Position numbers and translations under genes: made by a program | In this document: positions 1 to 30,162 of the stretch, one piece after another | Position numbering within the stretch: position 1 is the stretch's first letter | Layout: each line of letters opens with the position of its first letter | Notes under the pieces: model-generated | What the model was told of the DNA's origin: nothing | The model's input: the letters and a program-made list of their open reading frames with translations, nothing else | Database searches by the model: none | Source of the DNA: a virus | Lineage: Duplodnaviria > Heunggongvirae > Uroviricota > Caudoviricetes | Reading direction: 5' to 3' (one strand) | Virus record (IMG/VR): IMGVR_UViG_2545824717_000013 | DNA: 30,162 bases

Positions 1-483
1 ATGACGAAGAAAAAAGCACATAAACCTGGTTCAGCGACCATCGCGCTTAACAAGCGCGCCCGTCACGAATACTTTATCGAAGAAGAGTTCGAAGCGGGAC
101 TTGCCCTGCAAGGCTGGGAAGTTAAATCCCTGCGCGCAGGAAAAGCCAATATCAGCGACAGCTATGTCCTTCTGCGTGACGGAGAAGCGTTCCTGTTTGG
201 CGCAAACATCACGCCAATGGCAGTGGCCTCCACGCATGTGGTGTGCGATCCTACCCGTACCCGCAAGTTACTTCTCAACCAGCGCGAACTGGACTCATTG
301 TACGGTCGCGTCAATCGAGAAGGCTATACCGTAGTGGCGCTCTCCCTGTACTGGAAAAATGCCTGGTGCAAAGTGAAAATCGGCGTCGCCAAAGGTAAGA
401 AACAGCACGATAAACGTTCAGATATCAAAGAGCGCGAATGGCAGGGGGATAAAGCGCGTATCATGAAAAACGCCCACCGTTAA
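1..483 (+). CDS. smpB: SsrA-binding protein SmpB
   Basis: 160-aa ORF; sequence recognised as enterobacterial SmpB; immediately upstream of tmRNA gene as in E. coli. Confidence 0.95.
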
Positions 484-697
484 ACCTGCACTCCAATTAT
501 TGACCAGTTCCTCACCGCGCCTCCCTCTCCGGCGGCGCGAATGAACATCTTATTGGCTATCACATCCGACACAAATGTTGCCATCCCATTGCTTAATCGA
601 ATAAAAATCAGGCTACATGGGTGCTAAATCTTTAACGATAACGCCATTGAGGCTGGTCATGGCGCTCATAAATCTGGTATACTTACCTTTACACATT

Positions 698-1060
698 GGG
701 GCTGATTCTGGATTCGACGGGATTTGCGAAACCCAAGGTGCATGCCGAGGGGCGGTTGGCCTCGTAAAAAGCCGCAAAAAATAGTCGCAAACGACGAAAA
801 CTACGCTTTAGCAGCTTAATAACCTGCTTAGAGCCCTCTCTCCCTAGCCTCCGCTCTTAGGACGGGGATCAAGAGAGGTCAAACCCAAAAGAGATCGCGT
901 GGAAGCCCTGCCTGGGGTTGAAGCGTTAAAACTTAATCAGGCTAGTTTGTTAGTGGCGTGTCCGTCCGCAGCTGGCAAGCGAATGTAAAGACTGACTAAG
1001 CATGTAGTACCGAGGATGTAGGAATTTCGGACGCGGGTTCAACTCCCGCCAGCTCCACCA
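698..1060 (+). ncRNA. ssrA: tmRNA (SsrA), about 363 nt
   Basis: Starts GGGGCTGATTCTGGATTCGACGGG and ends GGTTCAACTCCCGCCAGCTCCACCA; contains tag-peptide reading frame region (GCAAACGACGAAAACTACGCTTTAGCAGCTTAA); position after smpB. Confidence 0.93.
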
Positions 1061-1064
1061 AATA
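1016..1064. repeat. attL: 49-bp direct repeat comprising the 3' end of ssrA (copy 1 of 2)
   Basis: Sequence atgtaggaatttcggacgcgggttcaactcccgccagctccaccaaata recurs identically at about 24337..24385. Confidence 0.8.
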
Positions 1065-1070
1065 AATCAA

Positions 1071-1103
1071 GGGGTTACGTGAAAGCGTAGCCCCTTTTTC
1101 TTT
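1071..1103 (+). terminator. Rho-independent terminator downstream of ssrA
   Basis: GGGGTTACG / CGTAGCCCC stem (one G-U pair) with tgaaag loop followed by a T-run. Confidence 0.5.
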
Positions 1104-1106
1104 GGT

Positions 1107-1129
1107 AGTGGCGGCAAAATGGCGACAGA
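1107..1129 (+). repeat. 23-bp direct repeat AGTGGCGGCAAAATGGCGACAGA (copy 1), candidate integrase arm-type site
   Basis: Exact second copy at about 24222..24244; both lie inside the prophage within about 100 bp of the att core. Confidence 0.4.
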
Positions 1130-1183
1130 CTTTTGCGTCCATCTTGCCTGTCGCCATCTTGAAATCATGCAAAGAGGTTTCAC

Positions 1184-1507
1184 ATGGAAGAACTTCACTT
1201 TGTTTACATCAATGCAAATGGTCGTATCGCTGTTCACTCTATACAGAGCATCAGTTATAGCGAAAATCATATACAGGGCATTTGTAAGAACACCGATCGA
1301 ATAAAAACCTTCCGAAAAGACCGCATTCTTAAACAGTACGATTCACCAGAACAAGCCATTCAGGAATGCGCGTCATTCCTCCCCGAAAGCTACTCACATC
1401 TCACTAAGCAGTCTGGTCCGAAAAAAATACATTCGATGTGTGTTTCACCGGATTTAAGAAAGCAGATAAAGAAAGATTGGTTGATAAGGCGAATGAACAA
1501 GGATTAA
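1184..1507 (+). CDS. WYL-like domain protein (N-terminal part of a probable WYL-BRCT gene split by a frameshift)
   Basis: ORF with AGAGG RBS; motif ...HIQGIC...RIKTFRKDRI resembles the WYL-domain FRxDRI signature; overlaps the next ORF in another frame. Confidence 0.5.
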   Translation: MEELHFVYINANGRIAVHSIQSISYSENHIQGICKNTDRIKTFRKDRILKQYDSPEQAIQECASFLPESYSHLTKQSGPKKIHSMCVSPDLRKQIKKDWLIRRMNKD

Positions 1508-1665
1508 CGGTAAGAACCTCTATAACCCAAAGCCTTCAGATGCTCTGTTGCGGTTACAATGCAGGCCCATCAAAAGTATCGGCAGCCAGGATGAAAGGCA
1601 CAATCATCATAGATGAGCTTGGCTTTATACATTTTCTTGAAACGGGTGAGATCCCAGATGAATAA
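1438..1665 (+). CDS. BRCT-like domain ORF (probable C-terminal part of the same gene, GTG-initiated in the ORF track)
   Basis: Sequence FTGFKKADKERLVDKANEQGLTV...IIDELGFIHFLETG resembles BRCT domains (as at the C-terminus of NAD-dependent DNA ligases); frame is open back to about 1408. Confidence 0.45.
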   Translation: MCFTGFKKADKERLVDKANEQGLTVRTSITQSLQMLCCGYNAGPSKVSAARMKGTIIIDELGFIHFLETGEIPDE

Positions 1666-1692
1666 AAACCTGCCGTAGCAGGTTCTCTTTCT
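1664..1692. terminator. Bidirectional hairpin between convergent BRCT-like ORF and ogr
   Basis: AACCTGC-cgta-GCAGGTT stem-loop flanked by A-run upstream and T-rich run downstream. Confidence 0.4.
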
Positions 1693-1907
1693 CAAAAATT
1701 CATATGCCCCTGACCACCTGGCAATGGATGTGGAGGAGCAGTAGCAATCAGTGCGGGTGTCACAATAAACCGGACCACTGTTTCATGAGTAACAAAAGTG
1801 CTCCCGCAGTTAATATTTTGGCACTGGCAGTAACGCTCTTTGGTGCTTTCAGTTACTTGAAAACTGCTCCTTGTGTGTGCCGCATGACCACACTTTGGAC
1901 AATTCAT
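1692..1907 (-). CDS. ogr: Ogr-type zinc-finger late-gene transcription activator
   Basis: MNCPKCGHAAH...ERYCQCQNINC: four-Cys zinc finger typical of P2 Ogr; start placed at internal Met of the 87-aa ORF to give about 72 aa. Confidence 0.8.
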   Translation of the reverse strand: MNCPKCGHAAHTRSSFQVTESTKERYCQCQNINCGSTFVTHETVVRFIVTPALIATAPPHPLPGGQGHMNF

Positions 1908-1978
1908 CATATCCAGATCCCTACCTTTGCTATCAGAATCATTGTAATGATACACAAAATATCAATATTGAGAACACT

Positions 1979-3079
1979 TTATTCCATTTCAAGATCATCA
2001 ATCTTCACTTCGAGTTCAATACTGGTTGTAAAACCGTTATCCGGGCTGACGGTATGTGTCAGAGTCGTAATGGTCCATTCCGCATCATCTATCGGCTGTT
2101 TAAAACCACTGACCTTCACAGGCATTTCCGTGTAGAGATCTGCCCGCCCTTCTGCCAGTTGTAGCGAAAATGACGCAACGCCGCGTTGCAGGCGTTCCCA
2201 CTGCATTTTCGCCGCTCGTTCGGCGTTGCTCCGGTTGGCATAAGTGCGATTAAGTACCAGCACGTTTTCATCCGTACCCACCAGGTAATCGCCCTGCTTC
2301 GCTTCTGGCTCTTTCTTCTGCTTCTTAGTTCTGCGCTTACGCTTCACCGTGGTGCTTTCTTTCTTCGCAGGTTCGCGGGTATGCAACCAGCTGGCAATTA
2401 CGCCCGTGTAGGCTCCGCGATCTGCCAGGGTAAATCGGTGACTGTCGCCGTCCTTGCGTGTGATAGTGATCACTGGCAGAGGTTTACCAGTGGCGCTTTT
2501 GCCCTGCCCCTGCCGGATGAATAACAGATTGCCATTTTTCACCGACGCGATGGCACCGTACTGTCGCGCCAGCCGCATCAGAAAACTGCCGTCACTCTCA
2601 TTAGTCTGGTCTATATGCTCCACGGGCTTATCCGACAGGTCTTTACCCAGTGCCATCTTCAGCTTGTGCCGCGCGGCTATTTCCTTCACCACTTCCCCGA
2701 CGGTGGTCTTATGCCACGATTTTTCACGGCGGGTATTCAGCGTTTCCCGAAAATCAGCACTTCGCGCCCGGATAGTCAGGCGGTCCGGTGCGCCAGTGTG
2801 TTCAATCTCGTCCACTGTGAATGCCCCTTTCGGGAAAAGCGGCTGCCCCTTCCAGCCCAGCGCCAGCGTAATAACCGCACCACGGCGCGGCAGCACGATT
2901 TTTCCGTCAGCGTCATCCAGCTCCAGATCAAGCTGGTCCGCTTCAAAGCCCCGGTTATCCGTCAGCGTCAAACTCATCAGGCGGTTATCCAGCACAGTGG
3001 TGATATCCCTGCCCTCAATACTGATGCTGAATGCGGGAGTTTTGTTGCCTTTGTTAAGCAGTTCAGAGCTGAAATTCAC
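1979..3079 (-). CDS. D: Phage late control/tail protein gpD
   Basis: 366-aa ORF (GTG start) at end of FETUD tail operon; recognised as P2 gpD-like. Confidence 0.85.
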   Translation of the reverse strand: MNFSSELLNKGNKTPAFSISIEGRDITTVLDNRLMSLTLTDNRGFEADQLDLELDDADGKIVLPRRGAVITLALGWKGQPLFPKGAFTVDEIEHTGAPDRLTIRARSADFRETLNTRREKSWHKTTVGEVVKEIAARHKLKMALGKDLSDKPVEHIDQTNESDGSFLMRLARQYGAIASVKNGNLLFIRQGQGKSATGKPLPVITITRKDGDSHRFTLADRGAYTGVIASWLHTREPAKKESTTVKRKRRTKKQKKEPEAKQGDYLVGTDENVLVLNRTYANRSNAERAAKMQWERLQRGVASFSLQLAEGRADLYTEMPVKVSGFKQPIDDAEWTITTLTHTVSPDNGFTTSIELEVKIDDLEME

Positions 3080-3561
3080 GACAGCAGCCCTCCCACCGTT
3101 TTACTGATATCACTTAAGGCAGACGTTGCCGTGTCCTGCAGATTATTCAGTTGCGCACTGAGATCACCGAACATATCGGACAGGGATTCATCCACTCGTT
3201 TGAGCGACAGGGTGAACTCAATCCGGCGCGGCATACCGTCGCGGAAAAACTCCGTTTTAGTCTGATTCAGTCCCTCAATCACATACATGCCGTAAATCGT
3301 GCCGCTGCCTTCAATCAGGGGCCATGCTTTCCCCTGTTCTGCCATCTGCTCCAGTGCCAGCAACGACAGCCTGCCACCTGTTATTTCCGGCATAAGAACA
3401 CCGGAAAGCGTCAGCATGTCGTTTTCCGGTCCCAGAAACTGCGTGGACGGACGTCGGTTTACCCGACTGTTTGCCGCATGTCGCCAGCTGCGTTGATACT
3501 GCAGTTCCTGATACGGAACGGTGCGCAGCATAAACACGTACAATCCCAGCACCATCATCAT
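3076..3561 (-). CDS. U: Phage tail protein gpU
   Basis: 161-aa ORF between tape measure and D, overlapping stop/start; P2 gpU-like. Confidence 0.8.
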   Translation of the reverse strand: MMMVLGLYVFMLRTVPYQELQYQRSWRHAANSRVNRRPSTQFLGPENDMLTLSGVLMPEITGGRLSLLALEQMAEQGKAWPLIEGSGTIYGMYVIEGLNQTKTEFFRDGMPRRIEFTLSLKRVDESLSDMFGDLSAQLNNLQDTATSALSDISKTVGGLLS

Positions 3562-6500
3562 GCGTCGTATCCCCCCTGATCGCTGTAGTTACTCCTGGCT
3601 TTTGCCTTCAGCCTGCGTTCACGTTCATCAAGCTGGCGTGCCACCTCCCGCGCAATATCCTGCGCACTTTGTCCTGGCTGCGTCTGAATGATGATCTGCG
3701 TCGGTGCCTCAATCCGTTGAACGAGCGGCACAGTGGCTGCGCGACTCACAATTGCTTCTCCACCTTTCGCGGGAAGTGCCAAAGGGTGCAACGGTGGAAG
3801 CTCTGCTGGCGCGGCAGCAACGCCCATCATTCCGGCAACAACGGCAGCCAGTGCAGCTGTATTTCTCCGGCTGGTCACATTTGCCGGGCCGTTAACAATT
3901 TCCGGCCCGTTTTCACCGACGATGCCAAACTGCCCGCGCGGGATATACCCGCCGCTGTCATACATCCCCGCAAAGCCATATCCCCATGATGGAAAACCAC
4001 CCGATGGCATCATCACTTTACCGTCTGCATTCACCGTCGCAGGTTTCTGACGCGTCACGCTTTCCGGCAGTTTTGCCTTTGCGGCCTCTTTACTGACAAT
4101 GCCGAGCTTCTCCAGCAACCAGGAAACGCCGGATTTCAGGGAGTCCAGCGGATGCATGACCATATTCAGCCCTTCCGCCAGTGCCTCCCCGAATCGCCGC
4201 CCCATTGCCGCTGCGCTCTGCAGTTCGGCAGAGGTCGACTTAACGGGCGTCAGCAGATCAGTAAACCAGCCCCACAGCGCCTGCACTTTGTCGCCAATCC
4301 ACTGGAACACGGGCTTAAGCGGTTCGAACGCTGCACTGATGGGACCTGCCGCCGCTTTGAATCCTTCCACCACGCCACCGAGAAATGCGGTGATGGGTTG
4401 CCAGTATTTCCAGACAACCAGCGCCACGCCCGCCAGTGCAGTAACCACAAGACCTATCGGACTGAGCAGAGCACCTAACAGACCAGATATGGCATACAGG
4501 GCAACGCGCAGCATCGCCAGTGGACCAGATGCCAGTACTCGCAGCACCGTGCCTGCGGCGGCCAGTCCACCGCGCAGTACCGCCAGAGGATTCATAAACA
4601 TCACAGCAACAGCACGTAAACCGGATAATCCAGACCGCAAAAGTGCAACCGGCGCACCTGCTACAGTTTTCAGGACATTTCCCGTCAGTGATGCCGTGCG
4701 GCGCAAAGACGACAACGGCGCAGTAAGTAAACCTGCGGCGTTGCCCGATGAAGCAAGCCCGCGTCGCAGCAGTGCCAGTGGTGCGCCAGCCAGCCAGGAC
4801 AACGCGCTGCTGGTTCGAGTTACTGCTGCCGTAACGGAAGATAACGTTTTGATACCCAACACAGAGAATCCCAGACGGATCACTGCCAGCGGCCCCAGCA
4901 CTGCAGCCAGCGCCACCGCTAAGGTGCCGAGGCCGACGGTAACCGCAGCCACAACAGCCGATGCTTTCATCAGTGTGCCTGTCAGTTCCGGGTTAGCTTC
5001 CACCCAGCGACGCAACGCCCCCGTGACGCTTTTCACCGTGTACAGAATATCCATCAGCGGCTGGCGCAGCGTTTCGCCCAGGCTGCTGAAGGTGTTCTGC
5101 GCTCCGGTTTTGACCAGCAACCACTGCGCAGAAAGTGAATCCTTGTTAATGTCGGATTCTTTCTGCATGGAGCCGAGCGCATCATTGCCCGCTGTCAGTT
5201 TTAACTGACGCTGCAGTTCCCGCAGGTTGTTTGCCAGTTTCGCCGCGTCATCGCCAAACTCTTTACCAAACAACATAGTCATGGCAGACAGGCGCTTGTC
5301 CTGCGGCAGCGCGTTTACCTTCTCCAGCACGCGCTGGATGGTTCCCATCGCATCCTTCGTCATCTGCTTTTCAATCACTTCAGGATTGAGTTTCAGCAGA
5401 TTCATCCCTTCAAAGAAACTCTTGCTTTGCATGGTGGCAATGGACAATTCACGCACCATCGCGTTTGCTGCACTGGCTGCAACCTCTGGCGCAGCGCCCA
5501 GTGTCAGGAAGGTGGAACCCAGCGCCGCCGCTTTACGATAATCCAGACGGTCAGCCACACCGCCCAGACGTTGCATCACATCAATGATGTCTGCCCCTTT
5601 CGACATGGCGTTATCATCCAGATAGTTCAGCGCATCACCGAGCTGTTCAATATTGCGGGTGGGGATTTTGTAGAGCTGGGCGATTTTCCCCAGACTTTCT
5701 GACAGTTCATCCGCTGGCAGCTCAAAGGCTGTTGCCGCCTTTGCTGCCGTACTGGCGAAGGCCAGCAGGTCACGTTTCTGATCTTCCCAGCTGTCGTCAG
5801 GGTTTGCGACGTTCATGCGCGCACCACCTTCAACCAGTGCAGCGAAGTCCACCGCACCGTTTTCCATCGGCAACTGTTCGCTGGCAGCCTTGATGGCATC
5901 CTGCATTTCATAAAAACGTGCAGTGCGGTTGCCATTATCGTCACGCAGACCATTGACCTGCTTTGCCACACCTTTCATGGCATCTTCCATGCTGGTATAG
6001 CTTTTTACTGCCGCCATCACTGGCGCACCCATTGCCAGCCCTGCAGCCGAGGTGGTGGCTCCGGCACCTGCAATACGATCACGCACCTCCAGCGAACGGG
6101 CATAACTGGCACGCGCTGCATTCATCCTGCGCTGAGCTTCCCCCAGTCGCTTCAGCCGCGCCTCCTGTTTCGAAAGTTCCTGGTTATAACGTGATGTTTC
6201 ACGGGCTAAACGGGCAGTTGCTCCCGCATCGTCTTTCGCAGAAATTCCCGCCCGGTACAGTTCAGCACGCACAAGCGCCGTCTGCTGCTGCAGCTTTTTC
6301 TGGCGTTCTTCCAGGCGCTGAACAGCCAGCCGTTGACGGCCCAGAGCAACAACCTGACGTTGCGAAGGCGGCCCCATCGCTCCCAGTTCCTGACTGAGCA
6401 AATTTGCACGCTGGCGGGCATAGTTCAGCCTGTCGCCTAATTTCTGATTTTCTGCCTGCAGCTTTCGGAAGCTGTCCAGACTGCTCCCGGCCTGATCAAG

Positions 6501-6635
6501 CTGCTTTATTGCATCGCGGGATTTTTTGACAGCAGCAGCCAGTTCTCTTGAACTGGCCTGCGCAGATCGAAATGGGCGGGTGAGCTTGTCAACCGCATTA
6601 AGAATGACCTGCAGACGCAGGTTGTTATCACTCAT
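3558..6635 (-). CDS. T: Tail tape measure protein gpT
   Basis: 1025-aa ORF, N-terminal coiled-coil-rich and central Ala/Gly/Leu-rich repeats; position after E/E'. Confidence 0.9.
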   Translation of the reverse strand: MSDNNLRLQVILNAVDKLTRPFRSAQASSRELAAAVKKSRDAIKQLDQAGSSLDSFRKLQAENQKLGDRLNYARQRANLLSQELGAMGPPSQRQVVALGRQRLAVQRLEERQKKLQQQTALVRAELYRAGISAKDDAGATARLARETSRYNQELSKQEARLKRLGEAQRRMNAARASYARSLEVRDRIAGAGATTSAAGLAMGAPVMAAVKSYTSMEDAMKGVAKQVNGLRDDNGNRTARFYEMQDAIKAASEQLPMENGAVDFAALVEGGARMNVANPDDSWEDQKRDLLAFASTAAKAATAFELPADELSESLGKIAQLYKIPTRNIEQLGDALNYLDDNAMSKGADIIDVMQRLGGVADRLDYRKAAALGSTFLTLGAAPEVAASAANAMVRELSIATMQSKSFFEGMNLLKLNPEVIEKQMTKDAMGTIQRVLEKVNALPQDKRLSAMTMLFGKEFGDDAAKLANNLRELQRQLKLTAGNDALGSMQKESDINKDSLSAQWLLVKTGAQNTFSSLGETLRQPLMDILYTVKSVTGALRRWVEANPELTGTLMKASAVVAAVTVGLGTLAVALAAVLGPLAVIRLGFSVLGIKTLSSVTAAVTRTSSALSWLAGAPLALLRRGLASSGNAAGLLTAPLSSLRRTASLTGNVLKTVAGAPVALLRSGLSGLRAVAVMFMNPLAVLRGGLAAAGTVLRVLASGPLAMLRVALYAISGLLGALLSPIGLVVTALAGVALVVWKYWQPITAFLGGVVEGFKAAAGPISAAFEPLKPVFQWIGDKVQALWGWFTDLLTPVKSTSAELQSAAAMGRRFGEALAEGLNMVMHPLDSLKSGVSWLLEKLGIVSKEAAKAKLPESVTRQKPATVNADGKVMMPSGGFPSWGYGFAGMYDSGGYIPRGQFGIVGENGPEIVNGPANVTSRRNTAALAAVVAGMMGVAAAPAELPPLHPLALPAKGGEAIVSRAATVPLVQRIEAPTQIIIQTQPGQSAQDIAREVARQLDERERRLKAKARSNYSDQGGYDA

Positions 6636-6761
6636 CGTTGGCCCCGCTTCTCTGAATCGCTTTATACCGCCATTCCAGCACTTCGGTCAGCGGCATAACG
6701 TCAGTAACGGATGGCGGCCAGTGAAAAATGGTGGCGATATCTGCCACCAGATCGTCAACCG

Positions 6762-7064
6762 TCAGGCTGTCGGTAAACCGGCAAGCACCGACTTCTTCAA
6801 CAAAAAAGTGACAACCTCAACCGACATGGCAGTGAGATCTGCCGGGTCCATCTCTGCAATTTCCTGTGCAGTCAGTGCCGGACTGGAGATGCGGGGGATC
6901 ACGGTCATCATCGCGTTTACATCCATATCCATAATGGCCTGCAGGCGTGTACCGCGCAGCGCACCGGACTGCGGTTTACGCAGCACAATTTCGGTGATTT
7001 CTGTTTTACCGCGCTTGATGGGGGTATCCAGTTGAATGGTCTTTTCAGTCTGCTTATCGCTCAT
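6762..7064 (-). CDS. E: Tail assembly chaperone gpE (E' extension by -1 frameshift to about 6633)
   Basis: 100-aa ORF between FII and T; contains T6G slippery run near its 3' end. Confidence 0.75.
   Translation of the reverse strand: MSDKQTEKTIQLDTPIKRGKTEITEIVLRKPQSGALRGTRLQAIMDMDVNAMMTVIPRISSPALTAQEIAEMDPADLTAMSVEVVTFLLKKSVLAGLPTA
6801..6808 (-). other. Slippery heptamer TTTTTTG for programmed -1 frameshift (E to E+E')
   Basis: Minus-strand CTTTTTTG within codons V-T-F-L-L-K-K of gpE; alternative frame appears to end in a TGA overlapping the ATG of T. Confidence 0.5.
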
Positions 7065-7118
7065 TTTGCTGTCCTGTCAATTGGGTTCTGGCGCGGTATC
7101 CCGCGCCGTTCAGATATA

Positions 7119-7634
7119 TCAGAGGCCGAGGGCGTTGCGGTGCGCTTCCATCAGGTCCACACCGTCCACAATTTCCACCATGTTGATAAGGTCCACTTCA
7201 TAGAGCACCTCACCATTGATGGTCAGCTTCGCGTAGCTGTTGGTACTGGTCACTTTGGTGGTGTTGCTTTCGCCCGTCTTCCACTCGCCGGAATCCACTT
7301 CTTTGTGACGTCCACGCACGACAAGCTCCACGGCCTGCACTTCCCCGGTATCGTCACGCTGAATAGAGCCGGTAAAGCGCAGCTGGATGCCATCCACCGT
7401 GGCTTTACCCATCTGTTTAAACAGCAGCAATTCAGTACCACCAATGGAAAATTCTGTATCCAGCGCACTGTCATCAAGCCCCAGATCCACATCCACCGCA
7501 CCCGGCATTCCGCCGCCGCGATACTTCTCATATTTGCGGGTAAATTTCGGCAGCGTCAGCGACTCAACGATCCCCTGCCAGTTGTTCCCGTCGTTAAACA
7601 GGTTCAGGTGTTTTAATTTGCGTGGTAAAGCCAT
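7119..7634 (-). CDS. FII: Tail tube protein gpFII
   Basis: 171-aa ORF directly downstream of sheath gene; P2 FII-like. Confidence 0.88.
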   Translation of the reverse strand: MALPRKLKHLNLFNDGNNWQGIVESLTLPKFTRKYEKYRGGGMPGAVDVDLGLDDSALDTEFSIGGTELLLFKQMGKATVDGIQLRFTGSIQRDDTGEVQAVELVVRGRHKEVDSGEWKTGESNTTKVTSTNSYAKLTINGEVLYEVDLINMVEIVDGVDLMEAHRNALGL

Positions 7635-7643
7635 GTTGTCCCC

Positions 7644-8816
7644 TTACGCGCTGACCTGGCTGGCGAAATTCACCAGGTACTGATCGGTGATGCGCTGACG
7701 CAGCATCAGGTTTTCAAGTGGCGGCACTGGCGTGTAGTCGTAGTCGATGGTGAGTTTTCCGGCTTTCAGCGTGTCTTTGTCGTTCACCGACTCATCCAGC
7801 CAGCAATCACCACCAATGAGATAGCCCTGACTGACCAGGCTGCGCATTTTGGCGCGGATACCTTCGATAATGTCGCGGGCCAGCGACGGGTTAAGCGGTT
7901 TATCCACCGCCCACATGTGTGCTTCTGCCATCGTGTCCATCAGCACCTGCGCCGTGCGGGTGTAGTTTTCGAAGGCAAAGAGCGGGTCATCACTCAGGCA
8001 GCGGGAACCCCAGAAGCGGAAACCGTCTTTACGCACAAGCGTGGTGACGTCGTTCTGGTTCAGCAGACCTGCATCGGTTGCCGGGTCCTGCAGATCCCAG
8101 AACACATCTGCAGAAATTCCGGTGACACCGTTCACGCCCACGTTGGACAGGCTTTTGTGCCATCCGGTCTGCTCGTCAATTTTGGCGCGCAGACCAAGCG
8201 CACGGGCGGTGGCATATGCCGTTGCTTCGGCTTTCAGCACCGTGTCCCAGCCAGTAAAGTCAGGCCAGATCAGCATCCCTTCGCGCTGGCTGAAGTTTTC
8301 GCGGTAAGTGATCGCCTCCTGCACTGTCTTGCAGCCATACGCTGACAGGTAAGCAAATCCACGCAGGCTTTGCGCCACGCTCAGCAACTCAGTAGCTACC
8401 GCCTTGGTGTCGTGGCCTGGCACGCCGAGAATGCGCGGTTTAACGCCGAGCTGTGACTGGGCAGATAACAGGGCTTTCATACCTGTTTTTTTACCTTCAG
8501 CAGTCACTGCGCCGATGATATTGGTCGTGGTTTCGTCTTCCGTTTCACCCTGCGGCACACGCACAACAATGGTCACGGGTTTTGCCTGGTCAGCGATGGC
8601 ATCCAGCGAACGGGCCAGAGTACCTGACTCACCCGCTTTACCGCTGGCAGTCAGCACATCAGTGATCAGCACGGGTTTATTAAGAGGAAACATTTTTGCA
8701 TCGGCATCATCGCCCGTGCAGACCATACCCACGATGGCGGTGCTCACCGTGGTAATAGATCGGGTGCCTTCGTTGACTTCAACAACGCGCACCCCGTGGT
8801 GGTAATCCTGAGCCAT
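7644..8816 (-). CDS. FI: Tail sheath protein gpFI
   Basis: 390-aa ORF, P2 FI-like, first gene of FETUD operon. Confidence 0.9.
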
Positions 8817-8892
8817 AGTGGCGAACCTCCTGATTGGATTAGGCTTCGCCCTATGTTGAAGTGATTGTGCCTGACAAACAGCTAAGCGCAGT

Positions 8893-8910
8893 TGTGTCGT
8901 TATTCACACA
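8893..8910. promoter_or_regulatory. TGT-N12-ACA element, candidate Ogr-dependent late promoter upstream of FI
   Basis: TGTgtcgttattcacACA located about 80-95 bp upstream of the FI start; matches the dyad described for P2 late promoters. Confidence 0.4.
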
Positions 8911-8958
8911 AAATAACGGTATTTGTCTGCTTGCAGGGATAATCAACATAATGCTGAT

Positions 8959-9531
8959 TCAGGGGGATTCATTGATCTTATTTGCCGGAAATTTTCTATA
9001 AATGGTAGAAACGCCTACATCAAAAATCAGTGCAATACGCTGTCTTGATTCTCCGGCCTCGAGTAAACGCCCAATCTGTGCCCACTGTTCGGTGGTCAAC
9101 TTAGGACGGCGTCCACCTACTCTGCCTTTGGCACGAGCTGCAGCCAGCCCTGCCCTGGTACGTTCAACTATCAGTTCGCGTTCCATTTCAGCCAGGGCAC
9201 CCATGACATGAAAAAAGAAACGGCCCATTGGGGTACTGGTATCAATACTGTCAGTCAGGCTTCTGAAATTCACACCACGCTGGCGCAACTCTTCTATCAG
9301 CGTAACAAGATGCCGCATACTGCGCCCCAACCTGTCCAGCTTCCAGACAACCAGCGTGTCTCCTGCCGATAGTGTCCTGAGTAGTTTTTTCAGCCCCGGT
9401 CTGTCGGACTTAGTGCCACTGATTTTGTCCTCAAAAATCCGCTCACATCCCGCGCAGTTCAGTGCATTACGTTGCAAATCGGTGTTCTGGTCATTTGTTG
9501 ACACGCGTACATAGCCAATAAGCATGATCAT
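8959..9531 (-). CDS. Hin/Gin/Pin-family serine DNA invertase
   Basis: 190 aa; MLIGYVRVSTNDQNTDLQRNAL... catalytic Ser motif and C-terminal HTH; closely resembles e14 Pin from memory. Confidence 0.9.
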   Translation of the reverse strand: MIMLIGYVRVSTNDQNTDLQRNALNCAGCERIFEDKISGTKSDRPGLKKLLRTLSAGDTLVVWKLDRLGRSMRHLVTLIEELRQRGVNFRSLTDSIDTSTPMGRFFFHVMGALAEMERELIVERTRAGLAAARAKGRVGGRRPKLTTEQWAQIGRLLEAGESRQRIALIFDVGVSTIYRKFPANKINESP

Positions 9532-9552
9532 CCCCCTGAATAAAAACCGGAG

Positions 9553-10047
9553 ATGATGCCAGTTAGCTGTTACCTCTGCATTTTCTTAAACGTTGGTTTG
9601 GGAGAAGCGGCAAAACGGAATGTGGGCAACGGGGAAAACCAAATCCCTGATATGTCTTTCTGGACGGTTACTGGTGGCAATGGAAATTTTGTGATTCGTC
9701 AACCTGACGGGCTAATCACTCAGATGGTTACTGTAAGTATAAGCGGTCCAGTGGCGATGAATGGAATGACTGATAATGCTTATGCCATTACAGGTTCTAA
9801 TAAGTCTTATATTGCCACAGCCACATTGCCCTTTGTATTTCCTAATAAGGTGCTGGGCGTTATCCCTCTGGTATCAACAACAGCTTATGGCGGTGTATCC
9901 AGTAATATTACAGGTTCATACGCGACGGCGGTTTGTTCTTTTGCCGCTGTCCGGGGGAATAATACGATTGTATTCAAAGTCGACAAACCACTGAATGCAG
10001 CCTTTCCTTCAGATACCAGCGTCTCAGCGTTAATCATTGGACGGTAA
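9553..10047 (+). CDS. Alternative tail-fibre C-terminal variable segment (Sv'-like), promoterless in this orientation
   Basis: 164-aa ORF starting just outside the gix-like site and followed by a tfa gene; mirror arrangement of the minus-strand pair. Confidence 0.55.
   Translation: MMPVSCYLCIFLNVGLGEAAKRNVGNGENQIPDMSFWTVTGGNGNFVIRQPDGLITQMVTVSISGPVAMNGMTDNAYAITGSNKSYIATATLPFVFPNKVLGVIPLVSTTAYGGVSSNITGSYATAVCSFAAVRGNNTIVFKVDKPLNAAFPSDTSVSALIIGR
9581..9606. other. gix/hix-like 26-bp invertase crossover site (left end of invertible segment)
   Basis: TTTTCTTAAACG-TT-GGTTTGGGAGAA: imperfect dyad resembling Gin/Hin/Cin recombination sites. Confidence 0.5.
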
Positions 10048-10049
10048 GA

Positions 10050-10493
10050 ATGAACTCAGTATTCTTTTCACCCGGAAGTAAAAGTTTTTATCTACAAGAA
10101 TTGTTTCCAGAATATGAGGATGCGGGAACGCTTCCAGATGATGTTATTGAAATTACCCGAGAAACATATGAGCAATTTCTTGGGCTGCATCCAGAAGGGA
10201 AAGAAATTGGCGCTGACAGTTCAGGACGGCCAATATGGATTAATTCCCCACCGCCTTCAAAAGAGGATGAGGTGTTGATGGCTGAAATGAAAAAAATATC
10301 TTTGGTTTCAGAAGCCAATACCTACATCAACACCCATCAGTGGCCTGGCAAAGCTGCTATTGGTCGTCTGAAAGGTAACGAGCTGGAGCAATATAATTTA
10401 TGGCTGGATTATCTGGACGCACTGGAACTGGTTGATACCTCCAGTGCTCCAGATATTGAATGGCCTACGCCTCCGGCAGTTCAGGCCAGATGA
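10050..10493 (+). CDS. Tail fibre assembly protein (alternative copy)
   Basis: 147 aa; conserved C-terminal ...TSSAPDIEWPTPP motif shared with the convergent tfa (TSTAPNVIWPELP). Confidence 0.75.
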   Translation: MNSVFFSPGSKSFYLQELFPEYEDAGTLPDDVIEITRETYEQFLGLHPEGKEIGADSSGRPIWINSPPPSKEDEVLMAEMKKISLVSEANTYINTHQWPGKAAIGRLKGNELEQYNLWLDYLDALELVDTSSAPDIEWPTPPAVQAR

Positions 10494-11067
10494 CATTCGG
10501 CGCGGTGCTGGTATCTATTGCCGTCACCGCGTCAATGTAATCCAGCACAGCGTTAAGCCGGGTTGTTTCTGCCTGCGTCAGTTTCCGTCCGGCCTGTAAT
10601 TTCAGCTGAATCAGACTAATGGAAGCCATTGCAGCATCAATCAGTGACTGGCGCTGTGCTTCTGCCGCGTCTACTGCGGCGCTATGCTGTGCCTCAGTAT
10701 CCGTCACCCATTTCTCACCATCCCATTTATCGTATGGCGTTAATGGGGCGATAGTGGTTGTATTATTAGGGTAATCACCCGGAGCTGTGATTTCTTTTGA
10801 TTCTCCTGTTTCGGTGCTAAAGACGATTTCACCGCGATGGTCTGGCACATATTCCCATGAGTTAAAATCTGCAGAACGGCAGATTGCATAACCAGCTTTG
10901 TATGCGCCTGGAGCATCTAAACAGGAACATGCCGGAATGCCGACACCAACGGCAAGATATTCAGTTGATATGGAAATATATTCCCGTGTTTCACCATCAT
11001 AATTATAGACAGTAATATCCCCCGCCTTCGTGGCAATAAACTCGCTATTTAATACAGCGCTATCCAT
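10465..11067 (-). CDS. Tail fibre assembly protein
   Basis: 200 aa, immediately downstream of tail-fibre C-terminal segment; 3' ends of the two tfa genes overlap convergently. Confidence 0.8.
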   Translation of the reverse strand: MDSAVLNSEFIATKAGDITVYNYDGETREYISISTEYLAVGVGIPACSCLDAPGAYKAGYAICRSADFNSWEYVPDHRGEIVFSTETGESKEITAPGDYPNNTTTIAPLTPYDKWDGEKWVTDTEAQHSAAVDAAEAQRQSLIDAAMASISLIQLKLQAGRKLTQAETTRLNAVLDYIDAVTAIDTSTAPNVIWPELPEA

Positions 11068-11537
11068 TATGCAGCCCTCACAATGTAGTTAAATGCGATG
11101 TTGCGTGGACGGACACCGAAATAAGAAGTAACACCATTCATTGTCAAATTTCCAGAGCCAAAAGCGGTAAAACCAGAACCAGCATTAACTGCCGAATCCG
11201 CGTTTCTGACAAAGTTTTTGGGAGGTGAACCGGAGACACCAGCCGAAATATCATCAGCGTTACCGCCATTGCCGTGGTGGTTAGTTATCTTTGTTTCCGC
11301 CTGCGCCGTCAACAAACCTCGTCCAGAGTCAACCCCGCGCCCGTCATCCCAGCCGCGAATAAACTCACCACGTAAATCAGGCAATTTATTTGTCGGATAA
11401 GCCTTTGCCAGTTCCGGGTATTCTTCAGCAGAAAAAGCTGCACCATTGCATTTCAGCCAGCCTGTTGGCGGAGTGGCTGAAGGCCACGGAACAGGGACAC
11501 CAACAGGTAATGCAGAGCCTTCTCCCAAAGCCGTCAT
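11067..11537 (-). pseudogene. Tail fibre (gpH-like) C-terminal receptor-binding segment lacking the constant N-terminal part
   Basis: 156 aa with tail-collar-like motif PVGVPVPWPSATPPTGWLKCNGAAFSAEEYPELAKAYP; only about 21 bp separate its first codon from the terminase gene on the other strand. Confidence 0.75.
11519..11533. other. Partial gix-like half-site (right end of invertible segment) abutting a deletion junction
   Basis: CTTCTCCCAAAG is the inverted counterpart of the outer half of the left site; the expected second half is not recognisable. Confidence 0.35.
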
Positions 11538-11558
11538 TCAAGGCTGTAGGTTTGTGCC

Positions 11559-13325
11559 ATGAACACCACACTGACACCCGCAGATCTCGATCCCCGTCGG
11601 CAGGCCATGCTGCTGTACTTTCAGGGATACCGCGTAGCCCGCATTGCTGAAATGCTGGGCGAGAAAGTTGCAACCGTTCACAGCTGGAAAAAACGCGACA
11701 AGTGGGGTGACTATGGGCCGCTGGATCAGATGCAGCTCACCACCGCCGCACGCTACTGCCAGCTCATTATGAAGGAGCACAAAGAAGGGAAAGATTTCAA
11801 AGAAATTGACCTGCTGGCGCGCCAGTCGGAGCGCCACGCGCGCATCGGCAAGTTTAACAATGGCGGTAACGAAGCCGACTTAAACCCTAACGTCGCCAAC
11901 CGCAACAAAGGCCCGCGCCGTCAGCCGGAAAAGAATGTTTTCACCGATGAGCAGATTGAGAAGCTGGAAGAAATCTTCCATTCCTCCATGTTCAACTACC
12001 AGCGCCACTGGTGGGAAGCCGGAAAAACCAACCGCATCCGCAACCTGCTGAAGTCTCGCCAGATCGGCGCGACCTTCTATTTTGCGCGTGAAGCCCTGAT
12101 TGACGCCCTGCTTACCGGACGTAACCAGATTTTCCTTTCTGCCAGTAAGGCTCAGGCCCACGTCTTTAAACAATACATCATCGACTTCGCCAAAGAAGTC
12201 GAGGTGGAGCTAAAAGGCGATCCGATGGTGCTTCCTAACGGAGCCACGCTTTACTTCCTCGGCACCAATGCCCGCACGGCCCAGAGTTATCACGGCAACC
12301 TTTATCTGGATGAATATTTCTGGATACCGAAATTCCAGGAGCTGCGCAAAGTGGCTTCCGGGATGGCTATTCACAAGAAATGGCGACAAACCTATTTTTC
12401 CACGCCATCCAGCCTGACCCACAGTGCTTATCCGTTCTGGTCCGGTGCGCTGTTCAACCGTGGACGCAACAAAGCTGACAAGGTGGACATCGATCTGTCC
12501 CACAGCAATCTGGCCCCCGGCCTGCTGTGCGCAGACGGGCAATACCGCCAGATAGTCACCGTGGAAGATGCGGTGCGCGGCGGCTGTAACCTGTTCGACC
12601 TCGACCAGCTGCGCATGGAGTACAGCCCGGACGAATACCAGAACCTGCTGATGTGCGAGTTTGTGGACGATCTCGCGTCCGTGTTCCCGCTCAGCGAACT
12701 GCAGGCGTGCATGGTGGACAGTTGGGAAGTCTGGACCGACTTTCATGCACTGGCCCTGCGCCCGTTTGGCTGGCGAGAGGTGTGGATCGGTTATGACCCG
12801 GCAAAAGGTACGCAGAACGGTGACAGTGCCGGGTGCGTGGTGGTGGCTCCGCCAGCCGTGCCGGGCGGTAAGTTCCGTATTCTTGAGCGTCACCAGTGGC
12901 GCGGGATGGACTTCCGCGCCCAGGCGGACGCCATCAAAAAACTGACCGAACAGTACAACGTGACATACATCGGCATCGACTCGACAGGTGTCGGTCACGG
13001 GGTTTATGAGAACGTGAAAGCGTTCTTTCCTGCCGTCCGGGAGTTTGTCTACAACCCCAACGTTAAAAACGCCCTGGTACTCAAGGCCTACGACATTATT
13101 AGCCACCGCCGCCTGGAGTTTGACGCCGGGCACACCGACATAGCGCAGTCCTTTATGGCAATCCGTCGCGCCACCACTGCCAGCGGCAACCGCCCGACCT
13201 ATGAAGCCAGCCGCAGCGAAGAAGCCAGCCACGCCGATCTGGCCTGGGCAACAATGCACGCACTGTTTAATGAACCGCTGCAGGGCGAGTCCGCCAATAC
13301 CAGCAATATTGTGGAGATTTTTTGA
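11559..13325 (+). CDS. P: Terminase large (ATPase) subunit gpP
   Basis: 588 aa, P2 gpP-like, followed by portal gene with overlapping stop/start. Confidence 0.9.
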   Translation: MNTTLTPADLDPRRQAMLLYFQGYRVARIAEMLGEKVATVHSWKKRDKWGDYGPLDQMQLTTAARYCQLIMKEHKEGKDFKEIDLLARQSERHARIGKFNNGGNEADLNPNVANRNKGPRRQPEKNVFTDEQIEKLEEIFHSSMFNYQRHWWEAGKTNRIRNLLKSRQIGATFYFAREALIDALLTGRNQIFLSASKAQAHVFKQYIIDFAKEVEVELKGDPMVLPNGATLYFLGTNARTAQSYHGNLYLDEYFWIPKFQELRKVASGMAIHKKWRQTYFSTPSSLTHSAYPFWSGALFNRGRNKADKVDIDLSHSNLAPGLLCADGQYRQIVTVEDAVRGGCNLFDLDQLRMEYSPDEYQNLLMCEFVDDLASVFPLSELQACMVDSWEVWTDFHALALRPFGWREVWIGYDPAKGTQNGDSAGCVVVAPPAVPGGKFRILERHQWRGMDFRAQADAIKKLTEQYNVTYIGIDSTGVGHGVYENVKAFFPAVREFVYNPNVKNALVLKAYDIISHRRLEFDAGHTDIAQSFMAIRRATTASGNRPTYEASRSEEASHADLAWATMHALFNEPLQGESANTSNIVEIF

Positions 13326-14359
13326 TGGGAAAGAGTAAGAAAAACCGCGCTGCGTCGACGAAACAGATCCAGCATAAAAGCCAGACTTCAGCCGAAGCAT
13401 TCAGCTTCGGTGATCCCGTTCCTGTTCTGGACCGCCGCGAACTGCTGGACTATGTGGAATGCGTACAGATGGATCGTTGGTATGAGCCGCCTGTGAGTTT
13501 CGACGGACTGGCGCGAACCTTCCGCGCCGCCGTGCATCACAGCTCACCGATTGCAGTGAAGTGCAACATTCTGACCAGCACCTACATCCCTCACCCGCTG
13601 CTCAGCCAGCAGGCTTTTTCGCGTTTTGTACAGGACTATCTGGTTTTTGGTAACGCCTACCTGGAGAAACGCACGAACCGCTTCGGTGAAGTTATCGCCC
13701 TTGAGCCTGCACTGGCAAAATACACCCGACGCGGGTTAGACCTGGATACCTACTGGTTTGTGCAATACGGTATGACTACGCAGTTGTATCAGTTCACGAA
13801 AGGCAACATTTTTCATCTGATGGAACCGGACATCAACCAGGAGATCTACGGTCTGCCCGGTTATCTTTCTGCCATTCCGTCAGCTCTGCTCAACGAGTCC
13901 GCCACGCTGTTCCGCCGCAAGTATTACATTAACGGCAGTCATGCAGGCTTCATCATGTACATGACCGATGCTGCGCAGAACCAGGAGGATGTGAACAACC
14001 TCCGCAATGCGATGAAAAGCGCCAAAGGTCCTGGTAACTTCCGTAACCTGTTTATGTACTCGCCTAACGGTAAAAAGGACGGGCTTCAGATTATCCCGTT
14101 GTCAGAAGTGGCGGCGAAGGATGAGTTCCTGAATATCAAGAACGTGAGCCGGGACGACATGATGGCGGCGCATCGTGTGCCGCCACAAATGATGGGGATA
14201 ATGCCTAATAATGTCGGGGGGGTTGGGGATGTGGAGAAAGCCAGTCGCGTATTTGTACGTAATGAATTAACGCCCTTGCAAAAAAGGCTACAAGAGCTGA
14301 ACGACTGGCTGGGCGAAGAAGTGATTAAATTTACGCCCTATATTCTTTCAGAAGAATAA
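13322..14359 (+). CDS. Q: Portal (capsid) protein gpQ
   Basis: 345 aa, P2 gpQ-like, transcribed toward the cos region. Confidence 0.9.
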   Translation: MMGKSKKNRAASTKQIQHKSQTSAEAFSFGDPVPVLDRRELLDYVECVQMDRWYEPPVSFDGLARTFRAAVHHSSPIAVKCNILTSTYIPHPLLSQQAFSRFVQDYLVFGNAYLEKRTNRFGEVIALEPALAKYTRRGLDLDTYWFVQYGMTTQLYQFTKGNIFHLMEPDINQEIYGLPGYLSAIPSALLNESATLFRRKYYINGSHAGFIMYMTDAAQNQEDVNNLRNAMKSAKGPGNFRNLFMYSPNGKKDGLQIIPLSEVAAKDEFLNIKNVSRDDMMAAHRVPPQMMGIMPNNVGGVGDVEKASRVFVRNELTPLQKRLQELNDWLGEEVIKFTPYILSEE

Positions 14360-14367
14360 TTCCGAAC

Positions 14368-15066
14368 TTATTTGTTTCTTCTTTGTTCACGCCTTGTCTT
14401 GGCTTCGATAAGGCGTTGAGGTTCAGTGTAAAGCCGTTCTAAAAAAAGATAGGTAAAATCTTCAAGATCCTCAGCAGCAGCTTTATCCAAAATACCTTCA
14501 TGCGCTCCATCATTTCCGTCATCTTTAACGCATTCAGCTAGTTCCCTTAAAGCTTCAGGCAGTAGATGATTATCAAATAACCACTCCATTCTTAACCCTA
14601 GGCTTCTCCTTATTTTTTGCGCAGGCCCTTGCTCCCCATCAGGAAGAAGTCCTTTTGTGGCATAATCAAGGCAAAGCCTAAACATGGTTGCTGCTGCATT
14701 ATAACAACCTATAGCCAAACATTTCGCCCCTTCCTCATATGCACTATTGATATGCTCAGGTAAGAACTCTGGTGGCTCCTCTACTGCTAAGTCTGCTGGT
14801 GATATAGGCCTAACAACCTCTGCAACTTCCTTTAAGCCGAATATTCCACTTTCCCAATTATAGCCATCTAAAGTTTTATTTTTCGTTAAAGGTCTGCAAA
14901 GAAACATTGTCGTTTTATGACACTCTCGGCAAACACAATAGACCTCGTACTCGTATGTTTTACCCCCGCCCAATGCATTGTAAACCCTAGTGCAATTCAG
15001 CCCATTAACATCAAACGCTATTTTTTGTGATCCACATCGTGGACAGTCATCCACTAACATAACCAT
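14368..15066 (-). CDS. Zinc-ribbon plus DUF4145/HEPN-like domain protein (candidate abortive-infection/defence gene)
   Basis: 232 aa in AT-rich insert; N-terminal CPRCG...CRECH Cys pairs; C-terminal AATMFRLCLDYATKGLL...GNDGAHEG resembles DUF4145 as I recall it. Confidence 0.55.
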   Translation of the reverse strand: MVMLVDDCPRCGSQKIAFDVNGLNCTRVYNALGGGKTYEYEVYCVCRECHKTTMFLCRPLTKNKTLDGYNWESGIFGLKEVAEVVRPISPADLAVEEPPEFLPEHINSAYEEGAKCLAIGCYNAAATMFRLCLDYATKGLLPDGEQGPAQKIRRSLGLRMEWLFDNHLLPEALRELAECVKDDGNDGAHEGILDKAAAEDLEDFTYLFLERLYTEPQRLIEAKTRREQRRNK

Positions 15067-15175
15067 GTCAATTACTCCTCCCTATGAAAAAAATGAGTTG
15101 AAAAATTGAATATTCACGACTTAAAAAGCTAGCCTATTTAACACCATAATTTCATTAATTCAACCATGAGCGCGC

Positions 15176-15196
15176 GCTCGTATCCCCGCCACGCCT
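15176..15196. other. Probable cos site (cohesive-end region)
   Basis: Minus strand reads GGCGTGGCGGGGATACGAG, whose first 13 nt match the 186/P2-type cohesive end as I remember it (GGCGTGGCGGGGAAAGCAT); GC-rich island between two AT-rich genes. Confidence 0.4.
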
Positions 15197-15355
15197 GCCC
15201 GCTTTATGTAGTGGTTTTCATGCGCCTGCATGACATAAGCAAAAGCCCGCCACTCCTGGCAGGCCTCAGCTAAAACGATCCTCAAACGATCATGCGGATT
15301 CATGCGGCATAGACATGCACAATCGCCAAAGCGGGCATCGAGACTTTTTGGAAAC

Positions 15356-15967
15356 CTACGTAACCACAGTTAATGTGTGCATCCTGTCTCGAATTGCATC
15401 ACACGTCTCATCAAAAAGCTTGGTAATGGTTGTACGGTTCAACTCTGCCTCTTTCCAATAATTTTGCCCGTCAAAATCTGGATCGCTATGCTGAAACGAT
15501 ATTGACTCTGAAAGGCATTCCTTCCGGAAACGGTCCAAGATTATATAAACCTCTGGTGAGATGAACGGTTTGTTAGACTCAACACTTGTAACAAAAGTAT
15601 TAAATGTATCGAAAAAAACTTTCAACCTTCTAAGTTTTCTCTCTTCAAATGGTTCGTTGAGGTCGACATGATCCAGCGCAGGCCTAAGCTTAAGCACGCT
15701 TTCTCTTATTTCAAACATCGAATTCCAAATGAGACTATATGCTGATAACTCCTTATCAAAATACGCTTTCGTTACATAAACAGAATTGTCTAACTTAGCC
15801 TTTATTCTTTCATTAGTTGCACTCAGTTGTGATTGAAATTCAGCAATATCTTTGTTTAGCCGCGACTTATATCTTTCTAAATAAACTTTCCCGATCCAAA
15901 CAAATATGCCAGATGCAACAAAAGACACCCCACCCAACGAAGCCAGAACTTTAAAGACTAAATCCAT
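15356..15967 (-). CDS. Membrane-anchored protein of unknown function (candidate defence/moron gene in the P2 tin/old position)
   Basis: 203 aa, AT-rich; hydrophobic N-terminal helix FKVLASLGGVSFVASGIFVWIG followed by a charged, helix-rich soluble region. Confidence 0.55.
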   Translation of the reverse strand: MDLVFKVLASLGGVSFVASGIFVWIGKVYLERYKSRLNKDIAEFQSQLSATNERIKAKLDNSVYVTKAYFDKELSAYSLIWNSMFEIRESVLKLRPALDHVDLNEPFEERKLRRLKVFFDTFNTFVTSVESNKPFISPEVYIILDRFRKECLSESISFQHSDPDFDGQNYWKEAELNRTTITKLFDETCDAIRDRMHTLTVVT

Positions 15968-16015
15968 TGCGCCCCCACCTGCAAAAATAGTATTCCAATA
16001 TAAGCTAATACATTT

Positions 16016-16327
16016 TTAATCAAATAGGGAATAATTCGCGTCAACCTCATCACTTCTCTGCTCTCCCCTGGTGACTTCCATCAAAAACCCGAGGCCGTCA
16101 TATAGCGAAACGGAGAATTCCAGCTCAAGCCAGAAGCAGTCTTCATAGGTGCGGCCCAACCAAAAACCTCCGCCACACTCCTTTGGTCGTTGAAAGAAGA
16201 CCCAGCCGCTATGGGTAAACCGCTCCAGCACCTGGTCCCGATAAATAATCTGGTGATTACTGTCTTTTTTACCCTTGGCTAACGCCTCGCTACTCTCGTT
16301 ATTCAACCTTGCTGACGTCAGAATCAA
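16016..16327 (-). CDS. Hypothetical ORF (TTG start), possibly a remnant
   Basis: 103-aa ORF in the same frame as the gene A fragment but separated from it by stop codons; no recognisable motifs. Confidence 0.25.
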   Translation of the reverse strand: MILTSARLNNESSEALAKGKKDSNHQIIYRDQVLERFTHSGWVFFQRPKECGGGFWLGRTYEDCFWLELEFSVSLYDGLGFLMEVTRGEQRSDEVDANYSLFD

Positions 16328-16432
16328 GTTCTTACATCCGGAACGTTCCTTAGTGCAGCCAGCTGTCGTCTTCCCAAACCTGCTGCATAATTTCCATCAC
16401 CCGCTTTTTGTCTTCATCAAGCTTTAAGCCAC

Positions 16433-17683
16433 TCAGTTCAACGCCGTTTGCCGACCCTTTACGGATGCGGATACCGTCGCATTTGTCCAGGTTGGGTTTG
16501 GTCTGCCGTTATTGAGCGTGGAATGGAAACGTGACGGACAGGTAATGGTGTAGAAAACGGCGCAATCACCACGCATTTCCGCGATAAGCTCCAGACCTTT
16601 AACACAGGCCATCATCTCATTGCGGCGGTGCGCCGGGTTGCTGCTGCTGGCGTTTACCACGTCTTCCATATCCAGCGTGTCGCCCTCTTCGTTCACCAGT
16701 TCATGAGAACGGAAAAACTCCAGTGACTTGCGGCGCTGCTCACGTTTATGCATCACGGCTTCATAGCTGACATAGGGAGATGCTTTTTTGCTGACCAGGC
16801 AGACAGCACGCAACTGCTCTTCCCGCCATTCGCAACGCATCTTCCATAATTTCCGATACCACCAGTCGGCACACAACATACGCGCCAGCGAACCCGGAAT
16901 GAGTTCATAGGGCACGGGTTTACGGCGGTTTCTTTTCCGACGGAGTTGCTCAAACGCAGGCGGAATAACATCCAGACGCAGGGTTTCCGCTGCCACCTTT
17001 TCCCATGTTTTGCGGATTTCTTCTGGCTTAACGTCATCGGTGGCATACAAATCACCACAAGCGGCATCAAGGCACATGCTCATATGCGCAGCGACAAGGG
17101 TAGACAGGCGCTTCACCTGATCCTGACTCATTTCAGGCAGGATAAGCAGGCCGTCCAGCCCTTCATGGCTTGCCATAAAACGAAAAGATGCAGATAGCTG
17201 GCTGTCGCGTACATGCTCCAGTCGTTCCAGACATGGCTTAATCGTCTCACGTAAATAGCGGGAATAAGCCTTTGGCCTGCCTAGGCTGCTAAAGTATTCA
17301 ATACGTTGCATCAGCGGCTTGCTGATATGGGAAGGCTGGGCGTTGACGTCCGCCAGAATGACCATATCCGGATTAAAACGCTGCTGCTCATGCGCCAGCT
17401 TTGCCCGGCTAATGAGCTTATCCTGCTCCATTTCGCGCTGGACAGGATCACGTGATTCATTAAAAAAATAACGCTCCCAGACCTGATCACTCAGTGCCTC
17501 GCGGCGCAGTTGTTCCTGCTCGTTATCGGCAGCGTACAGAGTGATCAGGTTTGAAAGCGCAGAAACCGGCGCAACTTCCGCCGGGTCCAGATAAGGGTTA
17601 ATGGCCTTTTTCGGGCTGTTCCATGAGAACGCTGCGGCAGCCTCGTTAAAGCCGCAGCAGTTGTTCATATCGGCATGACTCAT
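16433..17683 (-). pseudogene. A: Replication initiation endonuclease gpA, N-terminal fragment (3'-truncated)
   Basis: 416 aa ending shortly after a rolling-circle motif-1-like FYTITCP; P2 gpA is about 760 aa and the catalytic Tyr region is not present downstream. Confidence 0.7.
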
Positions 17684-18537
17684 GCACGTACTCCGTACAC
17701 GGCTGAACTATCCACGCCACGCGAAGGATCAAATCCCACCCAGCAGAGCGGCCCGGAAACAGCGATGATTTCTGTTGCAGATTTACTCTCACCAGCTGCC
17801 ACACCGATGCTGCGTTTTGCCTTGATGTAGTGGTGAGTAAAATTGCGATACAGCGAACGGATCAGGGATGTGTCACTGTTAGAAACAATGACCGGATGTC
17901 CTTCTGATGACCGATGTTCAAGAACGGATGCCAGGTGATACTGGTCATCTTCAGTGAAACCATCAGTGTGATAGCCGGAAAACGTACCGTCATACGGCGG
18001 ATCGCAATACACCACATCCCCCACCTGCAGCATCGCCAGCGTTTCATCAAAGCTTGCGCAGATAAACGTTGCCCGCTGGGCTTTCTCTGCAAATGCGCGA
18101 ATTTCTTTTTCAGGGAAATACGGATTTTTATAATTACCGTACGGAATGTTGAAATGCCCGCTCTTGTTATAGCGACATAACCCACGGTAACCATGACGAT
18201 TGAGATACAGGAAATATACCGCTTTCATGAAATCAGTAATTTCAGTGGAGTAATTAAACTCCTGCCTTATGTTGTAATAAGCCACATCCCTGTTTGCTTC
18301 CTCAAATAAAGCTCTGGCACGAGATATAAACGCTTCGCAATCAGCGACAATCTTTTTATAGAGGTTGATTAAATCAGGATTAATATCCGCAACAAGATAG
18401 CTGGGGTAATCCGTCTCCATCATCACAGCACAGGAACCCGCGAAAGGTTCAACCAGTCGCGGGCCAGCAGGAAGATGTTTTTTCAGTTCGGACATAATGG
18501 CGGTTTTATTTCCCGCCCATTTCAGGATGGTGCTCAT
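17680..18537 (-). CDS. Dam-family DNA N6-adenine methyltransferase
   Basis: DPPY motif ([10 protein letters not shown]) and N-terminal FAGSCAV SAM-binding motif; start placed at the ATG overlapping the upstream stop (ATGA). Confidence 0.85.
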
Positions 18538-18761
18538 ACAACACCTCCGTTGTAATGTTTGCCTTTCAGCTCTGCGATTTCCTGACAGGTAATGCAAAGC
18601 TGCACTCCAGGAATGGCGCGGCGTCGTGCTGGCGGAATTGGCGCTTCACATTCAATACAAAGCACACGAGACACGCCCGGTGTTTTGGCACGGGCAGCAC
18701 GGATATAGCGCTGGCGTCCTTCTTCAACGCGCTGCTGTACGAGATCCATTGCATCTGCCAT
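18534..18761 (-). CDS. TraR/DksA-type C4 zinc-finger protein
   Basis: 75 aa with CIECEAPIPPARRRAIPGVQLCITCQ motif. Confidence 0.7.
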   Translation of the reverse strand: MADAMDLVQQRVEEGRQRYIRAARAKTPGVSRVLCIECEAPIPPARRRAIPGVQLCITCQEIAELKGKHYNGGVV

Positions 18762-19000
18762 TAGTGGATCTCCTGCGCTTCGTTCTGGATTGCTTCAGCA
18801 GTCACACGCAGCAGTTCTGCCGCTTCGACGTGGTTTAGCTGGCGGGATGTGATATGACACGCCAGGCTATCAAGGCGAGCTGCCATTGCTTCAGCCCTTG
18901 CCCGGCGTTCTTCCAGACGAGCCTCTGTCAGTAAAATATTAAGCCCTGCATCATCCGGTCCGGTTTTAGTCGTGAGGGTTTCAATATTACGCATAATCAA
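18761..19000 (-). CDS. Hypothetical phage early protein
   Basis: 79-aa ORF translationally coupled to the neighbouring genes in the early operon. Confidence 0.45.
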   Translation of the reverse strand: MIMRNIETLTTKTGPDDAGLNILLTEARLEERRARAEAMAARLDSLACHITSRQLNHVEAAELLRVTAEAIQNEAQEIH

Positions 19001-19061
19001 TTCTCCTGAATTTAGATAAAGGGATGCCCGGCGGGTTTACGCCATTAATTTCATTAGTTGC

Positions 19062-19403
19062 TTAATTCGGCATGGTTAGCCGTCTGGGAAATAAGCTCAC
19101 CACTGCACGAAAATGATTCATTGCTTTAATCAACTCCCGCTTTTCGTCAGTGGTCAGCTCATTAATGCTGATGCTATGACGTTCAGCTGGAATTTTTGCC
19201 ATAAAGAATATGGCAGCCAGTGCTCGTTTATTTTGTTCGTTATTGATATCCCGTGGATCACGCATATCTTTAATAAACCGCTCAAGCTCTGACTCAATAT
19301 TCAGGCCAAATACTTTCGCCCTTAACTCCGCAATGTGATTAAGTCCATTCAGGCGTTCACCGGGGCTTAATGGAACAGTCGCCGCAGCGCCATTAATTGC
19401 CAT
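19062..19403 (-). CDS. Hypothetical phage early protein
   Basis: 113-aa ORF in the early operon. Confidence 0.45.
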   Translation of the reverse strand: MAINGAAATVPLSPGERLNGLNHIAELRAKVFGLNIESELERFIKDMRDPRDINNEQNKRALAAIFFMAKIPAERHSISINELTTDEKRELIKAMNHFRAVVSLFPRRLTMPN

Positions 19404-19425
19404 AATTCATATCCCCAAAACGCAA

Positions 19426-19650
19426 CTATCGTTCTTTGTTCTTACGGTAACATTCAAGAGGAGATACATTTTTTCGTATCGTCTCTTTAACCTGCTCTCC
19501 CCGTAAAAACGTCCCATCCCTTAGCGTGAAAAAGTAACTGCCATCGCCCGACAACGACGGATAACAACAGAGCAAATCATCTTCAGGTACTGAATAACTC
19601 TCCCCTCTGTAACGAAACTGATAAACCACTTCACTTTCCGCTGCATACAT
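19426..19650 (-). CDS. Hypothetical phage early protein
   Basis: 74-aa ORF; overlaps the 3' part of the upstream ORF in another frame. Confidence 0.35.
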   Translation of the reverse strand: MYAAESEVVYQFRYRGESYSVPEDDLLCCYPSLSGDGSYFFTLRDGTFLRGEQVKETIRKNVSPLECYRKNKER

Positions 19651-19847
19651 TTTGACTTTCTCCGTTTCCTCGTGGTCAATTCAGACAGCAATTCATCTTG
19701 TGAATGACATGGATGCCAGCGTTTACCATCCTCACCCATGATCCAGCCGTGACCGTAGTGCATTGCCGGGCTTTGTTTTACCAGCAGCGATGCAAATGAT
19801 GGTTCTTTCGTCAGCATAAGCACCTCACAGCAAACCGAATGAAGCAC
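19521..19847 (-). CDS. Hypothetical early protein (position of 186 fil); 3' end uncertain
   Basis: 108-aa ORF directly after cII; N-terminal half looks protein-like, C-terminal half overlaps the next ORF. Confidence 0.3.
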   Translation of the reverse strand: MLHSVCCEVLMLTKEPSFASLLVKQSPAMHYGHGWIMGEDGKRWHPCHSQDELLSELTTRKRRKSKCMQRKVKWFISFVTEGRVIQYLKMICSVVIRRCRAMAVTFSR

Positions 19848-20334
19848 CGAGGCCAGTCACGGTATCAACTGCACTCACCATCGCAGGATTAGCCTGTAAA
19901 CGGGCCTGCAATGAAACAGCCGCCAGCGCCATCAGTCGTGTTACAGAGTTAATGCTGCTGATAGCATCACGACGACCGGCACTAGTTTTTACATCACCAG
20001 ATACCGCACCTGCAGCAACACGCCCGATCTCTGCGGTTGCACTCATGACGTAATGTGGCAGTTTCTCTTTTGCCACCTCATTAATTGGTACGCATGGCAG
20101 GCAGTGAATCTGTGCCAGAAAGCCATCTACCAGCGTTGAATCTTCAGTCAGATCGGTGAGCAACCAGATTTCTGGCGCTGTGAGCTGATGCGGTTGATCT
20201 GGGTTGAGTTTGTTTCGCAGTGTCTGAACATTCATTCCTGCACGTTCTGCCAGCTTCGCCATGTTGTGACGTAGTGCAAAAGCTCTACAGGCTTCATCAA
20301 AATTCGGATGTTTGGAAATCTTGTAATCAAACAT
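19825..20334 (-). CDS. cII: CII-like lysogeny establishment regulator
   Basis: 169 aa (same length as 186 CII), HTH-like region; second gene of the rightward operon after apl. Confidence 0.7.
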   Translation of the reverse strand: MFDYKISKHPNFDEACRAFALRHNMAKLAERAGMNVQTLRNKLNPDQPHQLTAPEIWLLTDLTEDSTLVDGFLAQIHCLPCVPINEVAKEKLPHYVMSATAEIGRVAAGAVSGDVKTSAGRRDAISSINSVTRLMALAAVSLQARLQANPAMVSAVDTVTGLGASFGLL

Positions 20335-20366
20335 GCTGCCCCCTTAGAAAGTTCCCATAATTGAAC

Positions 20367-20609
20367 TTACTTACCAACAATGACGCGGAAGTTGGAATGA
20401 CCGAGGGATTCACGAACCTGGTCGGTTTTGTACATCAGGTAACGAAGGCTTACGCGACCTTTGTTTTTTTCTTTCTTGACCATGTACTTGGCGAGCTGGC
20501 CATGGTGAATTTTCTGGTAAACAGAGCCACGGGAGATACCTTCCCATTCAGCGAACTCTGCAGGCGTAGCCATCTCTTTTGGTACACGAATTGAAATATC
20601 AGTGCTCAT
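20367..20609 (-). CDS. Apl/Cox-like excisionase and lytic-operon first gene
   Basis: 80-aa HTH protein divergent from cI across a 120-bp switch region. Confidence 0.65.
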   Translation of the reverse strand: MSTDISIRVPKEMATPAEFAEWEGISRGSVYQKIHHGQLAKYMVKKEKNKGRVSLRYLMYKTDQVRESLGHSNFRVIVGK

Positions 20610-20665
20610 AGTGCAGTATCTCTCAGTTAAGGTTTGGTTTATGTCGTTTTATCTTGTTTTATGCA

Positions 20666-20708
20666 ATCCAATATTTGAACAATCGAGATACTACGATCCA
20701 ATATTTGA
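20666..20708. promoter_or_regulatory. Switch-region operator repeats: two copies of ATCCAATATTTGA 30 bp apart
   Basis: Direct 13-bp repeats at about 20666..20678 and 20696..20708 in the cI/apl intergenic region, each with an AT-rich near-palindromic core. Confidence 0.4.
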
Positions 20709-20728
20709 TACGTCAATAGGATTAAAAA

Positions 20729-21361
20729 ATGATACAGGTGAAGGCTGGCGAGAATACAGGGGGTAGAGAGGCTATCCATAGGTTGATGGCTGCCTATGAT
20801 TTCAAGTCCCGACAGCAGCTATGCGATCACTTAGGCGCATCTAAAAGCACTATGGCAAACAGATACTTAAGGGATAGCTTCCCTGCAGAATGGGTGATCC
20901 AATGCGCTCTTGAAACAGGCGTTTCATTACTCTGGCTAACTACAGGACAAGGCGAACCAGGAACAAAAATTGATGATAGAAAAAGTATCAATTTCGTGAA
21001 CTCCAGCAAAGTAAAACCACTTTCTGAGCTTGTATCGCCAGAGATCGATAAGGCTAGCCTTATCGGAGGTTCGTTGATTGAAGCCGGGAAGGCCATCATT
21101 GATAGCAGCCTGCTTCCCCCTGACTCAAGCGAGCTACTTCTCGTAAATACCAATGGCGATTCATATTTAATTGACCGTAACCAGACACTACCAGTGAATG
21201 GGATGTGGTTGGTCGATATCGACGGGATAAAAAGCATTGTTAAGCTAACTCGCCTTCCCGGAAACAGATTAGTTGTACATCAAGATGATTCTTCGTTTGA
21301 GTGCAGCCTGGATGATATCGAGGTTGTTGGCCGCGCATTGAAAATCATTAAGAGCCTTTGA
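20729..21361 (+). CDS. cI: CI-type immunity repressor (186-like)
   Basis: 210 aa, N-terminal HTH (...QLCDHLGASKSTMANRYLRD...ALETGVSLLWLTTGQGEP) and C-terminal domain; immediately upstream of int. Confidence 0.8.
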   Translation: MIQVKAGENTGGREAIHRLMAAYDFKSRQQLCDHLGASKSTMANRYLRDSFPAEWVIQCALETGVSLLWLTTGQGEPGTKIDDRKSINFVNSSKVKPLSELVSPEIDKASLIGGSLIEAGKAIIDSSLLPPDSSELLLVNTNGDSYLIDRNQTLPVNGMWLVDIDGIKSIVKLTRLPGNRLVVHQDDSSFECSLDDIEVVGRALKIIKSL

Positions 21362-21362
21362 T

Positions 21363-22376
21363 ATGACCATCAGAAAACAGCCGAACGGAAAATGGTTGTG
21401 CGAGTGTTACCCGAACGGGCGTGACGGCAAGCGCGTGCGCAAGCAATTTGCGACAAAGGGCGAGGCTGTAGCATTCGAAAACTTCACCATGGATCAAGTG
21501 AACAAAAAGCCGTGGCTGGGTGAAAAGGAAGATCGGCGGCGTTTGTCAGAATTGATTGAGCAGTGGCACTCCCTTTACGGCCAGACGCTCGCAGACCCCA
21601 AGCGCCTGATGGCGAAACTGAATATTATCTGCAATGGCCTAGGCGATCCCGTCGCCTCTGAATTAACCGCCGGTGACTTTACGAAATATCGTGAAGCACG
21701 GTTGAAAGGAGAGGTACGTAACGAAGAAGGCGCGCTAATGTCGCCAGTAAAACCACGCACGGTAAACCTTGAACAGCGTAACTTATCATCCGTTTTTGGC
21801 ACCCTTAAGAAGTTGGGCCACTGGTCAGCGCCTAACCCACTCGCCGGGCTACCGACATTCAAAATCGCAGAGGGTGAATTGGCATTCTTAGCCTTGGACG
21901 AAATTAAACGCCTGCTTGATGCCTGCGCTGATTCTCAAAGCCCTAGCCTATTGATGATCGCAAAGGTATGCCTAGCTACCGGCGCGCGGTGGAGTGAAGC
22001 CGAAAACCTTCAAGGCCATCAGTTATCAAAATATCGGATCACCTATACCAAAACCAAAGGCAAGAAAAACCGAACTGTACCGATATCTCAGGAGCTATAC
22101 GACGAACTACCCAAAAACAGGGGGAAGCTGTTCACGCCATGCAGAAAAGCTTTTGAACGAGCAGTGAAGCGGGCCAATATAGACTTACCAGCGGGACAAT
22201 GCACTCATGTGCTACGCCATACTTTCGCCAGTCATTTTATGATGAACGGCGGAAACATACTTGTTTTGAGAGATATTTTGGGTCATTCTGATATCAAGAT
22301 GACCATGGTATATTCACACTTTTCACCAGATCATCTTGAAGACGCAGTTTATAAAAACCCACTCAACTTTTTATAA
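21363..22376 (+). CDS. int: P2-family tyrosine integrase
   Basis: 337 aa with C-terminal catalytic motifs (ATGARWSEA...HVLRHTFASHFMMNGG...LGHSDIKMTMVYSHF). Confidence 0.9.
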   Translation: MTIRKQPNGKWLCECYPNGRDGKRVRKQFATKGEAVAFENFTMDQVNKKPWLGEKEDRRRLSELIEQWHSLYGQTLADPKRLMAKLNIICNGLGDPVASELTAGDFTKYREARLKGEVRNEEGALMSPVKPRTVNLEQRNLSSVFGTLKKLGHWSAPNPLAGLPTFKIAEGELAFLALDEIKRLLDACADSQSPSLLMIAKVCLATGARWSEAENLQGHQLSKYRITYTKTKGKKNRTVPISQELYDELPKNRGKLFTPCRKAFERAVKRANIDLPAGQCTHVLRHTFASHFMMNGGNILVLRDILGHSDIKMTMVYSHFSPDHLEDAVYKNPLNFL

Positions 22377-22385
22377 TGTACAGAC

Positions 22386-24128
22386 TTACATTGATAAATA
22401 ATCCAACTCATCTTTCATAGGAATAATTTGTTCATATAATCGATGATATGATTTACCAATTGCCCCTCTAAATTGAATTAATTTAGGTGGATTATTACCT
22501 ATATTAATAATATGATCTTGTGCAATACCCGGATAAGGATCAATGAAAATTATTTCAGCGACCTCTAATTGATATGCTTTTTTTGCACAAAGTTCACAAG
22601 GACTTGCTGTAGTATACAACTTACCACCTTGGACACCAACGCCACCATATTTAGATAATTGTAAAAAGGCATTTTCTTCAGCATGTAAAGCTCTGGTATG
22701 GACCTGATTCCCTTTTTTATTATCATCAAGACTATTATGAATATCCTTGAAGCAATATGACAAATTACGTCCTTTAAAAATTTCAGAGCTTGATTCAATC
22801 GCTCTAAACTTTATTAAATTACTTTTAGCTTTCTTTCTAAAAAGAGCATCATTTCGCTCATATGAGCTATATACTTTCGAATCAAAATCATTGATCAACC
22901 CATCGAGTGATCTCATTGAACATGGTATCTGCCCTTTAGCTACATCATTCCAACCAACTGATTTAATTGAATTATCATTATCTGTAACAACGGCACCGAC
23001 CTGCCTCGATATACATCCAGAGTTTAATTTAACAGTATATGCGACCTGCATAACTCGCTCCATCGCTGTAGGAGTGATCAATCCAGGATGCTTCATTAGA
23101 GCGATATACCATGCAAGTTGTGCTTTAAGTATGTTATTGTTATCAAACTCATTTTTAGGATTATAAAGATGTATATCTGAAATTTCTATGCATTTCGTTA
23201 CATTAGGGTTCGTTAAATGTTTATATTGATTGTCTTTATCTCCTTTTCCTGATTCAATATCATCAATGTGTTTAATGCGCTCAGATGAAAACTTGTGTAG
23301 CTTCTGTAAATATTTTTTCCTATGCTCATCAGGAGCATTAATTGATACCAAATGGAATGCAGCATATCTATCTTTAAAGAATTTAGCTTCATATGGATTA
23401 CGTATAGCATCAATAACTACTAATGCCTTACCACCTTGGCTTTTTCTAATTAGCTTAATGACCCTATTAATAGTTTCAGGCAAATGAAATACCGATTTTG
23501 GATCAAATTCTTCTGTTTCATAGTTTGTTTTTACTTCACCAAGCCGTCTAACAGATTTTCCAGCGGCCTGATAAGTTGATACATAAAGACCTGTATTTAT
23601 CTCATTAAGTTCTTTTTTGAAGTTATTAGTGAAAAACCTAACCAAATGCAATGTTTTTCTTATGTTAGATACATCTAGATTATCGAGATCTAATTCTTGA
23701 CTATGATCAATAAGTGCTTTTAATATATCCGTCCTTATTTTTCTAAGTTGTGTTTTTGAAAATGCTCCTTCATTAAGTATCTTGTTTAATTTATCTTCAT
23801 CAATGCTATCTTTAGTTGACGACGTGATGAAGTGTGAAAGTTCAGTATGTGACATTGCTAACAAATAAACTGATAGCAAGTCACTAACCTTGATTGAGTA
23901 AAATGCCTCCCAATGATTCTCAGTGAAATCCTTAACTATCTTATAACGCTGTAAATCTAAACCATTATAAAAATCAGTTAATTTATCCACATCGGGAAAT
24001 ACTGTCTCATTACTTTCTAAAATAGTTGCTGCTGTAGTACAACCAGAACCAGTTCTTCCAGTTAAGCCAACTAGAATAAACTGCCCATTTTCTAAAAAAA
24101 GTTCACTTACGAATTTCTGTGTTTTCAT
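22386..24128 (-). CDS. Kinase-like plus cytidine/dCMP-deaminase fusion protein (antiviral dCTP deaminase DCD/AvcD-like)
   Basis: AT-rich ORF; C-terminal HAEENAF...SPCELC zinc-binding deaminase signature; N-terminal GLTGRTGSG P-loop-like motif; start placed at Met preceded by GGGG RBS (ORF track extends to 24284). Confidence 0.75.
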   Translation of the reverse strand: MKTQKFVSELFLENGQFILVGLTGRTGSGCTTAATILESNETVFPDVDKLTDFYNGLDLQRYKIVKDFTENHWEAFYSIKVSDLLSVYLLAMSHTELSHFITSSTKDSIDEDKLNKILNEGAFSKTQLRKIRTDILKALIDHSQELDLDNLDVSNIRKTLHLVRFFTNNFKKELNEINTGLYVSTYQAAGKSVRRLGEVKTNYETEEFDPKSVFHLPETINRVIKLIRKSQGGKALVVIDAIRNPYEAKFFKDRYAAFHLVSINAPDEHRKKYLQKLHKFSSERIKHIDDIESGKGDKDNQYKHLTNPNVTKCIEISDIHLYNPKNEFDNNNILKAQLAWYIALMKHPGLITPTAMERVMQVAYTVKLNSGCISRQVGAVVTDNDNSIKSVGWNDVAKGQIPCSMRSLDGLINDFDSKVYSSYERNDALFRKKAKSNLIKFRAIESSSEIFKGRNLSYCFKDIHNSLDDNKKGNQVHTRALHAEENAFLQLSKYGGVGVQGGKLYTTASPCELCAKKAYQLEVAEIIFIDPYPGIAQDHIINIGNNPPKLIQFRGAIGKSYHRLYEQIIPMKDELDYLSM

Positions 24129-24221
24129 ATATCCCCACATCGAAAAGTATTGATATTTTTTTATTTTTTCATCACTTCCAGTATAAATTATCGTAGGTAG
24201 ATATTCTATTGCATTAGTATA

Positions 24222-24244
24222 AGTGGCGGCAAAATGGCGACAGA
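24222..24244 (+). repeat. 23-bp direct repeat AGTGGCGGCAAAATGGCGACAGA (copy 2), candidate integrase arm-type site
   Basis: Identical to 1107..1129. Confidence 0.4.
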
Positions 24245-24336
24245 AGAGTAAAAATGCATAACACTTGCTAATACGCCAAAACACTAAATCAATGATAATA
24301 TTGATAAATTATTGCATCTCAACCATTAATAATAGT

Positions 24337-24385
24337 ATGTAGGAATTTCGGACGCGGGTTCAACTCCCGCCAGCTCCACCAAATA
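24337..24385. repeat. attR of prophage remnant / attL of the downstream island: 49-bp ssrA 3'-end duplicate
   Basis: Identical to 1016..1064. Confidence 0.8.
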
Positions 24386-24416
24386 TTGATGTACTGAAGT
24401 TCAGTAAAGTCTACTA

Positions 24417-24450
24417 AGCCCGCACAGCACAAGCTCTGCGGGCTTTTTTA
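24417..24450 (+). terminator. Rho-independent terminator after the duplicated ssrA 3' end
   Basis: AGCCCGCA...TGCGGGCT stem followed by TTTTTT. Confidence 0.5.
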
Positions 24451-24547
24451 CGTCTATTGTAGTCTAGTGAGAATTGCTGAGAACTACGAGTTATGGCACC
24501 CTGAATGGGACCCACGAAGATGGGTCCTAAAATCGAGGGTCCCAAAC

Positions 24548-25777
24548 ATGGCCAAAATCGCTAAGAAGCTCACTGACACTGAAATCAAAAGCACCAAACC
24601 TGCCGAAAAAGAGGTTAACCTTTTTGACGGCGATGGTTTGCTGTTGCGAATCGCTCCCCTGGCGAAGGGAGGGAAGAAAAATTGGTATTTCAGATATGCA
24701 GTGCCTGTGACCAAAAAGCGAACTAAGGTGAGCTTAGGAACCTATCCTCACCTTACACTTGCGAAGGCACGAGCTTTACGTGATCAATACTTGTCGTTGC
24801 TTACAAATGGTATAGACCCCCAAGTTCATAACAACCAAAAAGCCAATGCACTGAAAGATGCCACGGAACATACATTTCAAGCAGTAGCCAAGAAGTGGCT
24901 TGATGAGAAAGTCAAAACGTCAGGCATCTCCCAAGATCATGCTAACGACATCTGGCGAAGCCTAGAGAGAAATATCTTTTCCACATTGGGTGATACCCCA
25001 ATTAAGGAGATTCGCCCTAAAATGCTTAAACAGCATTTAGAACCCATAGAAAAACGAGGTGTCCTTGAAACACTTCGCCGCATCATATCCCGCCTGAATG
25101 AAATTTTCCGCTATGCAGCAACAGAAGAACTCATAGAATTCAACCCGGCAGACAACCTGGGGCAACGGTTCAGCAAGCCAAAAAAACAGAATATGCCAGC
25201 ATTACCCCCTTCCGAACTCCCTCGCTTCTTGGTTGCTCTAAACAATGCTTCTATCCGTTTGGAAACAAGGCTACTGATTGAGTGGCAACTTCTCACATGG
25301 GTTCGCCCAGGTGAAGCTGTTCGCACAAGATGGTCAGATATTGATATTGAAACTGGCATGTGGAACATCCCGGCGGAGTTTATGAAAATGAAGAAGCCTC
25401 ACAAAGTTCCACTGAGCAAAGAAGCTTTGCGAGTTTTGGATTTAATGAAAGTCATCAGCGGGCATAGAGAGTGGGTGTTCCCCAGTATCAAAGCTCCACT
25501 CAATCACATGCATGAACAAACAGCTAATGCGGCCATAATCCGTATGGGTTTCGGAGGTGAGCTTGTAGCTCACGGTATGCGATCCATTGCTAGAACGGCT
25601 GCTGAGGAGTCTGGCAAGTTTAGGACTGATGTCTTAGAAGCCGCCCTTGCCCACTCGAAGAAAGATGAAATAATTGCAGCCTACAATCGTGCAGAGTATC
25701 TCACTGAACGGGTGGTTCTCATGCAATGGTGGAGTGACTATGTTTCGTCTCAAAAATGCAAAGTTATTGCCGCATAA
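24548..25777 (+). CDS. intA: P4/CP4-57-type tyrosine integrase
   Basis: N-terminal LTDTEIKSTKP...DGDGLLLRI...WYFRY typical of P4-family integrases; start placed at MAKIAKK with GAGGG RBS (ORF track starts at 24467). Confidence 0.88.
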   Translation: MAKIAKKLTDTEIKSTKPAEKEVNLFDGDGLLLRIAPLAKGGKKNWYFRYAVPVTKKRTKVSLGTYPHLTLAKARALRDQYLSLLTNGIDPQVHNNQKANALKDATEHTFQAVAKKWLDEKVKTSGISQDHANDIWRSLERNIFSTLGDTPIKEIRPKMLKQHLEPIEKRGVLETLRRIISRLNEIFRYAATEELIEFNPADNLGQRFSKPKKQNMPALPPSELPRFLVALNNASIRLETRLLIEWQLLTWVRPGEAVRTRWSDIDIETGMWNIPAEFMKMKKPHKVPLSKEALRVLDLMKVISGHREWVFPSIKAPLNHMHEQTANAAIIRMGFGGELVAHGMRSIARTAAEESGKFRTDVLEAALAHSKKDEIIAAYNRAEYLTERVVLMQWWSDYVSSQKCKVIAA

Positions 25778-25839
25778 CTCTCCCATGATGGATTAACTAT
25801 CTTGATTTAGTTAAAGAATTAATAATCACACCATTAACC

Positions 25840-25889
25840 TATGTGGACTAAGCATAGCCATTTACAAATGGGGACATTGAGTCCACATA
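25840..25889. repeat. 10-bp inverted repeat TATGTGGACT / AGTCCACATA with 30-bp spacer upstream of the serine recombinase gene
   Basis: Perfect 10-bp arms in an AT-rich intergenic region. Confidence 0.3.
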
Positions 25890-26059
25890 ACGAAAGCTGT
25901 CGGTCATATCAGCTAAATAATTCACATCTCTTCTCGATTATCATACACCTCGAAGATCTACCAAATTCGCTCTAATCAATGATAAAACAGTTGAATTCGG
26001 TTGAAATTTGATCAATTTTATCCACTACATTGTATTGAATCATCCATGAGGTTTCGTGC

Positions 26060-27616
26060 ATGGCTAGCGAAAATGACAAAAATCATAGAGTTAGGGTCGC
26101 GCAGTACTTGAGGATGTCTACCGACCATCAGCAATATTCTTTACATAATCAGTCCGAATATATCAAAGATTATGCTGAAAAGAACAATATGGAAATCGCT
26201 TATACCTACGATGATGCAGGTAAGAGCGGAGTCAGTATCGTAGGCAGGCATTCTTTGCAGCAGTTACTTAGCGATGTAGAACAAAAGAAAATAGATATAC
26301 AGGCTGTATTATTTTATGATGTGAGCCGTTTTGGTCGTTTTCAAAATAGTGATGAAGCGGCATATTATTCCTTTCTATTTGAGAGAAATGGTGTAGATCT
26401 TATATATTGTTCCGAACCTATACCCACTAAAGATTTCCCTTTAGAGTCCTCTGTTATACTGAATATAAAAAGATCTAGTGCTGCATATCACAGCAGGAAT
26501 CTATCTGATAAGGTATTTATAGGGCAAGTAAATTTAATAAAGCTTGGTTATCATCAAGGCGGTATGGCTGGTTATGGGCTGAGACGTCTTTTAGTAGACG
26601 AAAATGGCATAGCTAAAGAAATATTGAGTTTCCGCAAAAGAAAGAGTATTCAAACAGATAGGGTAATATTAATTCCGGGACCAAAAAATGAAATAAAAAT
26701 TGTAAATAGAATATATGATCTCTTTATAGATAATAACGTCCCAGAATTCATTATTGCTGAGAGATTAAATGAACAGAACATACCTGCAGAAAATGGAACA
26801 TTATGGACTCGTGCAAAAATACATCAAATTTTGACAAATGAAAAATATATTGGAAACAACATATATAACAAAACCTCATCTAAATTAAAAAGTAGGCTTG
26901 TAAAAAACCCCAAACATGAATGGGTTAGATGTGACAAGGCATATAAACCTATTATTTCAAAGAAAAAATACAATAAAGCTCAAGAAATAATTCAGCTCCG
27001 ATCCATTCATTTGACTAATGAAGATCTATTAGAAAAACTAAAACAAAAATTAGAATCTAATGGAAAACTATCAGGCTTTATCATTGATGAAGATGATACA
27101 GGCCCTTCATCTTCTGTTTATAGAACCCGATTTGGTGGTCTTTTAAGAGCATATACTTTGATTGGTTATAAGCCAGAACATGATTACAGCTATCTCAAAA
27201 TAAATGAAGCACTAAGATCATTTTACTCAGAGATAATTGAGGATTTTAAGGGTGAAATTTTAAAAAGTAACTGTCATATAGACGAGTATAAATATGCCCC
27301 AATGCTTTACATCAATGATGAGTTTTTAATTTCCGTCCTTGTTACTAAATGCATACATATGAAATCAGGTAAACTTAGATGGAAAGTCCGGTTTGATAAC
27401 TCACAGAAAGCAGACATAACAATTGTTATACGAATGAATTCACAAAATATTTCACCTCTTGATTTTTATATCATACCAAAGATTGAAAACGAATATAATA
27501 AAATGTGCATGACGGAAACAAACAACATTCGATTAGATCTCTATAGATTTGATAATCTTGATAAACTTCTACAAATTATTACTCGCATGAAAGTGAGGGA
27601 ACTATATGCTGCCTGA
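26060..27616 (+). CDS. Large serine recombinase
   Basis: 518 aa; N-terminal resolvase-type catalytic domain (VAQYLRMSTDHQ...YTYDDAGKSG...VSRFGR) followed by a long recombinase/zinc-ribbon-type extension; AT-rich. Confidence 0.8.
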   Translation: MASENDKNHRVRVAQYLRMSTDHQQYSLHNQSEYIKDYAEKNNMEIAYTYDDAGKSGVSIVGRHSLQQLLSDVEQKKIDIQAVLFYDVSRFGRFQNSDEAAYYSFLFERNGVDLIYCSEPIPTKDFPLESSVILNIKRSSAAYHSRNLSDKVFIGQVNLIKLGYHQGGMAGYGLRRLLVDENGIAKEILSFRKRKSIQTDRVILIPGPKNEIKIVNRIYDLFIDNNVPEFIIAERLNEQNIPAENGTLWTRAKIHQILTNEKYIGNNIYNKTSSKLKSRLVKNPKHEWVRCDKAYKPIISKKKYNKAQEIIQLRSIHLTNEDLLEKLKQKLESNGKLSGFIIDEDDTGPSSSVYRTRFGGLLRAYTLIGYKPEHDYSYLKINEALRSFYSEIIEDFKGEILKSNCHIDEYKYAPMLYINDEFLISVLVTKCIHMKSGKLRWKVRFDNSQKADITIVIRMNSQNISPLDFYIIPKIENEYNKMCMTETNNIRLDLYRFDNLDKLLQIITRMKVRELYAA

Positions 27617-28502
27617 AAAAAATGAATTCTCAATAATTCAAATTGAGATTGCAAAAATAAAATTTCTTAACCCACGAACAAGAAATAAGGTAGTGCATGA
27701 AGAAATAAAGGAAAGCATAAAAAAAAGAGGATTAAGCAAGCCAATAAGCGTAAGAGCTATTGATGAAGGCGATTTCAAATATGCTTTAATTTGTGGTCAA
27801 GGGAGAATAGAGGCTCTCGTTGCATTAGGTGAAACTATTATTCCAGCAATTATAAGAGATGTATCAGAAGAAGATGCTTACGTTATGAGTTTAGTTGAAA
27901 ACATTGCAAGGAGAAGACCACGTTCTAATGAGTTATTACAGGTGATTAAAGACATGAAAATCAGAGGACTTTCAGACTCCGAAATAAGTGAGATTACTGG
28001 ATATTCATCGAACTGGGTGAGCAGTATTAATATGCTACTTGATAAGGGAGAGCATAAACTTCTCTCAGCAGTCGAACGGGGTAATTTGCCTCTGTATCTC
28101 GCAGTGCAATTTGCAAGATGTGAAACTGAGGAAGCACAAGATATTCTTACCGAAGCATATGATAAAAAATTAATAAAAAGTCGGGACATTATAAAGATAA
28201 AACACATTCTAAATCAAAGAACAGTTGGGAATAAAGGTGCAAAAGCAGCCGGATTTTATTATCACAAACCATCAAAAAGGATGACTGCAGAGGAGTTGAT
28301 TGAGCTTTATGAAAATAGTATCGCTGAACATAAATCTGTTTATAACAACTCAAAATTCATAAAAACCAACCTACTAATAGTAAATGAGATTTTTAACATC
28401 ATAATGATGAATAAAAGCTTTCAACATATACTTGAACAAGAGAATCTTTCAGAACTACCATCTCAGATATTAACCCCAGTAAACAAAGAGGTATTAAAAT
28501 GA
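27606..28502 (+). CDS. ParB/sulfiredoxin-like domain protein 1
   Basis: 298 aa; N-terminal IQIEIAKIKFLNPRTRNK...ICGQGRIEAL resembles ParB N-terminal nuclease-like domain; overlaps recombinase stop. Confidence 0.65.
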   Translation: MLPEKNEFSIIQIEIAKIKFLNPRTRNKVVHEEIKESIKKRGLSKPISVRAIDEGDFKYALICGQGRIEALVALGETIIPAIIRDVSEEDAYVMSLVENIARRRPRSNELLQVIKDMKIRGLSDSEISEITGYSSNWVSSINMLLDKGEHKLLSAVERGNLPLYLAVQFARCETEEAQDILTEAYDKKLIKSRDIIKIKHILNQRTVGNKGAKAAGFYYHKPSKRMTAEELIELYENSIAEHKSVYNNSKFIKTNLLIVNEIFNIIMMNKSFQHILEQENLSELPSQILTPVNKEVLK

Positions 28503-29395
28503 TTCAGATACGTTTTGGCGATAATTTTATTTACCTGGAAACTAATAAGTTAATTCCATCTAAGGAATTATTAGAAAACGTAAAGCGAAGCCATAAATAT
28601 CATCAAATAGTTACCTCTATCGAAAGCTTAGGTATTATTGAACCAATAATAGTATTCTATGACAAAGATAAAGATGTCACTAAGATACTTGATGGCCATT
28701 TAAGGGTTGAGGCTTTAAAAGACTTAGGTATAGAAAAAGCTCCATGTATACTTTCGAGCATAGATGATGCTTTCACTCCTAACAAACAAGTGAATCATAT
28801 AAATGTAGTTGAAGAACATAGAATGATAATTAAGTCTCTGGCAAAAGTATCAATTGAAAAACTTAGTGCTGCTTTGGGCATATCTGTTGATGCCATAAAA
28901 GATAAAGCGAATGTGATGAACGGCATAGATCCAAGTGTAATTGCGAAACTTTCTGATAAACCTATACCTAAGGCTACATTTGACGTTTTGAGGAAAATGA
29001 AGCCAATTCGCCAAATTGAAGCAGTCGGTACAATGATTAATTTTGATAATTATAGTAAAAAATTTGCAATGAGCATCTTGGATGCAACACCGGCATCGAT
29101 GATAGTAAATAAAGGGAAAAACACTCCCTATAAAAAGGACATAAAAAAAACCATACTTCGTCTGGAACAAGAAATGGCAACAACTTCGGAAGAAACGAAA
29201 AAGCTTCAAACCGAGTATGGTTCAGATATGTTGAAATTCGTTATAATCCAGTCATATATTAATAAATTACTTGGCAATTCTAAAGTTCTTCATTGGTTCT
29301 TAGAAAACGAGGTTGATTATCTTAATGAGTTAAAAAGAATTTCTAGAATAAATTCTTTGGATGATAAGACTCTTACTGAAAACAGCAAGTCATAG
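28499..29395 (+). CDS. ParB/sulfiredoxin-like domain protein 2
   Basis: 298 aa; IIEPIIVF...LDGHLRVEAL ParB-like motif; start overlaps stop of previous gene (ATGA). Confidence 0.6.
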   Translation: MIQIRFGDNFIYLETNKLIPSKELLENVKRSHKYHQIVTSIESLGIIEPIIVFYDKDKDVTKILDGHLRVEALKDLGIEKAPCILSSIDDAFTPNKQVNHINVVEEHRMIIKSLAKVSIEKLSAALGISVDAIKDKANVMNGIDPSVIAKLSDKPIPKATFDVLRKMKPIRQIEAVGTMINFDNYSKKFAMSILDATPASMIVNKGKNTPYKKDIKKTILRLEQEMATTSEETKKLQTEYGSDMLKFVIIQSYINKLLGNSKVLHWFLENEVDYLNELKRISRINSLDDKTLTENSKS

Positions 29396-29775
29396 TCATG
29401 GTTTTATATAGCCTAAATAAACCAAGAAGTATACTTACACAACGACCTTCACGCCGAAGAAGCTGTCAGATACGCCAGCAACCAAAGCATTACGTTTAAG
29501 TGTCAGTCATTGATACGAAGGGATAACTGCGTATCAGCAGCCGGACATTGAGTCGAATAAAGGCTGGTAGAGAGGGACAGTTCTGTGTCACCGGGAGATT
29601 CGTCAGAAACATCAGCGGCAGAACAGATGAACCAGCAATTGGTAGTGCACAGAAAACTCTCCAGTATTTAATTATTCAACTTAACACTAAAAAAAATCAC
29701 ATAGTTAATATCATAATTTTTCTTTGGTCTACGTATGCGAGAGATATTGTGGCTTTAACCGGGTATTAGGAGTCG

Positions 29776-30162
29776 GGTAATGACTCCAACTTATTGATAG
29801 TGTTTTATGTTCAGATAATGCCCGATGACTTTGTCATGCAGCTCCACCGATTTTGAGAACGACAGCGACTTCCGTCCCAGCCGTGCCAGGTGCTGCCTCA
29901 GATTCAGGTTATGCCGCTCAATTCGCTGCGTATATCGCTTGCTGATTACGTGCAGCTTTCCCTTCAGGCGTGATTCATACAGCGGCCAGCCATCCGTCAT
30001 CCATATCACCACGTCAAAGGGTGACAGCAGGCTCATAAGACGCCCCAGCGTCGCCATAGTGCGTTCACCGAATACGTGCGCAACAACCGTCTTCCGGAGC
30101 CTGTCATACGCGTAAAACAGCCAGCGCTGGCGCGATTTAGCCCCGACATAGCCCCACTGTTC
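29776..30162. mobile_element. IS1 insertion sequence, partial (continues beyond window)
   Basis: Begins with IS1 terminal inverted repeat GGTAATGACTCCAACTTATTGATAGTG and matches IS1 sequence through the window end. Confidence 0.9.
29791..30162 (-). CDS. insB: IS1 transposase InsB, C-terminal part (5' end outside window)
   Basis: ...[88 protein letters not shown] matches IS1 InsB. Confidence 0.85.

Follow-up and report, generated by a model that had tools for sequence, protein, structure and literature searches.

The tmRNA gene, ssrA, is the most enriched integration target in the Islander survey, which lists 125 tandems among 3919 islands (PMC4383910). An Islander tandem array has a regenerated tDNA, a 3' fragment that has been displaced but keeps the same direction, and one integrase per island, and the strict definition gives each member its own tDNA fragment. 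Prophages of the Fels-2/SopEPhi type (Peduoviridae, Felsduovirus; relatives include Escherichia phage Cartapus) are integrated in ssrA, and Fels-2, with an annotated attP of 47 bp, reads from attL to attR as ogr-D-U-T-E-FII-FI-invertase-tail fibre ... P-Q-cargo-dinI-A-dam ... CII-Apl-CI-Int. CP4-57 of Escherichia coli K-12 has a P4-type integrase right after ssrA, an island-borne terminator hairpin before the integrase, the cargo yfjH-alpA-yfjI... and only a degenerate 16-nt ssrA fragment. An "Ssra*B" element type is known from E. coli B (PMC3032704). The integrases of 186-type phages have the arm consensus tgccGCCActt, with two repeats per arm (PMC3448106). P2 prophages have defence hotspots in the gpQ-gpA and int-att slots (PMC13586616, PMC9122126), and the int-att slot holds 3% of the defence systems in P2 (PMC13586616).

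We analyzed a 30,162-nt stretch of DNA (the window) that carries a tandem array at ssrA, an arrangement of a kind already known, well documented and ordinary. The gene, its flank and the repeated 3' end are located as follows.

1-483, plus strand: smpB, chromosomal flank (ORF; PGAP places smpB at the same position in E1620, LF4-1 and M9682-C1)
698-1060, plus strand: complete ssrA (tmRNA) gene, last 45 nt now phage-supplied (ARAGORN, RF00023, K-12 identity)
1016-1064, plus strand: att copy 1, core of the attL of a Fels-2-type prophage (exact 49-bp repeat)
24337-24385, plus strand: att copy 2, prophage attR core; also the displaced 3' fragment of ssrA and the left boundary of element 2

ARAGORN and Rfam found one full-length tmRNA gene in the window, with an RF00023 match of 295.8 bits over the full model (positions 1 to 374) and the tag ANDENYALAA. 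The gene is identical to K-12 ssrA across all 363 nt and is preceded by a promoter-like site at 654-683. A repeat search of the window returned a 52-nt direct repeat with one mismatch (1013-1064 and 24334-24385), and an exact string search showed that 49 bp of it (1016-1064 and 24337-24385) are identical and in direct orientation; by our own calculation, about 1e-21 exact 49-mer repeats are expected by chance in 30 kb. The repeat extends 4 bp beyond the mature CCA end of the tmRNA. Since there is one complete ssrA and the DNA upstream of copy 2 is phage DNA rather than ssrA body, copy 2 is a 3' fragment only. The locus thus has the complete tDNA and displaced same-strand 3' fragment of an Islander array. 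These results bear out the first-pass annotation, made from the sequence alone, in its statements that the 3'-terminal 49 bp of ssrA occur twice, that the first copy completes the tmRNA gene, and, as described below, that a P2/186-like prophage remnant follows the first copy and a P4/CP4-57-type integrase the second.

The 23.3 kb between the two copies is a defective Fels-2/186-type P2-family (Peduoviridae) prophage, which we call element 1.

1184-1666, plus strand: BRCT-domain gene with a -1 frameshift in an A run
1692-8816, minus strand: late and tail genes ogr, D, U, T (tape measure), E/E', FII (tube) and FI (sheath)
8959-11537, no strand assigned: invertase, alternative tail-fibre C-terminal and assembly genes and H remnant (Pfam, LF4-1 annotation)
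8959-9531, minus strand: DNA invertase
11067-11537, minus strand: C-terminal remnant of tail-fibre gene H
11559-14359, plus strand: terminase ATPase gpP (588-aa ORF) and portal gpQ (345-aa ORF)
16433-17683, minus strand: truncated replication endonuclease gpA (416 aa versus about 804)
17680-20609, minus strand: early genes for Dam methylase, TraR/DksA-like, DUF2732, DUF5347, Fil, CII and Apl/Cox-like proteins
20367-20609, minus strand: Apl/Cox-like excisionase-repressor (phrog_575, Cox-like excisionase)
20729-21361, plus strand: 186-type CI repressor (Pfam Phage_CI_repr, Phage_CI_C)
21363-22376, plus strand: prophage tyrosine integrase, intact ORF of 337 aa (Pfam Int_N, Phage_integrase)

Gene content and order are syntenic with Fels-2 and with the annotated prophages of LF4-1 and W12-1. 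The late and tail block, in the Fels-2 gene order, is 98.9% identical in nucleotides to the LF4-1 prophage, the early block, with its MethyltransfD12 Pfam domain, is 99.86% identical to that of LF4-1, and P and Q are 94 to 97% identical to those annotated in LF4-1 and W12-1. Between 8959 and 11537, Pfam recognized the domains Resolvase with HTH_7, Gp53-like_C, two copies of Caudo_TAP, and Collar. Pfam and PHROG searches identified a 186-type regulatory set (CI, Apl, CII, Fil and DinI/Tum-like), and the integrase is 92.9% identical in amino acids to Fels-2 Int and 91.6% to Cartapus Int. The prophage differs from Fels-2 in that just 65% of it aligns, at about 81% nucleotide identity; E. coli prophages are nearer, at 94 to 99.9%. 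It also differs in being defective, as it bears two deletions and a shortened gpA.

The frameshift in the BRCT-domain gene is a single-base deletion in an A8 run, seen by alignment to the intact 483-nt LF4-1 gene, and it splits the ORF into 1184-1507 and 1438-1665; it could be a homopolymer sequencing error. The larger losses were located by BLAST comparison with related prophages.

11527-11529, no strand assigned: deletion junction 1, 3-nt overlap (BLAST versus LF4-1)
16472-16477, no strand assigned: deletion junction 2, 6-nt overlap (BLAST versus W12-1 and LF4-1)

At junction 1, the LF4-1 alignment leaps from L002 14970 to 24433, a loss of about 9.46 kb that takes the H N terminus, I, J, W, V, S, R, the lysis genes, X, L, M, N and O. 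At junction 2, the alignments leap from 33527 to 35193 in W12-1 and from 28840 to 30501 in LF4-1, and about 1.66 kb is gone, taking with it the 5' end of dinI, one small ORF and the gpA C-terminal half. Consistent with this, the Pfam domain Phage_GPA is matched over profile positions 1 to 216 of 321 only, and the full-length gpA gene of LF4-1 has 2415 nt. Compared with LF4-1 and W12-1, the prophage lacks the capsid, baseplate, lysis and full gpA genes of a complete, potentially viable genome.

The nearest relative changes along the prophage. Positions 1 to 9633 are LF4-1-like (98.9%), 11527 to 16473 are W12-1-like (96.7%, but only 94% to LF4-1 and E1620), and 16472 to 24382 are LF4-1/E1620-like (99.86%). 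Both deletion junctions fall where the nearest relative changes, and the remnant could therefore have come from recombination of one resident P2-like prophage with another instead of from two simple internal deletions; E. coli genomes often hold several P2-like prophages (PMC3032704). We regard this origin as possible but the less probable one. Overlaps of just 3 and 6 nt are the usual mark of illegitimate deletion, mosaicism is common to P2-like phages anyway (PMC3448106, PMC13586616), and the comparison contained no second parental prophage. An origin by recombination between prophages would leave the conclusion of a tandem array untouched.

The ends of the prophage have the parts of a 186-type attachment site.

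1069-1101, plus strand: phage-borne intrinsic terminator, now serving ssrA (12-bp stem, then a T run)
1107-1129, plus strand: P' arm, two tandem predicted 186-type Int arm-binding repeats, TGGCGGCA and TGGCGACA, with 11-bp spacing
24222-24244, plus strand: P arm, two tandem predicted 186-type Int arm-binding repeats, identical to 1107-1129

A repeat search found the 23-bp exact repeat common to both arms. The paired arm motif occurs in the window only in the P' arm and at 24224-24242, with 0.02 occurrences expected by chance, and a third, inverted copy of the single repeat lies at 1149-1156. The reverse complement of the repeat, TTTTGCCGCCACT, fits the published 186-type consensus (PMC3448106), and the two repeats per arm match the 186-type arrangement; Int probably binds them, judging by this resemblance. 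Joining 24129-24385 to 1065-1200 reconstructs an attP, and the free phage Cartapus has this sequence unbroken, starting 10 nt to the left of the core and continuing across the right arm into the BRCT-domain gene and ogr. The core itself is found in the attP of Cartapus and of Fels-2, as are the P' arm repeats and the 1069-1101 terminator (folding energy, -19.8 kcal/mol; z = -6.0), and in the Salmonella phages Fels-2, SopEPhi and RE2010 the shared sequence comprises the core and its flank through the P' arm repeat. In prophage-free isolates, the ssrA match starts precisely at 24337. The 49-bp repeat is the attL/attR pair of the phage alone, not an att repeat shared by the two elements as first annotated.

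Element 2 begins at copy 2 and survives as only 5.4 kb.

24416-24449, plus strand: intrinsic terminator brought in by element 2, which served ssrA before (stem partly found by scan)
24548-25777, plus strand: P4/CP4-57-type tyrosine integrase, 409 aa (Pfam, NCBIfam)
26060-27616, plus strand: large serine recombinase (Pfam Resolvase and Recombinase)
27606-28502, plus strand: ParB/RepB-like gene 1 (Pfam ParB_N and RepB)
28499-29395, plus strand: ParB/RepB-like gene 2 (Pfam ParB_N and RepB)
29776-30162, minus strand: partial IS1, running off the window and truncating element 2 (Pfam DDE_Tnp_IS1)

The integrase has the Pfam domains Arm-DNA-bind_3, Phage_int_M and Phage_integrase and matches NCBIfam PRK09692 (443 bits; cut-off, 434), an architecture and family shared with the CP4-57 integrase IntA, to which it is only 47.9% identical in amino acids. 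Its gene begins 163 nt downstream of copy 2, the integrase-after-tDNA position of P4/CP4-57-type elements. The two integrases of the array, both intact ORFs, belong to unrelated subfamilies and gave no BLASTP alignment. In the 70-nt stretch 24386-24455 (-27 kcal/mol; z = -4.5), the terminator folds into a 9+3-bp stem with a T6 run, and K-12 CP4-57 carries a homologous hairpin at the equivalent place after ssrA. LF4-1 shows the ancestral ssrA flank after its attR, and K-12 shows it on the right-hand side of CP4-57. Of the earlier statement on terminators, it stands that the inserted phage terminator serves ssrA, and each copy has a terminator of its own, but the one after copy 2 is island-borne and not the original.

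The genes after the integrase (26060-29395; PHROG matches phrog_95, phrog_3951 and phrog_31451) differ from the CP4-57 cargo, and the visible part of element 2 holds no CP4-57 content (alpA, yfjI...) and no P4 core genes (psu, delta, sid, alpha primase). We identify the island as the "Ssra*B" type of E. coli B. It ends at the terminal inverted repeat of IS1, readable at 29776. The identical junction is found in E1620, M9682-C1 and E. coli B, where csiD/glaH follows the IS1. No third fragment of ssrA occurs in the window, nor in the downstream 20 kb of M9682-C1, E. coli B and strain 573 or the downstream stretch of about 6 kb in E1620; element 2 has no distal fragment because IS1 truncates it, and in this it departs from the strict Islander definition.

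Each element is also found without the other, as the comparison with isolates proposed in the first-pass annotation brought out. In E. coli B and ETEC O6:H16, ssrA is joined straight to element 2 with no prophage between, and there element 2 is 100% identical and cut off by IS1 at the same point. The in silico excision product (500-1064 joined to 24386-24900) matches ETEC O6:H16 and other genomes at 100% identity over 1080 nt, and the two halves of this junction are contiguous in 975 genomes. LF4-1 has a complete prophage, 98 to 99.9% identical, without element 2, and its attR adjoins the native chromosomal flank. In W12-1, the same prophage type lies beside another, unrelated island (int 80% identical, cargo different). 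The junctions in single-element isolates fall exactly at the repeat, giving the precise island absence in related genomes that Islander looks for.

The anatomy and homologies of the locus, and the occurrence of both single-element states, make it very probable that two successive site-specific integrations at the ssrA 3' end, followed by decay, produced this array. We infer that the island with the P4-type integrase integrated first, bringing its own ssrA 3' end and terminator, and that IS1 afterwards removed its distal part and attR. The Fels-2/186-type P2-family phage would have come second, its Int binding the paired arm repeats at either side of attP, and recombining the attP core, a 46- to 49-bp copy of the ssrA 3' end, with the chromosomal one. 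The phage copy and phage terminator would then have completed the tmRNA gene at attL, displacing the earlier 3' end, with element 2 still attached, 23.3 kb downstream to attR. Microhomology deletions would later have removed about 9.5 kb with the genes for head, baseplate and lysis, and about 1.7 kb with the dinI/tum 5' end and gpA C-terminal half, and the BRCT-domain gene would have acquired its frameshift. The CI, Apl and Int ORFs remain intact, along with both att sites, their arm repeats and the defence cargo (dCTP deaminase and DUF4145 module), and the prophage may retain some ability to excise; Int-catalysed recombination of attP with ssrA and Apl-dependent excision are predicted by homology.

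Because the two att copies are identical, they keep no record of the sequence of events, and neither crossover point nor arrival order can be read from the sequence itself. Copy 2 moreover includes the segment used by CP4-57-type elements, the final ~20 nt of ssrA, and a Fels-2-type phage arriving first could have been followed by a P4-type island entering the displaced fragment (the prophage attR) through a short P4-type core. We consider this reverse order very unlikely, since the identically IS1-truncated element 2 lies directly at ssrA in many prophage-free genomes, and the reverse order demands island arrival, identical truncation and then precise prophage loss in every one. The newest element to enter at the complete gene also ends up beside the gene body, which is the position of the prophage. 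That the neighbors form one composite unit, a P2-type helper and a P4-type satellite moving or acting together, is scarcely credible, for although they are adjacent and P4-type integrases are typical of P4 satellites dependent on P2-family helpers (PMC9122126, PMC13586616), each occurs alone, the prophage type is paired with unrelated islands (W12-1), and element 2 is IS1-truncated, has no attR, and visibly carries a serine recombinase and ParB-like genes instead of psu, delta, sid or primase.

The prophage carries cargo in the same two slots as other P2-like prophages.

14368-16471, minus strand: gpQ-gpA hotspot cargo
14368-15066, minus strand: DUF4145 protein (Pfam DUF4145)
15356-15967, minus strand: 203-aa protein
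16016-16327, minus strand: small ORF
about 16350-16477, minus strand: dinI/tum-like gene, 3' part
22386-24128, minus strand: anti-phage dCTP deaminase, the defence gene that occupies the int-attP slot (PADLOC, NCBIfam)

The first-pass annotation had both stacked elements bearing defence cargo; sequential integration remains very probable, and defence cargo is evident for element 1 alone, PADLOC having given no convincing match, and no defence gene having been found, in the visible 5.4 kb of element 2. The gpQ-gpA cargo (42.8% GC) has a weak PADLOC match to PD-T7-4 (1.2e-6); LF82 and W12-1 are among the 24 complete E. coli genomes with its DUF4145 module. By sequence membership, the 22386-24128 product is an anti-phage dCTP deaminase (PADLOC dCTPase, 6.3e-140; NCBIfam equivalog NF041025, 415.5 bits against a cut-off of 400), with a predicted role in nucleotide-depletion defence; its gene has 32% GC. 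In Fels-2, nothing lies between int and the att site, where Cartapus has a RES-domain gene and strains 573 and W12-1 have hypothetical genes. The window differs in nothing substantive from the known P2-like defence hotspots, and the dCTP deaminase is one more example of int-att slot cargo.

A repeat scan of the window found a direct repeat at 1013-1064 and 24334-24385 (52 nt, one mismatch), within which 1016-1064 and 24337-24385 form an exact block of 49 bp. The repeat of the ssrA 3' end in direct orientation that the first-pass annotation had claimed is therefore real. ARAGORN and Rfam identified a single full-length tmRNA gene in the window (698-1060), which is identical to K-12 ssrA (363/363 nt), and the 49-bp repeat overshoots its CCA end by 4 bp. 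This pairing of a complete ssrA with a same-strand, exact 3' fragment is that of a tDNA island. A duplicated complete ssrA was ruled out because there is only one tmRNA match and the sequence before copy 2 is AT-rich phage DNA with no ssrA body. We also ruled out an assembly artefact, since the junction of attR with the element 2 integrase gene is present in the independent complete E. coli genomes E1620 and E1433. The features flanking the repeat copies or lying between them are as follows.

1065-24336, element 1, between the repeat copies
1069-1101, terminator after copy 1 (1061-1104 folded; -19.8 kcal/mol, z = -6.0)
11527-11529, deletion junction 1, with a 3-nt overlap
14368-15967, DUF4145 gene (weak PD-T7-4 match) and a 203-aa gene (phrog_26391), both in the gpQ-gpA slot
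16472-16477, deletion junction 2, with a 6-nt overlap
21363-22376, Int, 337 aa, 92.9% identical to Int of the Salmonella phage Fels-2 and 91.6% to Int of the free Escherichia phage Cartapus
22386-24128, anti-phage dCTP deaminase (PADLOC, 6e-140; NCBIfam equivalog score above the cut-off)
24386-29775, element 2, whose first gene encodes a 409-aa integrase with the P4-type domain set, above the NCBIfam PRK09692 cut-off
24416-24449, terminator after copy 2 (24386-24455, 70 nt, folded; -27 kcal/mol, z = -4.5)
26060-29395, serine recombinase gene and two overlapping ParB/RepB-like genes, 36.6% GC
29776-30162, IS1, which runs to the window end and truncates element 2

The repeat had been described as common to both elements. 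It belongs instead to attL and attR of the element 1 phage, and element 2 has no pair of its own; a search for a third ssrA fragment at its right end, extended beyond the window into downstream sequence from related genomes, found none. CP4-57, the K-12 cryptic prophage at ssrA, keeps only a degenerate 16-nt ssrA fragment at its right end. The standard tDNA integration model (PMC4383910) fits both the sequence and the distribution. The element's attP carries a copy of the target 3' end, so integration regenerates the gene and moves the old 3' end beyond the element. In this strain, both the ssrA terminator and the final 45 nt of the tmRNA gene are of phage origin. An intrinsic terminator lies directly downstream of each repeat copy, and the one after copy 2, previously taken for the original ssrA terminator, is supplied by element 2.

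Many complete E. coli genomes carry P2-family prophages at ssrA by megablast, and the closest complete relative of element 1 is the prophage in strain LF4-1. From ssrA, its PGAP gene order is BRCT-domain gene, ogr, D, U, tape measure, E/E', tube, sheath, invertase, tail fibres, baseplate, lysis, head genes, terminase, portal, cargo, DinI, replication endonuclease, Dam, CII, Apl-like, CI, integrase, and anti-phage dCTP deaminase. Fels-2 has the same gene order, and its record ends are marked as attP in ssrA. This synteny and the Int identity support the earlier description of a P2/186-like prophage remnant after copy 1. "Remnant" is apt because two blocks are missing, gpA is truncated, and the BRCT-domain gene is frameshifted. 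Compared to LF4-1 and strain W12-1, the window lacks about 9.46 kb that begins inside the tail-fibre gene H and stops shortly before gpP (junction 1), as well as about 1.66 kb comprising the 5' end of dinI, a small ORF, and the gpA C-terminal half (junction 2). Only 416 aa of gpA remain, and their match to the Pfam Phage_GPA profile is confined to its initial two thirds. In LF4-1, E1620, and Cartapus, the BRCT-domain gene (PHROG "DNA ligase"-like) is intact and encodes 160 aa. In the window (1184-1666), the loss of 1 nt (-1 frameshift) in an A8 run at about 1421-1427 splits the gene, which reflects either a true pseudogene or a homopolymer sequencing error. CI, the Apl/Cox-like excisionase, and Int all retain intact ORFs.

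The nearest relative of element 1 changes by block, from LF4-1-like (98.9%) to W12-1-like (96.7%) to LF4-1/E1620-like (99.86%), and the switches fall at both deletion junctions. Because of this coincidence, recombination between different P2-like prophages is an alternative to simple deletions as the source of the internal structure. A Gin/Cin-type DNA invertase adjoins alternative tail-fibre C-terminal and assembly genes of opposite orientation (8959-11537). This tail-fibre switch is orphaned because the N-terminal part of the switched gene is deleted, and an inverted-repeat scan for the invertase crossover sites gave only weak 14- to 18-nt pairs, none of them clear.

The putative integrase arm repeats lie at 1107-1129 and 24222-24244, and each copy consists of two tandem 8-mers, TGGCGGCA and TGGCGACA, with 11-bp spacing. 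The paired motif occurs at no other site in the window (0.02 expected by chance), and its reverse complement, TTTTGCCGCCACT, fits the published 186-type integrase arm-site consensus tgccGCCActt; such sites flank the core as direct repeats, two per side (PMC3448106). For comparison with phage genomes, we rebuilt attP in silico from 24129-24385 followed by 1065-1200. The core, terminator hairpin, and P' arm are contiguous in both Cartapus and Fels-2, which also have a matching repeat pair about 90 nt upstream of the core despite differing surroundings. SopEPhi and RE2010, both Salmonella phages, are similar only as far as the end of the P' arm repeat. We infer that Int binds these putative arm repeats. 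Across the window, the 8-mer TGGCGRCA has 12 sites versus 2.2 expected; 5 are att arm sites, and the other 7 are scattered in prophage genes with no obvious meaning.

Both elements had been proposed to bear defence cargo. This was shown for element 1, with its dCTP deaminase, and not for element 2, in whose visible part PADLOC found no convincing defence gene; marginal MTase_II matches to the ParB-like N-terminal domains were not accepted as defence genes. The gene in the int-attP slot (22386-24336) differs by relative: it encodes the dCTP deaminase here (32% GC), a RES-domain protein in Cartapus, and unrelated hypothetical proteins in 573 and W12-1, and in Fels-2 the slot is empty (compared loci: L004, 2186-3391; L008, 18864-19925; L009, 41110-41778). 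The Int gene and the P-arm repeats are conserved while the slot content changes. Both the gpQ-gpA slot and the int-att slot have been reported as defence hotspots in P2-like prophages (PMC13586616); the dCTP deaminase adds a further case of such cargo to the latter. The DUF4145 and 203-aa genes form a conserved pair in 24 complete E. coli genomes, LF82 among them, and are a candidate defence system.

The comparison with isolates lacking either element, suggested in the first-pass annotation, revealed both single-element states, with junctions at the repeat. An in silico excision product (500-1064 joined to 24386-24900) matches many genomes at 100% identity over its full 1,080 nt, and the two halves are contiguous in 975 genomes. 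In prophage-free genomes, the match to the window starts precisely with the first base of copy 2. LF4-1 carries a complete prophage and no element 2, and its attR abuts the flank that in K-12 follows CP4-57 on the right. This flank is the native region downstream of ssrA and has a terminator of its own. At this virgin site, attL and attR share 46 bp; the window has 49 bp only because AATA also begins the element 2 flank. Strains 573 and W12-1 carry a complete prophage in tandem with a P4-type island with other cargo, W12-1 having a different integrase allele. The related remnant in E1620 and E1433 has lost other genes and shares the right arm (int-dCTP deaminase-attR) and the junction, at 99.85% identity over window positions 16472-30162 (arm plus element 2). 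Both elements are spanned by 22 of the best 30 matches, and at least 19 tandem junctions occur among the matches listed; these figures are lower bounds for the collection of 5,426 genomes.

The single-element genomes and the regenerated ssrA fit the sequential integration at one site that had been claimed. Element 2 most probably integrated first and the Fels-2-type phage second, because IS1-scarred element 2 is found at 100% identity in many prophage-free genomes and because the prophage adjoins the ssrA gene body. The reverse order, with element 2 entering the prophage attR, is formally possible but requires many coincident events.

The remnant has kept the Int, Apl, and CI ORFs, both att sites, four putative arm repeats, the dCTP deaminase, and the DUF4145 module, and has lost replication, head, and lysis functions; prophage decay can thus spare the integration module and defence genes. 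From its gene content, element 1 might still undergo Apl-dependent excision, yet it would probably neither replicate, since gpA is truncated, nor respond to SOS, since the tum/dinI gene is truncated. The same defence arm is kept in the differently decayed E1620/E1433 remnant, and selection for it is therefore possible. We nevertheless consider it unlikely that the remnant is a maintained, still excisable defence cassette, as is, separately, the reading of the conserved element 2 serine recombinase and ParB-like genes as an uncharacterised functional module. If the former were true, reversible excision would restore the older ssrA-island junction. All parts of the arrangement have been described previously: Fels-2 and SopEPhi integrate at ssrA (PMC3448106), which is the most heavily used tDNA target, with catalogued tandem arrays (PMC4383910). 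This is an ordinary locus read correctly, of little importance beyond correct annotation, and a clean example of tmRNA-gene-targeting elements regenerating their target and stacking.

The P4/CP4-57-type integrase reported directly after copy 2 was confirmed by its domains and the PRK09692 score, and it shares only 47.9% identity with K-12 IntA. It is followed by the large serine recombinase, the two ParB/RepB-like genes, and IS1. The trio between integrase and IS1 is conserved in >500 E. coli genomes and falls in PHROG families without assigned function. The island carries this second recombinase, of another class, alongside its tyrosine integrase. The inverted repeat read directly at 29776 is the IS1 end opposite to the left end; a search with the left-end repeat gave no match. 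Element 2 is the "Ssra*B" element, listed as of unknown type in PMC3032704. ETEC O6:H16 and E. coli B have the same four genes and the same IS1 directly after ssrA, then csiD/glaH. In related genomes, IS1 directly abuts either a truncated alpha-amylase pseudogene or csiD/glaH (compared loci: window, 29776-30162; L003, 25458-27803; L007, 25461-26464), whereas the native ssrA flank and terminator adjoin ypjA in K-12 and LF4-1. Therefore, ypjA and the ancestral ssrA flank with its native terminator appear to have been deleted in the lineage that includes E. coli B and ETEC O6:H16.

Follow-up and report, generated by a model that had tools for sequence, protein, structure and literature searches.

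A one-nucleotide loss at a mutation-prone A-tract probably splits a conserved WYL-BRCT gene in a P2-like prophage

Two open reading frames (ORFs) lie in different frames between the left attachment site and the ogr gene of a P2/186-like prophage, raising the question of whether they are two genes, the halves of one broken gene or the parts of a gene that is switched at a homopolymer. The window analyzed here is the whole 30,162-nt stretch of viral DNA (IMGVR_UViG_2545824717_000013) in which they occur. A first-pass annotation of the sequence had described the upstream ORF as WYL-like and the downstream ORF as BRCT-like, had called the pair a moron, and had offered two explanations: a recent frameshift pseudogene, or an on/off switch in which homopolymer slippage produces a WYL-BRCT fusion.

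The two reading frames and their junction

The locus comprises the following features, with positions counted from the first nucleotide of the window.

1173-1177, plus strand: AGAGG, a Shine-Dalgarno-like motif read from the sequence, 6 nt 5' of the ATG at 1184
1184-1507, plus strand: ORF1, 107 aa, ATG start, from the ORF list; no Pfam match
1184-1426, plus strand: native N-terminal 81 codons of the WYL-BRCT gene, encoding the barrel (residues 3-52), helices (55-74) and the start of the linker
1421-1427, plus strand: A7 homopolymer, context ccgAAAAAAAtac; A8 in homologues; zero frame CCG-AAA-AAA-AUA
1426-1665, plus strand: native C-terminal 79 codons (N82...E160) and stop, encoding the BRCT domain, in the -1 frame
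1427-1507, plus strand: out-of-frame tail of ORF1 and its TAA stop; 26 non-native residues, IHSMCVSPDLRKQIKKDWLIRRMNKD
1438-1665, plus strand: ORF2, 75 aa, GTG start, from the ORF list
1667-1684: hairpin found by consensus scan between the convergent WYL-BRCT and ogr genes, likely a two-way terminator
1692-1910, minus strand: ogr/Delta-like late-gene activator, 72 aa, a 100% tblastn match to WP_000980501.1, convergent with the WYL-BRCT gene

ORF1 and ORF2 overlap by 70 nt. ORF2 is in the -1 frame relative to ORF1 and its frame is open from position 1408, preceded by a TAA at 1405-1407; the addition of one A, or a -1 slip, fuses the two. The overlap, the extent of the open BRCT frame and the ability of the A7 run to join both frames had all been noted in the first-pass annotation, and were confirmed in the sequence. 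A promoter scan between the attachment site and the ATG at 1184 found no plus-strand sigma-70-like promoter.

The intact form of the gene was found in relatives. Megablast with positions 1100-1700 (601 nt) as the query returned 181 E. coli RefSeq complete-genome records, and the best matches were 602 nt long for the 601-nt query and contained one 483-nt CDS encoding 160 aa. The intact E. coli protein is WP_000391793.1, annotated as 'BRCT domain-containing protein' or as 'hypothetical protein'. In the alignment, A8 in the relatives versus A7 in the window was the only frame difference, the sequence on either side of the tract being identical, and an alignment with two E. coli genomes, together with a census of the tract, placed the 1-nt deletion in the run at 1421-1427. 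The product obtained by joining ORF1 through K82 to the -1 frame from 1426 (...SGPKK/NTFDVCFTGF..., the slash marking the junction) equals the intact homologues residue for residue. An A7 run by itself is not remarkable, as the whole window contains 19 of them versus 14 +/- 4.6 expected; this one is meaningful because it is the sole reading-frame difference from a conserved single gene.

In some NCBI annotations each ORF is a protein of its own (WP_244575986.1, 107 aa, and WP_244429482.1, 75 aa), in keeping with a WYL-only and a BRCT-only gene that each have their own start. However, the intact homologues of all genera are single, fused proteins of ~160 aa. The GTG of ORF2 at 1438 has no Shine-Dalgarno sequence, a start there would cut into strand beta-1 of the BRCT domain, and the last 26 residues of ORF1 match nothing. 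The probability that these are two separate genes is negligible. The intact homologues, each a single 160-aa protein encoded with A8, uphold the earlier suggestion that a break at the A-tract has divided one gene into the two ORFs. In annotation, the two 'hypothetical proteins' should be combined as one disrupted gene.

Occurrence and inheritance of the shortened tract

Tract length in homologues had been named at the outset as informative, and A8 proved to be the normal state: it was found in all 31 IMG/VR contigs and in 14 of 15 JGI/ENA metagenome contigs, the exception being an A6 at 1.1x coverage. A 71-nt probe matched A7 in 1 of 164 RefSeq complete-genome E. coli records; among the matches listed, all 39 other rows show the 72-nt footprint of A8. 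Non-A8 alleles make up about 1% of loci in unselected samples. The sole RefSeq A7 record is a 15-kb extra contig of strain 13P477T, the chromosome of which has A8. This strain has three copies of the locus (NZ_CP019273.1, NZ_CP019274.1 and NZ_CP019275.1; the chromosome and two small extra records), of which one has A7 and another an indel at a different place in the gene; the two small records are probably contigs, poorly polished, of phage DNA that had been excised or duplicated.

Alleles were also counted by contig, using exact-sequence look-ups in a collection of 15 billion proteins. The exact ORF1 of the window (WP_244575986.1) is on 42 contigs, and the index of the collection has it in 73 blocks, drawn from NCBI, ENA and Logan. 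Another A7 haplotype (P0114) accounts for 85 contigs, and ~80 more carry other A7 variants. A9 alleles are on ~46 contigs and A6 alleles on 12, and an A10 allele is also present. At least 1000 contigs have the commonest intact sequence, and 26 have the window haplotype in its repaired, intact form.

Homopolymer deletions are a typical long-read error, and the A7 of the window would be a miscall if the isolate truly had A8. Other A7 records look error-prone, among them L065, which also has split gpD and smpB genes, L066, an A7 contig at only 1.9x coverage, and the extra contigs of 13P477T; databases also contain heavily frameshifted versions of the WYL-BRCT protein. Some A7 records, such as L066 and L065, are probably artefacts. 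The window's A7, however, is common to five independent assemblies, which include a 2013 draft (GCA_000357645.1) and one contig at 20x coverage. Four of the five are 100% identical to the window over the full 1,980-nt gene-ogr-gpD region (gpD being next to ogr in the window), and the fifth, L038, is 100% identical over 1,177 nt and carries a different deletion, from gpD to the invertase gene. Because five independent assemblies share it, the A7 allele is inherited and is not a one-off miscall. The A7 site is also the only homopolymer indel in ~17.5 kb that is >=98.9% identical to strain LF4-1, the closest complete genome, which rules out a generally error-prone assembly of the window. An artefact at this position is thus extremely improbable.

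Recurrence was examined in a tree built by neighbour joining from 45 loci (1,979 aligned sites, of which 243 are variable). The A7 loci are scattered over the tree, and their nearest neighbours are A8 loci 0-5 SNPs distant. Fitch parsimony, with A8 at the root, required a minimum of 11 A8-to-A7 changes, or 7 when four suspect assemblies were left out. Both A7 and A8 occur on one identical 1,979-nt haplotype (L066 and L049), the A7 contig being the one at 1.9x coverage. The A8 run is a mutational hot spot, and the same lesion arose there many times.

The gene is also broken in other ways. A nonsense allele at C123 is on 73 contigs, an IS1 insertion interrupts the gene in strain CFSAN051542, and deletion-fusion alleles exist in several forms. 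General decay is favoured over a dedicated switch as the explanation of these nonsense, IS1 and deletion lesions. These alleles, which circulate in E. coli, were seen in L003 (NZ_CP020835.1, 1585-2844) and in the proteins P0151, P0152 and P0035.

The surrounding prophage is inserted at ssrA, between the following features.

1-483: smpB
698-1060, plus strand: ssrA (tmRNA; ARAGORN), the 3' end of which (1029-1060) is the attL core
1069-1096, plus strand: terminator-like hairpin with T-run, found by consensus scan just inside the prophage, 3' of ssrA
24350-24381, plus strand: attR core, an exact 32-nt repeat of the ssrA 3' end (0 expected by chance)

This P2/186-like prophage (1029-24381) is ~23.3 kb long, compared with ~34 kb in E. 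coli LF4-1. Missing are most of the tail-fibre gene H and the baseplate, lysis and head genes from I through O (I, J, W, V, S, R, the lysis genes, X, L, M, N and O); of the replication protein gpA, residues 1-407 of 804 remain (16463-17683) and the C-terminal half is absent. The prophage is defective, with ~10 kb of essential genes lost.

The simplest reading of these observations is replication slippage at a mutational hot spot, in a gene that is dispensable to lysogens: one conserved 160-residue WYL-BRCT gene, split by the loss of one A from A8, at a site of recurrent mutation that is not a built-in switch. A probability of about 80% is assigned to this reading, and of the two explanations first offered the recent frameshift pseudogene is the one that the data favour. 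P2/186-like prophages at ssrA encode a conserved 160-residue protein comprised of an N-terminal WYL-like barrel, a variable linker and a C-terminal BRCT domain, and replication slippage would have removed one A from its gene in the window. Translation from the ATG at 1184 would then leave the native frame after K82, add 26 unrelated residues and stop at 1505-1507, and the BRCT domain would stay untranslated in the -1 frame. The resulting allele would be a loss-of-function allele, or at best one of strongly reduced function, inherited stably in its lineage and found here in a prophage that is already defective. As a frameshift it is of small importance: it adds one to the homopolymer pseudogenes of decaying prophages, and the lesion is ordinary, in a family already catalogued.

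Recoding or switching at the tract

In the A8 allele the tract encodes K81-K82-N83 (AAA-AAA-AAT) of the linker, which is the least confidently predicted and most variable part of the protein (linker pLDDT 67). A Lys-Lys run at this position is absent in the orthologues of Citrobacter, Klebsiella, Enterobacter, Yersinia, Pectobacterium and others. Neither the two-ORF arrangement nor the slippery run is conserved, the homologues being in frame with A8. The segment downstream of the tract (1428-1500) folds at -8.9 kcal/mol, with z = 0.10 versus shuffles, so that no stimulatory RNA structure is present there, and there is no GGAGG-like Shine-Dalgarno motif upstream of the A7 run. A programmed frameshift is disfavoured by the lack of a stimulatory structure in this segment and by the loss of the gene through nonsense mutation and IS1 as well.

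An A7 allele could nevertheless leak. A -1 slip of tRNA-Lys on G-AAA-AAA before the rare AUA codon, or the addition of an A by RNA polymerase, would let it still make some wild-type, full-length WYL-BRCT protein, and the outcome would be reduced function with two products, a WYL-only protein of 107 aa and the full-length protein of 160 aa. A -1 shift at 1421-1426 reads AAT-ACA-TTC..., which is exactly the native sequence. The site resembles A-AAA-AAG of dnaX and C-AAA-AAA of pDEST17, as G-AAA-AAA is the zero-frame reading of the A7 allele and the native protein is regained by a -1 shift; unlike those sites, it is not conserved and has neither Shine-Dalgarno-like nor hairpin stimulators, and the normal allele needs no frameshift. 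At C-AAA-AAA, -1 ribosomal frameshifting of 25-60% has been reported in E. coli, in the absence of a Shine-Dalgarno sequence or strong hairpin (Belfield et al. 2007, PMC1851650), although these rates were obtained under T7 over-expression. Efficient bacterial transcriptional slippage begins at roughly nine As (PMC1088944), and the allele has seven.

The relative abundance of the alleles also bears on leakage. A7 alleles are ~4x commoner than A9 alleles (~200 versus ~46 contigs), which favours leakage, but homopolymer slippage is in general biased towards deletions, and this bias would explain the ratio equally well. A stricter version, in which A9 is missing since only -1-rescuable alleles survive, was ruled out by the A9 and A6 alleles on ~58 contigs. 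By analogy with the sites above, low-level rescue of A7 by -1 slippage at G-AAA-AAA-AUA is possible; a leaky allele that still supplies full-length protein is nonetheless considered unlikely.

The second explanation of the first-pass annotation was the on/off switch. As a contingency locus, the A-tract would be retained for reversible switching, by which populations of lysogens would hedge. Like homopolymer contingency loci, the WYL-BRCT gene is switched off recurrently by length variants of a coding mononucleotide run: A6, A7, A9 and A10 alleles are found on several haplotypes, with at least 7-11 independent A8-to-A7 events, and recurrence of this kind is expected of a weak contingency locus too. 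The haplotype that carries both A7 and A8 points the same way, although the coverage of its A7 contig is low. Unlike at contingency loci, the tract is short (eight As are few for a switch), the off state is rare, with A8 at ~99% of loci in unselected samples, and outside the Escherichia allele the tract is absent, the orthologues having no Lys-Lys run. In addition, A7 is clonally stable across at least five assemblies, and the same gene decays by irreversible lesions (nonsense, IS1 and deletions). The switch proposed earlier did not stand up to a near-universal in-frame A8, the variable linker and the lack of the tract in other genera, and phase variation is very unlikely.

Natural alleles with A6, A7, A8, A9 and A10, and those with the nonsense and IS1 lesions, provide ready, isogenic-like material for tests of function. 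This natural allele series is also suited to testing frameshift rescue at G-AAA-AAA-AUA at native expression levels.

The intact protein and its place in P2-like phages

Full-length WYL-BRCT homologues, which the first-pass annotation had proposed to seek, were found: in addition to WP_000391793.1, a profile search of 1.84 billion representative proteins returned 175 clusters at E <= 1e-30 and 851 at E <= 1e-10. PHROG 2561 matches the protein over its full length (E = 2e-76). The label 'DNA ligase', given to PHROG 2561 and to RefSeq phage records, is a mis-annotation derived from a match to the BRCT domain of LigA. Only positions 548-650 of the 652 in the LigA model align, at 17.6 bits versus a cut-off of 444, and the adenylation (KxDG), OB-fold, zinc-finger and HhH domains of a ligase are absent from a protein of only 160 aa. 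Single DNA-binding BRCT domains are known from the C-terminus of LigA and from RFC1 p140, from which the WYL-BRCT protein differs in having no adenylation, OB-fold or HhH domains. Members of the family are annotated as 'DNA ligase' or 'putative exonuclease' in NC_049342.1, NC_008201.1 and NC_070909.1, with which only the BRCT domain is shared; the 'phage genome' NC_049342.1 includes the host genes recN, bamE, ratA and smpB. Both labels are wrong, and the family is one of small WYL-BRCT proteins, widespread in public protein collections.

The domain assignments were examined in a structure predicted with AlphaFold2 from 37 homologues (pLDDT 91). From the N-terminus, the model shows a five-stranded barrel (residues 3-52), a pair of helices, the linker and a domain of the order beta-alpha-beta-beta-alpha-beta-alpha. 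The barrel is of the Sm/SH3-like type and its closest structural relatives are solved WYL domains, while the C-terminal domain has the BRCT fold, as the first-pass annotation had proposed for this half. Pfam BRCT (PF00533) scores below its gathering threshold (18.6-20.1 bits versus 21.3, E = 8e-4 to 2e-3), and many family members pass it. By sequence, the only matches among solved structures were weak ones to the BRCT domains of RFC1 and Rad4.

The WYL-like assignment was supported by the fold and by homologues, but not by the E. coli protein's own Pfam score. Neither the intact 160-aa protein nor ORF1 matched Pfam WYL (PF13280), and the PADLOC WYL model gave a marginal match (E = 0.04). Homologues reached with the family profile (E <= 1e-36) do pass PF13280, with 28.5 (P0226), 27.6 (P0263), 25.1 (P0229) and 22.8 bits (P0272) against a cut-off of 21.8, and these matches lie at the position equivalent to the E. 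coli barrel. Unlike known WYL sensors, the E. coli protein is under the Pfam threshold and has I-Q-G-I-C in place of the WYL tripeptide. It also lacks the winged helix and the WCX domain of PafBC, DriD, CapW and BrxR, and is not a transcription factor of that type: strand 1 begins at residue 3, no N-terminal winged HTH is present and no HTH Pfam model matched.

Three residues, T89, G90 and K131, are invariant in the 37 homologues, and K131 is at the N-terminus of helix 129-137; the arrangement T89-G90...K131 matches the pattern of a BRCT phosphate pocket, which is S/T-G following strand 1 with a Lys opening helix 2. Y8, T42, F91 and K93 are also invariant, F43 is nearly so, and R44-K45-D46-R47, which completes a T-F-R-K-D-R-I motif, is found in most homologues. 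Pfam searches of the fusion partners of longer family members found extra BRCT copies or nothing, and the apparent N-terminal extensions of some enterobacterial matches are upstream mis-starts.

Makarova et al. (2014, PMC4012209) list the same two-domain combination, with no description of its function, its phage context or variation among alleles, and propose that WYL senses negatively charged ligands and is linked to defence. Literature searches for WYL with BRCT and prophage, for BRCT with P2-like and ogr, and for BRCT with anti-phage found nothing beyond this architecture list. PADLOC matched the BRCT region to the candidate PDC-S48, besides the marginal WYL match, and placed the gene in no listed defence system.

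Distant P2-like phages have the gene in their immunity/integration region, on the strand of the repressor gene, with the following arrangements.

Mannheimia PHL101: gene starts 4 nt after the cI stop
Yersinia ruckeri prophage: gene starts 9 nt after the Phage_CI_repr (cI) gene
Vibrio PV94: cI-like gene, gene, one further gene, int
Serratia: repressor gene, one further gene, gene, int
Burkholderia: XRE gene, one further gene, gene

The E. coli phages have, in circular order, cI, int, (dCTP deaminase), attP, gene, ogr. As attP lies between the gene and cI-int, integration moves the gene to the opposite end of the prophage, beside ssrA. The position directly 3' of the repressor gene on the same strand, as in the distant P2-like phages, is like that of lysogeny cargo such as lambda rexAB; unlike rexAB, the E. 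coli phage gene is split from cI-int by attP. The earlier term 'moron' was half right, as P2-like phages conserve this accessory gene in their repressor/integrase (lysogeny) region. The family adjoins the repressor and integrase genes, the usual place of exclusion and sensing functions that are expressed in lysogens.

The intact protein would be made in lysogens as part of the repressor/integrase region and would bind nucleic acid. By analogy with DriD, PafBC and CapW, its WYL domain may bind single-stranded DNA, and the BRCT pocket (T89-G90...K131) may recognize a DNA nick or 5'-phosphate end, or else a partner that is phosphorylated. A role in superinfection exclusion, defence or DNA-damage sensing is proposed with low confidence. 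It is decidedly unlikely that A7 is not dead, slippage giving the 107-aa protein and a minority of full-length product, and that the family is a lysogeny factor for single-stranded DNA and 5'-phosphate ends (cos ends or replication intermediates) that acts in exclusion or damage sensing.

The neighbourhoods of marine homologues are not P2-like and gave no information on role. Four marine relatives from metagenomes (P0097, P0104, P0105 and P0107; L079-L081) have two predicted transmembrane helices and an acidic spacer before the WYL-BRCT region, which suggests that some members of the family may act at the membrane.

Other features of the prophage and its flank were recorded. An invertase (recombinase) gene is at 8962-9525, and alternative tail-fibre/assembly segments have 33-88% protein identity to LF4-1; the diverged tail-fibre segments (8962-11528) end at the deletion junction near 11528. 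Cargo genes that may be defence genes occupy 14368-16327 on the minus strand, between the portal gene and the truncated gpA, which is the position of the old/tin hotspot of P2.

14368-15066, minus strand: zinc-ribbon and DUF4145 protein, 232 aa
15356-15967, minus strand: protein of 203 aa, hydrophobic N-terminal segment, no Pfam match
16016-16327, minus strand: 103-aa ORF

The 580-aa product encoded at 22389-24128 (minus strand) contains a dCMP/cytidine deaminase domain; its relatives in RefSeq go by the name 'anti-phage dCTP deaminase'. The deaminase gene lies between int (21363-22373) and attR, and the attachment site is therefore flanked by cargo on both sides. Directly after attR there is a P4-type tyrosine integrase gene (24467-25774, plus strand; Arm-DNA-bind_3 and Phage_integrase), followed by that of a large serine recombinase (26060-27613, plus strand); this is a second mobile element, in tandem at the regenerated ssrA end.

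Follow-up and report, generated by a model that had tools for sequence, protein, structure and literature searches.

The window, which is the whole 30,162-nucleotide stretch of DNA that was analysed, is a P2/186-like prophage remnant of E. coli integrated at ssrA. It is an element of an ordinary, known kind that has suffered two deletions. The gene families recognized with Pfam follow the P2 order (ogr, D, U, T, E, FII, FI / P, Q / A / CI-CII / int), and the window is colinear with annotated P2-like prophages of the Peduovirinae type. From the P2-like set, the window lacks genes O through I as well as the constant portion of fibre gene H, and A is truncated. An intact E. coli relative, LFB1-1-1R, matches the window colinearly from position 2800 to 11529, at 97% identity. 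Compared with intact P2-like relatives, one internal deletion has removed 1.66 kb of the replication gene region; the other, of 10.1 kb, lies at the edge of the tail-fibre cassette. The features of the cassette and its surroundings are as follows.

8959..9525, minus strand: pin, a serine DNA invertase of 188 residues (Resolvase and HTH_7 domains; alignments to Gin and PinE)
9356..9525, minus strand: putative Fis-dependent recombinational enhancer, the first ~170 nt of pin, predicted by homology
9553..10047, plus strand: silent fibre variable part Sv' (weak Gp53-like_C match)
9581..9606: left, invertase-side crossover site, intact at 26 bp (outer half TTTTCTTAAACG, core TT, inner half GGTTTGGGAGAA)
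10050..10493, plus strand: tail fibre assembly gene paired with Sv', 147 residues (Caudo_TAP, 7.5e-28)
10465..11067, minus strand: second tail fibre assembly gene, tfaE-like, 200 residues (Caudo_TAP, 8e-33)
11067..11537, minus strand: junction ORF, 156 residues, StfE-like variable part (Collar domain, 8.9e-16)
11520..11529: right, constant-part-proximal crossover site, 10 of 26 bp left (only TTCTCCCAAA kept)
11530..11558: last 29 bp of the terminase/scaffold intergenic region (comparison with L002 and L051)
11559..13325, plus strand: gene P, terminase large subunit (Terminase_5, Terminase_6N and Terminase_6C domains)

The invertase gene, the cassette and the crossover sites

An earlier note had described this region as a Mu G-segment-like cassette with a Pin-type invertase and gix-like bounds. 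The invertase, the cassette and the bounds were all found in place, well above chance. The comparison with Mu held for the architecture and failed for the lineage, the context being P2/186-like and the sites resembling those of e14 Pin.

The pin ORF extends from 8959 to 9531 on the minus strand, with an in-frame ATG at 9531 that would give a product of 190 residues. The product, which begins MLIGYVRVS, has an N-terminal Resolvase domain (E 2.3e-53) and an HTH_7 domain at residues 140-183 (E 1.5e-15) that also matches the Hin DNA-binding domain 1HCR. When compared with the Mu Gin structure 3UJ3, it gave an E-value of 1e-92; its N-terminus aligned with Gin, and likewise with e14 PinE, residue for residue, and 157 of its 188 residues (83.5%) are identical in PinE. 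The catalytic Ser9 is present. Moreover, the exact 188-residue protein is a very common allele, found in 9140 collection blocks. The ten contexts examined for this allele were P2-like prophages with full fibre, baseplate and tail genes, and in other prophages it adjoins intact invertible segments. Inactivating changes in the invertase, which the earlier note had named, together with a single observed orientation, as evidence against its reading, were not seen in this common, intact allele.

The recombinational enhancers of gin, hin and cin lie inside the 5' part of the invertase gene. The first 210 nt of pin are ~89% identical to e14 pinE, a figure of sequence conservation alone, and a loose scan of the 5' part for the Fis pattern gave two matches and no convincing pair. 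The enhancer in pin is presumed to be intact. A consensus scan for promoters and terminators yielded no more promoters than were found in shuffled controls, and is uninformative on the expression of pin. A 12-nt perfect inverted repeat around the invertase ORF (8957-8968 / 9530-9541) was also considered. It was taken to be due to chance because ~0.3 perfect 12-nt inverted pairs are expected in 3 kb; it is not conserved in L001.

The segment contains two convergent pairs, each made up of a variable end and its assembly gene. The frame of Sv' begins outside the segment and runs across the left crossover site; in the relative L011, Sv' is joined to the constant part to give a 500-residue fibre. 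The counterpart of the second assembly gene is labelled tfaE in RefSeq relatives. The junction ORF is identical to e14 stfE upstream of the site, and its start ATG is now supplied by the terminase/scaffold intergenic DNA.

The left site retains all 26 bp and holds the sole perfect 12-nt half-site match in the 30-kb window, in agreement with the earlier description of it as intact. It matches the e14 site (L017) throughout the inner half and the core dinucleotide, and departs from it at one base of the outer half; the e14 repeats used for this comparison are those published in PMC12529663. The same site is the breakpoint of a segment inversion in the relative L011, and of a 27.4-kb inversion in L031, L033, L036, L039 and L041. 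Of the right site, called half-intact in the earlier note, 10 of 26 bp remain, and the outer half and the AA core are gone. After TTCTCCCAAA the window continues into unrelated DNA, whereas the relatives have CC AA GGTATGCGAGAA. In its present form, the right site has a CG core in place of AA, and its outer half agrees with the half-site consensus at 3 of 12 positions. Invertases of the Gin/Pin/Cin/Hin family act on two 26-bp sites that flank the segment in inverted orientation, each with imperfectly inverted 12-bp half-sites about a shared 2-bp core; intact relatives have both, unlike the window.

The 10.1-kb deletion and the local segment

The larger deletion begins in the intergenic DNA between the terminase and scaffold genes and ends within the H-proximal crossover site; it corresponds to 10,141 bp in LFB1-1-1R. 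All head, lysis and baseplate genes were lost with it, as was the constant fibre part. The loss of the constant part, already stated in the earlier note, was confirmed: the window is homologous to the 504-residue fibre gene of L001 only up to 11529, whereas LFB1-1-1R runs on past the equivalent point into a 504-residue fibre gene. Judged from the domains and from the comparison with intact relatives, neither orientation of the segment can yield a fibre, as had been proposed. The TGT-N12-ACA late-promoter element that is present in relatives (L002, L051) is also deleted, so that gene P, although intact, is left without its upstream promoter region.

The terminase-side homology starts at 11527 and the fibre-side homology ends at 11529; beyond these positions the window has the sequence found 30 bp upstream of the terminase gene. 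On grounds of parsimony, the junction would lie in this 3-bp AAA overlap (11527-11529), which is 2-5 bp from the normal cleavage point. The simple explanation, a canonical invertase-made deletion between the site and a quasi-site lying upstream of P, was rejected. When the parental intergenic sequence is aligned to the site, its core is CG, not AA, and its candidate half-site agrees at 3 of 12 positions; in addition, position 11 of the junction is G, whereas crossover at the core would give C. Aberrant cleavage followed by end-joining is a possible origin of the deletion. An endpoint this near the site would arise by coincidence in ~1% of cases, if it could fall anywhere in the ~1-kb constant part.

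Searched in either orientation of the segment, the deletion junction had no exact match in the GTDB species-representative genomes or in the JGI metagenome contigs, and it was absent from the complete RefSeq E. coli genomes. The clone that carries it was located by the exact-protein index only. The exact unflipped junction protein has 50 block listings and lies on at least 37 contigs, all of one E. coli clone. The protein expected from the flipped local junction (sequence …CCGCTTCTCCCAAAGCCGTCATTC…; also …TTTTGCCGCTTCTCCCAAAGCCGTCATTC…) had no exact match in the collection of 15 billion proteins, a search that single-substitution or uncalled variants would escape. Every locus fetched from the clone had the local segment in a single orientation. 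In the intact relative L011, on the other hand, the DNA left of the site is 98.9% identical and 9593-11529 is inverted, at 99.5% identity. Since the outer half-site and the AA core are gone, the local 1.9-kb segment appears to be locked.

A second prophage and the 27.4-kb inversion

A second P2-like prophage lies at rplS, in mirror orientation relative to the remnant at ssrA, and its invertase is an 80-residue stump (pin'). In sister isolates, which differ in the flanks by 0-4 substitutions per 12 kb, the left site of the remnant has been exchanged reciprocally with the pin-proximal site of the second prophage. The inverted interval is 27,405 bp and includes rplS-rpsP, ffh, grpE, recN, smpB and ssrA.

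In what follows, seg is the segment of the remnant and seg2 that of the second prophage, P1 and P2 are the window-type arrangement, and J1 and J2 are the recombinant one. P1 is seg joined to CGTTTAAGAAAA-pin and P2 is seg2 joined to CCTTTTAGAAAA-pin'; J1 is seg2 joined to CGTTTAAGAAAA-pin and J2 is seg joined to CCTTTTAGAAAA-pin'. The identity common to P1 and P2 is limited to 16 bp, cTTCTCCCAAACCAAc, centred on the AA core. Right of the site the identity to the window is 100%, and directly left of it ~80%. Contig JAAPTX010000024.1 has both J1 and J2, and ABQNHE010000021.1 has both P1 and P2; on each of them the site centres are 27,405 bp apart. P2 was also found in the assembly (L050, L007) that matches the window at 100% identity. 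The two inversion states are represented by roughly equal numbers of contigs. Assemblies GCA_000357645.1 and GCA_036975035.1 have the parental arrangement, and GCA_049987465.1 and GCA_000166535.3 the inverted one. L029, which is parental, and L033, which is inverted, have identical sets of four variants, and L031, also inverted, has a different set. One haplotype thus has both arrangements and another is inverted as well, which implies at least two 27.4-kb inversion events; this count depends on only four or five variant positions, and recombination between isolates could mimic it.

The 1.8-kb seg2 is flipped in L052 and unflipped in L045, the flanks being 99.99% identical, and a T/C marker in the inner half-site of seg2 moves together with the segment. 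The Pin of the remnant is likely the enzyme that acts in trans on seg2, because the second prophage has only the stump. Inversion was therefore observed for the family and for the left site (L011; L031, L036 and others; L052 versus L045), but not for the local segment. The earlier note had offered a frozen segment or an invertase acting in cis or in trans. Freezing fits the local segment, for which the flipped form was not found; action on the sites of other prophages gains indirect support from the reciprocal exchange, and from the flipping of seg2 despite its truncated invertase.

Taken together, we consider the locus to be, with good probability, a decayed P2/186-like switch whose local segment is locked and whose pin and left site are active and recombine with the second prophage. 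Originally, an e14-type Pin would have flipped the 1.94-kb segment, and thereby joined either variable end, along with its assembly gene, to the constant part of H. A single 10.1-kb deletion, from 30 bp upstream of P to the H-proximal crossover site, would then have left neither outer half-site nor AA core and so locked the local segment. The pin-proximal site would go on recombining with the pin-proximal site of the second prophage, inverting the 27.4 kb between them, while the Pin of the remnant would supply, in trans, the flipping of the 1.8-kb fibre segment of that prophage. Both pin and the pin-proximal site have survived and appear to be active. We infer that the catalyst is this Pin, rather than another invertase of the genome, although further Pin-family invertases may be encoded elsewhere in these genomes, and that switching is ongoing.

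Alternatively, the remnant may be a wholly inert fossil, with pin not expressed or not active, the inversion having occurred once, long ago, and seg2 being flipped by another invertase. The orientation data would allow this, as they are from consensus assemblies, each of a different isolate, and none is from within one culture; the haplotype argument uses few variants, and the consensus scan gave no pin promoter above chance. However, the invertase is identical to the common allele of P2-like prophages that keep their fibre and tail genes, the parental and inverted arrangements occur on one four-variant haplotype, and the states are about equally frequent among contigs whose flanks have hardly diverged. 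We regard an inert fossil as rather unlikely.

It is very unlikely that the cassette is kept for a host function, for example because the junction protein or the pin-proximal ORF blocks phage adsorption. There is a precedent in e14, where chimeric Stf proteins of the orphan segment, StfE2 among them, inhibit T2 adsorption (PMC12529663), and the cassette of the window is of the e14 stfE/tfaE type. The junction ORF has moreover gained an ATG and is intact in most loci fetched from the clone. Against this, PADLOC found no defence-family match for the two orphan fibre ORFs, conservation within so young a clone is uninformative, and in a sister isolate (L038) pin and the entire segment are deleted, which speaks against strong selection.

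RecA-dependent homologous recombination between the prophages is a highly improbable cause of the 27.4-kb inversion. Prophage pairs are known substrates of large inversions in E. coli, and these two have related tail and invertase genes. The exchange, however, took place within the 16-bp identity on the AA core, which is the exact crossover point of the invertase; one flank is ~80% identical and the other consists of unrelated cassettes. Efficient RecA pairing is usually considered to need at least ~20-30 bp, more than the 16 bp available, and the exchange appears to be recurrent. Rare inversion of the local segment, with the damaged right site as a quasi-site, is hardly credible: Cin and Gin do tolerate poorly matching quasi-sites and ten bp of the inner half-site are left, but the outer half and the CG core match badly, and the clone gave neither the flipped protein nor a flipped locus.

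This reading may be carried further, and this we put forward only tentatively, as a doubtful extension. Pin might drive a reversible, programmed 27.4-kb chromosomal flip between two mirror prophages, so that the orphan switch has become a device for phase variation and for grounding a prophage; the switch may even have made its own 10.1-kb deletion by aberrant cleavage at the lost site. If so, each flip would reverse essential genes with respect to replication (the rpsP-rimM-trmD-rplS operon, ffh, grpE, ssrA, smpB), and the two prophages would trade tail-gene modules and the functional invertase. It would also part the two attachment ends of the second prophage, toggling its ability to excise.

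Relation to known invertible segments

The cassette by itself is of a textbook type, decayed, and of little interest. The locus indicates that the switch of a prophage remnant can become purposeless while a working recombinase and one site persist and can act on neighbours. If the inversion is driven by Pin and ongoing, it would be a natural case of a small serine invertase acting over tens of kilobases of chromosome; essential genes would be reoriented, modules would pass between prophages, and clone-mates would differ in a genome structure that short-read typing overlooks. It would provide a natural system for how enhancer-dependent invertases handle distant sites, for the maintenance of the host-range switch of one prophage by the invertase of a cryptic one, and for the effect of inversion on prophage induction. 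The junction protein and the inversion evidence of the remnant are from one E. coli clone, in draft or chromosome-level assemblies. A literature search on invertase-mediated inversion between two prophages found no relevant work; older subscription literature was sparsely covered, and the result is weak evidence of novelty.

Among the closest known systems is the P segment of e14 in K-12 (pinE, stfE-tfaE / tfaP-stfP), which has the inner half-site and core TTCTCCCAAACC AA in common with the remnant. Both have a stfE/tfaE-type cassette, identical up to the site, with invertases related as given above, and both are defective prophages in which the segment no longer serves a virion. In contrast to the remnant, whose fibre-proximal site is destroyed and whose segment is locked, e14 has both sites and still inverts. 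Furthermore, e14 is lambdoid and lies at icd, whereas the remnant is derived from a P2/186-like myovirus and lies at ssrA.

Mu Gin/G and P1 Cin/C have the same architecture, with a constant part, a variable and assembly pair, an inverted second set and an invertase outside the segment. Mu Gin and the Pin of the remnant belong to the same family of Fis-dependent serine invertases. The half-site sequences of Mu and P1 differ from those of the remnant, which is P2-like and without a constant part.

The intact P2-like fibre segments (EPEC E2348/69; L001, L011, L018-L027) are identical or nearly so to the remnant in invertase allele, tail module and cassettes. Both orientations are found among them, and they are complete, while the remnant lacks 10.1 kb and 1.66 kb. 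Loci of the EPEC E2348/69 type have been shown to flip in culture (PMC4272514).

There are also precedents for action in trans. The Fels-2 invertase Fin acts on Salmonella hix sites, and the second of the two invertases described in Salmonella is reportedly prophage-encoded. PinQ of Qin acts on the e14 segment, which is trans action between prophages (PMC12529663). Unlike these cases, trans action by the remnant is suggested by genome comparison alone, and it would include a 27.4-kb exchange, beyond a small cassette.

Prophage pairs give rise to large homologous inversions in E. coli (Iguchi 2006, as cited in PMC6379469). The inversions in E. coli O157 (Iguchi 2006) resemble the present locus in that two inverted prophages bound the inverted interval. 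In contrast to those homologous events, the exchange at this locus took place in a 16-bp core at the invertase site, and was reciprocal, precise and seemingly recurrent.

The remnant prophage and its fibre cassette

The smpB-ssrA flank of the window was 99.8% identical to many E. coli genomes, which identifies the host as E. coli; an ogr-type gene follows ssrA in those genomes too. The features of the window are as follows.

Features of the window (coordinates, strand where assigned, description)
1-483, smpB, the first gene
698-1060, ssrA (tmRNA gene), after which a P2/186-like prophage (the remnant) starts
1979-3079, minus, tail gene D
3076-3561, minus, tail gene U
3558-6635, minus, tape measure (1025 residues)
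6762-7064, minus, tail assembly gene E
7119-7634, minus, tube
7644-8816, minus, sheath
8959-9531, minus, invertase (pin)
9553-11537, four fibre-related reading frames
Set 1 of these, plus, variable fibre end and Caudo_TAP assembly gene
Set 2 of these, minus, Caudo_TAP (tfaE-like) gene and collar-domain fibre end
9581-9606, invertase-proximal crossover site, TTTTCTTAAACG TT GGTTTGGGAGAA
11520-11529, what is left of the far-end site, TTCTCCCAAA
11559-13325, plus, terminase P
13322-14359, plus, portal Q
14368-15066 and 15356-15967, both minus, cargo genes after the portal gene
16433-17683, replication gene A, truncated
Between gene A and the integrase, genes for a Dam-type methylase, a CII-like protein and the CI repressor
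21363-22376, integrase
22386-24284, minus, 632-residue protein just outside the integrase end of the prophage
24467-29395, second island, beyond the prophage

The invertase was found to carry Resolvase (E 2.3e-53) and HTH_7 domains, aligned with Mu Gin over 184 residues (E 1e-92), was identical to e14 PinE at 157 of 188 residues, and grouped with the serine invertases in the family tests. The fibre frames form two convergent sets, each with a variable fibre end and a Caudo_TAP assembly gene. With these domains, both sets and the sites all found, the earlier note's description of an invertible tail-fibre cassette with a Pin-type invertase was borne out. Its label of Mu G-like applies to the architecture, to which the likeness with Mu is limited, but not to the lineage. 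The e14 P segment, whose repeats have been published (PMC12529663), has the same inner half-site and core, and therefore the lineage is P2-like, with e14-type Pin sites.

The exact invertase sequence was found in 9140 collection blocks. In the ten contexts inspected it adjoined fibre segments whose orientation was of either kind and whose cassettes varied, and all ten were P2-like prophages that had kept full fibre, baseplate and tail genes. Inactivating changes, which the earlier note had raised, were not seen in the invertase; judged by its sequence, it is wild type and undamaged. A perfect 12-nt inverted repeat (ATTCAGGGGGAT / ATCCCCCTGAAT, at 8957-8968 and 9530-9541) flanks the invertase frame; it is not conserved in a relative (L001) and is probably due to chance.

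A 10.1-kb deletion and an apparently locked segment

An intact relative, E. coli LFB1-1-1R, aligns colinearly with 2800-11529 of the window, and terminase-side homology to other relatives begins at 11527. Comparison of the three sequences below places the junction at a 3-bp AAA overlap.

Sequences at the deletion junction
Intact fibre gene: ...GAGCC TTCTCCCAAA CCAAGGTATGCG...
Window: ...GAGCC TTCTCCCAAA GCCGTCATTCAAGG...
Intact P/O intergenic region: ...GGCGGGGAAA GCCGTCATTCAAGG...

The stretch missing from the window measures 10,141 bp in LFB1-1-1R and comprises the constant part of H, whose deletion had been claimed before, together with I, J, W, V, S, R, the lysis genes, X, L, M, N and O. 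It also extends through most of the P/O intergenic region and takes with it a TGT-N12-ACA element, of the kind carried by P2 late promoters. Just 29 bp of upstream DNA were left to P, and this short remnant gave the fibre end a fortuitous ATG, resulting in a 156-residue junction frame. At the far end, relatives have TTCTCCCAAACC AA GGTATGCGAGAA within a fibre gene of ~500 residues. Of this site only 11520-11529 survives in the window and the left site is intact, as previously described.

The deletion endpoint lies 2-5 bp from the normal cut position of the invertase, a proximity that is unlikely to be a coincidence. A canonical crossover does not fit as the origin of the deletion, because position 11 is G and not C, the core as aligned reads CG, and the other half is unlike any half-site. 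Aberrant cleavage by the invertase may have started the deletion.

The junction protein was present on at least 37 contigs (50 collection blocks), all from E. coli; 0-4 substitutions per 12 kb separated the fetched loci of this clone from the window, to which one assembly, GCA_000357645.1, was identical. The protein of the flipped orientation (MTALGEAAKRNV...) was absent from a collection of 15 billion sequences. In a relative (L011) that is 98.9% identical to the window up to the left site, 9593-11529 is inverted at 99.5% identity and the other variable end is fused to the constant part; the same segment evidently flips in intact relatives. The local segment of the remnant appears to be locked, which is explained by the loss of the outer half-site and the AA core. 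A functional switch has a pair of crossover sites and a constant fibre part; here one of the two sites is broken and the constant part is gone. The feature is of a known kind, a decayed P2-like prophage with an e14/Mu-type invertible fibre switch.

A 27.4-kb inversion with a second prophage

The earlier note, whose reading is supported, had offered a frozen segment and a still active invertase as options; the comparison makes this more precise, in that the local segment appears locked and the intact site takes part in a larger inversion. Some clone members with the deletion junction (L006/L031, with eight similar places, and L009/L033) were 100% identical to the window rightwards from the left-site core and ~80% identical immediately left of it. 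There they carry an 80-residue invertase stump, then a P2-type tail module unlike the window's (sheath 392, tube 172 and tape measure 814 residues), followed by ogr and rplS-trmD-rimM. On JAAPTX010000024.1, the reciprocal product (L036) lies on the same contig as the recombinant junction: the smpB-ssrA-D...sheath-pin block of the window matches at 99.99% as far as 9607, and at the site it passes into another segment and the fibre and baseplate genes belonging to a second, P2-like prophage. This prophage is native beside rplS in strain KE40, in L045 and L048, and in L050, which is a contig from the window-identical assembly. On a single contig, ABQNHE010000021.1, the native second prophage and the window-type remnant occur together (L052 with L035).

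Parental (P1, P2) and recombinant (J1, J2) sites; seg and pin, segment and invertase of the remnant; seg2 and pin', segment and invertase stump of the second prophage
P1: seg ...gccgc, TTCTCCCAAACC AA CGTTTAAGAAAA, pin
P2: seg2 ...agcacc, TTCTCCCAAACC AA CCTTTTAGAAAA, pin'
J1: seg2, ... AA CGTTTAAGAAAA, pin
J2: seg, ... AA CCTTTTAGAAAA, pin'

P1 and P2 have in common just 16 bp around the core; therefore, the exchange was reciprocal and precise, and it falls on the crossover point of the invertase. In both kinds of contig, 27,405 bp separate the site centres. The interval holds the invertase stump and tail genes of the second prophage, then rplS-trmD-rimM-rpsP, ffh, ypjD, yfjD, grpE, nadK, recN, bamE, rnfH, ratA, smpB and ssrA, and finally the tail genes of the remnant with pin. 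By these arrangements, the surviving left site takes part in a larger inversion with the neighbouring prophage and appears to be in use. The mechanism of inversion is conventional; its scale, essential gene content and module swapping are unusual. The searchable literature, in which older work is poorly covered, yielded no account of two prophages exchanging at invertase sites.

In the right arm, four variants are common to L029 (parental-type) and L033 (inverted-type), L031 (inverted-type) has a different variant set, and L030 and L032 (parental-type) have fewer, so that on any tree the state must have changed at least twice. Of the 24 contigs read, ~13 were parental and ~10 inverted. The haplotypes and counts fit an active switch; they come from few variants and from separate isolates. 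Separately, several draft contigs (L010/L034, L043 and L044) end exactly at the left site (window ~9602-9613), as expected of an assembler facing two read continuations, and may reflect mixed orientations in culture.

The second prophage's own segment, seg2 (1.8 kb, two good sites), was observed in both orientations with flanks 99.99% identical, giving a 354-residue fibre in L052 and a 318-residue one in L045. Position 4 of the inner half-site varies between T and C, and this marker travels with seg2, which places the exchange at the site. Since pin' is a stump whose catalytic domain lacks its C-terminal half and whose DNA-binding domain is missing, inversion of seg2 needs a trans-acting invertase. 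Two invertases have reportedly been described in Salmonella. The remnant's Pin would be the nearest intact candidate for such action on seg2, and PinQ acting in trans on e14 is a published precedent (PMC12529663).

The fibre cassette of the second prophage (150-, 197- and 144-residue genes) is also present near trpA-ompW in L046 and L049, where an unrelated prophage, myovirus-like, carries it beside an invertase of 182 residues. The two prophages share their inner half-sites and differ in the outer halves, which looks like cassette exchange between phage types at crossover sites. In the tail block of the rplS prophage (L036, L045 and L052), a 278-residue pentapeptide-repeat gene lies between S and V on the opposite strand and is probably cargo.

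Further decay and cargo

Compared with strain E47 (L003), the remnant lacks a further 1,664 bp internally (junction 16472/16473); this second deletion took the 3' half of gene A, leaving 416 of ~804 residues, a small hypothetical gene and part of a dinI-like gene. The prophage is plainly defective. One sister isolate (L038, GCA_044914165.1) has lost 8767-11721, which takes out pin and all of the segment as well as the 5' end of P, and another (L008/L032, ENA ERZ21883486) has lost 2277-8913, with the tail genes. An unrelated P2-like remnant (L014, Logan SRR15732052) has a separate deletion from gene I to terminase, where a 58-residue gene I stump now runs into a truncated terminase. Decay by losing the head-to-baseplate block seems to have occurred repeatedly.

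In P2-like phages, the position after the portal gene is a known hotspot for variable cargo or defence genes. Of the cargo pair found there, a DUF4145 protein weakly matches the PD-T7-4 defence family (E 1.2e-6), and the other, of 203 residues, was assigned to no family. For the protein at 22386-24284, PADLOC gave the dCTP deaminase defence family (E 2.5e-140); in a relative it is annotated as 'anti-phage dCTP deaminase'. Genes in the island at 24467-29395 encode an integrase of the P4 type (436 residues), a large serine recombinase (518 residues) and, one directly after the other, two ParB/RepB-like proteins.

Follow-up and report, generated by a model that had tools for sequence, protein, structure and literature searches.

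The 186/P2-like prophage in the stretch of DNA analysed here (the window, 30,162 nucleotides) carries a 10.1-kb internal deletion that has brought the large terminase gene P next to the variable end of the tail-fibre gene H. The limits of the deletion were mapped to the base, at an AAA trinucleotide common to both parental sequences, and the joint is private to this record. On balance, the loss is probably a case of ordinary prophage decay, by illegitimate joining at the AAA that did not involve the invertase.

The prophage and its invertible tail-fibre segment

The last 52 nt of ssrA (1013–1064) recur as a direct repeat at 24334–24385. Because the 3' end of ssrA is duplicated in this way, the element between about 1065 and 24385 is taken to be integrated, with the tmRNA gene and the 52-nt attachment repeat marking its boundaries. 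The gene order of the prophage in the window is the reverse of that of P2. Two deletions aside, Pfam assignments and collinearity with phage Cartapus indicate a P2-type late gene order, a 186-type early region with CI, CII, Fil, Dam and gpA, and an integrase. The left part of the window (1–9615, including smpB) shares 99.4% identity with the E. coli 500465-1 record (blastn), which likewise adjoins smpB/ssrA; this identity places the host in E. coli or a very close relative. The coordinates of the features are summarized in Table 1.

The invertase shares 187 of its 188 residues with the invertases of Cartapus and of the prophage in E. coli LFB1-1-1R. The tail-fibre region is organized like the Cin, Gin, Hin and Pin systems, with a 26-bp site of 12-2-12 form, an adjacent serine invertase, and a doubled variable end with an assembly gene. 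The invertible segment, including the orphan variable end Sv, spans 9553–11537, and an 11-nt inverted repeat pairs the left crossover site with positions 11519–11529. The right crossover site of intact relatives has the sequence TTCTCCCAAACC AA GGTATGCGAGAA, with an outer half of GGTATG(C/T)GAGAA. Of this site, the window lacks the entire outer half, the central AA and bp 11–12 of the inner half, so that the segment is flanked by one complete site on the left and a 10-bp remnant on the right. A presumably functional serine invertase and true crossover sites (the intact gixL and the gixR remnant) are present in cis. Since the single complete site has no partner, the inversion switch would be locked and is probably dead.

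Table 1. Features of the window, with positions, strand and basis of assignment
Feature	Position	Strand	Basis
smpB	1–483		
ssrA (tmRNA) gene; 3' end (1013–1064) is the left attachment repeat	698–1060	+	ARAGORN
D, U, T, E and FII, all intact	left of FI	-	Pfam; collinear with relatives
FI, tail sheath; last late gene kept on the tail side	7644–8816	-	Pfam; collinear with relatives
Gin/Cin-type serine DNA invertase, intact, 188 aa; homologous start at 9525	8959–9531	-	PF00239 and PF02796
Left 26-bp crossover site, intact, TTTTCTTAAACG TT GGTTTGGGAGAA	9581–9606		Sequence; same site in LFB1-1-1R
Body of the invertible segment	9553–11067		99.4% identical to LFB1-1-1R
Alternative variable tail-fibre end, Sv'	9553–10047	+	PF21882, E = 0.00032, below the curated cut-off
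Tail-fibre assembly gene	10050–10493	+	PF02413
Tail-fibre assembly gene	10465–11067	-	PF02413
Orphan Sv, variable C-terminal part of H, tail-collar domain	11067–11537	-	PF07484
Right-site remnant TTCTCCCAAA, first 10 of 12 bp of the inner half	11520–11529		Alignment with 500465-1, Kp4845-2 and LFB1-1-1R
Deletion joint, AAA microhomology common to both parents	11527–11529		blastn limits; three-way alignment with LFB1-1-1R and KCJ3K291
Remainder of the O–P intergenic DNA right of the joint, with the P ribosome-binding region	11530–11558	+	Alignment
P, large terminase, intact	11559–13325	+	PF03237, PF17289, PF06056; 95–97% identity with Cartapus and Kp4845-2
Q, portal, intact	13322–14359	+	Pfam; 95–97% identity with Cartapus and Kp4845-2
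DUF4145 gene, truncated gpA, Dam, DUF5347, Fil and CII	between Q and CI		Pfam
Second, independent deletion joint, TA microhomology	16472–16473		blastn against Cartapus
CI repressor	20729–21361		
Integrase	21363–22376		
dCTP-deaminase-type gene, just inside the right attachment repeat	22386–24284		

Limits and content of the deletions

The window was compared by blastn with four intact relatives: Cartapus (NC_070909), 500465-1 (NC_049342), Kp4845-2 and the E. coli LFB1-1-1R prophage (NZ_CM141448). On the H side the homology stops at 11529, on the P side it starts at 11527, and the same limits were obtained with all three phage records. LFB1-1-1R, Cartapus and 500465-1 are intact Peduoviridae with the same gene order, 94–99% DNA identity on both sides and the same invertase; intact relatives keep the 9.5–10.1 kb that separate P from the H crossover site, whereas the window lacks this DNA. 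The best parent for the H side is LFB1-1-1R, which is intact and shares with the window the invertible segment, its orientation and the 26-bp sites (96% identity over 1780–11529; 99.4% over the segment, 9540–11529). The parent for the P side is E. coli KCJ3K291, with 100% identity including the G at 11533.

Relative to LFB1-1-1R, positions 17991–28128 (10,138 bp) are missing, and no part of this DNA was found elsewhere in the window by blastn. The deleted genes comprise the first 1,052 bp of H, followed by I, J, W, V and one ORF; S-like and R-like genes, LysC, LysB, one ORF, lysozyme and holin; and X, L, M, N and O, together with 110 of the 142 bp of the O–P spacer. With them have gone all genes for the capsid and its scaffold, the small terminase, head and tail completion, lysis and the baseplate. 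None of the intact relatives has P adjacent to the tail fibre. In the 2,468 E. coli complete genomes that gave matches, Sv and P never come within about 1.1 kb of each other, and the joint is not spanned by any phage record. Judged from these comparisons, the adjacency is a large internal deletion and not an alternative gene order, in agreement with the first-pass annotation, whose list of lost genes, from the P/O promoter region to the constant part of H, was also correct.

At the joint, the window reads GCC TTCTCCCAAA GCCGTCATTCAAGGCTG, and the P-side parent reads GGCGGGGAAAGCCGTCATTCAAGGCTG. Up to and including CCCAAA the window agrees with the H parent, and from AAAGCC onwards with the P parent, which confines the crossover to the three shared bases. 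Each flank is collinear with its parent right up to the joint, which is sharp and consists of a 3-bp overlap without filler bases. The AAA corresponds to base pairs 8–10 of the 12-bp inner half of the right site, 2–5 bp short of the central AA, which would fall at 11532–11533. At 11530 the window has the G of the P parent, where every crossover site seen here has C; the crossover therefore lies to the left of the core. Were a close intact relative to carry a right site reading TTCTCCCAAAGC CG, the joint would instead be at the core. The alignment to intact relatives thus places one breakpoint inside a 26-bp invertase crossover site, as had been suspected, and the outer half that had seemed unrecognisable is in fact deleted. 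The breakpoint had been placed directly after the conserved half, but it falls within that half, after bp 10 of 12.

The ATG of P (11559) is separated by 21 bp from the start of the minus-strand tail-collar ORF (11537), which matches the short distance reported in the first-pass annotation. The ORF was there said to begin with the first codon of the variable segment; the position of its ATG is correct, but the codon is not a true start. The 156-residue translation aligns with residues of about 352–504 of the LFB1-1-1R H protein, and its ATG (11535–11537) derives from DNA upstream of P and is in frame only by chance; the genuine Sv segment itself lacks a start codon.

A second deletion was found in the early region. 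Compared with Cartapus, 1,664 bp are missing at 16472/3, comprising the 3' half of gene A, a small ORF and part of a dinI-like gene. The gpA ORF encodes 416 residues instead of 804 and covers positions 1–216 of the 321 positions of the Pfam GPA model, whereas gene A is full length in the intact relatives (IS-disrupted in 500465-1). No crossover (gix) site is present at this joint.

Neither this joint nor the P/Sv joint occurs in 5,426 complete E. coli genomes; the P/Sv joint is also absent from phage, GTDB and metagenome collections, with no match to the exact joint among GTDB species genomes. A scan with 18-mers recovered three true sites, all in the normal or flipped arrangement, together with 22 hits to unrelated genomes, which appear to be fortuitous. 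When the metagenomes were searched for any base other than C after TTCTCCCAAA, only one contig of 1.65x coverage, with an extra A that is probably a sequencing error, was obtained. The genes retained in the prophage are full length, apart from the gpA gene truncated at the second joint. Because of this, and because the joints are absent from the collections searched, both deletions look recent and private to this lineage.

Origin of the terminase to tail-fibre joint

A single step would suffice to produce the joint. Illegitimate joining of the RecA-independent type at the 3-bp AAA would delete about 10.1 kb and fuse the right crossover site, broken off after bp 10 of its inner half, to the DNA that begins 32 bp upstream of P; that one end falls inside the crossover site would then be due to chance or to some local influence of the site. 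The pathway may have been replication template switching or microhomology-mediated end joining. Several observations favour illegitimate joining: both parental sequences are known, the joint is sharp and collinear, the P side is not site-like, and the second joint of the same prophage is of the same type, with a 2-bp microhomology and no gix site. Apart from a short microhomology the parental sites are unrelated, and their ends carry neither a long repeat nor an IS; no repeat longer than AAA was found between them in the alignment of both parents.

Other observations weigh against it. A random end is expected within 5 bp of either core in only ~0.1% of cases (2 ends × 2 sites × about 10 bp / 33 kb), so coincidence is unlikely unless the site or a bound enzyme contributed. 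The position of the end is not explained by a hairpin, since neither parental end forms a significant hairpin or cruciform in DNA folds (z = -1.6 and -0.35). Additionally, an overlap of at least 3 bp is expected in about 5% of random blunt joins, and the microhomology is therefore weak evidence.

The same closeness to the core lends some weight to an explanation in which the invertase acted as initiator and not as the agent of strand exchange, which we consider possible but less likely. An abortive or mis-synapsed cut at the central AA of the right site would have been left unsealed; the host would have trimmed the ends, by 2–5 nt on the segment side and by about 10.1 kb on the H side, and sealed them at the AAA by ligase-dependent alternative end joining. 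Serine invertases cut with a 2-bp stagger at the central dinucleotide (PMC4817059; PMC4134206, Table 3) and pass through double-strand-break intermediates to which the protein is covalently attached (PMC4817059). The retained end is on the inner side of the site, 2–5 bp from the cleavage position, and the intact enzyme, nearly identical to that of an isolated phage, could have been present at the time of the deletion, although the joint itself does not bear its signature. The use of microhomology and one-sided long resection in alternative end joining in E. coli would also suit such an origin, in which a double-strand break would have been the initiating lesion; the process is reportedly rare in this species (Chayot et al. 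2010). Moreover, cleavage normally occurs only in a two-site synapse that holds all four ends, and the left site is intact and still attached to the segment. The resection would have been extremely asymmetric (2–5 bp against 10 kb), and no Chi site that could stop degradation was found in the prophage part of LFB1-1-1R or in the window; Chi-limited resection by RecBCD was ruled out on this ground. No second example was found in the E. coli, GTDB and metagenome searches, and the other deletion of the same prophage needed no invertase.

The end 2–5 bp from the cleavage point nevertheless makes one ask whether illegitimate deletions are occasionally initiated by DNA invertases. If a reading based on an abortive cut were true and held more widely, prophages would carry, in their tail-fibre invertases, an unnoticed cause of double-strand breaks that hastens their decay.

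The first-pass annotation had attributed the deletion to aberrant recombination in which the invertase paired the right crossover site with a pseudo-site close to the P promoter, in preference to random decay. Canonical recombination of this kind, with exchange at the central dinucleotide, is not supported and appears very unlikely; it is largely refuted already by the position of the joint. Phage invertases act on sites of 12-2-12 form and exchange strands at the two central bases (PMC4134206, Table 3). Such an exchange would have kept TTCTCCCAAACC plus the core, with a predicted intermediate of TTCTCCCAAACC-NN-AGGCGGGGAAAGCC, and would require a partner with a matching core. Neither is seen: the joint is 2–5 bp off the core, with base 11530 as in the P parent, and the cores differ, with AA in gixR against CG in the in-register P-side sequence or GC in the nearest look-alike. 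The mismatch should block ligation, since a single core change in Hin stops ligation in the recombinant orientation (PMC4817059).

The P side also lacks a partner resembling a crossover site. In a ranking of 33,965 positions with a position weight matrix (PWM) built from 15 natural half-sites, the in-register sequence GGCGGGGAAAGC CG TCATTCAAGGCT ranks 11,319 and the nearest look-alike, ACCACACAAACC GC AGGCGGGGAAAG at 15 bp from the joint, ranks 358. A site as good as this look-alike lies within 15 bp of about one third of random positions. By a simple count, the look-alike matches the palindromic consensus at 14 of 24 positions (tied at about rank 4), which speaks for the exchange; given the matrix ranks, the pseudo-site idea was abandoned. 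A variant in which exchange at the look-alike was followed by later small changes, such as a 15-bp AAA–AAA slippage, adds an ad hoc event, is unparsimonious and is blocked by the same core mismatch. Furthermore, wild-type invertases disfavour deletion between sites in cis, through the Fis/enhancer topological filter.

In favour of an exchange, one partner is a true crossover site and Cin is known to use quasi-sites (Iida and Hiestand-Nauer 1987, as cited in PMC4134206). In the Cin events (Iida and Hiestand-Nauer 1986, 1987; Sandmeier 1994), as far as they are cited in PMC4134206, exchange takes place at the core and matching cores are preferred; in contrast, the joint in the window lies away from the centre, the two cores are unlike and the partner does not resemble a site. 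Together with the second joint, which formed without a crossover site, these results favour ordinary decay over exchange by the invertase.

An assembly error or a true alternative gene order is the least probable explanation: the joint occurs in no other record, but a 3-bp overlap offers an assembler nothing to join on, the flanks are collinear with the relatives for kilobases, a prophage without capsid, baseplate and lysis genes would not be viable, and the second private deletion suits decay.

State of the prophage

With illegitimate joining as the preferred origin of the joint, the deletion is a new instance of a well-known decay process, mapped to the base but of little importance alone. 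From its gene content, the prophage is predicted to be unable to form particles. It is also probably unable to replicate, because gpA is truncated. The joint keeps 32 bp of O–P intergenic DNA, counting the AAA (11527–11558), and the late-promoter region upstream is deleted; P and Q would thus retain the ribosome-binding region of P and be promoterless. No sigma-70-like promoter was found upstream of P, and no new promoter was found at the joint. The 156-residue tail-collar ORF and the promoterless P and Q are best regarded as remnants and not as functional genes.

In these respects, the prophage resembles the defective or cryptic prophages that arise by illegitimate deletion in Enterobacteriaceae, which share its sharp joints with 2–3 bp of microhomology, its loss of morphogenesis and replication functions and its retention of cargo. 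The only oddity compared with these is that one end lies inside an invertase site. The dCTP-deaminase defence gene next to the right attachment repeat is cargo that the decaying prophage has kept.

The joint in gene A and cos

In addition to the deletion at the tail-fibre gene, the prophage carries a joint at window positions 16472–16473, marked by TA microhomology, where 1,664 bp are missing relative to the intact Escherichia phage Cartapus (NC_070909, 30459–32122). This deletion cuts replication gene A to 416 aa (gpA ORF, 16433–17683, minus strand) and takes out a small ORF together with some of a dinI-like gene. It is the second private deletion in this prophage, and its joint was not found among 5,426 E. 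coli genomes. The genome ends (cos) of Cartapus correspond to window 15227/15228; therefore, cos is kept in the defective prophage. The DUF4145 gene adjoins the portal gene, as it also does in Cartapus.

Dyads between O and P

Features of the intergenic region between late genes O and P were read at 28096–28160 in the intact E. coli LFB1-1-1R prophage, at 1468–1532 in E. coli KCJ3K291, the P-side parent of the tail-fibre joint, and at 11530–11576 in the window. The region contains a TGT-N12-ACA dyad, TGTACCGACAACCACACA, which is lost from the window, a further dyad, TGTGCCATGAACACCACA, which spans the P start codon and is kept, and an 8-bp inverted repeat, CACAAACC-N32-GGTTTGTG. The two dyads resemble the sites at which activators of the Ogr/Delta type act on P2 late promoters.

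Probable cargo and second island at ssrA

The dCTP deaminase-type gene is flanked by the prophage integrase on one side and the right ssrA repeat on the other. Cartapus has a RES-domain gene at this position, which appears to be a hot spot for variable cargo or defence genes. In window 24334–30162, the duplicated ssrA 3′ end is followed by another island, in tandem at ssrA.

DUF4145, deaminase and island genes in the window
Feature	Coordinates	Strand	Location	PADLOC match
DUF4145 protein	14368–15066	minus		PD-T7-4-like, weak (E = 1.2e-6)
632-aa protein with cytidine/dCMP deaminase domain	22386–24284	minus		dCTPase (dCTP deaminase) defence model (E = 2.5e-140)
P4-type tyrosine integrase	24467–25777		second island	
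Large serine recombinase	26060–27616		second island	
ParB/RepB-like protein	27606–28502		second island	
ParB/RepB-like protein	28499–29395		second island	

Records of two relatives

The public record of phage 500465-1 (NC_049342.1; regions 1–4000 and 29400–39179) is a predicted prophage. About 9 kb of it, from smpB to ffh, are host chromosome, and its gpA is disrupted by IS100; its annotation should not be taken for a phage genome. In a human gut metagenome contig (L030, 2046–2070; coverage 1.65x), otherwise an intact relative, the right crossover site at tail-fibre gene H reads CCCAAAACC, with one extra A that is probably a homopolymer sequencing error, rather than a variant site.

Follow-up and report, generated by a model that had tools for sequence, protein, structure and literature searches.

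Two AT-rich genes flanking cos in a decayed P2-like prophage as candidate single-gene immunity cassettes, one of them distantly related to RAZR

The cos-Proximal Locus and Its Backbone Genes

The window analysed here, a 30,162-nucleotide stretch from IMG/VR virus record IMGVR_UViG_2545824717_000013, holds a decayed P2-like prophage in which two small AT-rich ORFs lie on the minus strand, one on each side of cos. ORF-A (14368..15066, minus strand) encodes 232 aa and ORF-B (15356..15967, minus strand) 203 aa; in the closest complete genome the products are WP_000245245.1 and WP_000366629.1, respectively. A preliminary description of this DNA, made from its letters alone, had called both genes more AT-rich than the surrounding phage backbone, and they are: GC content is 41.6% in ORF-A and 38.2% in ORF-B (GC3 31% and 38%), versus 56.6% in P, 51.4% in Q, and 53.1% in A (GC3 58-70%). 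The spacer between the two genes, described as GC-rich, is so in relative terms, but its GC content is 46% overall.

The spacer contains the cos site that had been proposed to separate the genes (15169..15227), which is identical at 59 of 59 positions to the annotated cos of phage Cartapus, whose linear record terminates at this cos. The equivalent of the 19-nt cohesive end is found at 15178-15196; its reverse complement, the cos core GGCGTGGCGGGGATACGAG, aligns with the P2 cohesive end GGCGAGGCGGGGAAAGCAC, and the window cos as a whole is alignable to the P2 cosR/cosL junction.

The locus is anchored on one side by the portal gene Q (13322..14359, plus strand), which is convergent with ORF-A across an 8-bp gap, and on the other by a replication gene A that is truncated, as the preliminary description had it, and fused to a DinI remnant at ~16350-16472 (A, 16433..17683, minus strand). 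What is left of gene A is a 416-aa ORF, labeled a pseudogene in RefSeq, that covers only positions 1-216 of the 321 in the Pfam Phage_GPA profile, while Cartapus and LF82 carry an intact gene of 2415 nt. Adjoining DinI is ORF-C (phrog_2100; 16016..16327, minus strand), a conserved backbone gene that falls outside the variable cargo: ORF-C and DinI are retained in loci with different cargo.

An Rfam scan of the locus gave no match, and a scan for consensus promoters found none on the minus strand upstream of ORF-A or ORF-B. By eye, a candidate ORF-B promoter may be recognized in TTGATT and TATATT separated by a 15-nt spacer (15997..16023, minus strand), overlapping the ORF-C stop codon. A Shine-Dalgarno sequence, GGGAGGAG (15075..15082, minus strand), can be read 8 nt upstream of the ORF-A ATG.

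Cargo Exchange in the gpA-gpQ Hotspot

The gpA-gpQ locus of P2-like phages is a hotspot for anti-phage defence genes (Rousset 2022, PMC9122126; Vassallo 2022, PMC9519451). The catalogue for this hotspot comprises ~1,650 arrangements, that of the window among them, and the accessible part of its Table S5 lists WP_000245245 at least 17 times, including the string 'hyp + DinI + hyp + WP_000366628 + DUF4145' (Rousset 2022, PMC9122126). Both the hotspot and the exact gene arrangement are therefore already catalogued. The arrangement is not among the systems validated in that study, and some hotspot cargo is non-defensive, for instance partition systems and the cytolethal distending toxin (PMC9122126). 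The searchable literature held no phenotype data for ORF-A or ORF-B and no record of the arrangement being tested, and the motifs of the two proteins were not found in the accessible parts of the DefensePredictor test set and tables.

Comparison with sister prophages supports the view that ORF-A and ORF-B are accessory cargo of this cos-proximal hypervariable hotspot. They lie between A (with DinI) and Q, adjoin cos, and are swapped for unrelated genes elsewhere, known defence systems included. In Enterobacter P2-like prophages with an ORF-B orthologue, the ORF-A slot is filled by an OLD-like ATPase, by STM3845 with a reverse transcriptase, or by AAA_21 with RloB. In E. coli loci, the ORF-A slot may carry a PIN protein, and the ORF-B slot a DUF2971 protein or a 433-aa protein. 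Within the accessible DefensePredictor material, DS-45 is a validated DUF2971 protein, and one of 372 aa is predicted to be defensive. The convergence of Q and ORF-A is seen in ~46 of 56 IMG/VR loci and is retained where identity to the window genes has dropped to 62-68% in Q and ~30% in A. Because it persists in phages with such divergent Q and A, the Q/ORF-A linkage must be long-standing.

The old/tin locus of P2 itself was reportedly described by Odegrip in 2006. It shares with the window the anchors A, cos, and Q, as well as AT-rich, hypervariable cargo with expression in the lysogen. However, both P2 cargo genes occupy the A-cos interval and run in the direction opposite to A, with no gene in the cos-Q interval, whereas the window has one cargo gene on each side of cos, both on the A strand and neither related to old or tin. 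The two genes had been assigned to the P2 tin/old position; since tin and old are both on the A side of cos, only ORF-B is strictly at that position, and the slot occupied by ORF-A is empty in P2.

Independence of the Two Genes and Expression in a Lysogen

Two neighboring genes on one strand, with similar AT-richness, might be expected to act together, with ORF-A as sensor or RNase and ORF-B as membrane effector of a single system split by cos. Among 5426 E. coli genomes, ORF-A is present in 43 and ORF-B in 52; the 25 genomes that have both would suit such a system, but 18 carry ORF-A only and 27 ORF-B only. Furthermore, just 4 of ~46 IMG/VR P2-like loci with ORF-A also have ORF-B. Across cos, ORF-A is accompanied by DUF2971, by the 433-aa protein, or by nothing, and ORF-B by PIN, OLD-like, reverse-transcriptase, or RloB systems. 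This exchange of partners supports the conclusion that ORF-A and ORF-B are separable. In addition, once cos is cleaved, ORF-A and ORF-B come to lie at opposite termini of the DNA packaged in the virion, and RAZR, the characterized relative of ORF-A considered below, acts as a single gene (PMC13017515). A two-gene system is thus very improbable, although the orthologues are co-induced in E. coli LF82.

Expression can be followed in published RNA-seq data from E. coli LF82, a strain other than that of the window, where the orthologues are 95.6-100% identical. The ORF-A orthologue (LF82_788/CARTA_1) reaches 25.6 normalised counts, versus 5.7-7.7 for terminase and portal, a range that widens to 5.7-8.5 when tail genes are added. 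The ORF-B orthologue (LF82_789/CARTA_47), 7-fold above local background, was classed as a moron (PMC9928086, Table 1). CARTA_47 stands at 45.8 normalised counts versus 9.0 for the upstream CARTA_46, which implies an independent ORF-B promoter. Both orthologues are up in DMEM while the flanking late genes are flat (PMC9928086). These data support independent expression of the orthologues in the lysogen, in line with the earlier suggestion that each gene probably has its own promoter.

ORF-A Combines a Variable Zinc Ribbon With a HEPN Domain

ORF-A consists of two domains. The N-terminal, beta-rich zinc-ribbon domain (14797..15066, minus strand; residues ~1-90) contains the Cys pairs C8/C11 and C46/C49, all four of which are invariant in 120 of 120 homologues, and its AF2 model has strands at residues 3-59 and 82-87 and predicts a beta-hairpin domain. 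The C-terminal helical DUF4145/HEPN domain (14374..14757, minus strand; residues ~104-231) is matched by Pfam PF13643 (DUF4145) at residues 114-203, with 30.3 bits against a cut-off of 23.1, and the model contains the four-helix up-down core of HEPN proteins. Both the zinc ribbon and the DUF4145 assignment had been anticipated in the preliminary description.

The presumed active-site motif, K181-D-D-G-N-D-G-A-H189 (14500..14526, minus strand), is a divergent DUF4145 form with K-x7-H spacing, whereas HEPN proteins typically show R-x4-6-H at the dimer interface. Among the 120 sequences, G184, N185, D186, G187, A188, and H189 are invariant, and position 181 is K in 118, R in one, and Q in one; in four of four remote phage homologues the equivalent position is R. 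By alignment, this motif is the counterpart of R-x2-G-N-x2-[AV]-H in other DUF4145 proteins (R146/H154 in RAZR). The two domains differ in how far they vary. The mean frequency of the top residue is 0.52 in the N-terminal domain versus 0.76 in the HEPN half, and the median dN/dS is 0.22 versus 0.05, both values denoting purifying selection. Of the two halves, the zinc ribbon is the variable one and presumably acts as the sensor.

The ORF-A family numbers at least 2238 proteins and corresponds to phrog_1305, which bears the PHROG label 'DNA binding protein'. It also extends beyond P2-like phages, for instance to a position adjoining the integrase of another element in Pseudomonas. Sequence searches of the PDB turned up nothing relevant for ORF-A, its family profile, or ORF-B. 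A Foldseek search of the ORF-A model against the PDB gave only weak HEPN matches, the best being 2q00 at a probability of 0.85, and neither of the RAZR entries 9Y9C and 9Y6U was among them.

ORF-A Belongs to a Divergent Sister Family of RAZR

RAZR (ring-activated zinc-finger RNase) is the new name of PD-T7-4 from E. coli UMB1727 (Vassallo 2022, PMC9519451; Zhang et al. 2026, PMC13017515). Its mechanism was solved in 2026: a zinc-ribbon and DUF4145 RNase, for which a single gene suffices, assembles as a higher-order oligomer around ring-shaped proteins of the phage (portal, Gp77), whereupon it cuts ssRNA (PMC13017515). The catalytic pair is R146/H154 (R-x7-H), with Arg146 being essential, and the zinc-finger domain is variable and determines specificity (PMC13017515).

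The preliminary description had held that neither gene matches a named defence system. This stands for ORF-B, which has no PADLOC match, but not for ORF-A, whose sole PADLOC match is PD-T7-4 (PDLC04109; 26.1 bits, E 1.2e-6, model positions 39-165 of 211). The same model is matched by 114 of 120 family members, with a best E of 3.6e-11. As a bridge to RAZR, a PD-T7-4 family protein from Streptococcus phage Javan263 was used in place of the solved RAZR structures; it is a true member of the family, with 235.9 bits over model positions 7-208. Profile alignment of the ORF-A family with this protein by hhalign gave a probability of 95.6% and an E of 1.3e-8 over 187 columns, spanning both domains, with the Cys pairs of ORF-A on CPNC and CQAC and K181/H189 on R/H. 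By these alignments, ORF-A belongs to a distant, divergent sister family of RAZR/PD-T7-4.

The likeness extends to overall organization. Each is a single gene (~220 aa for RAZR) whose product joins an N-terminal Cys4 zinc ribbon through a linker to a C-terminal DUF4145/HEPN domain, each keeps the x2-G-N-x2-A-H motif with its His, and each has a variable N-terminal domain and is found on mobile elements. Despite these similarities, ORF-A scores 26 bits on the PADLOC model versus 236 bits for a true member, and, going by the offset between ORF-A and model positions, its zinc ribbon and linker appear ~35 residues longer than those of RAZR. The ORF-A clade has Lys in K-x7-H where RAZR has Arg146 in R-x7-H. 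ORF-A also differs in location, being found at cos/Q of P2-like phages, while for PD-T7-4 homologues an overlap with an integrase gene is reported.

In relation to other HEPN abortive-infection and defence proteins, such as AbiV, the HEPN domain of AbiA, HEPN-MNT toxins, and Csm6, ORF-A is set apart by its DUF4145-type motif and by having no partner antitoxin. DS-38 of DefensePredictor was also considered as a counterpart and rejected: DS-38 (HEP2/WP_001313577) is a protein of 366 aa with the opposite domain order, comprising an N-terminal HEPN domain with the canonical R-x4-H followed by C-terminal multi-Cys fingers.

Since the Arg that is essential in RAZR is Lys in ORF-A, RNase activity of ORF-A is not assured. 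It is conceivable that ORF-A, instead of being an active abortive-infection RNase, is a RAZR-like protein with altered catalysis, retained beside the portal gene for the benefit of the phage itself, either binding portal-type rings and shielding them from RAZR-like sensors of the host (anti-defence) or serving as a nucleic-acid-binding regulator. The near-universal Lys and the long-standing convergence with Q would fit such a protein, and the phrog_1305 label suits the regulator variant. However, R to K is a conservative change, H189 and the whole G-N-D-G-A-H stretch are invariant, and the dN/dS of 0.05 in the HEPN half reflects very strong purifying selection. The family members outside P2-like phages, and the bona fide defence systems that take the same slot in sister prophages, also speak against this alternative. 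The LF82 orthologue is transcribed in a lysogen whose late genes are silent, which fits a role in lysogenic conversion better than one in guarding the portal in the lytic cycle. Altogether, the alternative is quite unlikely.

ORF-B Is a Predicted Membrane-Anchored Helical Protein

ORF-B belongs to an uncharacterised family, phrog_26391, and RefSeq mis-names WP_000366629.1 'valyl-tRNA synthetase'. The N-terminal transmembrane helix that had been noted at the outset is predicted at residues ~7-25 (15893..15949, minus strand), the one hydrophobic segment of the protein (Kyte-Doolittle 19-residue mean 2.0). K and R are more numerous after this helix than before it in 69 of 70 family members (mean 3.5 versus 0.4), and the topology is accordingly predicted to be N-out/C-in. 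In the AF2 model (pLDDT 84.7), residues 2-60 are helical and are followed by a four-helix bundle (residues 67-198; 15374..15769, minus strand), a model that shows a membrane anchor, a stalk, and a predicted cytoplasmic bundle. Within the bundle, E73, P134, E154, and R195 are invariant across the family, and R95, P96, F135, and R193 nearly so.

Although the family comprises at least 786 cluster representatives at 50% identity, mostly full length at ~200 aa, profile searches with ORF-B gave no match in Pfam or PADLOC 2.0, and Pfam and PADLOC scans of 70 family members gave scattered coiled-coil noise only. No homologue of known function was found, and fold matches were to generic helical bundles, sensor domains among them. 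ORF-B was also compared by hhalign with validated membrane-protein defence genes, TMO1/DS-13 (both proteins) and D295/DS-40, with probabilities of ~1% or less. Among prophages, a membrane protein that is encoded by a single AT-rich gene and expressed in the lysogen is classically an exclusion or abortive-infection protein, as illustrated by the membrane-anchored Sie-type proteins, T4 Imm, and lactococcal AbiP. These proteins, as well as TMO1 and D295, are like ORF-B in being small, borne on mobile elements, N-terminally anchored in the membrane, and lysogen-expressed; the likeness to Sie, Imm, and AbiP serves as a lead. No characterised counterpart is known for the predicted cytoplasmic bundle of four helices and its invariant E73, E154, and R195. 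Six neighborhoods of family members were looked up, two of them on contigs too short to be informative. Remote homologues were found directly after int-AlpA in satellite-like elements and in the immunity region of the temperate Pseudomonas phage Riah.

These data leave room for the explanation that ORF-B is not an anti-phage gene. It would then serve lysogenic conversion or host fitness, for example as a membrane protein induced by stress or by host cells, or provide some membrane function of the phage or satellite unrelated to immunity. The failure to match any PADLOC defence model, the generic nature of a bundle that is found in sensor domains too, and the non-defensive share of hotspot cargo (PMC9122126) all favor it, as does the rise of the LF82 orthologue, which stands at log2 5.4 in LB, 8.6 in DMEM, and 10.5 in macrophages (PMC9928086). 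Such a role is possible but doubtful, as the ORF-B slot alternates with DUF2971 and other defence-type cargo, the remote homologues recur at an accessory position after int-AlpA and in a phage immunity region, and proteins of this kind are classically exclusion or abortive-infection proteins.

Two Candidate Immunity Cassettes and Their Possible Modes of Action

The most likely reading of the locus is that of two separate single-gene immunity cassettes. More specifically, ORF-A would be a RAZR-like abortive RNase and ORF-B a membrane exclusion or abortive-infection protein, both carried in the hotspot as independent, lysogeny-expressed morons, to which a probability of about 0.55 is given. Gene anatomy, homology, fold, hotspot context, modularity, and the transcription of the orthologues in a lysogen are established, whereas the RNase activity, its trigger, the mechanism of ORF-B, and an anti-phage phenotype of either gene are inferred. 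The preliminary description, which saw candidate anti-phage determinants in one or both genes, is partly supported. The two cassettes would fill both halves of the cos-proximal gpA-gpQ hotspot in the decayed prophage. The variable four-Cys zinc ribbon of ORF-A presumably senses a phage protein assembly, which, by analogy with RAZR, may be an oligomer made by the infecting phage such as a portal or recombinase ring. Binding of this oligomer would reposition the HEPN dimers of ORF-A and switch on non-specific RNA cleavage, whereupon translation would halt and the infection would be aborted. ORF-B, as a single-pass inner-membrane protein of N-out/C-in topology, with a coiled-coil stalk and the conserved four-helix bundle on the cytoplasmic side, may act as a stand-alone determinant of superinfection exclusion or abortive infection at the inner membrane.

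If ORF-A is active, the principle established for RAZR, in which the ring geometry of phage assemblies switches on immune RNases, would reach a much larger sister family that differs in its zinc-ribbon domain and has Lys for Arg in the active site. Activity of ORF-A would also raise a question of self and non-self, as the family is carried by phages that make the portal ring themselves. A further, unlikely proposal takes both genes jointly: ORF-B would be the founding member of a widespread family of membrane-tethered anti-phage proteins that act as single genes, and the K-x7-H clade would be welded to the P2-like portal gene for functional reasons. In such a scheme, the ORF-B family would travel by two routes, using the cos-proximal slot in P2-like phages and the one at int-AlpA in phage satellite-like elements. 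The K-x7-H sensor and the resident portal would need to remain a matched, non-triggering pair, so that the prophage protein would fire on foreign ring-formers, including the portals of rival P2-like phages, and not on its own portal.

ORF-B, for its part, would add a new and very compact membrane-anchored fold to the candidate immunity genes of prophages, having been missed by PADLOC 2.0 and Pfam and mislabelled as a tRNA synthetase in RefSeq. As a separate observation, the induction of its orthologue in DMEM and in macrophages could equally mean a role in host fitness.

The Cargo Genes and the cos Site

The two minus-strand genes ORF-A (14368..15066, 232 aa) and ORF-B (15356..15967, 203 aa) belong to the defence-type cargo of a known hotspot. 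Their features bear out the preliminary description, and its reading of them finds partial support. Upstream of this region lies the terminase gene P (11559-13325, plus strand), followed by the portal gene Q (13322-14359, plus strand), which is convergent with ORF-A across a gap of 8 bp. On the downstream side of ORF-B are the backbone gene ORF-C (16016-16327, minus strand) and the truncated replication gene A (16433-17683, minus strand), with a DinI remnant between the latter two. As the preliminary description held, both cargo genes are clearly AT-rich, with GC contents of 41.6% (ORF-A; GC3 31%) and 38.2% (ORF-B; GC3 38%) against 56.6%, 51.4%, and 53.1% in P, Q, and A (GC3 70%, 62%, and 58%).

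The cos site expected between the two genes is indeed present at 15169-15227, where 59/59 positions match the annotated cos at the ends of the linear record of Cartapus, a P2-like prophage of E. coli LF82. Within it, the core GGCGTGGCGGGGATACGAG can be aligned to GGCGAGGCGGGGAAAGCAC, the cohesive end of P2. In P2, however, tin and old occupy the A-cos interval and the cos-Q interval is empty, so the tin/old position once assigned to both genes holds for ORF-B, while ORF-A sits in a second sub-slot that is vacant in P2. A 47-codon ORF that overlaps cos (15160-15303, minus strand) is unannotated in all matching records and is probably spurious.

ORF-A and Its Relationship to RAZR

The DUF4145-like C-terminus noticed earlier in ORF-A is borne out by Pfam (30.3 bits versus a curated cut-off of 23.1). 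Nor is the gene the orphan that had been supposed: its sole PADLOC match is PD-T7-4 (E 1.2e-6, 26 bits), whose model matches 114 of 120 ORF-A family members. Vassallo et al. found PD-T7-4 (PMC9519451), which has borne the name RAZR since 2026 (PMC13017515), and ORF-A thus has a named, now mechanistically understood relative. RAZR joins an N-terminal Cys4 zinc ribbon to a C-terminal DUF4145 domain, a divergent HEPN RNase in which R146 and H154 are essential; it assembles into a 24-mer that encircles ring proteins of phages (T7-type portals, SECphi27 Gp77) and goes on to cut RNA non-specifically, with specificity set by the zinc-finger domain, the variable part (PMC13017515).

Relatives of ORF-A number 603 by single-sequence search and 2238 by profile search. 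Family members span the full length of about 230 aa, and their invariant residues include C8, C11, C46, C49, R130, D134, and G184-N-D-G-A-H189. The comparison with RAZR was made through a bridge, a Streptococcus phage Javan263 protein that scores 236 bits across the whole PD-T7-4 model and stands in for the RAZR sequence and structure. In hhalign, the ORF-A family aligns with this protein over 187 columns (95.6% probability, E 1.3e-8), a region that takes in the two Cys pairs as well as the catalytic motif, with K181 of ORF-A opposite the motif Arg and H189 opposite the His. The motif reads R-x2-[GA]-N-x2-[AV]-H in 4/4 remote phage homologues, whereas Lys occupies the Arg position in 118/120 sequences of the ORF-A clade. 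Because this active-site Lys differs from the essential Arg of RAZR (R146), ORF-A is filed as a sister family rather than a member, one that most likely works like RAZR. The two halves of the protein vary unequally: mean top-residue frequency is 0.52 in the N-terminal half versus 0.76 in the HEPN half, and median dN/dS is 0.22 versus 0.05. The higher N-terminal variability is sensor-like variation. We place at about 0.65 the probability that ORF-A is a RAZR-like HEPN RNase, which would be assembled by its trigger and would act through abortive infection.

DS-38 of DefensePredictor, the other validated zinc-finger and HEPN gene, was considered as an identity for ORF-A and rejected; it is 366 aa long, with HEPN first and fingers last, the opposite domain order. 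A further zinc-ribbon and DUF4145 protein, ORF17 of Virgibacillus phage Mimir87 (310 aa; L017 2683-3615), reaches 43.7 bits on the PD-T7-4 model and carries an N-terminal extension of roughly 100 residues. Its gene is flanked by those of the distal tail protein and of a tail protein, and the tail module is an odd location for a RAZR-like gene.

The Hotspot and Its Modular Cargo

The gpA-gpQ locus has been described as a defence hotspot (PMC9122126, PMC9519451). WP_000245245, the ORF-A protein, is present at least 17 times in Rousset's Table S5, also alongside WP_000366628, and the validated systems named in that study do not include the ORF-A/ORF-B arrangement (PMC9122126). In LF82 the ORF-B allele is WP_000366628. 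Of 5426 complete E. coli genomes, 43 have ORF-A and 52 have ORF-B; 25 have both.

Hypervariability, raised earlier as a point to check, is seen on both sides of cos, where the slots hold varied, unrelated cargo. The Q-side slot contains ORF-A or a PIN protein, and in Enterobacter prophages that keep an ORF-B orthologue it contains an OLD-like ATPase, STM3845 with a reverse transcriptase, AAA_21 with RloB, or an unknown 223-aa protein. The A-side slot is occupied by ORF-B, a DUF2971 protein, a 433-aa protein, or nothing, and its turnover is faster than that of the Q-side slot. In ETEC isolate L3_E36 (L006 4967-6085), the place of ORF-B is taken by a 372-aa DUF2971 protein adjoining an ORF-A allele of 81% nucleotide identity; 372-aa DUF2971 proteins are predicted to be defensive, and a shorter one was validated as DS-45 (DefensePredictor Tables S6, S10).

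Of 56 IMG/VR loci with an ORF-A relative (L026-L071), about 46 pair it directly with a P2-type Q in convergent orientation, including phages in which Q is 62-68%, P 67-69%, A about 30%, and ORF-A 49-57% identical to the present genes. Identity of ORF-A declines with that of Q across these loci, the former from 100% to 49% and the latter from 98-100% to 62-64%. Since the convergence is kept in divergent phages, ORF-A is a long-standing resident of the Q-side slot in part of the Peduoviridae. Outside P2-like phages, a relative in Pseudomonas adjoins the integrase of another element. RAZR senses portal rings, which makes the tight linkage of ORF-A to the phage's own portal gene notable; this linkage may simply reflect the hotspot.

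Expression in the LF82 Lysogen

Expression was taken from published LF82 RNA-seq of the orthologues (Table 1 and S1 Table; PMC9928086). In LB, the ORF-B orthologue (LF82_789/CARTA_47) has 45.8 normalised counts and was scored as a moron, at 7-fold over local background, and the ORF-A orthologue (LF82_788/CARTA_1) has 25.6; the late terminase and portal genes have 5.7 and 7.7, and the ORF-C orthologue (CARTA_46) has 9.0 (PMC9928086). The ORF-A and ORF-B orthologues go up in DMEM and macrophages (log2 4.7 to 9.6 and 5.4 to 10.5, respectively), terminase and portal are flat in every condition, and the early-side neighbours, the ORF-C orthologue and DinI, are up in macrophages only (PMC9928086). 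This pattern supports separate promoters for the cargo genes, as had been proposed. A simple consensus promoter scan found no promoter for ORF-A or ORF-B, and candidates were read by eye only; ORF-A has a strong Shine-Dalgarno sequence, GGGAGGAG.

ORF-B and Its Large Family

For ORF-B, the earlier statement that no named defence system is matched stands: no family match was found in Pfam, NCBIfam, or PADLOC, and its PHROG family (26391) is without known function. RefSeq labels it 'valyl-tRNA synthetase' in several genomes. This is a misannotation: nothing backs the name beyond a coiled-coil match to Val_tRNA-synt_C that falls below threshold (E 0.009, 16.7 bits versus a 25.9-bit cut-off). Word-index search returned only 21 close relatives; exhaustive search returned 786 cluster representatives, mostly full length at about 200 aa. 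The family alignment runs from an N-terminal hydrophobic helix through a variable coiled-coil stretch to a conserved core, in which E73, P134, E154, and R195 are invariant and F70, W81, L94-R95-P96, F135, I192, and R193 near-invariant. Basic residues follow the membrane helix in 69/70 members, which predicts a cytoplasmic location for the four-helix bundle. Comparison with TMO1 and D295, two validated defence genes for membrane proteins, found no homology. A putative role as a single-gene, membrane-tethered exclusion or abortive-infection factor is tentative, falling somewhat short of probable.

Remote homologues lie directly after int-AlpA in two small elements of other genomes (L008 6063-13916, 48% identity; L009 5302-16621, 38%), which split a prophage major-capsid gene and a terminase gpA gene, respectively. 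They have a primase and capsid or protease genes of their own and look like satellite-type insertions into late genes of another prophage. Pseudomonas phage Riah has a further relative in its immunity region.

State of the Prophage

Positions 14200-16500 match E. coli TW10598 with 100% identity and Cartapus (Peduoviridae) with 97-98%. The TW10598 match is limited to 9335-30162 (99.67% identity). The left 9.3 kb (1-9334; best match 98.9%, strain PSS-08-2) belongs to a different P2-like variant that ends at a tmRNA gene (698-1060) and contains D, tape measure, sheath, and an intact 190-aa invertase ORF; the junction is at the invertase gene. This is a decayed prophage, in which gene A is reduced to 416 codons and joined to the DinI remnant in the region 16328-16472. 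A 156-aa tail-fibre fragment (11067-11537) directly abuts P with no structural genes between them, so that nothing remains of the head, lysis, and baseplate genes. Despite this decay both cargo genes are intact, and ORF-A is 99.9-100% identical to copies in intact prophages. ORF-C has 103 codons versus 86 in Cartapus/LF82 (261 nt); the extra N-terminal codons may be an artefact, either of the A-DinI deletion close by or of the choice of start codon. Beyond the prophage integrase, at about 22386-24128 (minus strand) and 24548-30162, the matching TW10598 annotation has an 'anti-phage dCTP deaminase' followed by a second integrase, a large recombinase, two ParB-family genes, and IS1; thus, a second mobile/defence island abuts the prophage.

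Follow-up and report, generated by a model that had tools for sequence, protein, structure and literature searches.

The gene and its prophage setting

The window analysed here, a 30,162-nt stretch of viral DNA held in IMG/VR as record IMGVR_UViG_2545824717_000013, carries on its minus strand an open reading frame for a protein of 580 amino acids, in which the HAEENAF and PCELC elements of a zinc-dependent deaminase motif, first pointed out in a sequence-only reading of the window, could both be placed by translation (Table 1). The frame converges with the gene for a P2-type tyrosine integrase (int), the two stop codons lying 9 nt apart. Its coordinates are those at which the RefSeq protein WP_001530934.1 is placed in E. 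coli TW10598, a genome with which the region from 21300 to 25900 of the window is 100% identical. That the window might correspond to TW10598 throughout was considered and rejected, since collinearity (99.67%) is limited to 9335..30162 and does not extend to the left part; no genome in the genome collection is collinear over the whole window.

The frame remains open for a further 52 codons on the 5′ side of the ATG at 24128, as far as a GTG at 24284. A coding role for this N-terminal extension was rejected, every other allele having stops within ~20 codons. Since the extension is not conserved, and since all of the alleles share the N-terminus M-x-x-x-K-F-[IV]-S-E-L, the ATG at 24128 is assigned as the start codon. 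The gene is AT-rich, as the sequence-only reading had also remarked: its GC content is 32.4%, against 47.3% for genes C and int and 50.7% for the remainder of the prophage.

Table 1. Features of the deaminase locus, numbered from the first letter of the window.
Feature	Position	Strand	Evidence
attL core, coinciding with the 3′ end of ssrA (698..1060)	1016..1064	+	49-bp exact repeat
int, P2-type tyrosine integrase, convergent with the deaminase gene; last codons after ...KNPL (~22364) form the left slot junction	21363..22376	+	
Anti-phage dCTP deaminase CDS, DCD/AW1.7 clade, WP_001530934.1	22386..24128	-	ORF, profile matches, AW1.7 alignment
C-terminal zinc-dependent dCMP/cytidine deaminase domain (~aa 351-580) and stop codon	22386..23078	-	
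PCELC (aa 510-514), with Cys511 and Cys514 as zinc ligands	22587..22601	-	Translation, alignment
HAEENAF (aa 482-488), with His482 as zinc ligand and Glu484 as catalytic residue	22665..22685	-	Translation, alignment
N-terminal P-loop NMP-kinase-like domain (~aa 1-350), with a ~100-aa insertion relative to H10407 AvcD	23079..24128	-	
Walker-A-like GRTGSGCTT (aa 24-32), non-canonical, Cys30 at the expected Lys position	24033..24059	-	Translation
Allele-specific 93-nt leader with Shine-Dalgarno-like GTGGGG	24129..24221	-	Comparison with empty-slot phage, GapS1 phage and other alleles
Candidate sigma-70 promoter TTGCCG-18-TAGAAT	24203..24232	-	Inferred; -35 hexamer inside Int arm-type repeat
Repeats GTGGCGGCAAAATGGCGACAG, probably arm-type binding sites for Int; they bound the cargo slot on the right	24223..24243	+	21-mer repeated near attL
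attR core, repeating the 3′ end of ssrA exactly over 49 bp	24337..24385	+	Repeat; partial tmRNA match

The 49-bp att core is made up of the last 45 bases of ssrA (1016..1060) together with the next 4 bases, and ssrA itself is intact at 698..1060. The P2-like prophage spans roughly 1016..24385, and because of the positions of the two att cores the deaminase gene is seen to lie inside it, between int and attR. This is the arrangement that the sequence-only reading had proposed, and the plus-strand orientation of int and the mapping of the cores uphold it. Just inside attL, at 1108..1128, is the same exact 21-mer, GTGGCGGCAAAATGGCGACAG, that marks the right boundary of the slot; its occurrence near both att ends fits, and probably reflects, Int arm-type sites on both arms of attP.

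In LF4-1 the same allele occupies the same place in an apparently complete P2-like prophage of 34 kb. By comparison, the window prophage is missing ~9.9 kb between 11096 and 11527, from tail fibre gene H to capsid scaffold gene O, and its gene A is truncated. The window prophage is defective, such that the gene is not carried here on a mobilisable phage.

The cargo slot between int and attR

The boundaries of the inserted DNA can be located by comparison with related phages. In GDSC2227PM, a close relative, the slot is empty: immediately after the int stop codon come two copies of TGGCGGCA, with the att core ~100 nt further on, and the distance from int to the next gene is 328 nt, as against 2,172 nt in the window. 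The arm-type repeats are kept in all variants of the slot, and in the empty-slot phage they adjoin the int stop codon. On the left-hand side, Int proteins from phages whose cargo differs are no longer alike beyond '...KNPL', while on the right-hand side similarity to a GapS1-carrying phage restarts at 24222; these two junctions, therefore, delimit an exchangeable cassette of ~22364..24221. Sister phages hold GapS1, an HNH protein or hypothetical proteins at the same site, or leave it empty. The empty slot of GDSC2227PM, the mapped boundaries and the presence of other cargos together speak for the moron insertion that had been suggested for the gene.

The deaminase is itself variable within the slot. 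In complete genomes at least three diverged alleles are found there, with 100%, 74% and 70-71% protein identity to that of the window, and the total that has been swapped into the site is probably four or more. The same arrangement recurs in IMG/VR, where 23 of the 25 viral loci with close relatives of the gene have Int convergent and downstream and where, in every locus with upstream sequence, the distance from the ATG back to the att core is 234-271 nt.

The P2 int-att region has already been described as a minor defence hotspot, accounting for 3% of P2 systems (Moura de Sousa et al. 2026, PMC13586616), the hotspot concept being that of Rousset et al. (2022, PMC9122126). The main text of PMC13586616 makes no mention of the deaminase. 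What the present analysis adds to the published hotspot is the exact junctions, namely the last codons of int after KNPL and the Int arm-type repeats, such that the anatomy of the slot is now described at the base-pair level.

With regard to its wider distribution, the deaminase gene is accessory. The window allele is rare: among 5,426 complete E. coli genomes it occurs, at ≥ 99% identity, in 4. Some 34 others contain alleles at 68-76% DNA identity, the diverged alleles being set in P2 slots, in a tRNA-Phe island (AW1.7), in an ICE (LF82) or in a small recombinase island. The copies in the four genomes with the window allele, and in a number of contigs from IMG/VR and metagenomes, are 99.7-100% identical to that of the window. 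Relatives of the deaminase, near and distant alike, are also found on plasmids. No close homologue was found among 50,697 sequenced phage genomes, and the case for phage carriage therefore rests on prophages and on IMG/VR contigs.

Family membership and conserved residues

The sequence-only reading had assigned the protein to the DCD/AvcD family of antiviral deaminases, and profile searches and alignment agree with this assignment. The NCBIfam equivalog NF041025, 'anti-phage dCTP deaminase', is matched at 415.5 bits (E = 2e-124) over model positions 1-437 of 437, a score only 15 bits above the cutoff of 400 bits. Scores are similar for the sister alleles at 74% (425 bits) and 70% (420 bits), and both of the experimentally characterised proteins also pass the model, AW1.7 DCD with 449 bits and H10407 AvcD with 470. 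The PADLOC dCTPase model PDLC02373 likewise matches the window protein (E = 6.3e-140). Amongst Pfam families, the dCMP/cytidine deaminase zinc-binding domain is found at 2e-14, and the P-loop signal (AAA_18) is only faint. A fold search does, however, recover both domains, the N-terminal one as kinase-like and the C-terminal one as a dCMP deaminase, bearing out the two-domain architecture first read from the motifs. The structure model is only moderately confident for the deaminase domain, where pLDDT falls below 50 near residues 368-375 and 474-481.

Alignment with the characterised members of the family gives 70% identity and 83% similarity to AW1.7 DCD, end to end over 579 aligned residues, and 27% identity to H10407 AvcD. 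The assignment to the family can be refined on this basis, in that sequence comparison places the window protein in the 'DCD' or AW1.7 branch. The retrieved sequence WP_045268677.1 is taken to be the characterised AW1.7 protein, because the published residue numbers land exactly on its G29, C30, C370 and C401.

Conservation was assessed in an alignment of 143 sequences, comprising the window protein, AW1.7 DCD and 141 representatives of clusters formed at 50% identity; the exhaustive search that supplied them gave 441 clusters at E ≤ 1e-30. In the deaminase domain H482, E484 and C511 are present in 143 of 143 sequences, and C514 in 142. A second pair of cysteines, C372 and C403 (equivalent to C370 and C401 of AW1.7), is likewise invariant (143/143), and the Walker-B-like Asp240 is kept in 139 of the 143.

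The sequence-only reading had flagged the lack of the canonical lysine in the Walker-A-like motif as a point to be checked against the family. The lysine is indeed missing, and this proves to be the norm of the family and not an anomaly: of the 139 sequences that have a residue in this column, 130 show cysteine and none lysine, within a loop of consensus G-[RK]-T-G-[SA]-G-C-[ST]-T. In AW1.7 DCD, defence is lost with G29A+C30A or with C370A+C401A (Tal et al., bioRxiv 10.1101/2021.04.26.441389), and all of the residues so mutated are present in the window protein as G29, C30, C372 and C403. Since the cysteine and the glycine preceding it are those mutated by Tal et al., the loop is non-canonical but required. 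In other words, the question of the Walker-A motif is answered by a lysine-less G-x-x-G-x-G-C-[ST] loop which defines the family and is functionally required.

Upstream region, alternative readings and known systems

Only 93 nt of DNA upstream of the gene belong to the cassette, the next ~115 nt being attP arm common to phages with other cargo or with none. The -10 hexamer of the candidate promoter in Table 1, TAGAAT, is kept in two sister lineages (the 95% and 74% alleles), and a second promoter-like site at 24322..24295, which would give a leader of ~160 nt, is not conserved in sister alleles. Promoter-like matches upstream of the deaminase are no commoner than in shuffled sequence, the region being AT-rich, and the promoter assignments are therefore tentative. 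Rfam searches for an AvcI-like RNA, at gathering and at permissive thresholds, returned only the ssrA remnant and noise. Folding gives z-scores of +0.47 for the 162-nt leader and -0.61 for the 93-nt leader; the validated H10407 AvcI region, at +0.54, is equally unremarkable, and therefore the fold z-score cannot discriminate. In an all-against-all blastn comparison of the upstream regions of 17 genome and 56 metagenome loci, matches were confined to single lineages or to the shared P2 arm. Genes of the DCD branch have anything from 1 to 739 nt of space upstream, and a number of DCD-clade relatives follow hsdS at a distance of only 3-20 nt; from this spacing and these neighbours it follows that an immediately 5′ AvcI is not universal in the DCD branch.

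Taken together, the gene very probably encodes a dCTP deaminase of the DCD branch that is functional, acts against viruses as a single protein and is carried as exchangeable int-attR cargo by an ssrA-integrating P2-like prophage. The alternatives differ in what they make of the protein and of its surroundings. The decay of the prophage, with ~9.9 kb of late genes lost and gene A truncated, would suit a deaminase that is an inactive relic; this is very unlikely, as the ORF is full length in comparison with all homologues, the catalytic residues and those mutated in AW1.7 are intact, and the near-identical copies noted above include that of an apparently intact prophage. The deaminase domain has its nearest counterparts, by sequence as by fold, in the dCMP deaminases of phages and cells (1vq2, 4p9c, 7fh4), which might point to a nucleotide-metabolism enzyme that, like T4 cd, supplies dUMP/dTTP for the P2-like phage's own replication. 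Against this, the dCMP deaminases are single-domain proteins of 136-173 residues, whereas the window protein has 580 residues and an obligatory kinase-like domain, and its score with the dCMP deaminase (ComEB) equivalog TIGR02571 is 34.2 bits, far from the cutoff of 219.45. Most sister phages, furthermore, do without the deaminase and have known defence genes in its place, the sequenced phage genomes yield no close homologue, and the 70%-identical AW1.7 relative restricts phages; a biosynthetic role is thus extremely improbable. Scarcely credible, finally, is a nucleic-acid-editing or polymorphic-toxin deaminase of the APOBEC, MafB19 or Bd3614 type which mutates phage or host DNA or RNA. Pfam does give matches to MafB19-deam (18.7 bits, cutoff 27), APOBEC_N and Bd3614-deam, but all are below their gathering thresholds and overlap the far stronger dCMP_cyt_deam_1; the window protein has no secretion or toxin-delivery domain, the locus has no immunity gene, and for the AW1.7 enzyme there is no evidence of editing of genome or transcriptome (Tal et al., bioRxiv 10.1101/2021.04.26.441389).

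A different kind of alternative leaves the enzyme as it is and makes the locus a full type III toxin-antitoxin system of the AvcID kind, in which a labile non-coding leader RNA (24129..~24290, minus strand) would bind and inhibit the deaminase and would decay when transcription stops on phage infection. The model is the AvcD branch, where activation is by transcription shut-off (PMC10511110) and where the labile sRNA AvcI, encoded immediately 5′ on the same strand and co-transcribed, inhibits the enzyme and decays once transcription stops (Hsueh et al. 2022; PMC10511110); on plasmid p58 of H10407 avcD (532 aa) is preceded, at a distance of 12 nt, by a 'small ORF' of 186 nt. The promoter-like site at 24322 would give a leader of ~160 nt, and since AvcI homologues have no mutual sequence similarity and the validated AvcI has no fold signal, a dissimilar leader with a flat z-score is still compatible with this reading. 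The leader is nonetheless short, with its 93 nt of own sequence and ~115 nt of shared arm, in comparison with 152-174 nt for the minimal functional AvcI of V. cholerae and just under 300 nt for the V. parahaemolyticus transcript. The upstream region has no match to an Rfam family, the 24322 site is not conserved in sister alleles, the protein is distant from H10407 AvcD, and the DCD-clade genes behind hsdS leave no intergenic room. A complete AvcID-type system at this locus is, overall, doubtful.

For a stand-alone antiviral dCTP deaminase, which is the reading preferred here, a mechanism may be proposed. The enzyme would be made constitutively in the lysogen but held inactive, and would be set free once host transcription is shut off or subverted by a lytic phage that superinfects the cell. 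The zinc-dependent domain, with His482, Glu484, Cys511 and Cys514, would then convert dCTP, and probably dCMP, to the deoxyuridine forms, such that the dCTP pool would collapse and phage DNA replication would be starved. The N-terminal NMP-kinase-like domain with its lysine-less loop would be required for this; its likeliest role is in binding a nucleotide or some regulatory ligand, as opposed to that of a classical kinase. The enzymology in this scheme is carried over from the 70%-identical AW1.7 relative, the window protein itself contributing sequence features only. As to how silencing might be achieved in the DCD branch, an AvcI-type labile RNA is one possibility. Another, in our view unlikely, is that the minimal one-gene cassette of ~1.86 kb, with its 93 nt of own 5′ DNA, stays silent without an AvcI of known size, either intrinsically through the kinase-like domain or through an unusually short RNA drawn in part from the attP arm, and that occupancy of attR/attP by Int could in addition tune the promoter according to the state of integration. 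Such tuning by Int could arise because the -35 hexamer of the likely promoter lies inside an Int arm-type repeat.

What was observed at this locus in the sequence-only reading is hence confirmed and its interpretation supported, the gene being a genuine DCD-branch member, one that databases had annotated already, in a recognised cargo slot of P2. Much of this is established knowledge: the family was described in 2022, WP_001530934.1 is named 'anti-phage dCTP deaminase' in RefSeq, and standard defence finders detect the gene. As a discovery, therefore, the deaminase gene matters little, the int-att slot also being a published, if minor, P2 hotspot. The AvcI paradigm, on the other hand, has been demonstrated for the distant AvcD branch only and cannot simply be carried over to the DCD branch, the one non-trivial point about the gene being how DCD-branch enzymes stay inactive.

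Three known systems provide the comparison. The single-domain dCMP deaminases, namely T4 Cd (1vq2), the enzyme of cyanophage S-TIM5 (4p9c) and the bifunctional dCMP/dCTP enzyme of PBCV-1 (7fh4), share the deaminase fold and the zinc-site motifs with the window protein, but they are without the kinase-like domain and are biosynthetic enzymes in the service of the phage. AvcD/AvcI (DcdV/DifV) is the type III toxin-antitoxin system of V. cholerae, V. parahaemolyticus, P. mirabilis and the H10407 plasmid p58 (Hsueh et al. 2022). AvcD resembles the window protein in its P-loop kinase-like and dCMP-deaminase domains and in belonging to the same equivalog, and its function, depletion of dC nucleotides on infection, is that which would be ascribed to the window protein. 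Its Walker-A motif is also non-canonical (GFAGCGMKT in H10407), and V. cholerae AvcD is inactivated by S52K (Hsueh et al. 2022). The similarity of H10407 AvcD to the window protein is, however, confined to aa 229-575, and from 27% identity over ~60% of the length the window protein is placed in a branch distant from AvcD; the H10407 protein also lacks the ~100-aa insertion in the N-terminal domain. An AvcI sRNA gene directly 5′ of the toxin is present in p58, whereas none was identified at the window locus. The window gene was considered as the tested 'ETEC AvcD', and this was rejected: DNA similarity did not locate the tested protein in the H10407 chromosome, and a protein search led to p58, which encodes it as a distant relative.

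The third is AW1.7 DCD, which defends against many phages and depletes dCTP on infection (Tal et al. 2022; bioRxiv 10.1101/2021.04.26.441389), and from which T7 escapes by mutation of gp5.7, an inhibitor of the host RNA polymerase (Tal et al., bioRxiv 10.1101/2021.04.26.441389). The setting of the two genes differs, in that the AW1.7 gene lies in an integrase island by tRNA-Phe with ~524 nt of non-coding DNA upstream, whereas that of the window lies in the P2 int-attR slot behind its own 93-nt leader, and their upstream regions have no similarity. The proteins themselves share an identical GRTGSGCTT loop, the HAE...PCxxC motif, the extra cysteine pair, the two domains and the match to NF041025.

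Probable integrase sites and exchange of cargo

A 21-bp direct repeat, GTGGCGGCAAAATGGCGACAG, which consists of two TGGCG[GA]CA units, is present as exact copies, one inside each end of the prophage. These are probably arm-type binding sites for Int, the P2-type tyrosine integrase, and the right-hand copy overlaps the −35 element of the candidate promoter of the deaminase gene. The tail of the integrase itself past '...KNPL' differs in each phage that has a different cargo (NFL, HNLNWNR, YNL, NFIYLSNNM, CNLR and NLI). Hence a swap of cargo recombines inside the last int codons, and the C-terminus of Int is thereby rewritten.

Features of the prophage and its flanks
Feature	Coordinates	Strand	Remarks
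GTGGCGGCAAAATGGCGACAG, left copy	1108..1128
GTGGCGGCAAAATGGCGACAG, right copy	24223..24243
107-aa ORF	1184..1507	+	between attL and ogr
DUF4145 protein gene	14368..15066	-	Pfam 4.5e-07; weak PADLOC match to PD-T7-4, 1.2e-06
ORF neighbouring DUF4145 gene	15356..15967	-
ORF neighbouring DUF4145 gene	16016..16327	-
Gene A (replication)	16433..17683		truncated; pseudogene in RefSeq
int codons past '...KNPL'	22364..22376
AT-rich island beyond attR	24467..29395		30-37% GC; second tyrosine integrase; large serine recombinase (Resolvase and Recombinase domains); two tandem ParB_N/RepB proteins

Probable further cargo and the state of the prophage

A second defence cargo is probable in this prophage: the DUF4145 protein, whose weak match is to the defence candidate PD-T7-4 and whose gene lies between genes A and Q, in the tin/old region that is the classical hotspot of P2. 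Adjoining this gene is an ORF of 203 aa, labelled 'valyl-tRNA synthetase' in RefSeq, for which searches of Pfam and PADLOC gave no matches. At the prophage edge opposite the deaminase slot, the position of the 107-aa ORF is a further small accessory slot. A family search with this ORF gave no matches; in the prophage of LF4-1, a strain with the same deaminase allele, the equivalent place is occupied by an annotated 160-aa BRCT-domain protein, and hence the window ORF may be a shortened copy of it.

The window prophage is defective. Some 9.9 kb of the late genes of the LF4-1 prophage, from tail fibre H to scaffold O, are absent between 11096 and 11527, and replication gene A is truncated. Beyond attR there is a separate AT-rich island, which in the E. 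coli strain TW10598 is followed by IS1. TW10598 is collinear with the window only over 9335..30162 (99.67%) and not over 1..9334, and its corresponding prophage end adjoins rplS/trmD, not ssrA. Next to the breakpoint lies the segment of tail-fibre DNA that can invert, together with its Cin-like recombinase (8959..9531). This break in collinearity suggests that two P2-like prophages have recombined, by inversion or exchange, or else that the window strain differs from TW10598.

Deaminase relatives in other settings

In several marine and environmental contigs, hsdS, the specificity gene of type I R-M systems, lies 3-20 nt ahead of the start of a deaminase of the DCD clade, the E. coli AW1.7-type branch to which the window protein belongs. 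The deaminases of such metagenome loci (L092, L094, L095, L071 and L078) are 51-58% identical, and the hsdS-linked gene appears either to sit within a type I R-M operon or to have been added on to one. Of the sequenced phages whose hosts are named, the one with the nearest relative is the 37.7-kb Burkholderia phage phiE094 (phage-genome matches H67/H68; MW072790.1 32378..33223), in which a protein annotated as a cytidine/deoxycytidylate deaminase shares ~26% identity over aa 238-532.

Follow-up and report, generated by a model that had tools for sequence, protein, structure and literature searches.

A widespread putative recombination module of a serine recombinase and two ParB-like proteins, and its enterobacterial version beside a P4-type integrase

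The three overlapping genes at positions 26060-29395 of the window (the whole stretch of 30,162 nucleotides that was analysed) belong to a self-contained and widespread module, presumably for recombination, which encodes an atypical serine recombinase (SR) together with two ParB-like proteins (ParB1 and ParB2); they are the form that this module takes in Enterobacteriaceae. The trio is an ancient, strictly conserved and apparently undescribed operon rather than local cargo; the genes that it contains, their conservation and synteny, the assignment of their domains and folds, and the boundaries and flanking repeats of the module are matters of observation. With a probability of roughly 0.4, it forms a compact module that integrates itself inside other mobile elements with the help of its ParB-like proteins.

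Gene order and distribution of the operon

All three genes lie on the plus strand: SR at 26060-27616 (518 aa), followed by the ParB/RepB-like ParB1 at 27606-28502 and ParB2 at 28499-29395, of 298 aa each. SR and ParB1 overlap by 11 nt, and ParB1 and ParB2 by 4 nt. The GC content is 0.30-0.37 over positions 26001-29500, compared with 0.42-0.46 in the neighbouring integrase gene and mostly about 0.5 in the rest of the window. A preliminary description of this DNA had placed the three open reading frames at exactly these positions, overlapping and AT-rich, and Pfam matches bear out the recombinase and ParB-like domains that it assigned to them. The ParB-like proteins would be translationally coupled to SR, and the gene overlaps, together with one protein in which SR and a ParB1-like sequence are fused, hint at an SR/ParB protein complex.

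Relatives of SR occur in at least 570 species-level genomes (contigs from one genome per species). Among the best 80 of these loci, 70 show SR, ParB1 and ParB2 in this order, eight are cut by contig ends and two look degraded. The trio is also carried by 103 plasmids and by 120 viral contigs in IMG/VR, so that the co-occurrence for which the preliminary description proposed a database search extends very widely beyond this locus. Distant trios, on plasmids of Agrobacterium, Piscinibacter, Paraburkholderia and Aminobacter and on a gut viral contig, are 42-46% identical to the window in SR from end to end, 31-39% in ParB1 and 33-38% in ParB2. In most lineages the module has four genes, namely a small divergent HTH regulator, SR, ParB1 and ParB2, the divergent HTH gene being added in most alpha- and beta-proteobacterial copies. 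Within complete E. coli genomes the trio is found in 660 of 5,426 (12%), with a median of one copy and a maximum of two, and all 662 copies are chromosomal, with none on plasmids. The E. coli B derivatives BL21(DE3), C41(DE3) and Rosetta2(DE3) carry it, which makes genetics and biochemistry immediately feasible.

In Enterobacteriaceae the trio stands beside one integrase allele (96-100% identity), which in turn nearly always comes with the trio, and the genes that follow the trio vary. Outside this family, a P4-type integrase lies within 10 kb of only 2 of the 80 loci. The proposal that the trio is part of the changing set of defence genes carried by a P4-like satellite is therefore contradicted, since it is the genes after the trio that vary, while the trio itself is constant. 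The neighbours of the distant loci are highly variable and consist mostly of other mobile-element genes; no ParA-like gene was found in the operon or among its frequent neighbours, and no linkage of the trio to repABC was detected. With no ParA, no repABC linkage and such varied surroundings, the trio does not belong to any single known family of plasmids or ICEs as its module for partition or integration. The impression that the combination had not been described also held: searches of PADLOC-DB 2.0 gave no match for SR and, for ParB1 and ParB2, only marginal matches to type II methyltransferases through the shared ParB_N domain, and full-text literature searches returned no paper that describes the trio or reports protection by it against phages or plasmids.

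The recombinase and the two ParB-like proteins

Judged by its sequence, SR is a catalytically intact relative of the large serine recombinases. It contains a Resolvase domain (PF00239, 2.5e-21) and a Recombinase domain (PF07508, 6e-22, aa 210-312). The catalytic domain spans approximately aa 10-120, with the motif YLRMS20TDHQ, and is followed by the alpha-E helix; the recombinase domain lies at approximately aa 170-315, and residues Y16, R18, S20, D87, R90 and R93 are invariant across 46 diverse SR sequences. The best family matches are the phage integrase family phrog_95 (1.4e-68) and CcrB. The match to serine integrases extends over about 330 residues, and the structure model of SR finds the att-bound serine integrases 9dxh, Bxb1 and PhiC31 as its top fold matches, aligning over about 330 columns with 9dxh, 9iu2 and 9tep; resolvases also match by fold.

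The remainder of the protein sets SR apart. In known large serine recombinases, att recognition and directionality depend on a zinc ribbon with a coiled coil. A search of SR for the zinc ribbon (PF13408) gave no match, and the alignment of its C-terminal 200 aa has a single conserved cysteine. SR instead carries one HNH_repeat-like unit at aa 320-373, followed by a family-specific C-terminal domain, helical and rich in beta structure, that reaches to about aa 500. This domain has no PDB match and aligns to none of the integrase structures, and the C-terminal region of SR is homologous to HNH_repeat units, of which related recombinases have 4-7 copies. The name "large serine recombinase" used in the preliminary description is thus supported by the Resolvase and Recombinase domains, but the absence of a zinc-ribbon match makes SR an atypical member, one in which, as far as alignments can tell, the zinc-ribbon and coiled-coil DNA-reading region has been replaced by a homing-endonuclease-type repeat and a family-specific domain.

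ParB1 is a full-length ParB-like protein (ParB_N, 1.3e-13; RepB, 8.6e-8) in which a ParB/Srx domain at the N-terminus precedes an HTH and a C-terminal region; its motifs are LNPRxRN, CGQGR at the place where GERR is expected, and LVENIARR. Its closest PDB sequence is Spo0J 1vz0 (1.6e-12), and it also matches phrog_3951. ParB2 matches RepB strongly (2.2e-24) and ParB_N weakly (1.1e-5). Its N-terminal domain bears the motif LLDGHxR and is followed by an HTH/RepB domain and, towards the C-terminus, by a long helix at aa 215-259; its structure model (pLDDT 75.5) leads, in Foldseek, to ParB-CTPgammaS 7bnr, Noc and KorB over about 200 columns. The GERR CTP-binding motif is absent from both proteins, which have GQGR (ParB1) and DGHLR (ParB2). 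They had been called paralogous, and both are indeed ParB-like, but the relationship is remote: they share 30% identity over 63 aa (E = 0.001), and each has its own orthologs across phyla.

Boundaries of the module and its setting in the window

The module measures approximately 3.9-4.4 kb. Its limits are seen most directly on the Agrobacterium plasmids pAtC58 and pAt1D1460, which carry the same 3,904-bp block at 96.9% identity within different flanks; the block is bordered on both sides by the 19-bp direct repeat CCTTGARNGGRRTYGAACC. Elsewhere in the 188 loci this sequence occurs only once each immediately after AbiEii or Fic, on plasmids without the module. In 7 of 113 loci the module is flanked by direct duplications of the gene upstream of it; these comprise some 70-100 codons from the end of the integrase gene in Enterobacteriaceae, the final 80 codons of TniQ in Paracoccus and, in other cases, a NusG-like gene, an HTH_3 gene or a small ORF. 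Each duplication stops a few bp past the stop codon. In the enterobacterial variants L003, L016 and L115, integrase 3' fragments follow ParB2, and this is the more native enterobacterial junction. A placement of the trio in a cargo slot was rejected, since this junction puts it inside the duplication of the integrase 3' end.

The left part of the window belongs to an older island. A copy of the ssrA 3' end at 24334-24390 (plus strand) is the attachment-site repeat that marks the left edge of this ssrA island and lies outside the module; positions 50-106 of a query covering 24285-26300 of the window find ssrA in practically every E. coli genome. The P4/CP4-57-type tyrosine integrase follows at 24467-25777 on the same strand (Pfam and NCBIfam; the RefSeq start is 24548, giving 409 aa), and its Arm-DNA-bind_3, Phage_int_M and Phage_integrase domains, together with PRK09692 at 8.6e-133, uphold the earlier view that a P4-type integrase stands directly upstream of the trio. 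The 282 bp between integrase and SR (25778-26059, plus strand) are presumed to hold the promoter or control region. They show 96% mean identity across seven enterobacterial variants, including L117, whose trio is only about 80% identical. This region has no Rfam family, and promoter-like sites upstream of SR do not exceed the expectation from shuffled sequence. The previously noted 10-bp inverted repeat within it, TATGTGGACT at 25841-25850 and AGTCCACATA at 25880-25889, is real and forms the outer part of an imperfect palindrome at 25840-25889 (24+24 nt around a 2-nt centre), but its perfect form is specific to this allele: most close variants have a T-to-G change in the right arm, and the left arm has no compensating change.

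On the right, a conserved 51-bp tail at 29396-29446 (plus strand), ending in AAGTATACTTACACAAC, follows ParB2; megablast matches of about 94% stop at query positions 3666-3669, and direct comparison identifies the tail as the right limit of the sequence common to all enterobacterial copies. Beyond it, positions 29447-29775 form a secondary junction with an IS3-family remnant, annotated as an IS3 fragment in O157:H16 98-3133. According to identity profiles, this segment is common to L018, L021 and L014 and absent from L003, L016 and L115, in which the integrase 3' fragment occupies its place. A partial IS1 then begins at 29776 with GGTAATGACTCCAACTTATTGAT on the minus strand (29776-30162; RefSeq annotation), runs past the end of the window and truncates the island, with chromosomal genes next in the matching genomes. 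The region had been described as cut off by IS1, which does begin there, but the IS3-family remnant intervenes between ParB2 and IS1. The module in the window was captured beside one ssrA-targeting P4-type integrase allele and lost the HTH gene; its original right junction has been replaced through IS3/IS1 events, and it is probably immobile as a unit.

The idea of a nested integrative element with its own recombinase gained support from the discrete boundaries and the flanking direct repeats, but several observations count against mobility. A perfect pair of occupied and empty sites with both flanks matching was not found, the copy number is as a rule one per genome, no independent insertions are visible in the 5,426 E. 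coli genomes, and the integrase-fragment junctions of L003, L016 and L115 are 90-95% alike and therefore point to one ancestral event. An att-like site with dyad symmetry was not identified. The flanking repeats differ in kind from locus to locus and are present in a minority of loci only, the Agrobacterium 19-bp motif resembles a tRNA T-arm, and identity mosaics have breakpoints within the integrase and just upstream of SR; the repeats could instead stem from the host elements, through tandem islands or cassette exchange. The lack of a zinc ribbon and coiled coil in SR likewise counts against mobility of the integrase type. A crude scan of about 150 loci showed no family-wide enrichment of palindromes upstream or downstream of the operon and no parS-like palindrome, and no res-like repeat array was detected near it.

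Possible functions and relation to known systems

To our knowledge, all characterised enzymes of the serine-integrase class mobilise the element that encodes them. As a self-integrating module, the trio would live in plasmids, prophages, islands and transposons, where SR is predicted to insert and excise it at a specific site, typically where a resident gene ends or shortly beyond its 3' end, and a second copy of this 3' end would be supplied or left behind by the module. The ParB-like proteins would be obligatory DNA-binding partners, acting as NTP-gated clamps or as bridging proteins by which the sites of recombination are chosen or assembled or the direction of the reaction is set; in this capacity, they may substitute for the domains missing from SR and for the recombination directionality factor of phage integrases. 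Somewhat less probably, the trio could represent a new kind of system in which NTP-gated DNA clamps of the ParB type are functionally wired to a site-specific recombinase. The clamps could serve a serine integrase without a zinc ribbon as a protein-encoded device that selects targets or switches directionality, or else the clamp pair could mark foreign or rival mobile DNA, with the recombinase as a covalent DNA-cutting effector; neither version is known to have been described before.

A role in conflict, as a new anti-phage or anti-plasmid system, seems rather unlikely to us. The ParB-like clamps would load on or mark the DNA of invading or competing mobile elements and recruit SR, which would cut it through covalent double-strand breaks or scramble it, and the HTH protein would silence the operon until needed. 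This agrees with the setting in Enterobacteriaceae, which is typical for defence islands (with Gabija, Mrr/HNH nucleases, an RloB and AAA pair, DUF6119 with Hxs, dCTP deaminase), and with the neighbours at distant loci, where some 10-15% of 211 immediate neighbours are known defence proteins, including SoFic (9), AbiE, dGTPase, ZacA, a type I restriction enzyme, PsyrT, HEC-05 and PDC candidates. The trio often sits at prophage ends by tail or lysis genes, a location of accessory genes; it is AT-rich, compact, tightly coupled and sporadic, as its presence in 12% of E. coli genomes illustrates; and there are documented cases of ParB/Srx-fold proteins that act as nucleases or NTPases in conflicts (Maindola 2014, as cited in PMC10853773). 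However, the same bias towards such neighbours is seen for integrases and other genes of mobile elements, so that an association with defence genes cannot by itself discriminate. The trio has no toxin or classical effector domain, PADLOC-DB 2.0 offers no known or candidate defence family and no published screen result was found, and self-mobility explains a repeat-bounded module with an integrase-type recombinase more simply.

We regard as improbable a module that stabilises its carrier in the manner of RK2 parCBA, with SR acting on a site beside the operon to resolve multimers or tandem arrays and the ParB-like proteins providing nucleoprotein architecture, or acting as centromere-like or silencing factors. 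The chromosomal location of every E. coli copy, the absence of ParA, the integrase-type large recombinase where a small resolvase ending in an HTH would be expected, and the failure to detect a res-like array or, in the crude palindrome scan of about 150 loci, a parS-like palindrome all speak against it. In its favour, plasmid copies in alpha- and beta-proteobacteria lie among toxin-antitoxin and Abi genes, as in classical stability regions (AbiE and Fic on pAtC58, HigBA in Paraburkholderia, RES-Xre in Aminobacter), ParB1 and ParB2 share their fold with the ParB, Noc and KorB clamps, and integrative mobilisable islands can carry working multimer-resolution systems, for which SGI1 is a precedent (PMC12217951). 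Moreover, in L023 and L085, Tn5053-like tniA-tniB-tniQ genes abut SR in the orientation characteristic of res-site hunters beside a resolvase gene with an occupied res site (PMC7765201), but this argument concerns two loci only, both of which lack tniR between tniQ and SR. Helper functions for the ssrA island, such as control over its excision or over its P4-type integrase, are highly improbable and already largely refuted by the distribution: the enterobacterial trio always follows the same integrase allele and its upstream 282 bp are unusually conserved, but among 80 distant loci just two have a P4-type integrase nearby, the operon occurs as a unit on plasmids and prophages that lack such an integrase, and in the native junction the trio interrupts the duplicated integrase end.

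An operon of three to four genes present in hundreds of species has been annotated only as "recombinase" and "partition protein". If the self-integrating module is real, it is a minimal hitch-hiking integrative element aimed at other mobile elements, and its enzyme a serine integrase lineage that reads DNA by homing-endonuclease-type repeats and ParB-like partners, which would be relevant to integrase mechanism and to genome-engineering tools. Clamps serving as target selectors would solve the problem of att-site choice in a new way; marking and cutting by clamps and recombinase would amount to a recombinase-based system of immunity or action against mobile elements, and a conflict role would likewise mean a further defence or anti-MGE system, one with an unusual mechanism. 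Under either reading, the uses of the ParB clamp fold would widen past segregation, nucleoid occlusion and transcription control.

Compared with the hotspots of P2/P4-type integrases, the situation in E. coli is alike in that the trio comes right after the integrase and variable defence genes come next; unlike hotspot cargo, the trio is constant, lies within the integrase-end duplication, is found elsewhere mostly without such integrases, and has no PADLOC match. ParB1 and ParB2 share with the ParB/Spo0J, Noc and KorB clamps the N-terminal ParB domain, the HTH and the C-terminal helices (Foldseek, phmmer). They differ from them in lacking a ParA or KorA partner and in being two distinct paralogs, always paired and coupled to a recombinase; the DGHLR of ParB2 is nearer to kinase- and nuclease-type ParB/Srx proteins such as SerK and SbnI. 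Relative to ParABS, both proteins have ParB-type domains, but a gene for a cognate ParA/Soj ATPase is absent from the operon and from its frequent neighbours.

The parCBA operon of RK2/RP4 also has three genes, with a serine recombinase first and two accessory proteins; it lies beside the plasmid toxin-antitoxin genes, in a target region of res-site-hunter transposons. RK2 ParA is, however, a small resolvase, and RK2 ParB is staphylococcal-nuclease-like and not a ParB/Srx clamp, and the sequence relationship is limited to the catalytic domain. Resolution of the Tn3/RK2 type likewise employs a small resolvase that ends in an HTH and has a multi-subsite res upstream of its gene, as opposed to the 518 aa of SR with its recombinase domain. 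The large serine recombinases (phage integrases PhiC31, Bxb1 and A118/LI; SCCmec CcrA/B/C; TnpX/TndX) have catalytic and recombinase domains like those of SR, whose gene, like theirs, lies at the margin of a distinct, repeat-delimited block in mobile DNA. Members of this family integrate and excise DNA between short att sites with a 2-bp crossover, and the sharp limits of the SR module and the repeats beside it may be indirect signs of such a reaction. Unlike them, SR has an HNH_repeat-like unit and its own C-terminal domain in place of the zinc ribbon and coiled coil, its module has no evident small recombination directionality factor, and its gene always comes together with those of two ParB-like proteins.

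The ssrA locus and the spacer upstream of the trio

The window corresponds to the ssrA locus of E. coli, and its sequence is identical to that of ETEC strains such as TW10598 and M9682-C1. The genes smpB (1-483) and ssrA (698-1060) are followed by a P2-like prophage inserted in ssrA (1100-24284), which has its integrase at 21363-22376 and, in the integrase-proximal slot, a 632-aa anti-phage dCTP deaminase on the minus strand (22386-24284; PADLOC dCTPase, 2.5e-140) that bears the same annotation in TW10598. A second copy of the ssrA 3' end (24334-24390) precedes an older ssrA island, with a P4-type integrase (24467-25777) and a three-gene operon on the plus strand. This operon, referred to here as the trio, encodes a 518-aa serine recombinase (SR, 26060-27616) and two ParB/RepB-like proteins of 298 aa (ParB1, 27606-28502, and ParB2, 28499-29395). 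The open reading frames, their overlaps of 11 and 4 nt, the domain content and the low GC content (0.30-0.37) agree with the preliminary description. After the trio come an IS3 remnant and an IS1 (from 29776), a secondary junction common to the Salmonella, Klebsiella and O157:H16 copies; in the window's strain, IS events have removed all that once followed the trio. Directly after the ParB2 stop, some enterobacterial variants carry about 3 to 9 copies of a GGTTAT repeat (L016, 13337-13370; L115, 13337-13385), while the window has just one or two units (29397-29410).

The 282-bp spacer between the integrase and SR (25778-26059) contains the 10-bp inverted repeat noticed earlier (arms at 25841-25850 and 25880-25889), which is indeed there and is not expected by chance in 282 bp. 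It forms the outer part of an imperfect 24+24-nt palindrome with a 2-nt centre, a geometry reminiscent of serine-integrase sites. Perfect 10-bp arms are found only in the window allele and in L117, a variant whose trio is about 80% identical; five other variants have uncompensated changes, and the repeat was rejected as a conserved site because no compensatory changes maintain it. The whole spacer (96-99%) is more conserved than the genes in one variant. No RNA family was found with Rfam, promoter and terminator scans gave nothing above chance, and palindromes near the operon are not enriched family-wide.

The recombinase and the two ParB-like proteins

SR has the resolvase catalytic and recombinase domains of the large serine recombinase that had been proposed, but the zinc-ribbon domain is absent. 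In a set of 46 diverse sequences, residues Y16, R18, S20, D87, R90 and R93 never vary. The AlphaFold model of SR (pLDDT 71) matches att-bound serine integrases (9dxh/9dxd, Bxb1 9iu2 and PhiC31 9tep) over only about 330 columns, and by sequence and predicted fold the protein belongs to the integrase-type large serine recombinases, all characterised members of which, to our knowledge, mobilise the element that encodes them. The remaining 190 or so residues are conserved within the family and include one conserved cysteine; no solved structure matched this C-terminal region. A library-wide search with it gave 1,359 cluster representatives, of which the full-length ones share an architecture of about 520 aa. 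Residues 320-373 (window 27017-27178) constitute one copy of a unit of about 55 aa that occurs 4-7 times in tandem in related large serine recombinases (proteins P0293, P0305 and P0320) and is named HNH_repeat, "homing endonuclease associated repeat", in Pfam, the direct match of the window SR being below threshold (E = 0.042). This suggests a recombinase lineage that reads DNA through repeat arrays in place of a zinc ribbon. A protein from the search, P0416 (773 aa), has the Resolvase, Recombinase and family C-terminal domains together with a C-terminus of RepB type in one polypeptide, as if a ParB1-like protein had been joined to SR; it is either a true fusion, which would hint at physical interaction, or the artefact of a frameshift at the 11-nt overlap of the two genes.

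ParB1 is a largely canonical ParB whose closest sequence match in the PDB is Spo0J (1vz0, 1.6e-12); it keeps the motifs LNPRxRN and LVENIARR, with CGQGR where GERR is expected. The ParB2 model (pLDDT 75.5), with a long helix at its end, aligns with ParB-CTPgammaS, Noc and KorB across some 200 columns; its nucleotide-site motif, LLDGHxR, is closer to that of kinase/nuclease-type ParB/Srx proteins. The two proteins are paralogs, as the preliminary description held, but only remote ones (30% identity over 63 residues, E = 0.001).

Distribution, neighbourhood and boundaries of the trio

Copies of the trio at 96-100% identity are present in 660 of 5,426 complete E. coli genomes, C41(DE3) and Rosetta2(DE3) among them, and are chromosomal in all; close copies also occur in Klebsiella, Enterobacter, Salmonella, Citrobacter and Cronobacter. 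Gene order and overlapping layout are unchanged in distant copies on plasmids of Agrobacterium fabrum C58 (pAt), Piscinibacter, Paraburkholderia and Aminobacter, and on a human-gut viral contig. Identity in distant copies is 42-46% for SR over its whole length, 31-39% for ParB1 and 33-38% for ParB2. Scanning one genome per species with an SR alignment matched at least 600 stretches, at least 570 of them with SR relatives. IMG/VR holds 120 SR relatives, and a ParB2 homolog is found on 103 PLSDB plasmids. The co-occurrence of the three genes, for which a database check had been proposed, is borne out in the best 80 loci, where 70 have SR-ParB1-ParB2 in this order, eight end at a contig edge and two are apparently degraded. 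These loci are distributed among Alpha-, Beta- and Gammaproteobacteria, Desulfosarcina, Myxococcales, Bdellovibrionaceae and Solibacter. Directly upstream of SR, most alpha- and beta-proteobacterial loci have a short ORF in divergent orientation whose product bears an HTH-like motif (..ERTVxNW..G..GPSG..); in the E. coli version this ORF is absent and the integrase takes its place, and in one viral subclade a NusG-like gene replaces it (L160, 6064-7101; L165, L174-L186). In Limnobaculum, a small (208-aa) serine recombinase of the resolvase/invertase type lies at this position (L041, 1430-2056). It is established that the SR-ParB1-ParB2 operon is very widespread, tightly coupled and usually accompanied by an HTH regulator; judged from these comparisons, it is ancient and strictly syntenic.

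The preliminary description had placed the trio where P4-like satellites are reported to carry variable defence cargo, a framing that the comparison does not support. Only two of the best 80 distant loci have a P4-type integrase within 10 kb. Within Enterobacteriaceae, one integrase allele precedes the trio, and other ssrA integrases, about 80% identical, occur without it. The genes that follow vary (Mrr/HNH nucleases, a ThiF-ThiF-UvrA-like cluster, Gabija, HNH_5, DUF6119 with HxsABCD), so that the trio is the constant part, and its link to the P4-type integrase is probably a lineage-specific accident. Located after the trio in islands of Klebsiella quasipneumoniae (L015, 15773-20091) and Cronobacter malonaticus (L020, 15071-19389), the ThiF-ThiF-UvrA-like cluster encodes two ThiF-family proteins and an ABC ATPase resembling UvrA, and is possibly another uncharacterised defence-type system. 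In the O157:H16 strain 98-3133 the island runs on to a relaxase and ends near ypjA, which makes the carrier an integrative mobilisable island. The E. coli argW island (L003, 10807-12764 and 20118-25141), in which the trio is present at a second site, is built as a mosaic from tandem islands; it also has an AbiL-like RloB+AAA pair, a TIGR04141/DUF6119 gene adjoining hxsDBCA, a relaxase and several integrase fragments.

In about 100 distant loci, the nearest substantial ORFs on either side are very diverse. Upstream neighbours include NusG-like proteins (13, one subclade), Fic (7), tyrosine integrases (6), other serine recombinases (4-5), AbiEii, HipA, RES and McrBC; those downstream include phage tail and lysis genes (4-5 each), integrases (5), DUF3987 (4), methyltransferases and helicases. 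Known defence proteins make up about 10-15% of the neighbours, among them SoFic (9), AbiE, dGTPase, ZacA, a type I restriction enzyme, PsyrT and HEC-05. The neighbourhood is that of accessory regions of mobile elements, and is compatible both with a defence gene and with a small parasite of other mobile elements. In L023 (1-4378) and in the Paracoccus locus L085 (2351-4186 and 8335-8580), SR is immediately preceded by the end of a Tn5053/Tn7-like tniA-tniB-tniQ module, with tniR absent between tniQ and SR in both.

The ends of the module can be located in several lineages. The plasmids pAtC58 and pAt1D1460 have in common a 3,904-bp block (HTH gene, SR, ParB1, ParB2; 96.9% identity) within otherwise unrelated flanks, and a directly repeated 19-bp motif, CCTTGARNGGRRTYGAACC, stands at both of its ends. 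The only other exact occurrence among 188 loci is in pAtCFBP5507a, directly after AbiEii and with the module absent; a copy with two mismatches lies at the end of a Fic cassette on an A. vitis plasmid, also without the module. Both copies look like unoccupied target sites. The reverse complement of the motif resembles a tRNA T-arm; no tRNA genes were found at the Agrobacterium repeat. The block common to all enterobacterial variants ends 51 bp past the ParB2 stop, at ...ACTTACACAAC (window 29446). The argW island of E. coli, an ssrA island of Enterobacter and an IMG/VR contig have, beyond this tail, the 3' part of another P4-type integrase gene, whose product shares 65-72% identity with the upstream integrase; the trio is thereby placed between two direct copies of an integrase end. 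Clear homology of the fragments to an intact integrase starts at about the last 68 codons, and the 90-95% likeness of the three fragments points to one ancestral event. Similar duplications flank the trio elsewhere: in Paracoccus, the final 80 codons of TniQ recur after ParB2 (242 bp, 88%), a second whole NusG-like paralog follows ParB2 in L160 (10957-11460; 55% amino acid identity), and an HTH_3 gene, a small ORF (247 bp, 85%) and two shorter repeats are further cases. This architecture is seen in 7 of 113 loci, and the duplication always ends a few bases past the stop codon.

In a generic scan of 118 loci, from which a handful of long duplications stood out, the mean best flanking repeat was 11.3 vs 9.6 in a reversed-sequence control, so that short att-type repeats are not generally detectable. 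Hunts for empty sites yielded left flanks ending in one motif copy with no matching right flank in Agrobacterium, where no plasmid was found to have both flanks of an occupied site contiguous; flanks too IS-rich to read on Sinorhizobium pSymA; a Citrobacter variant absent from E. coli; and no integrase-fragment junction without the trio in E. coli. Many public short-read assemblies contain contigs of about 3.6-4.0 kb with the trio only. One of them, the 3,981-bp Logan contig L017, was considered as an excised circle and rejected: its 24-nt terminal overlap lies in a 36-nt exact repeat common to the two integrase-end copies, most likely an assembly break. The two copies in Dyella are uninformative on boundaries, since both belong to an identical duplication that exceeds 21.5 kb. 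Homologous exchange has also shuffled integrase, spacer and trio, as mosaic identity profiles indicate: one variant has an integrase body at 75-80% identity and a trio at 95%, another an integrase and spacer at 95-99% and a trio at about 80%.

Possible roles and comparison with known systems

The reading that we put forward, with a probability of about 0.4, is that the trio is a compact integrative module that moves itself. It draws on the integrase-type sequence and fold of SR, on the strong constraint on its catalytic residues and on the sharp, repeat-marked block ends in several unrelated lineages. SR would mobilise its own module, as characterised integrase-type large serine recombinases do, and its homing-endonuclease-type repeat would suit the recognition of a long specific target; the ParB-like pair would supply what SR lacks, be it site selection, synapsis or directionality, and residence almost always in other mobile DNA would give a transfer-less element its horizontal route. 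The weak points are that neither a clean empty/occupied pair nor a recognisable att dyad was found, and that the copy number is one, with no repeated insertion visible in the 5,426 E. coli genomes; the heterogeneous flanking repeats might also belong to the host elements. Of the two readings in the preliminary description, the nested element with its own recombinase is thus the better one, insofar as the block is discrete and repeat-marked.

The other of the two, a new defence or anti-MGE system, has the genomic context as its sole support, and we consider it rather unlikely. A resolution or stability module analogous to RK2 parCBA would account for the toxin-antitoxin neighbourhoods on plasmids and for the two Tn5053-like tniABQ modules next to SR, which are oriented as res-site hunters prefer to be beside resolvase genes; with the E. 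coli copies exclusively chromosomal and SR an integrase-type enzyme, it seems improbable. That the trio assists the P4-type integrase is very hard to credit given its distribution, with such an integrase near two of 80 distant loci.

Neither PADLOC, NCBIfam nor PHROGs gave a system-level match for the trio, and the PHROG families of both ParB-like proteins are labelled "unknown function". Literature searches by domain combinations and RefSeq accessions returned nothing on it, nor is it mentioned in a Dnd/ParB comparative paper or a Tn7-cargo paper; the combination, not recognised as a described module at the outset, is apparently undescribed. Partition systems differ in having a ParA partner, which is absent beside both ParB1 and ParB2. 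It is established that the trio lies outside every partition, integration and defence system in the libraries searched, and we rate it as a putative serine-recombinase-driven mobile module with an unusual ParB-clamp partnership, which is widespread, carries no functional annotation and is directly testable in E. coli B strains.
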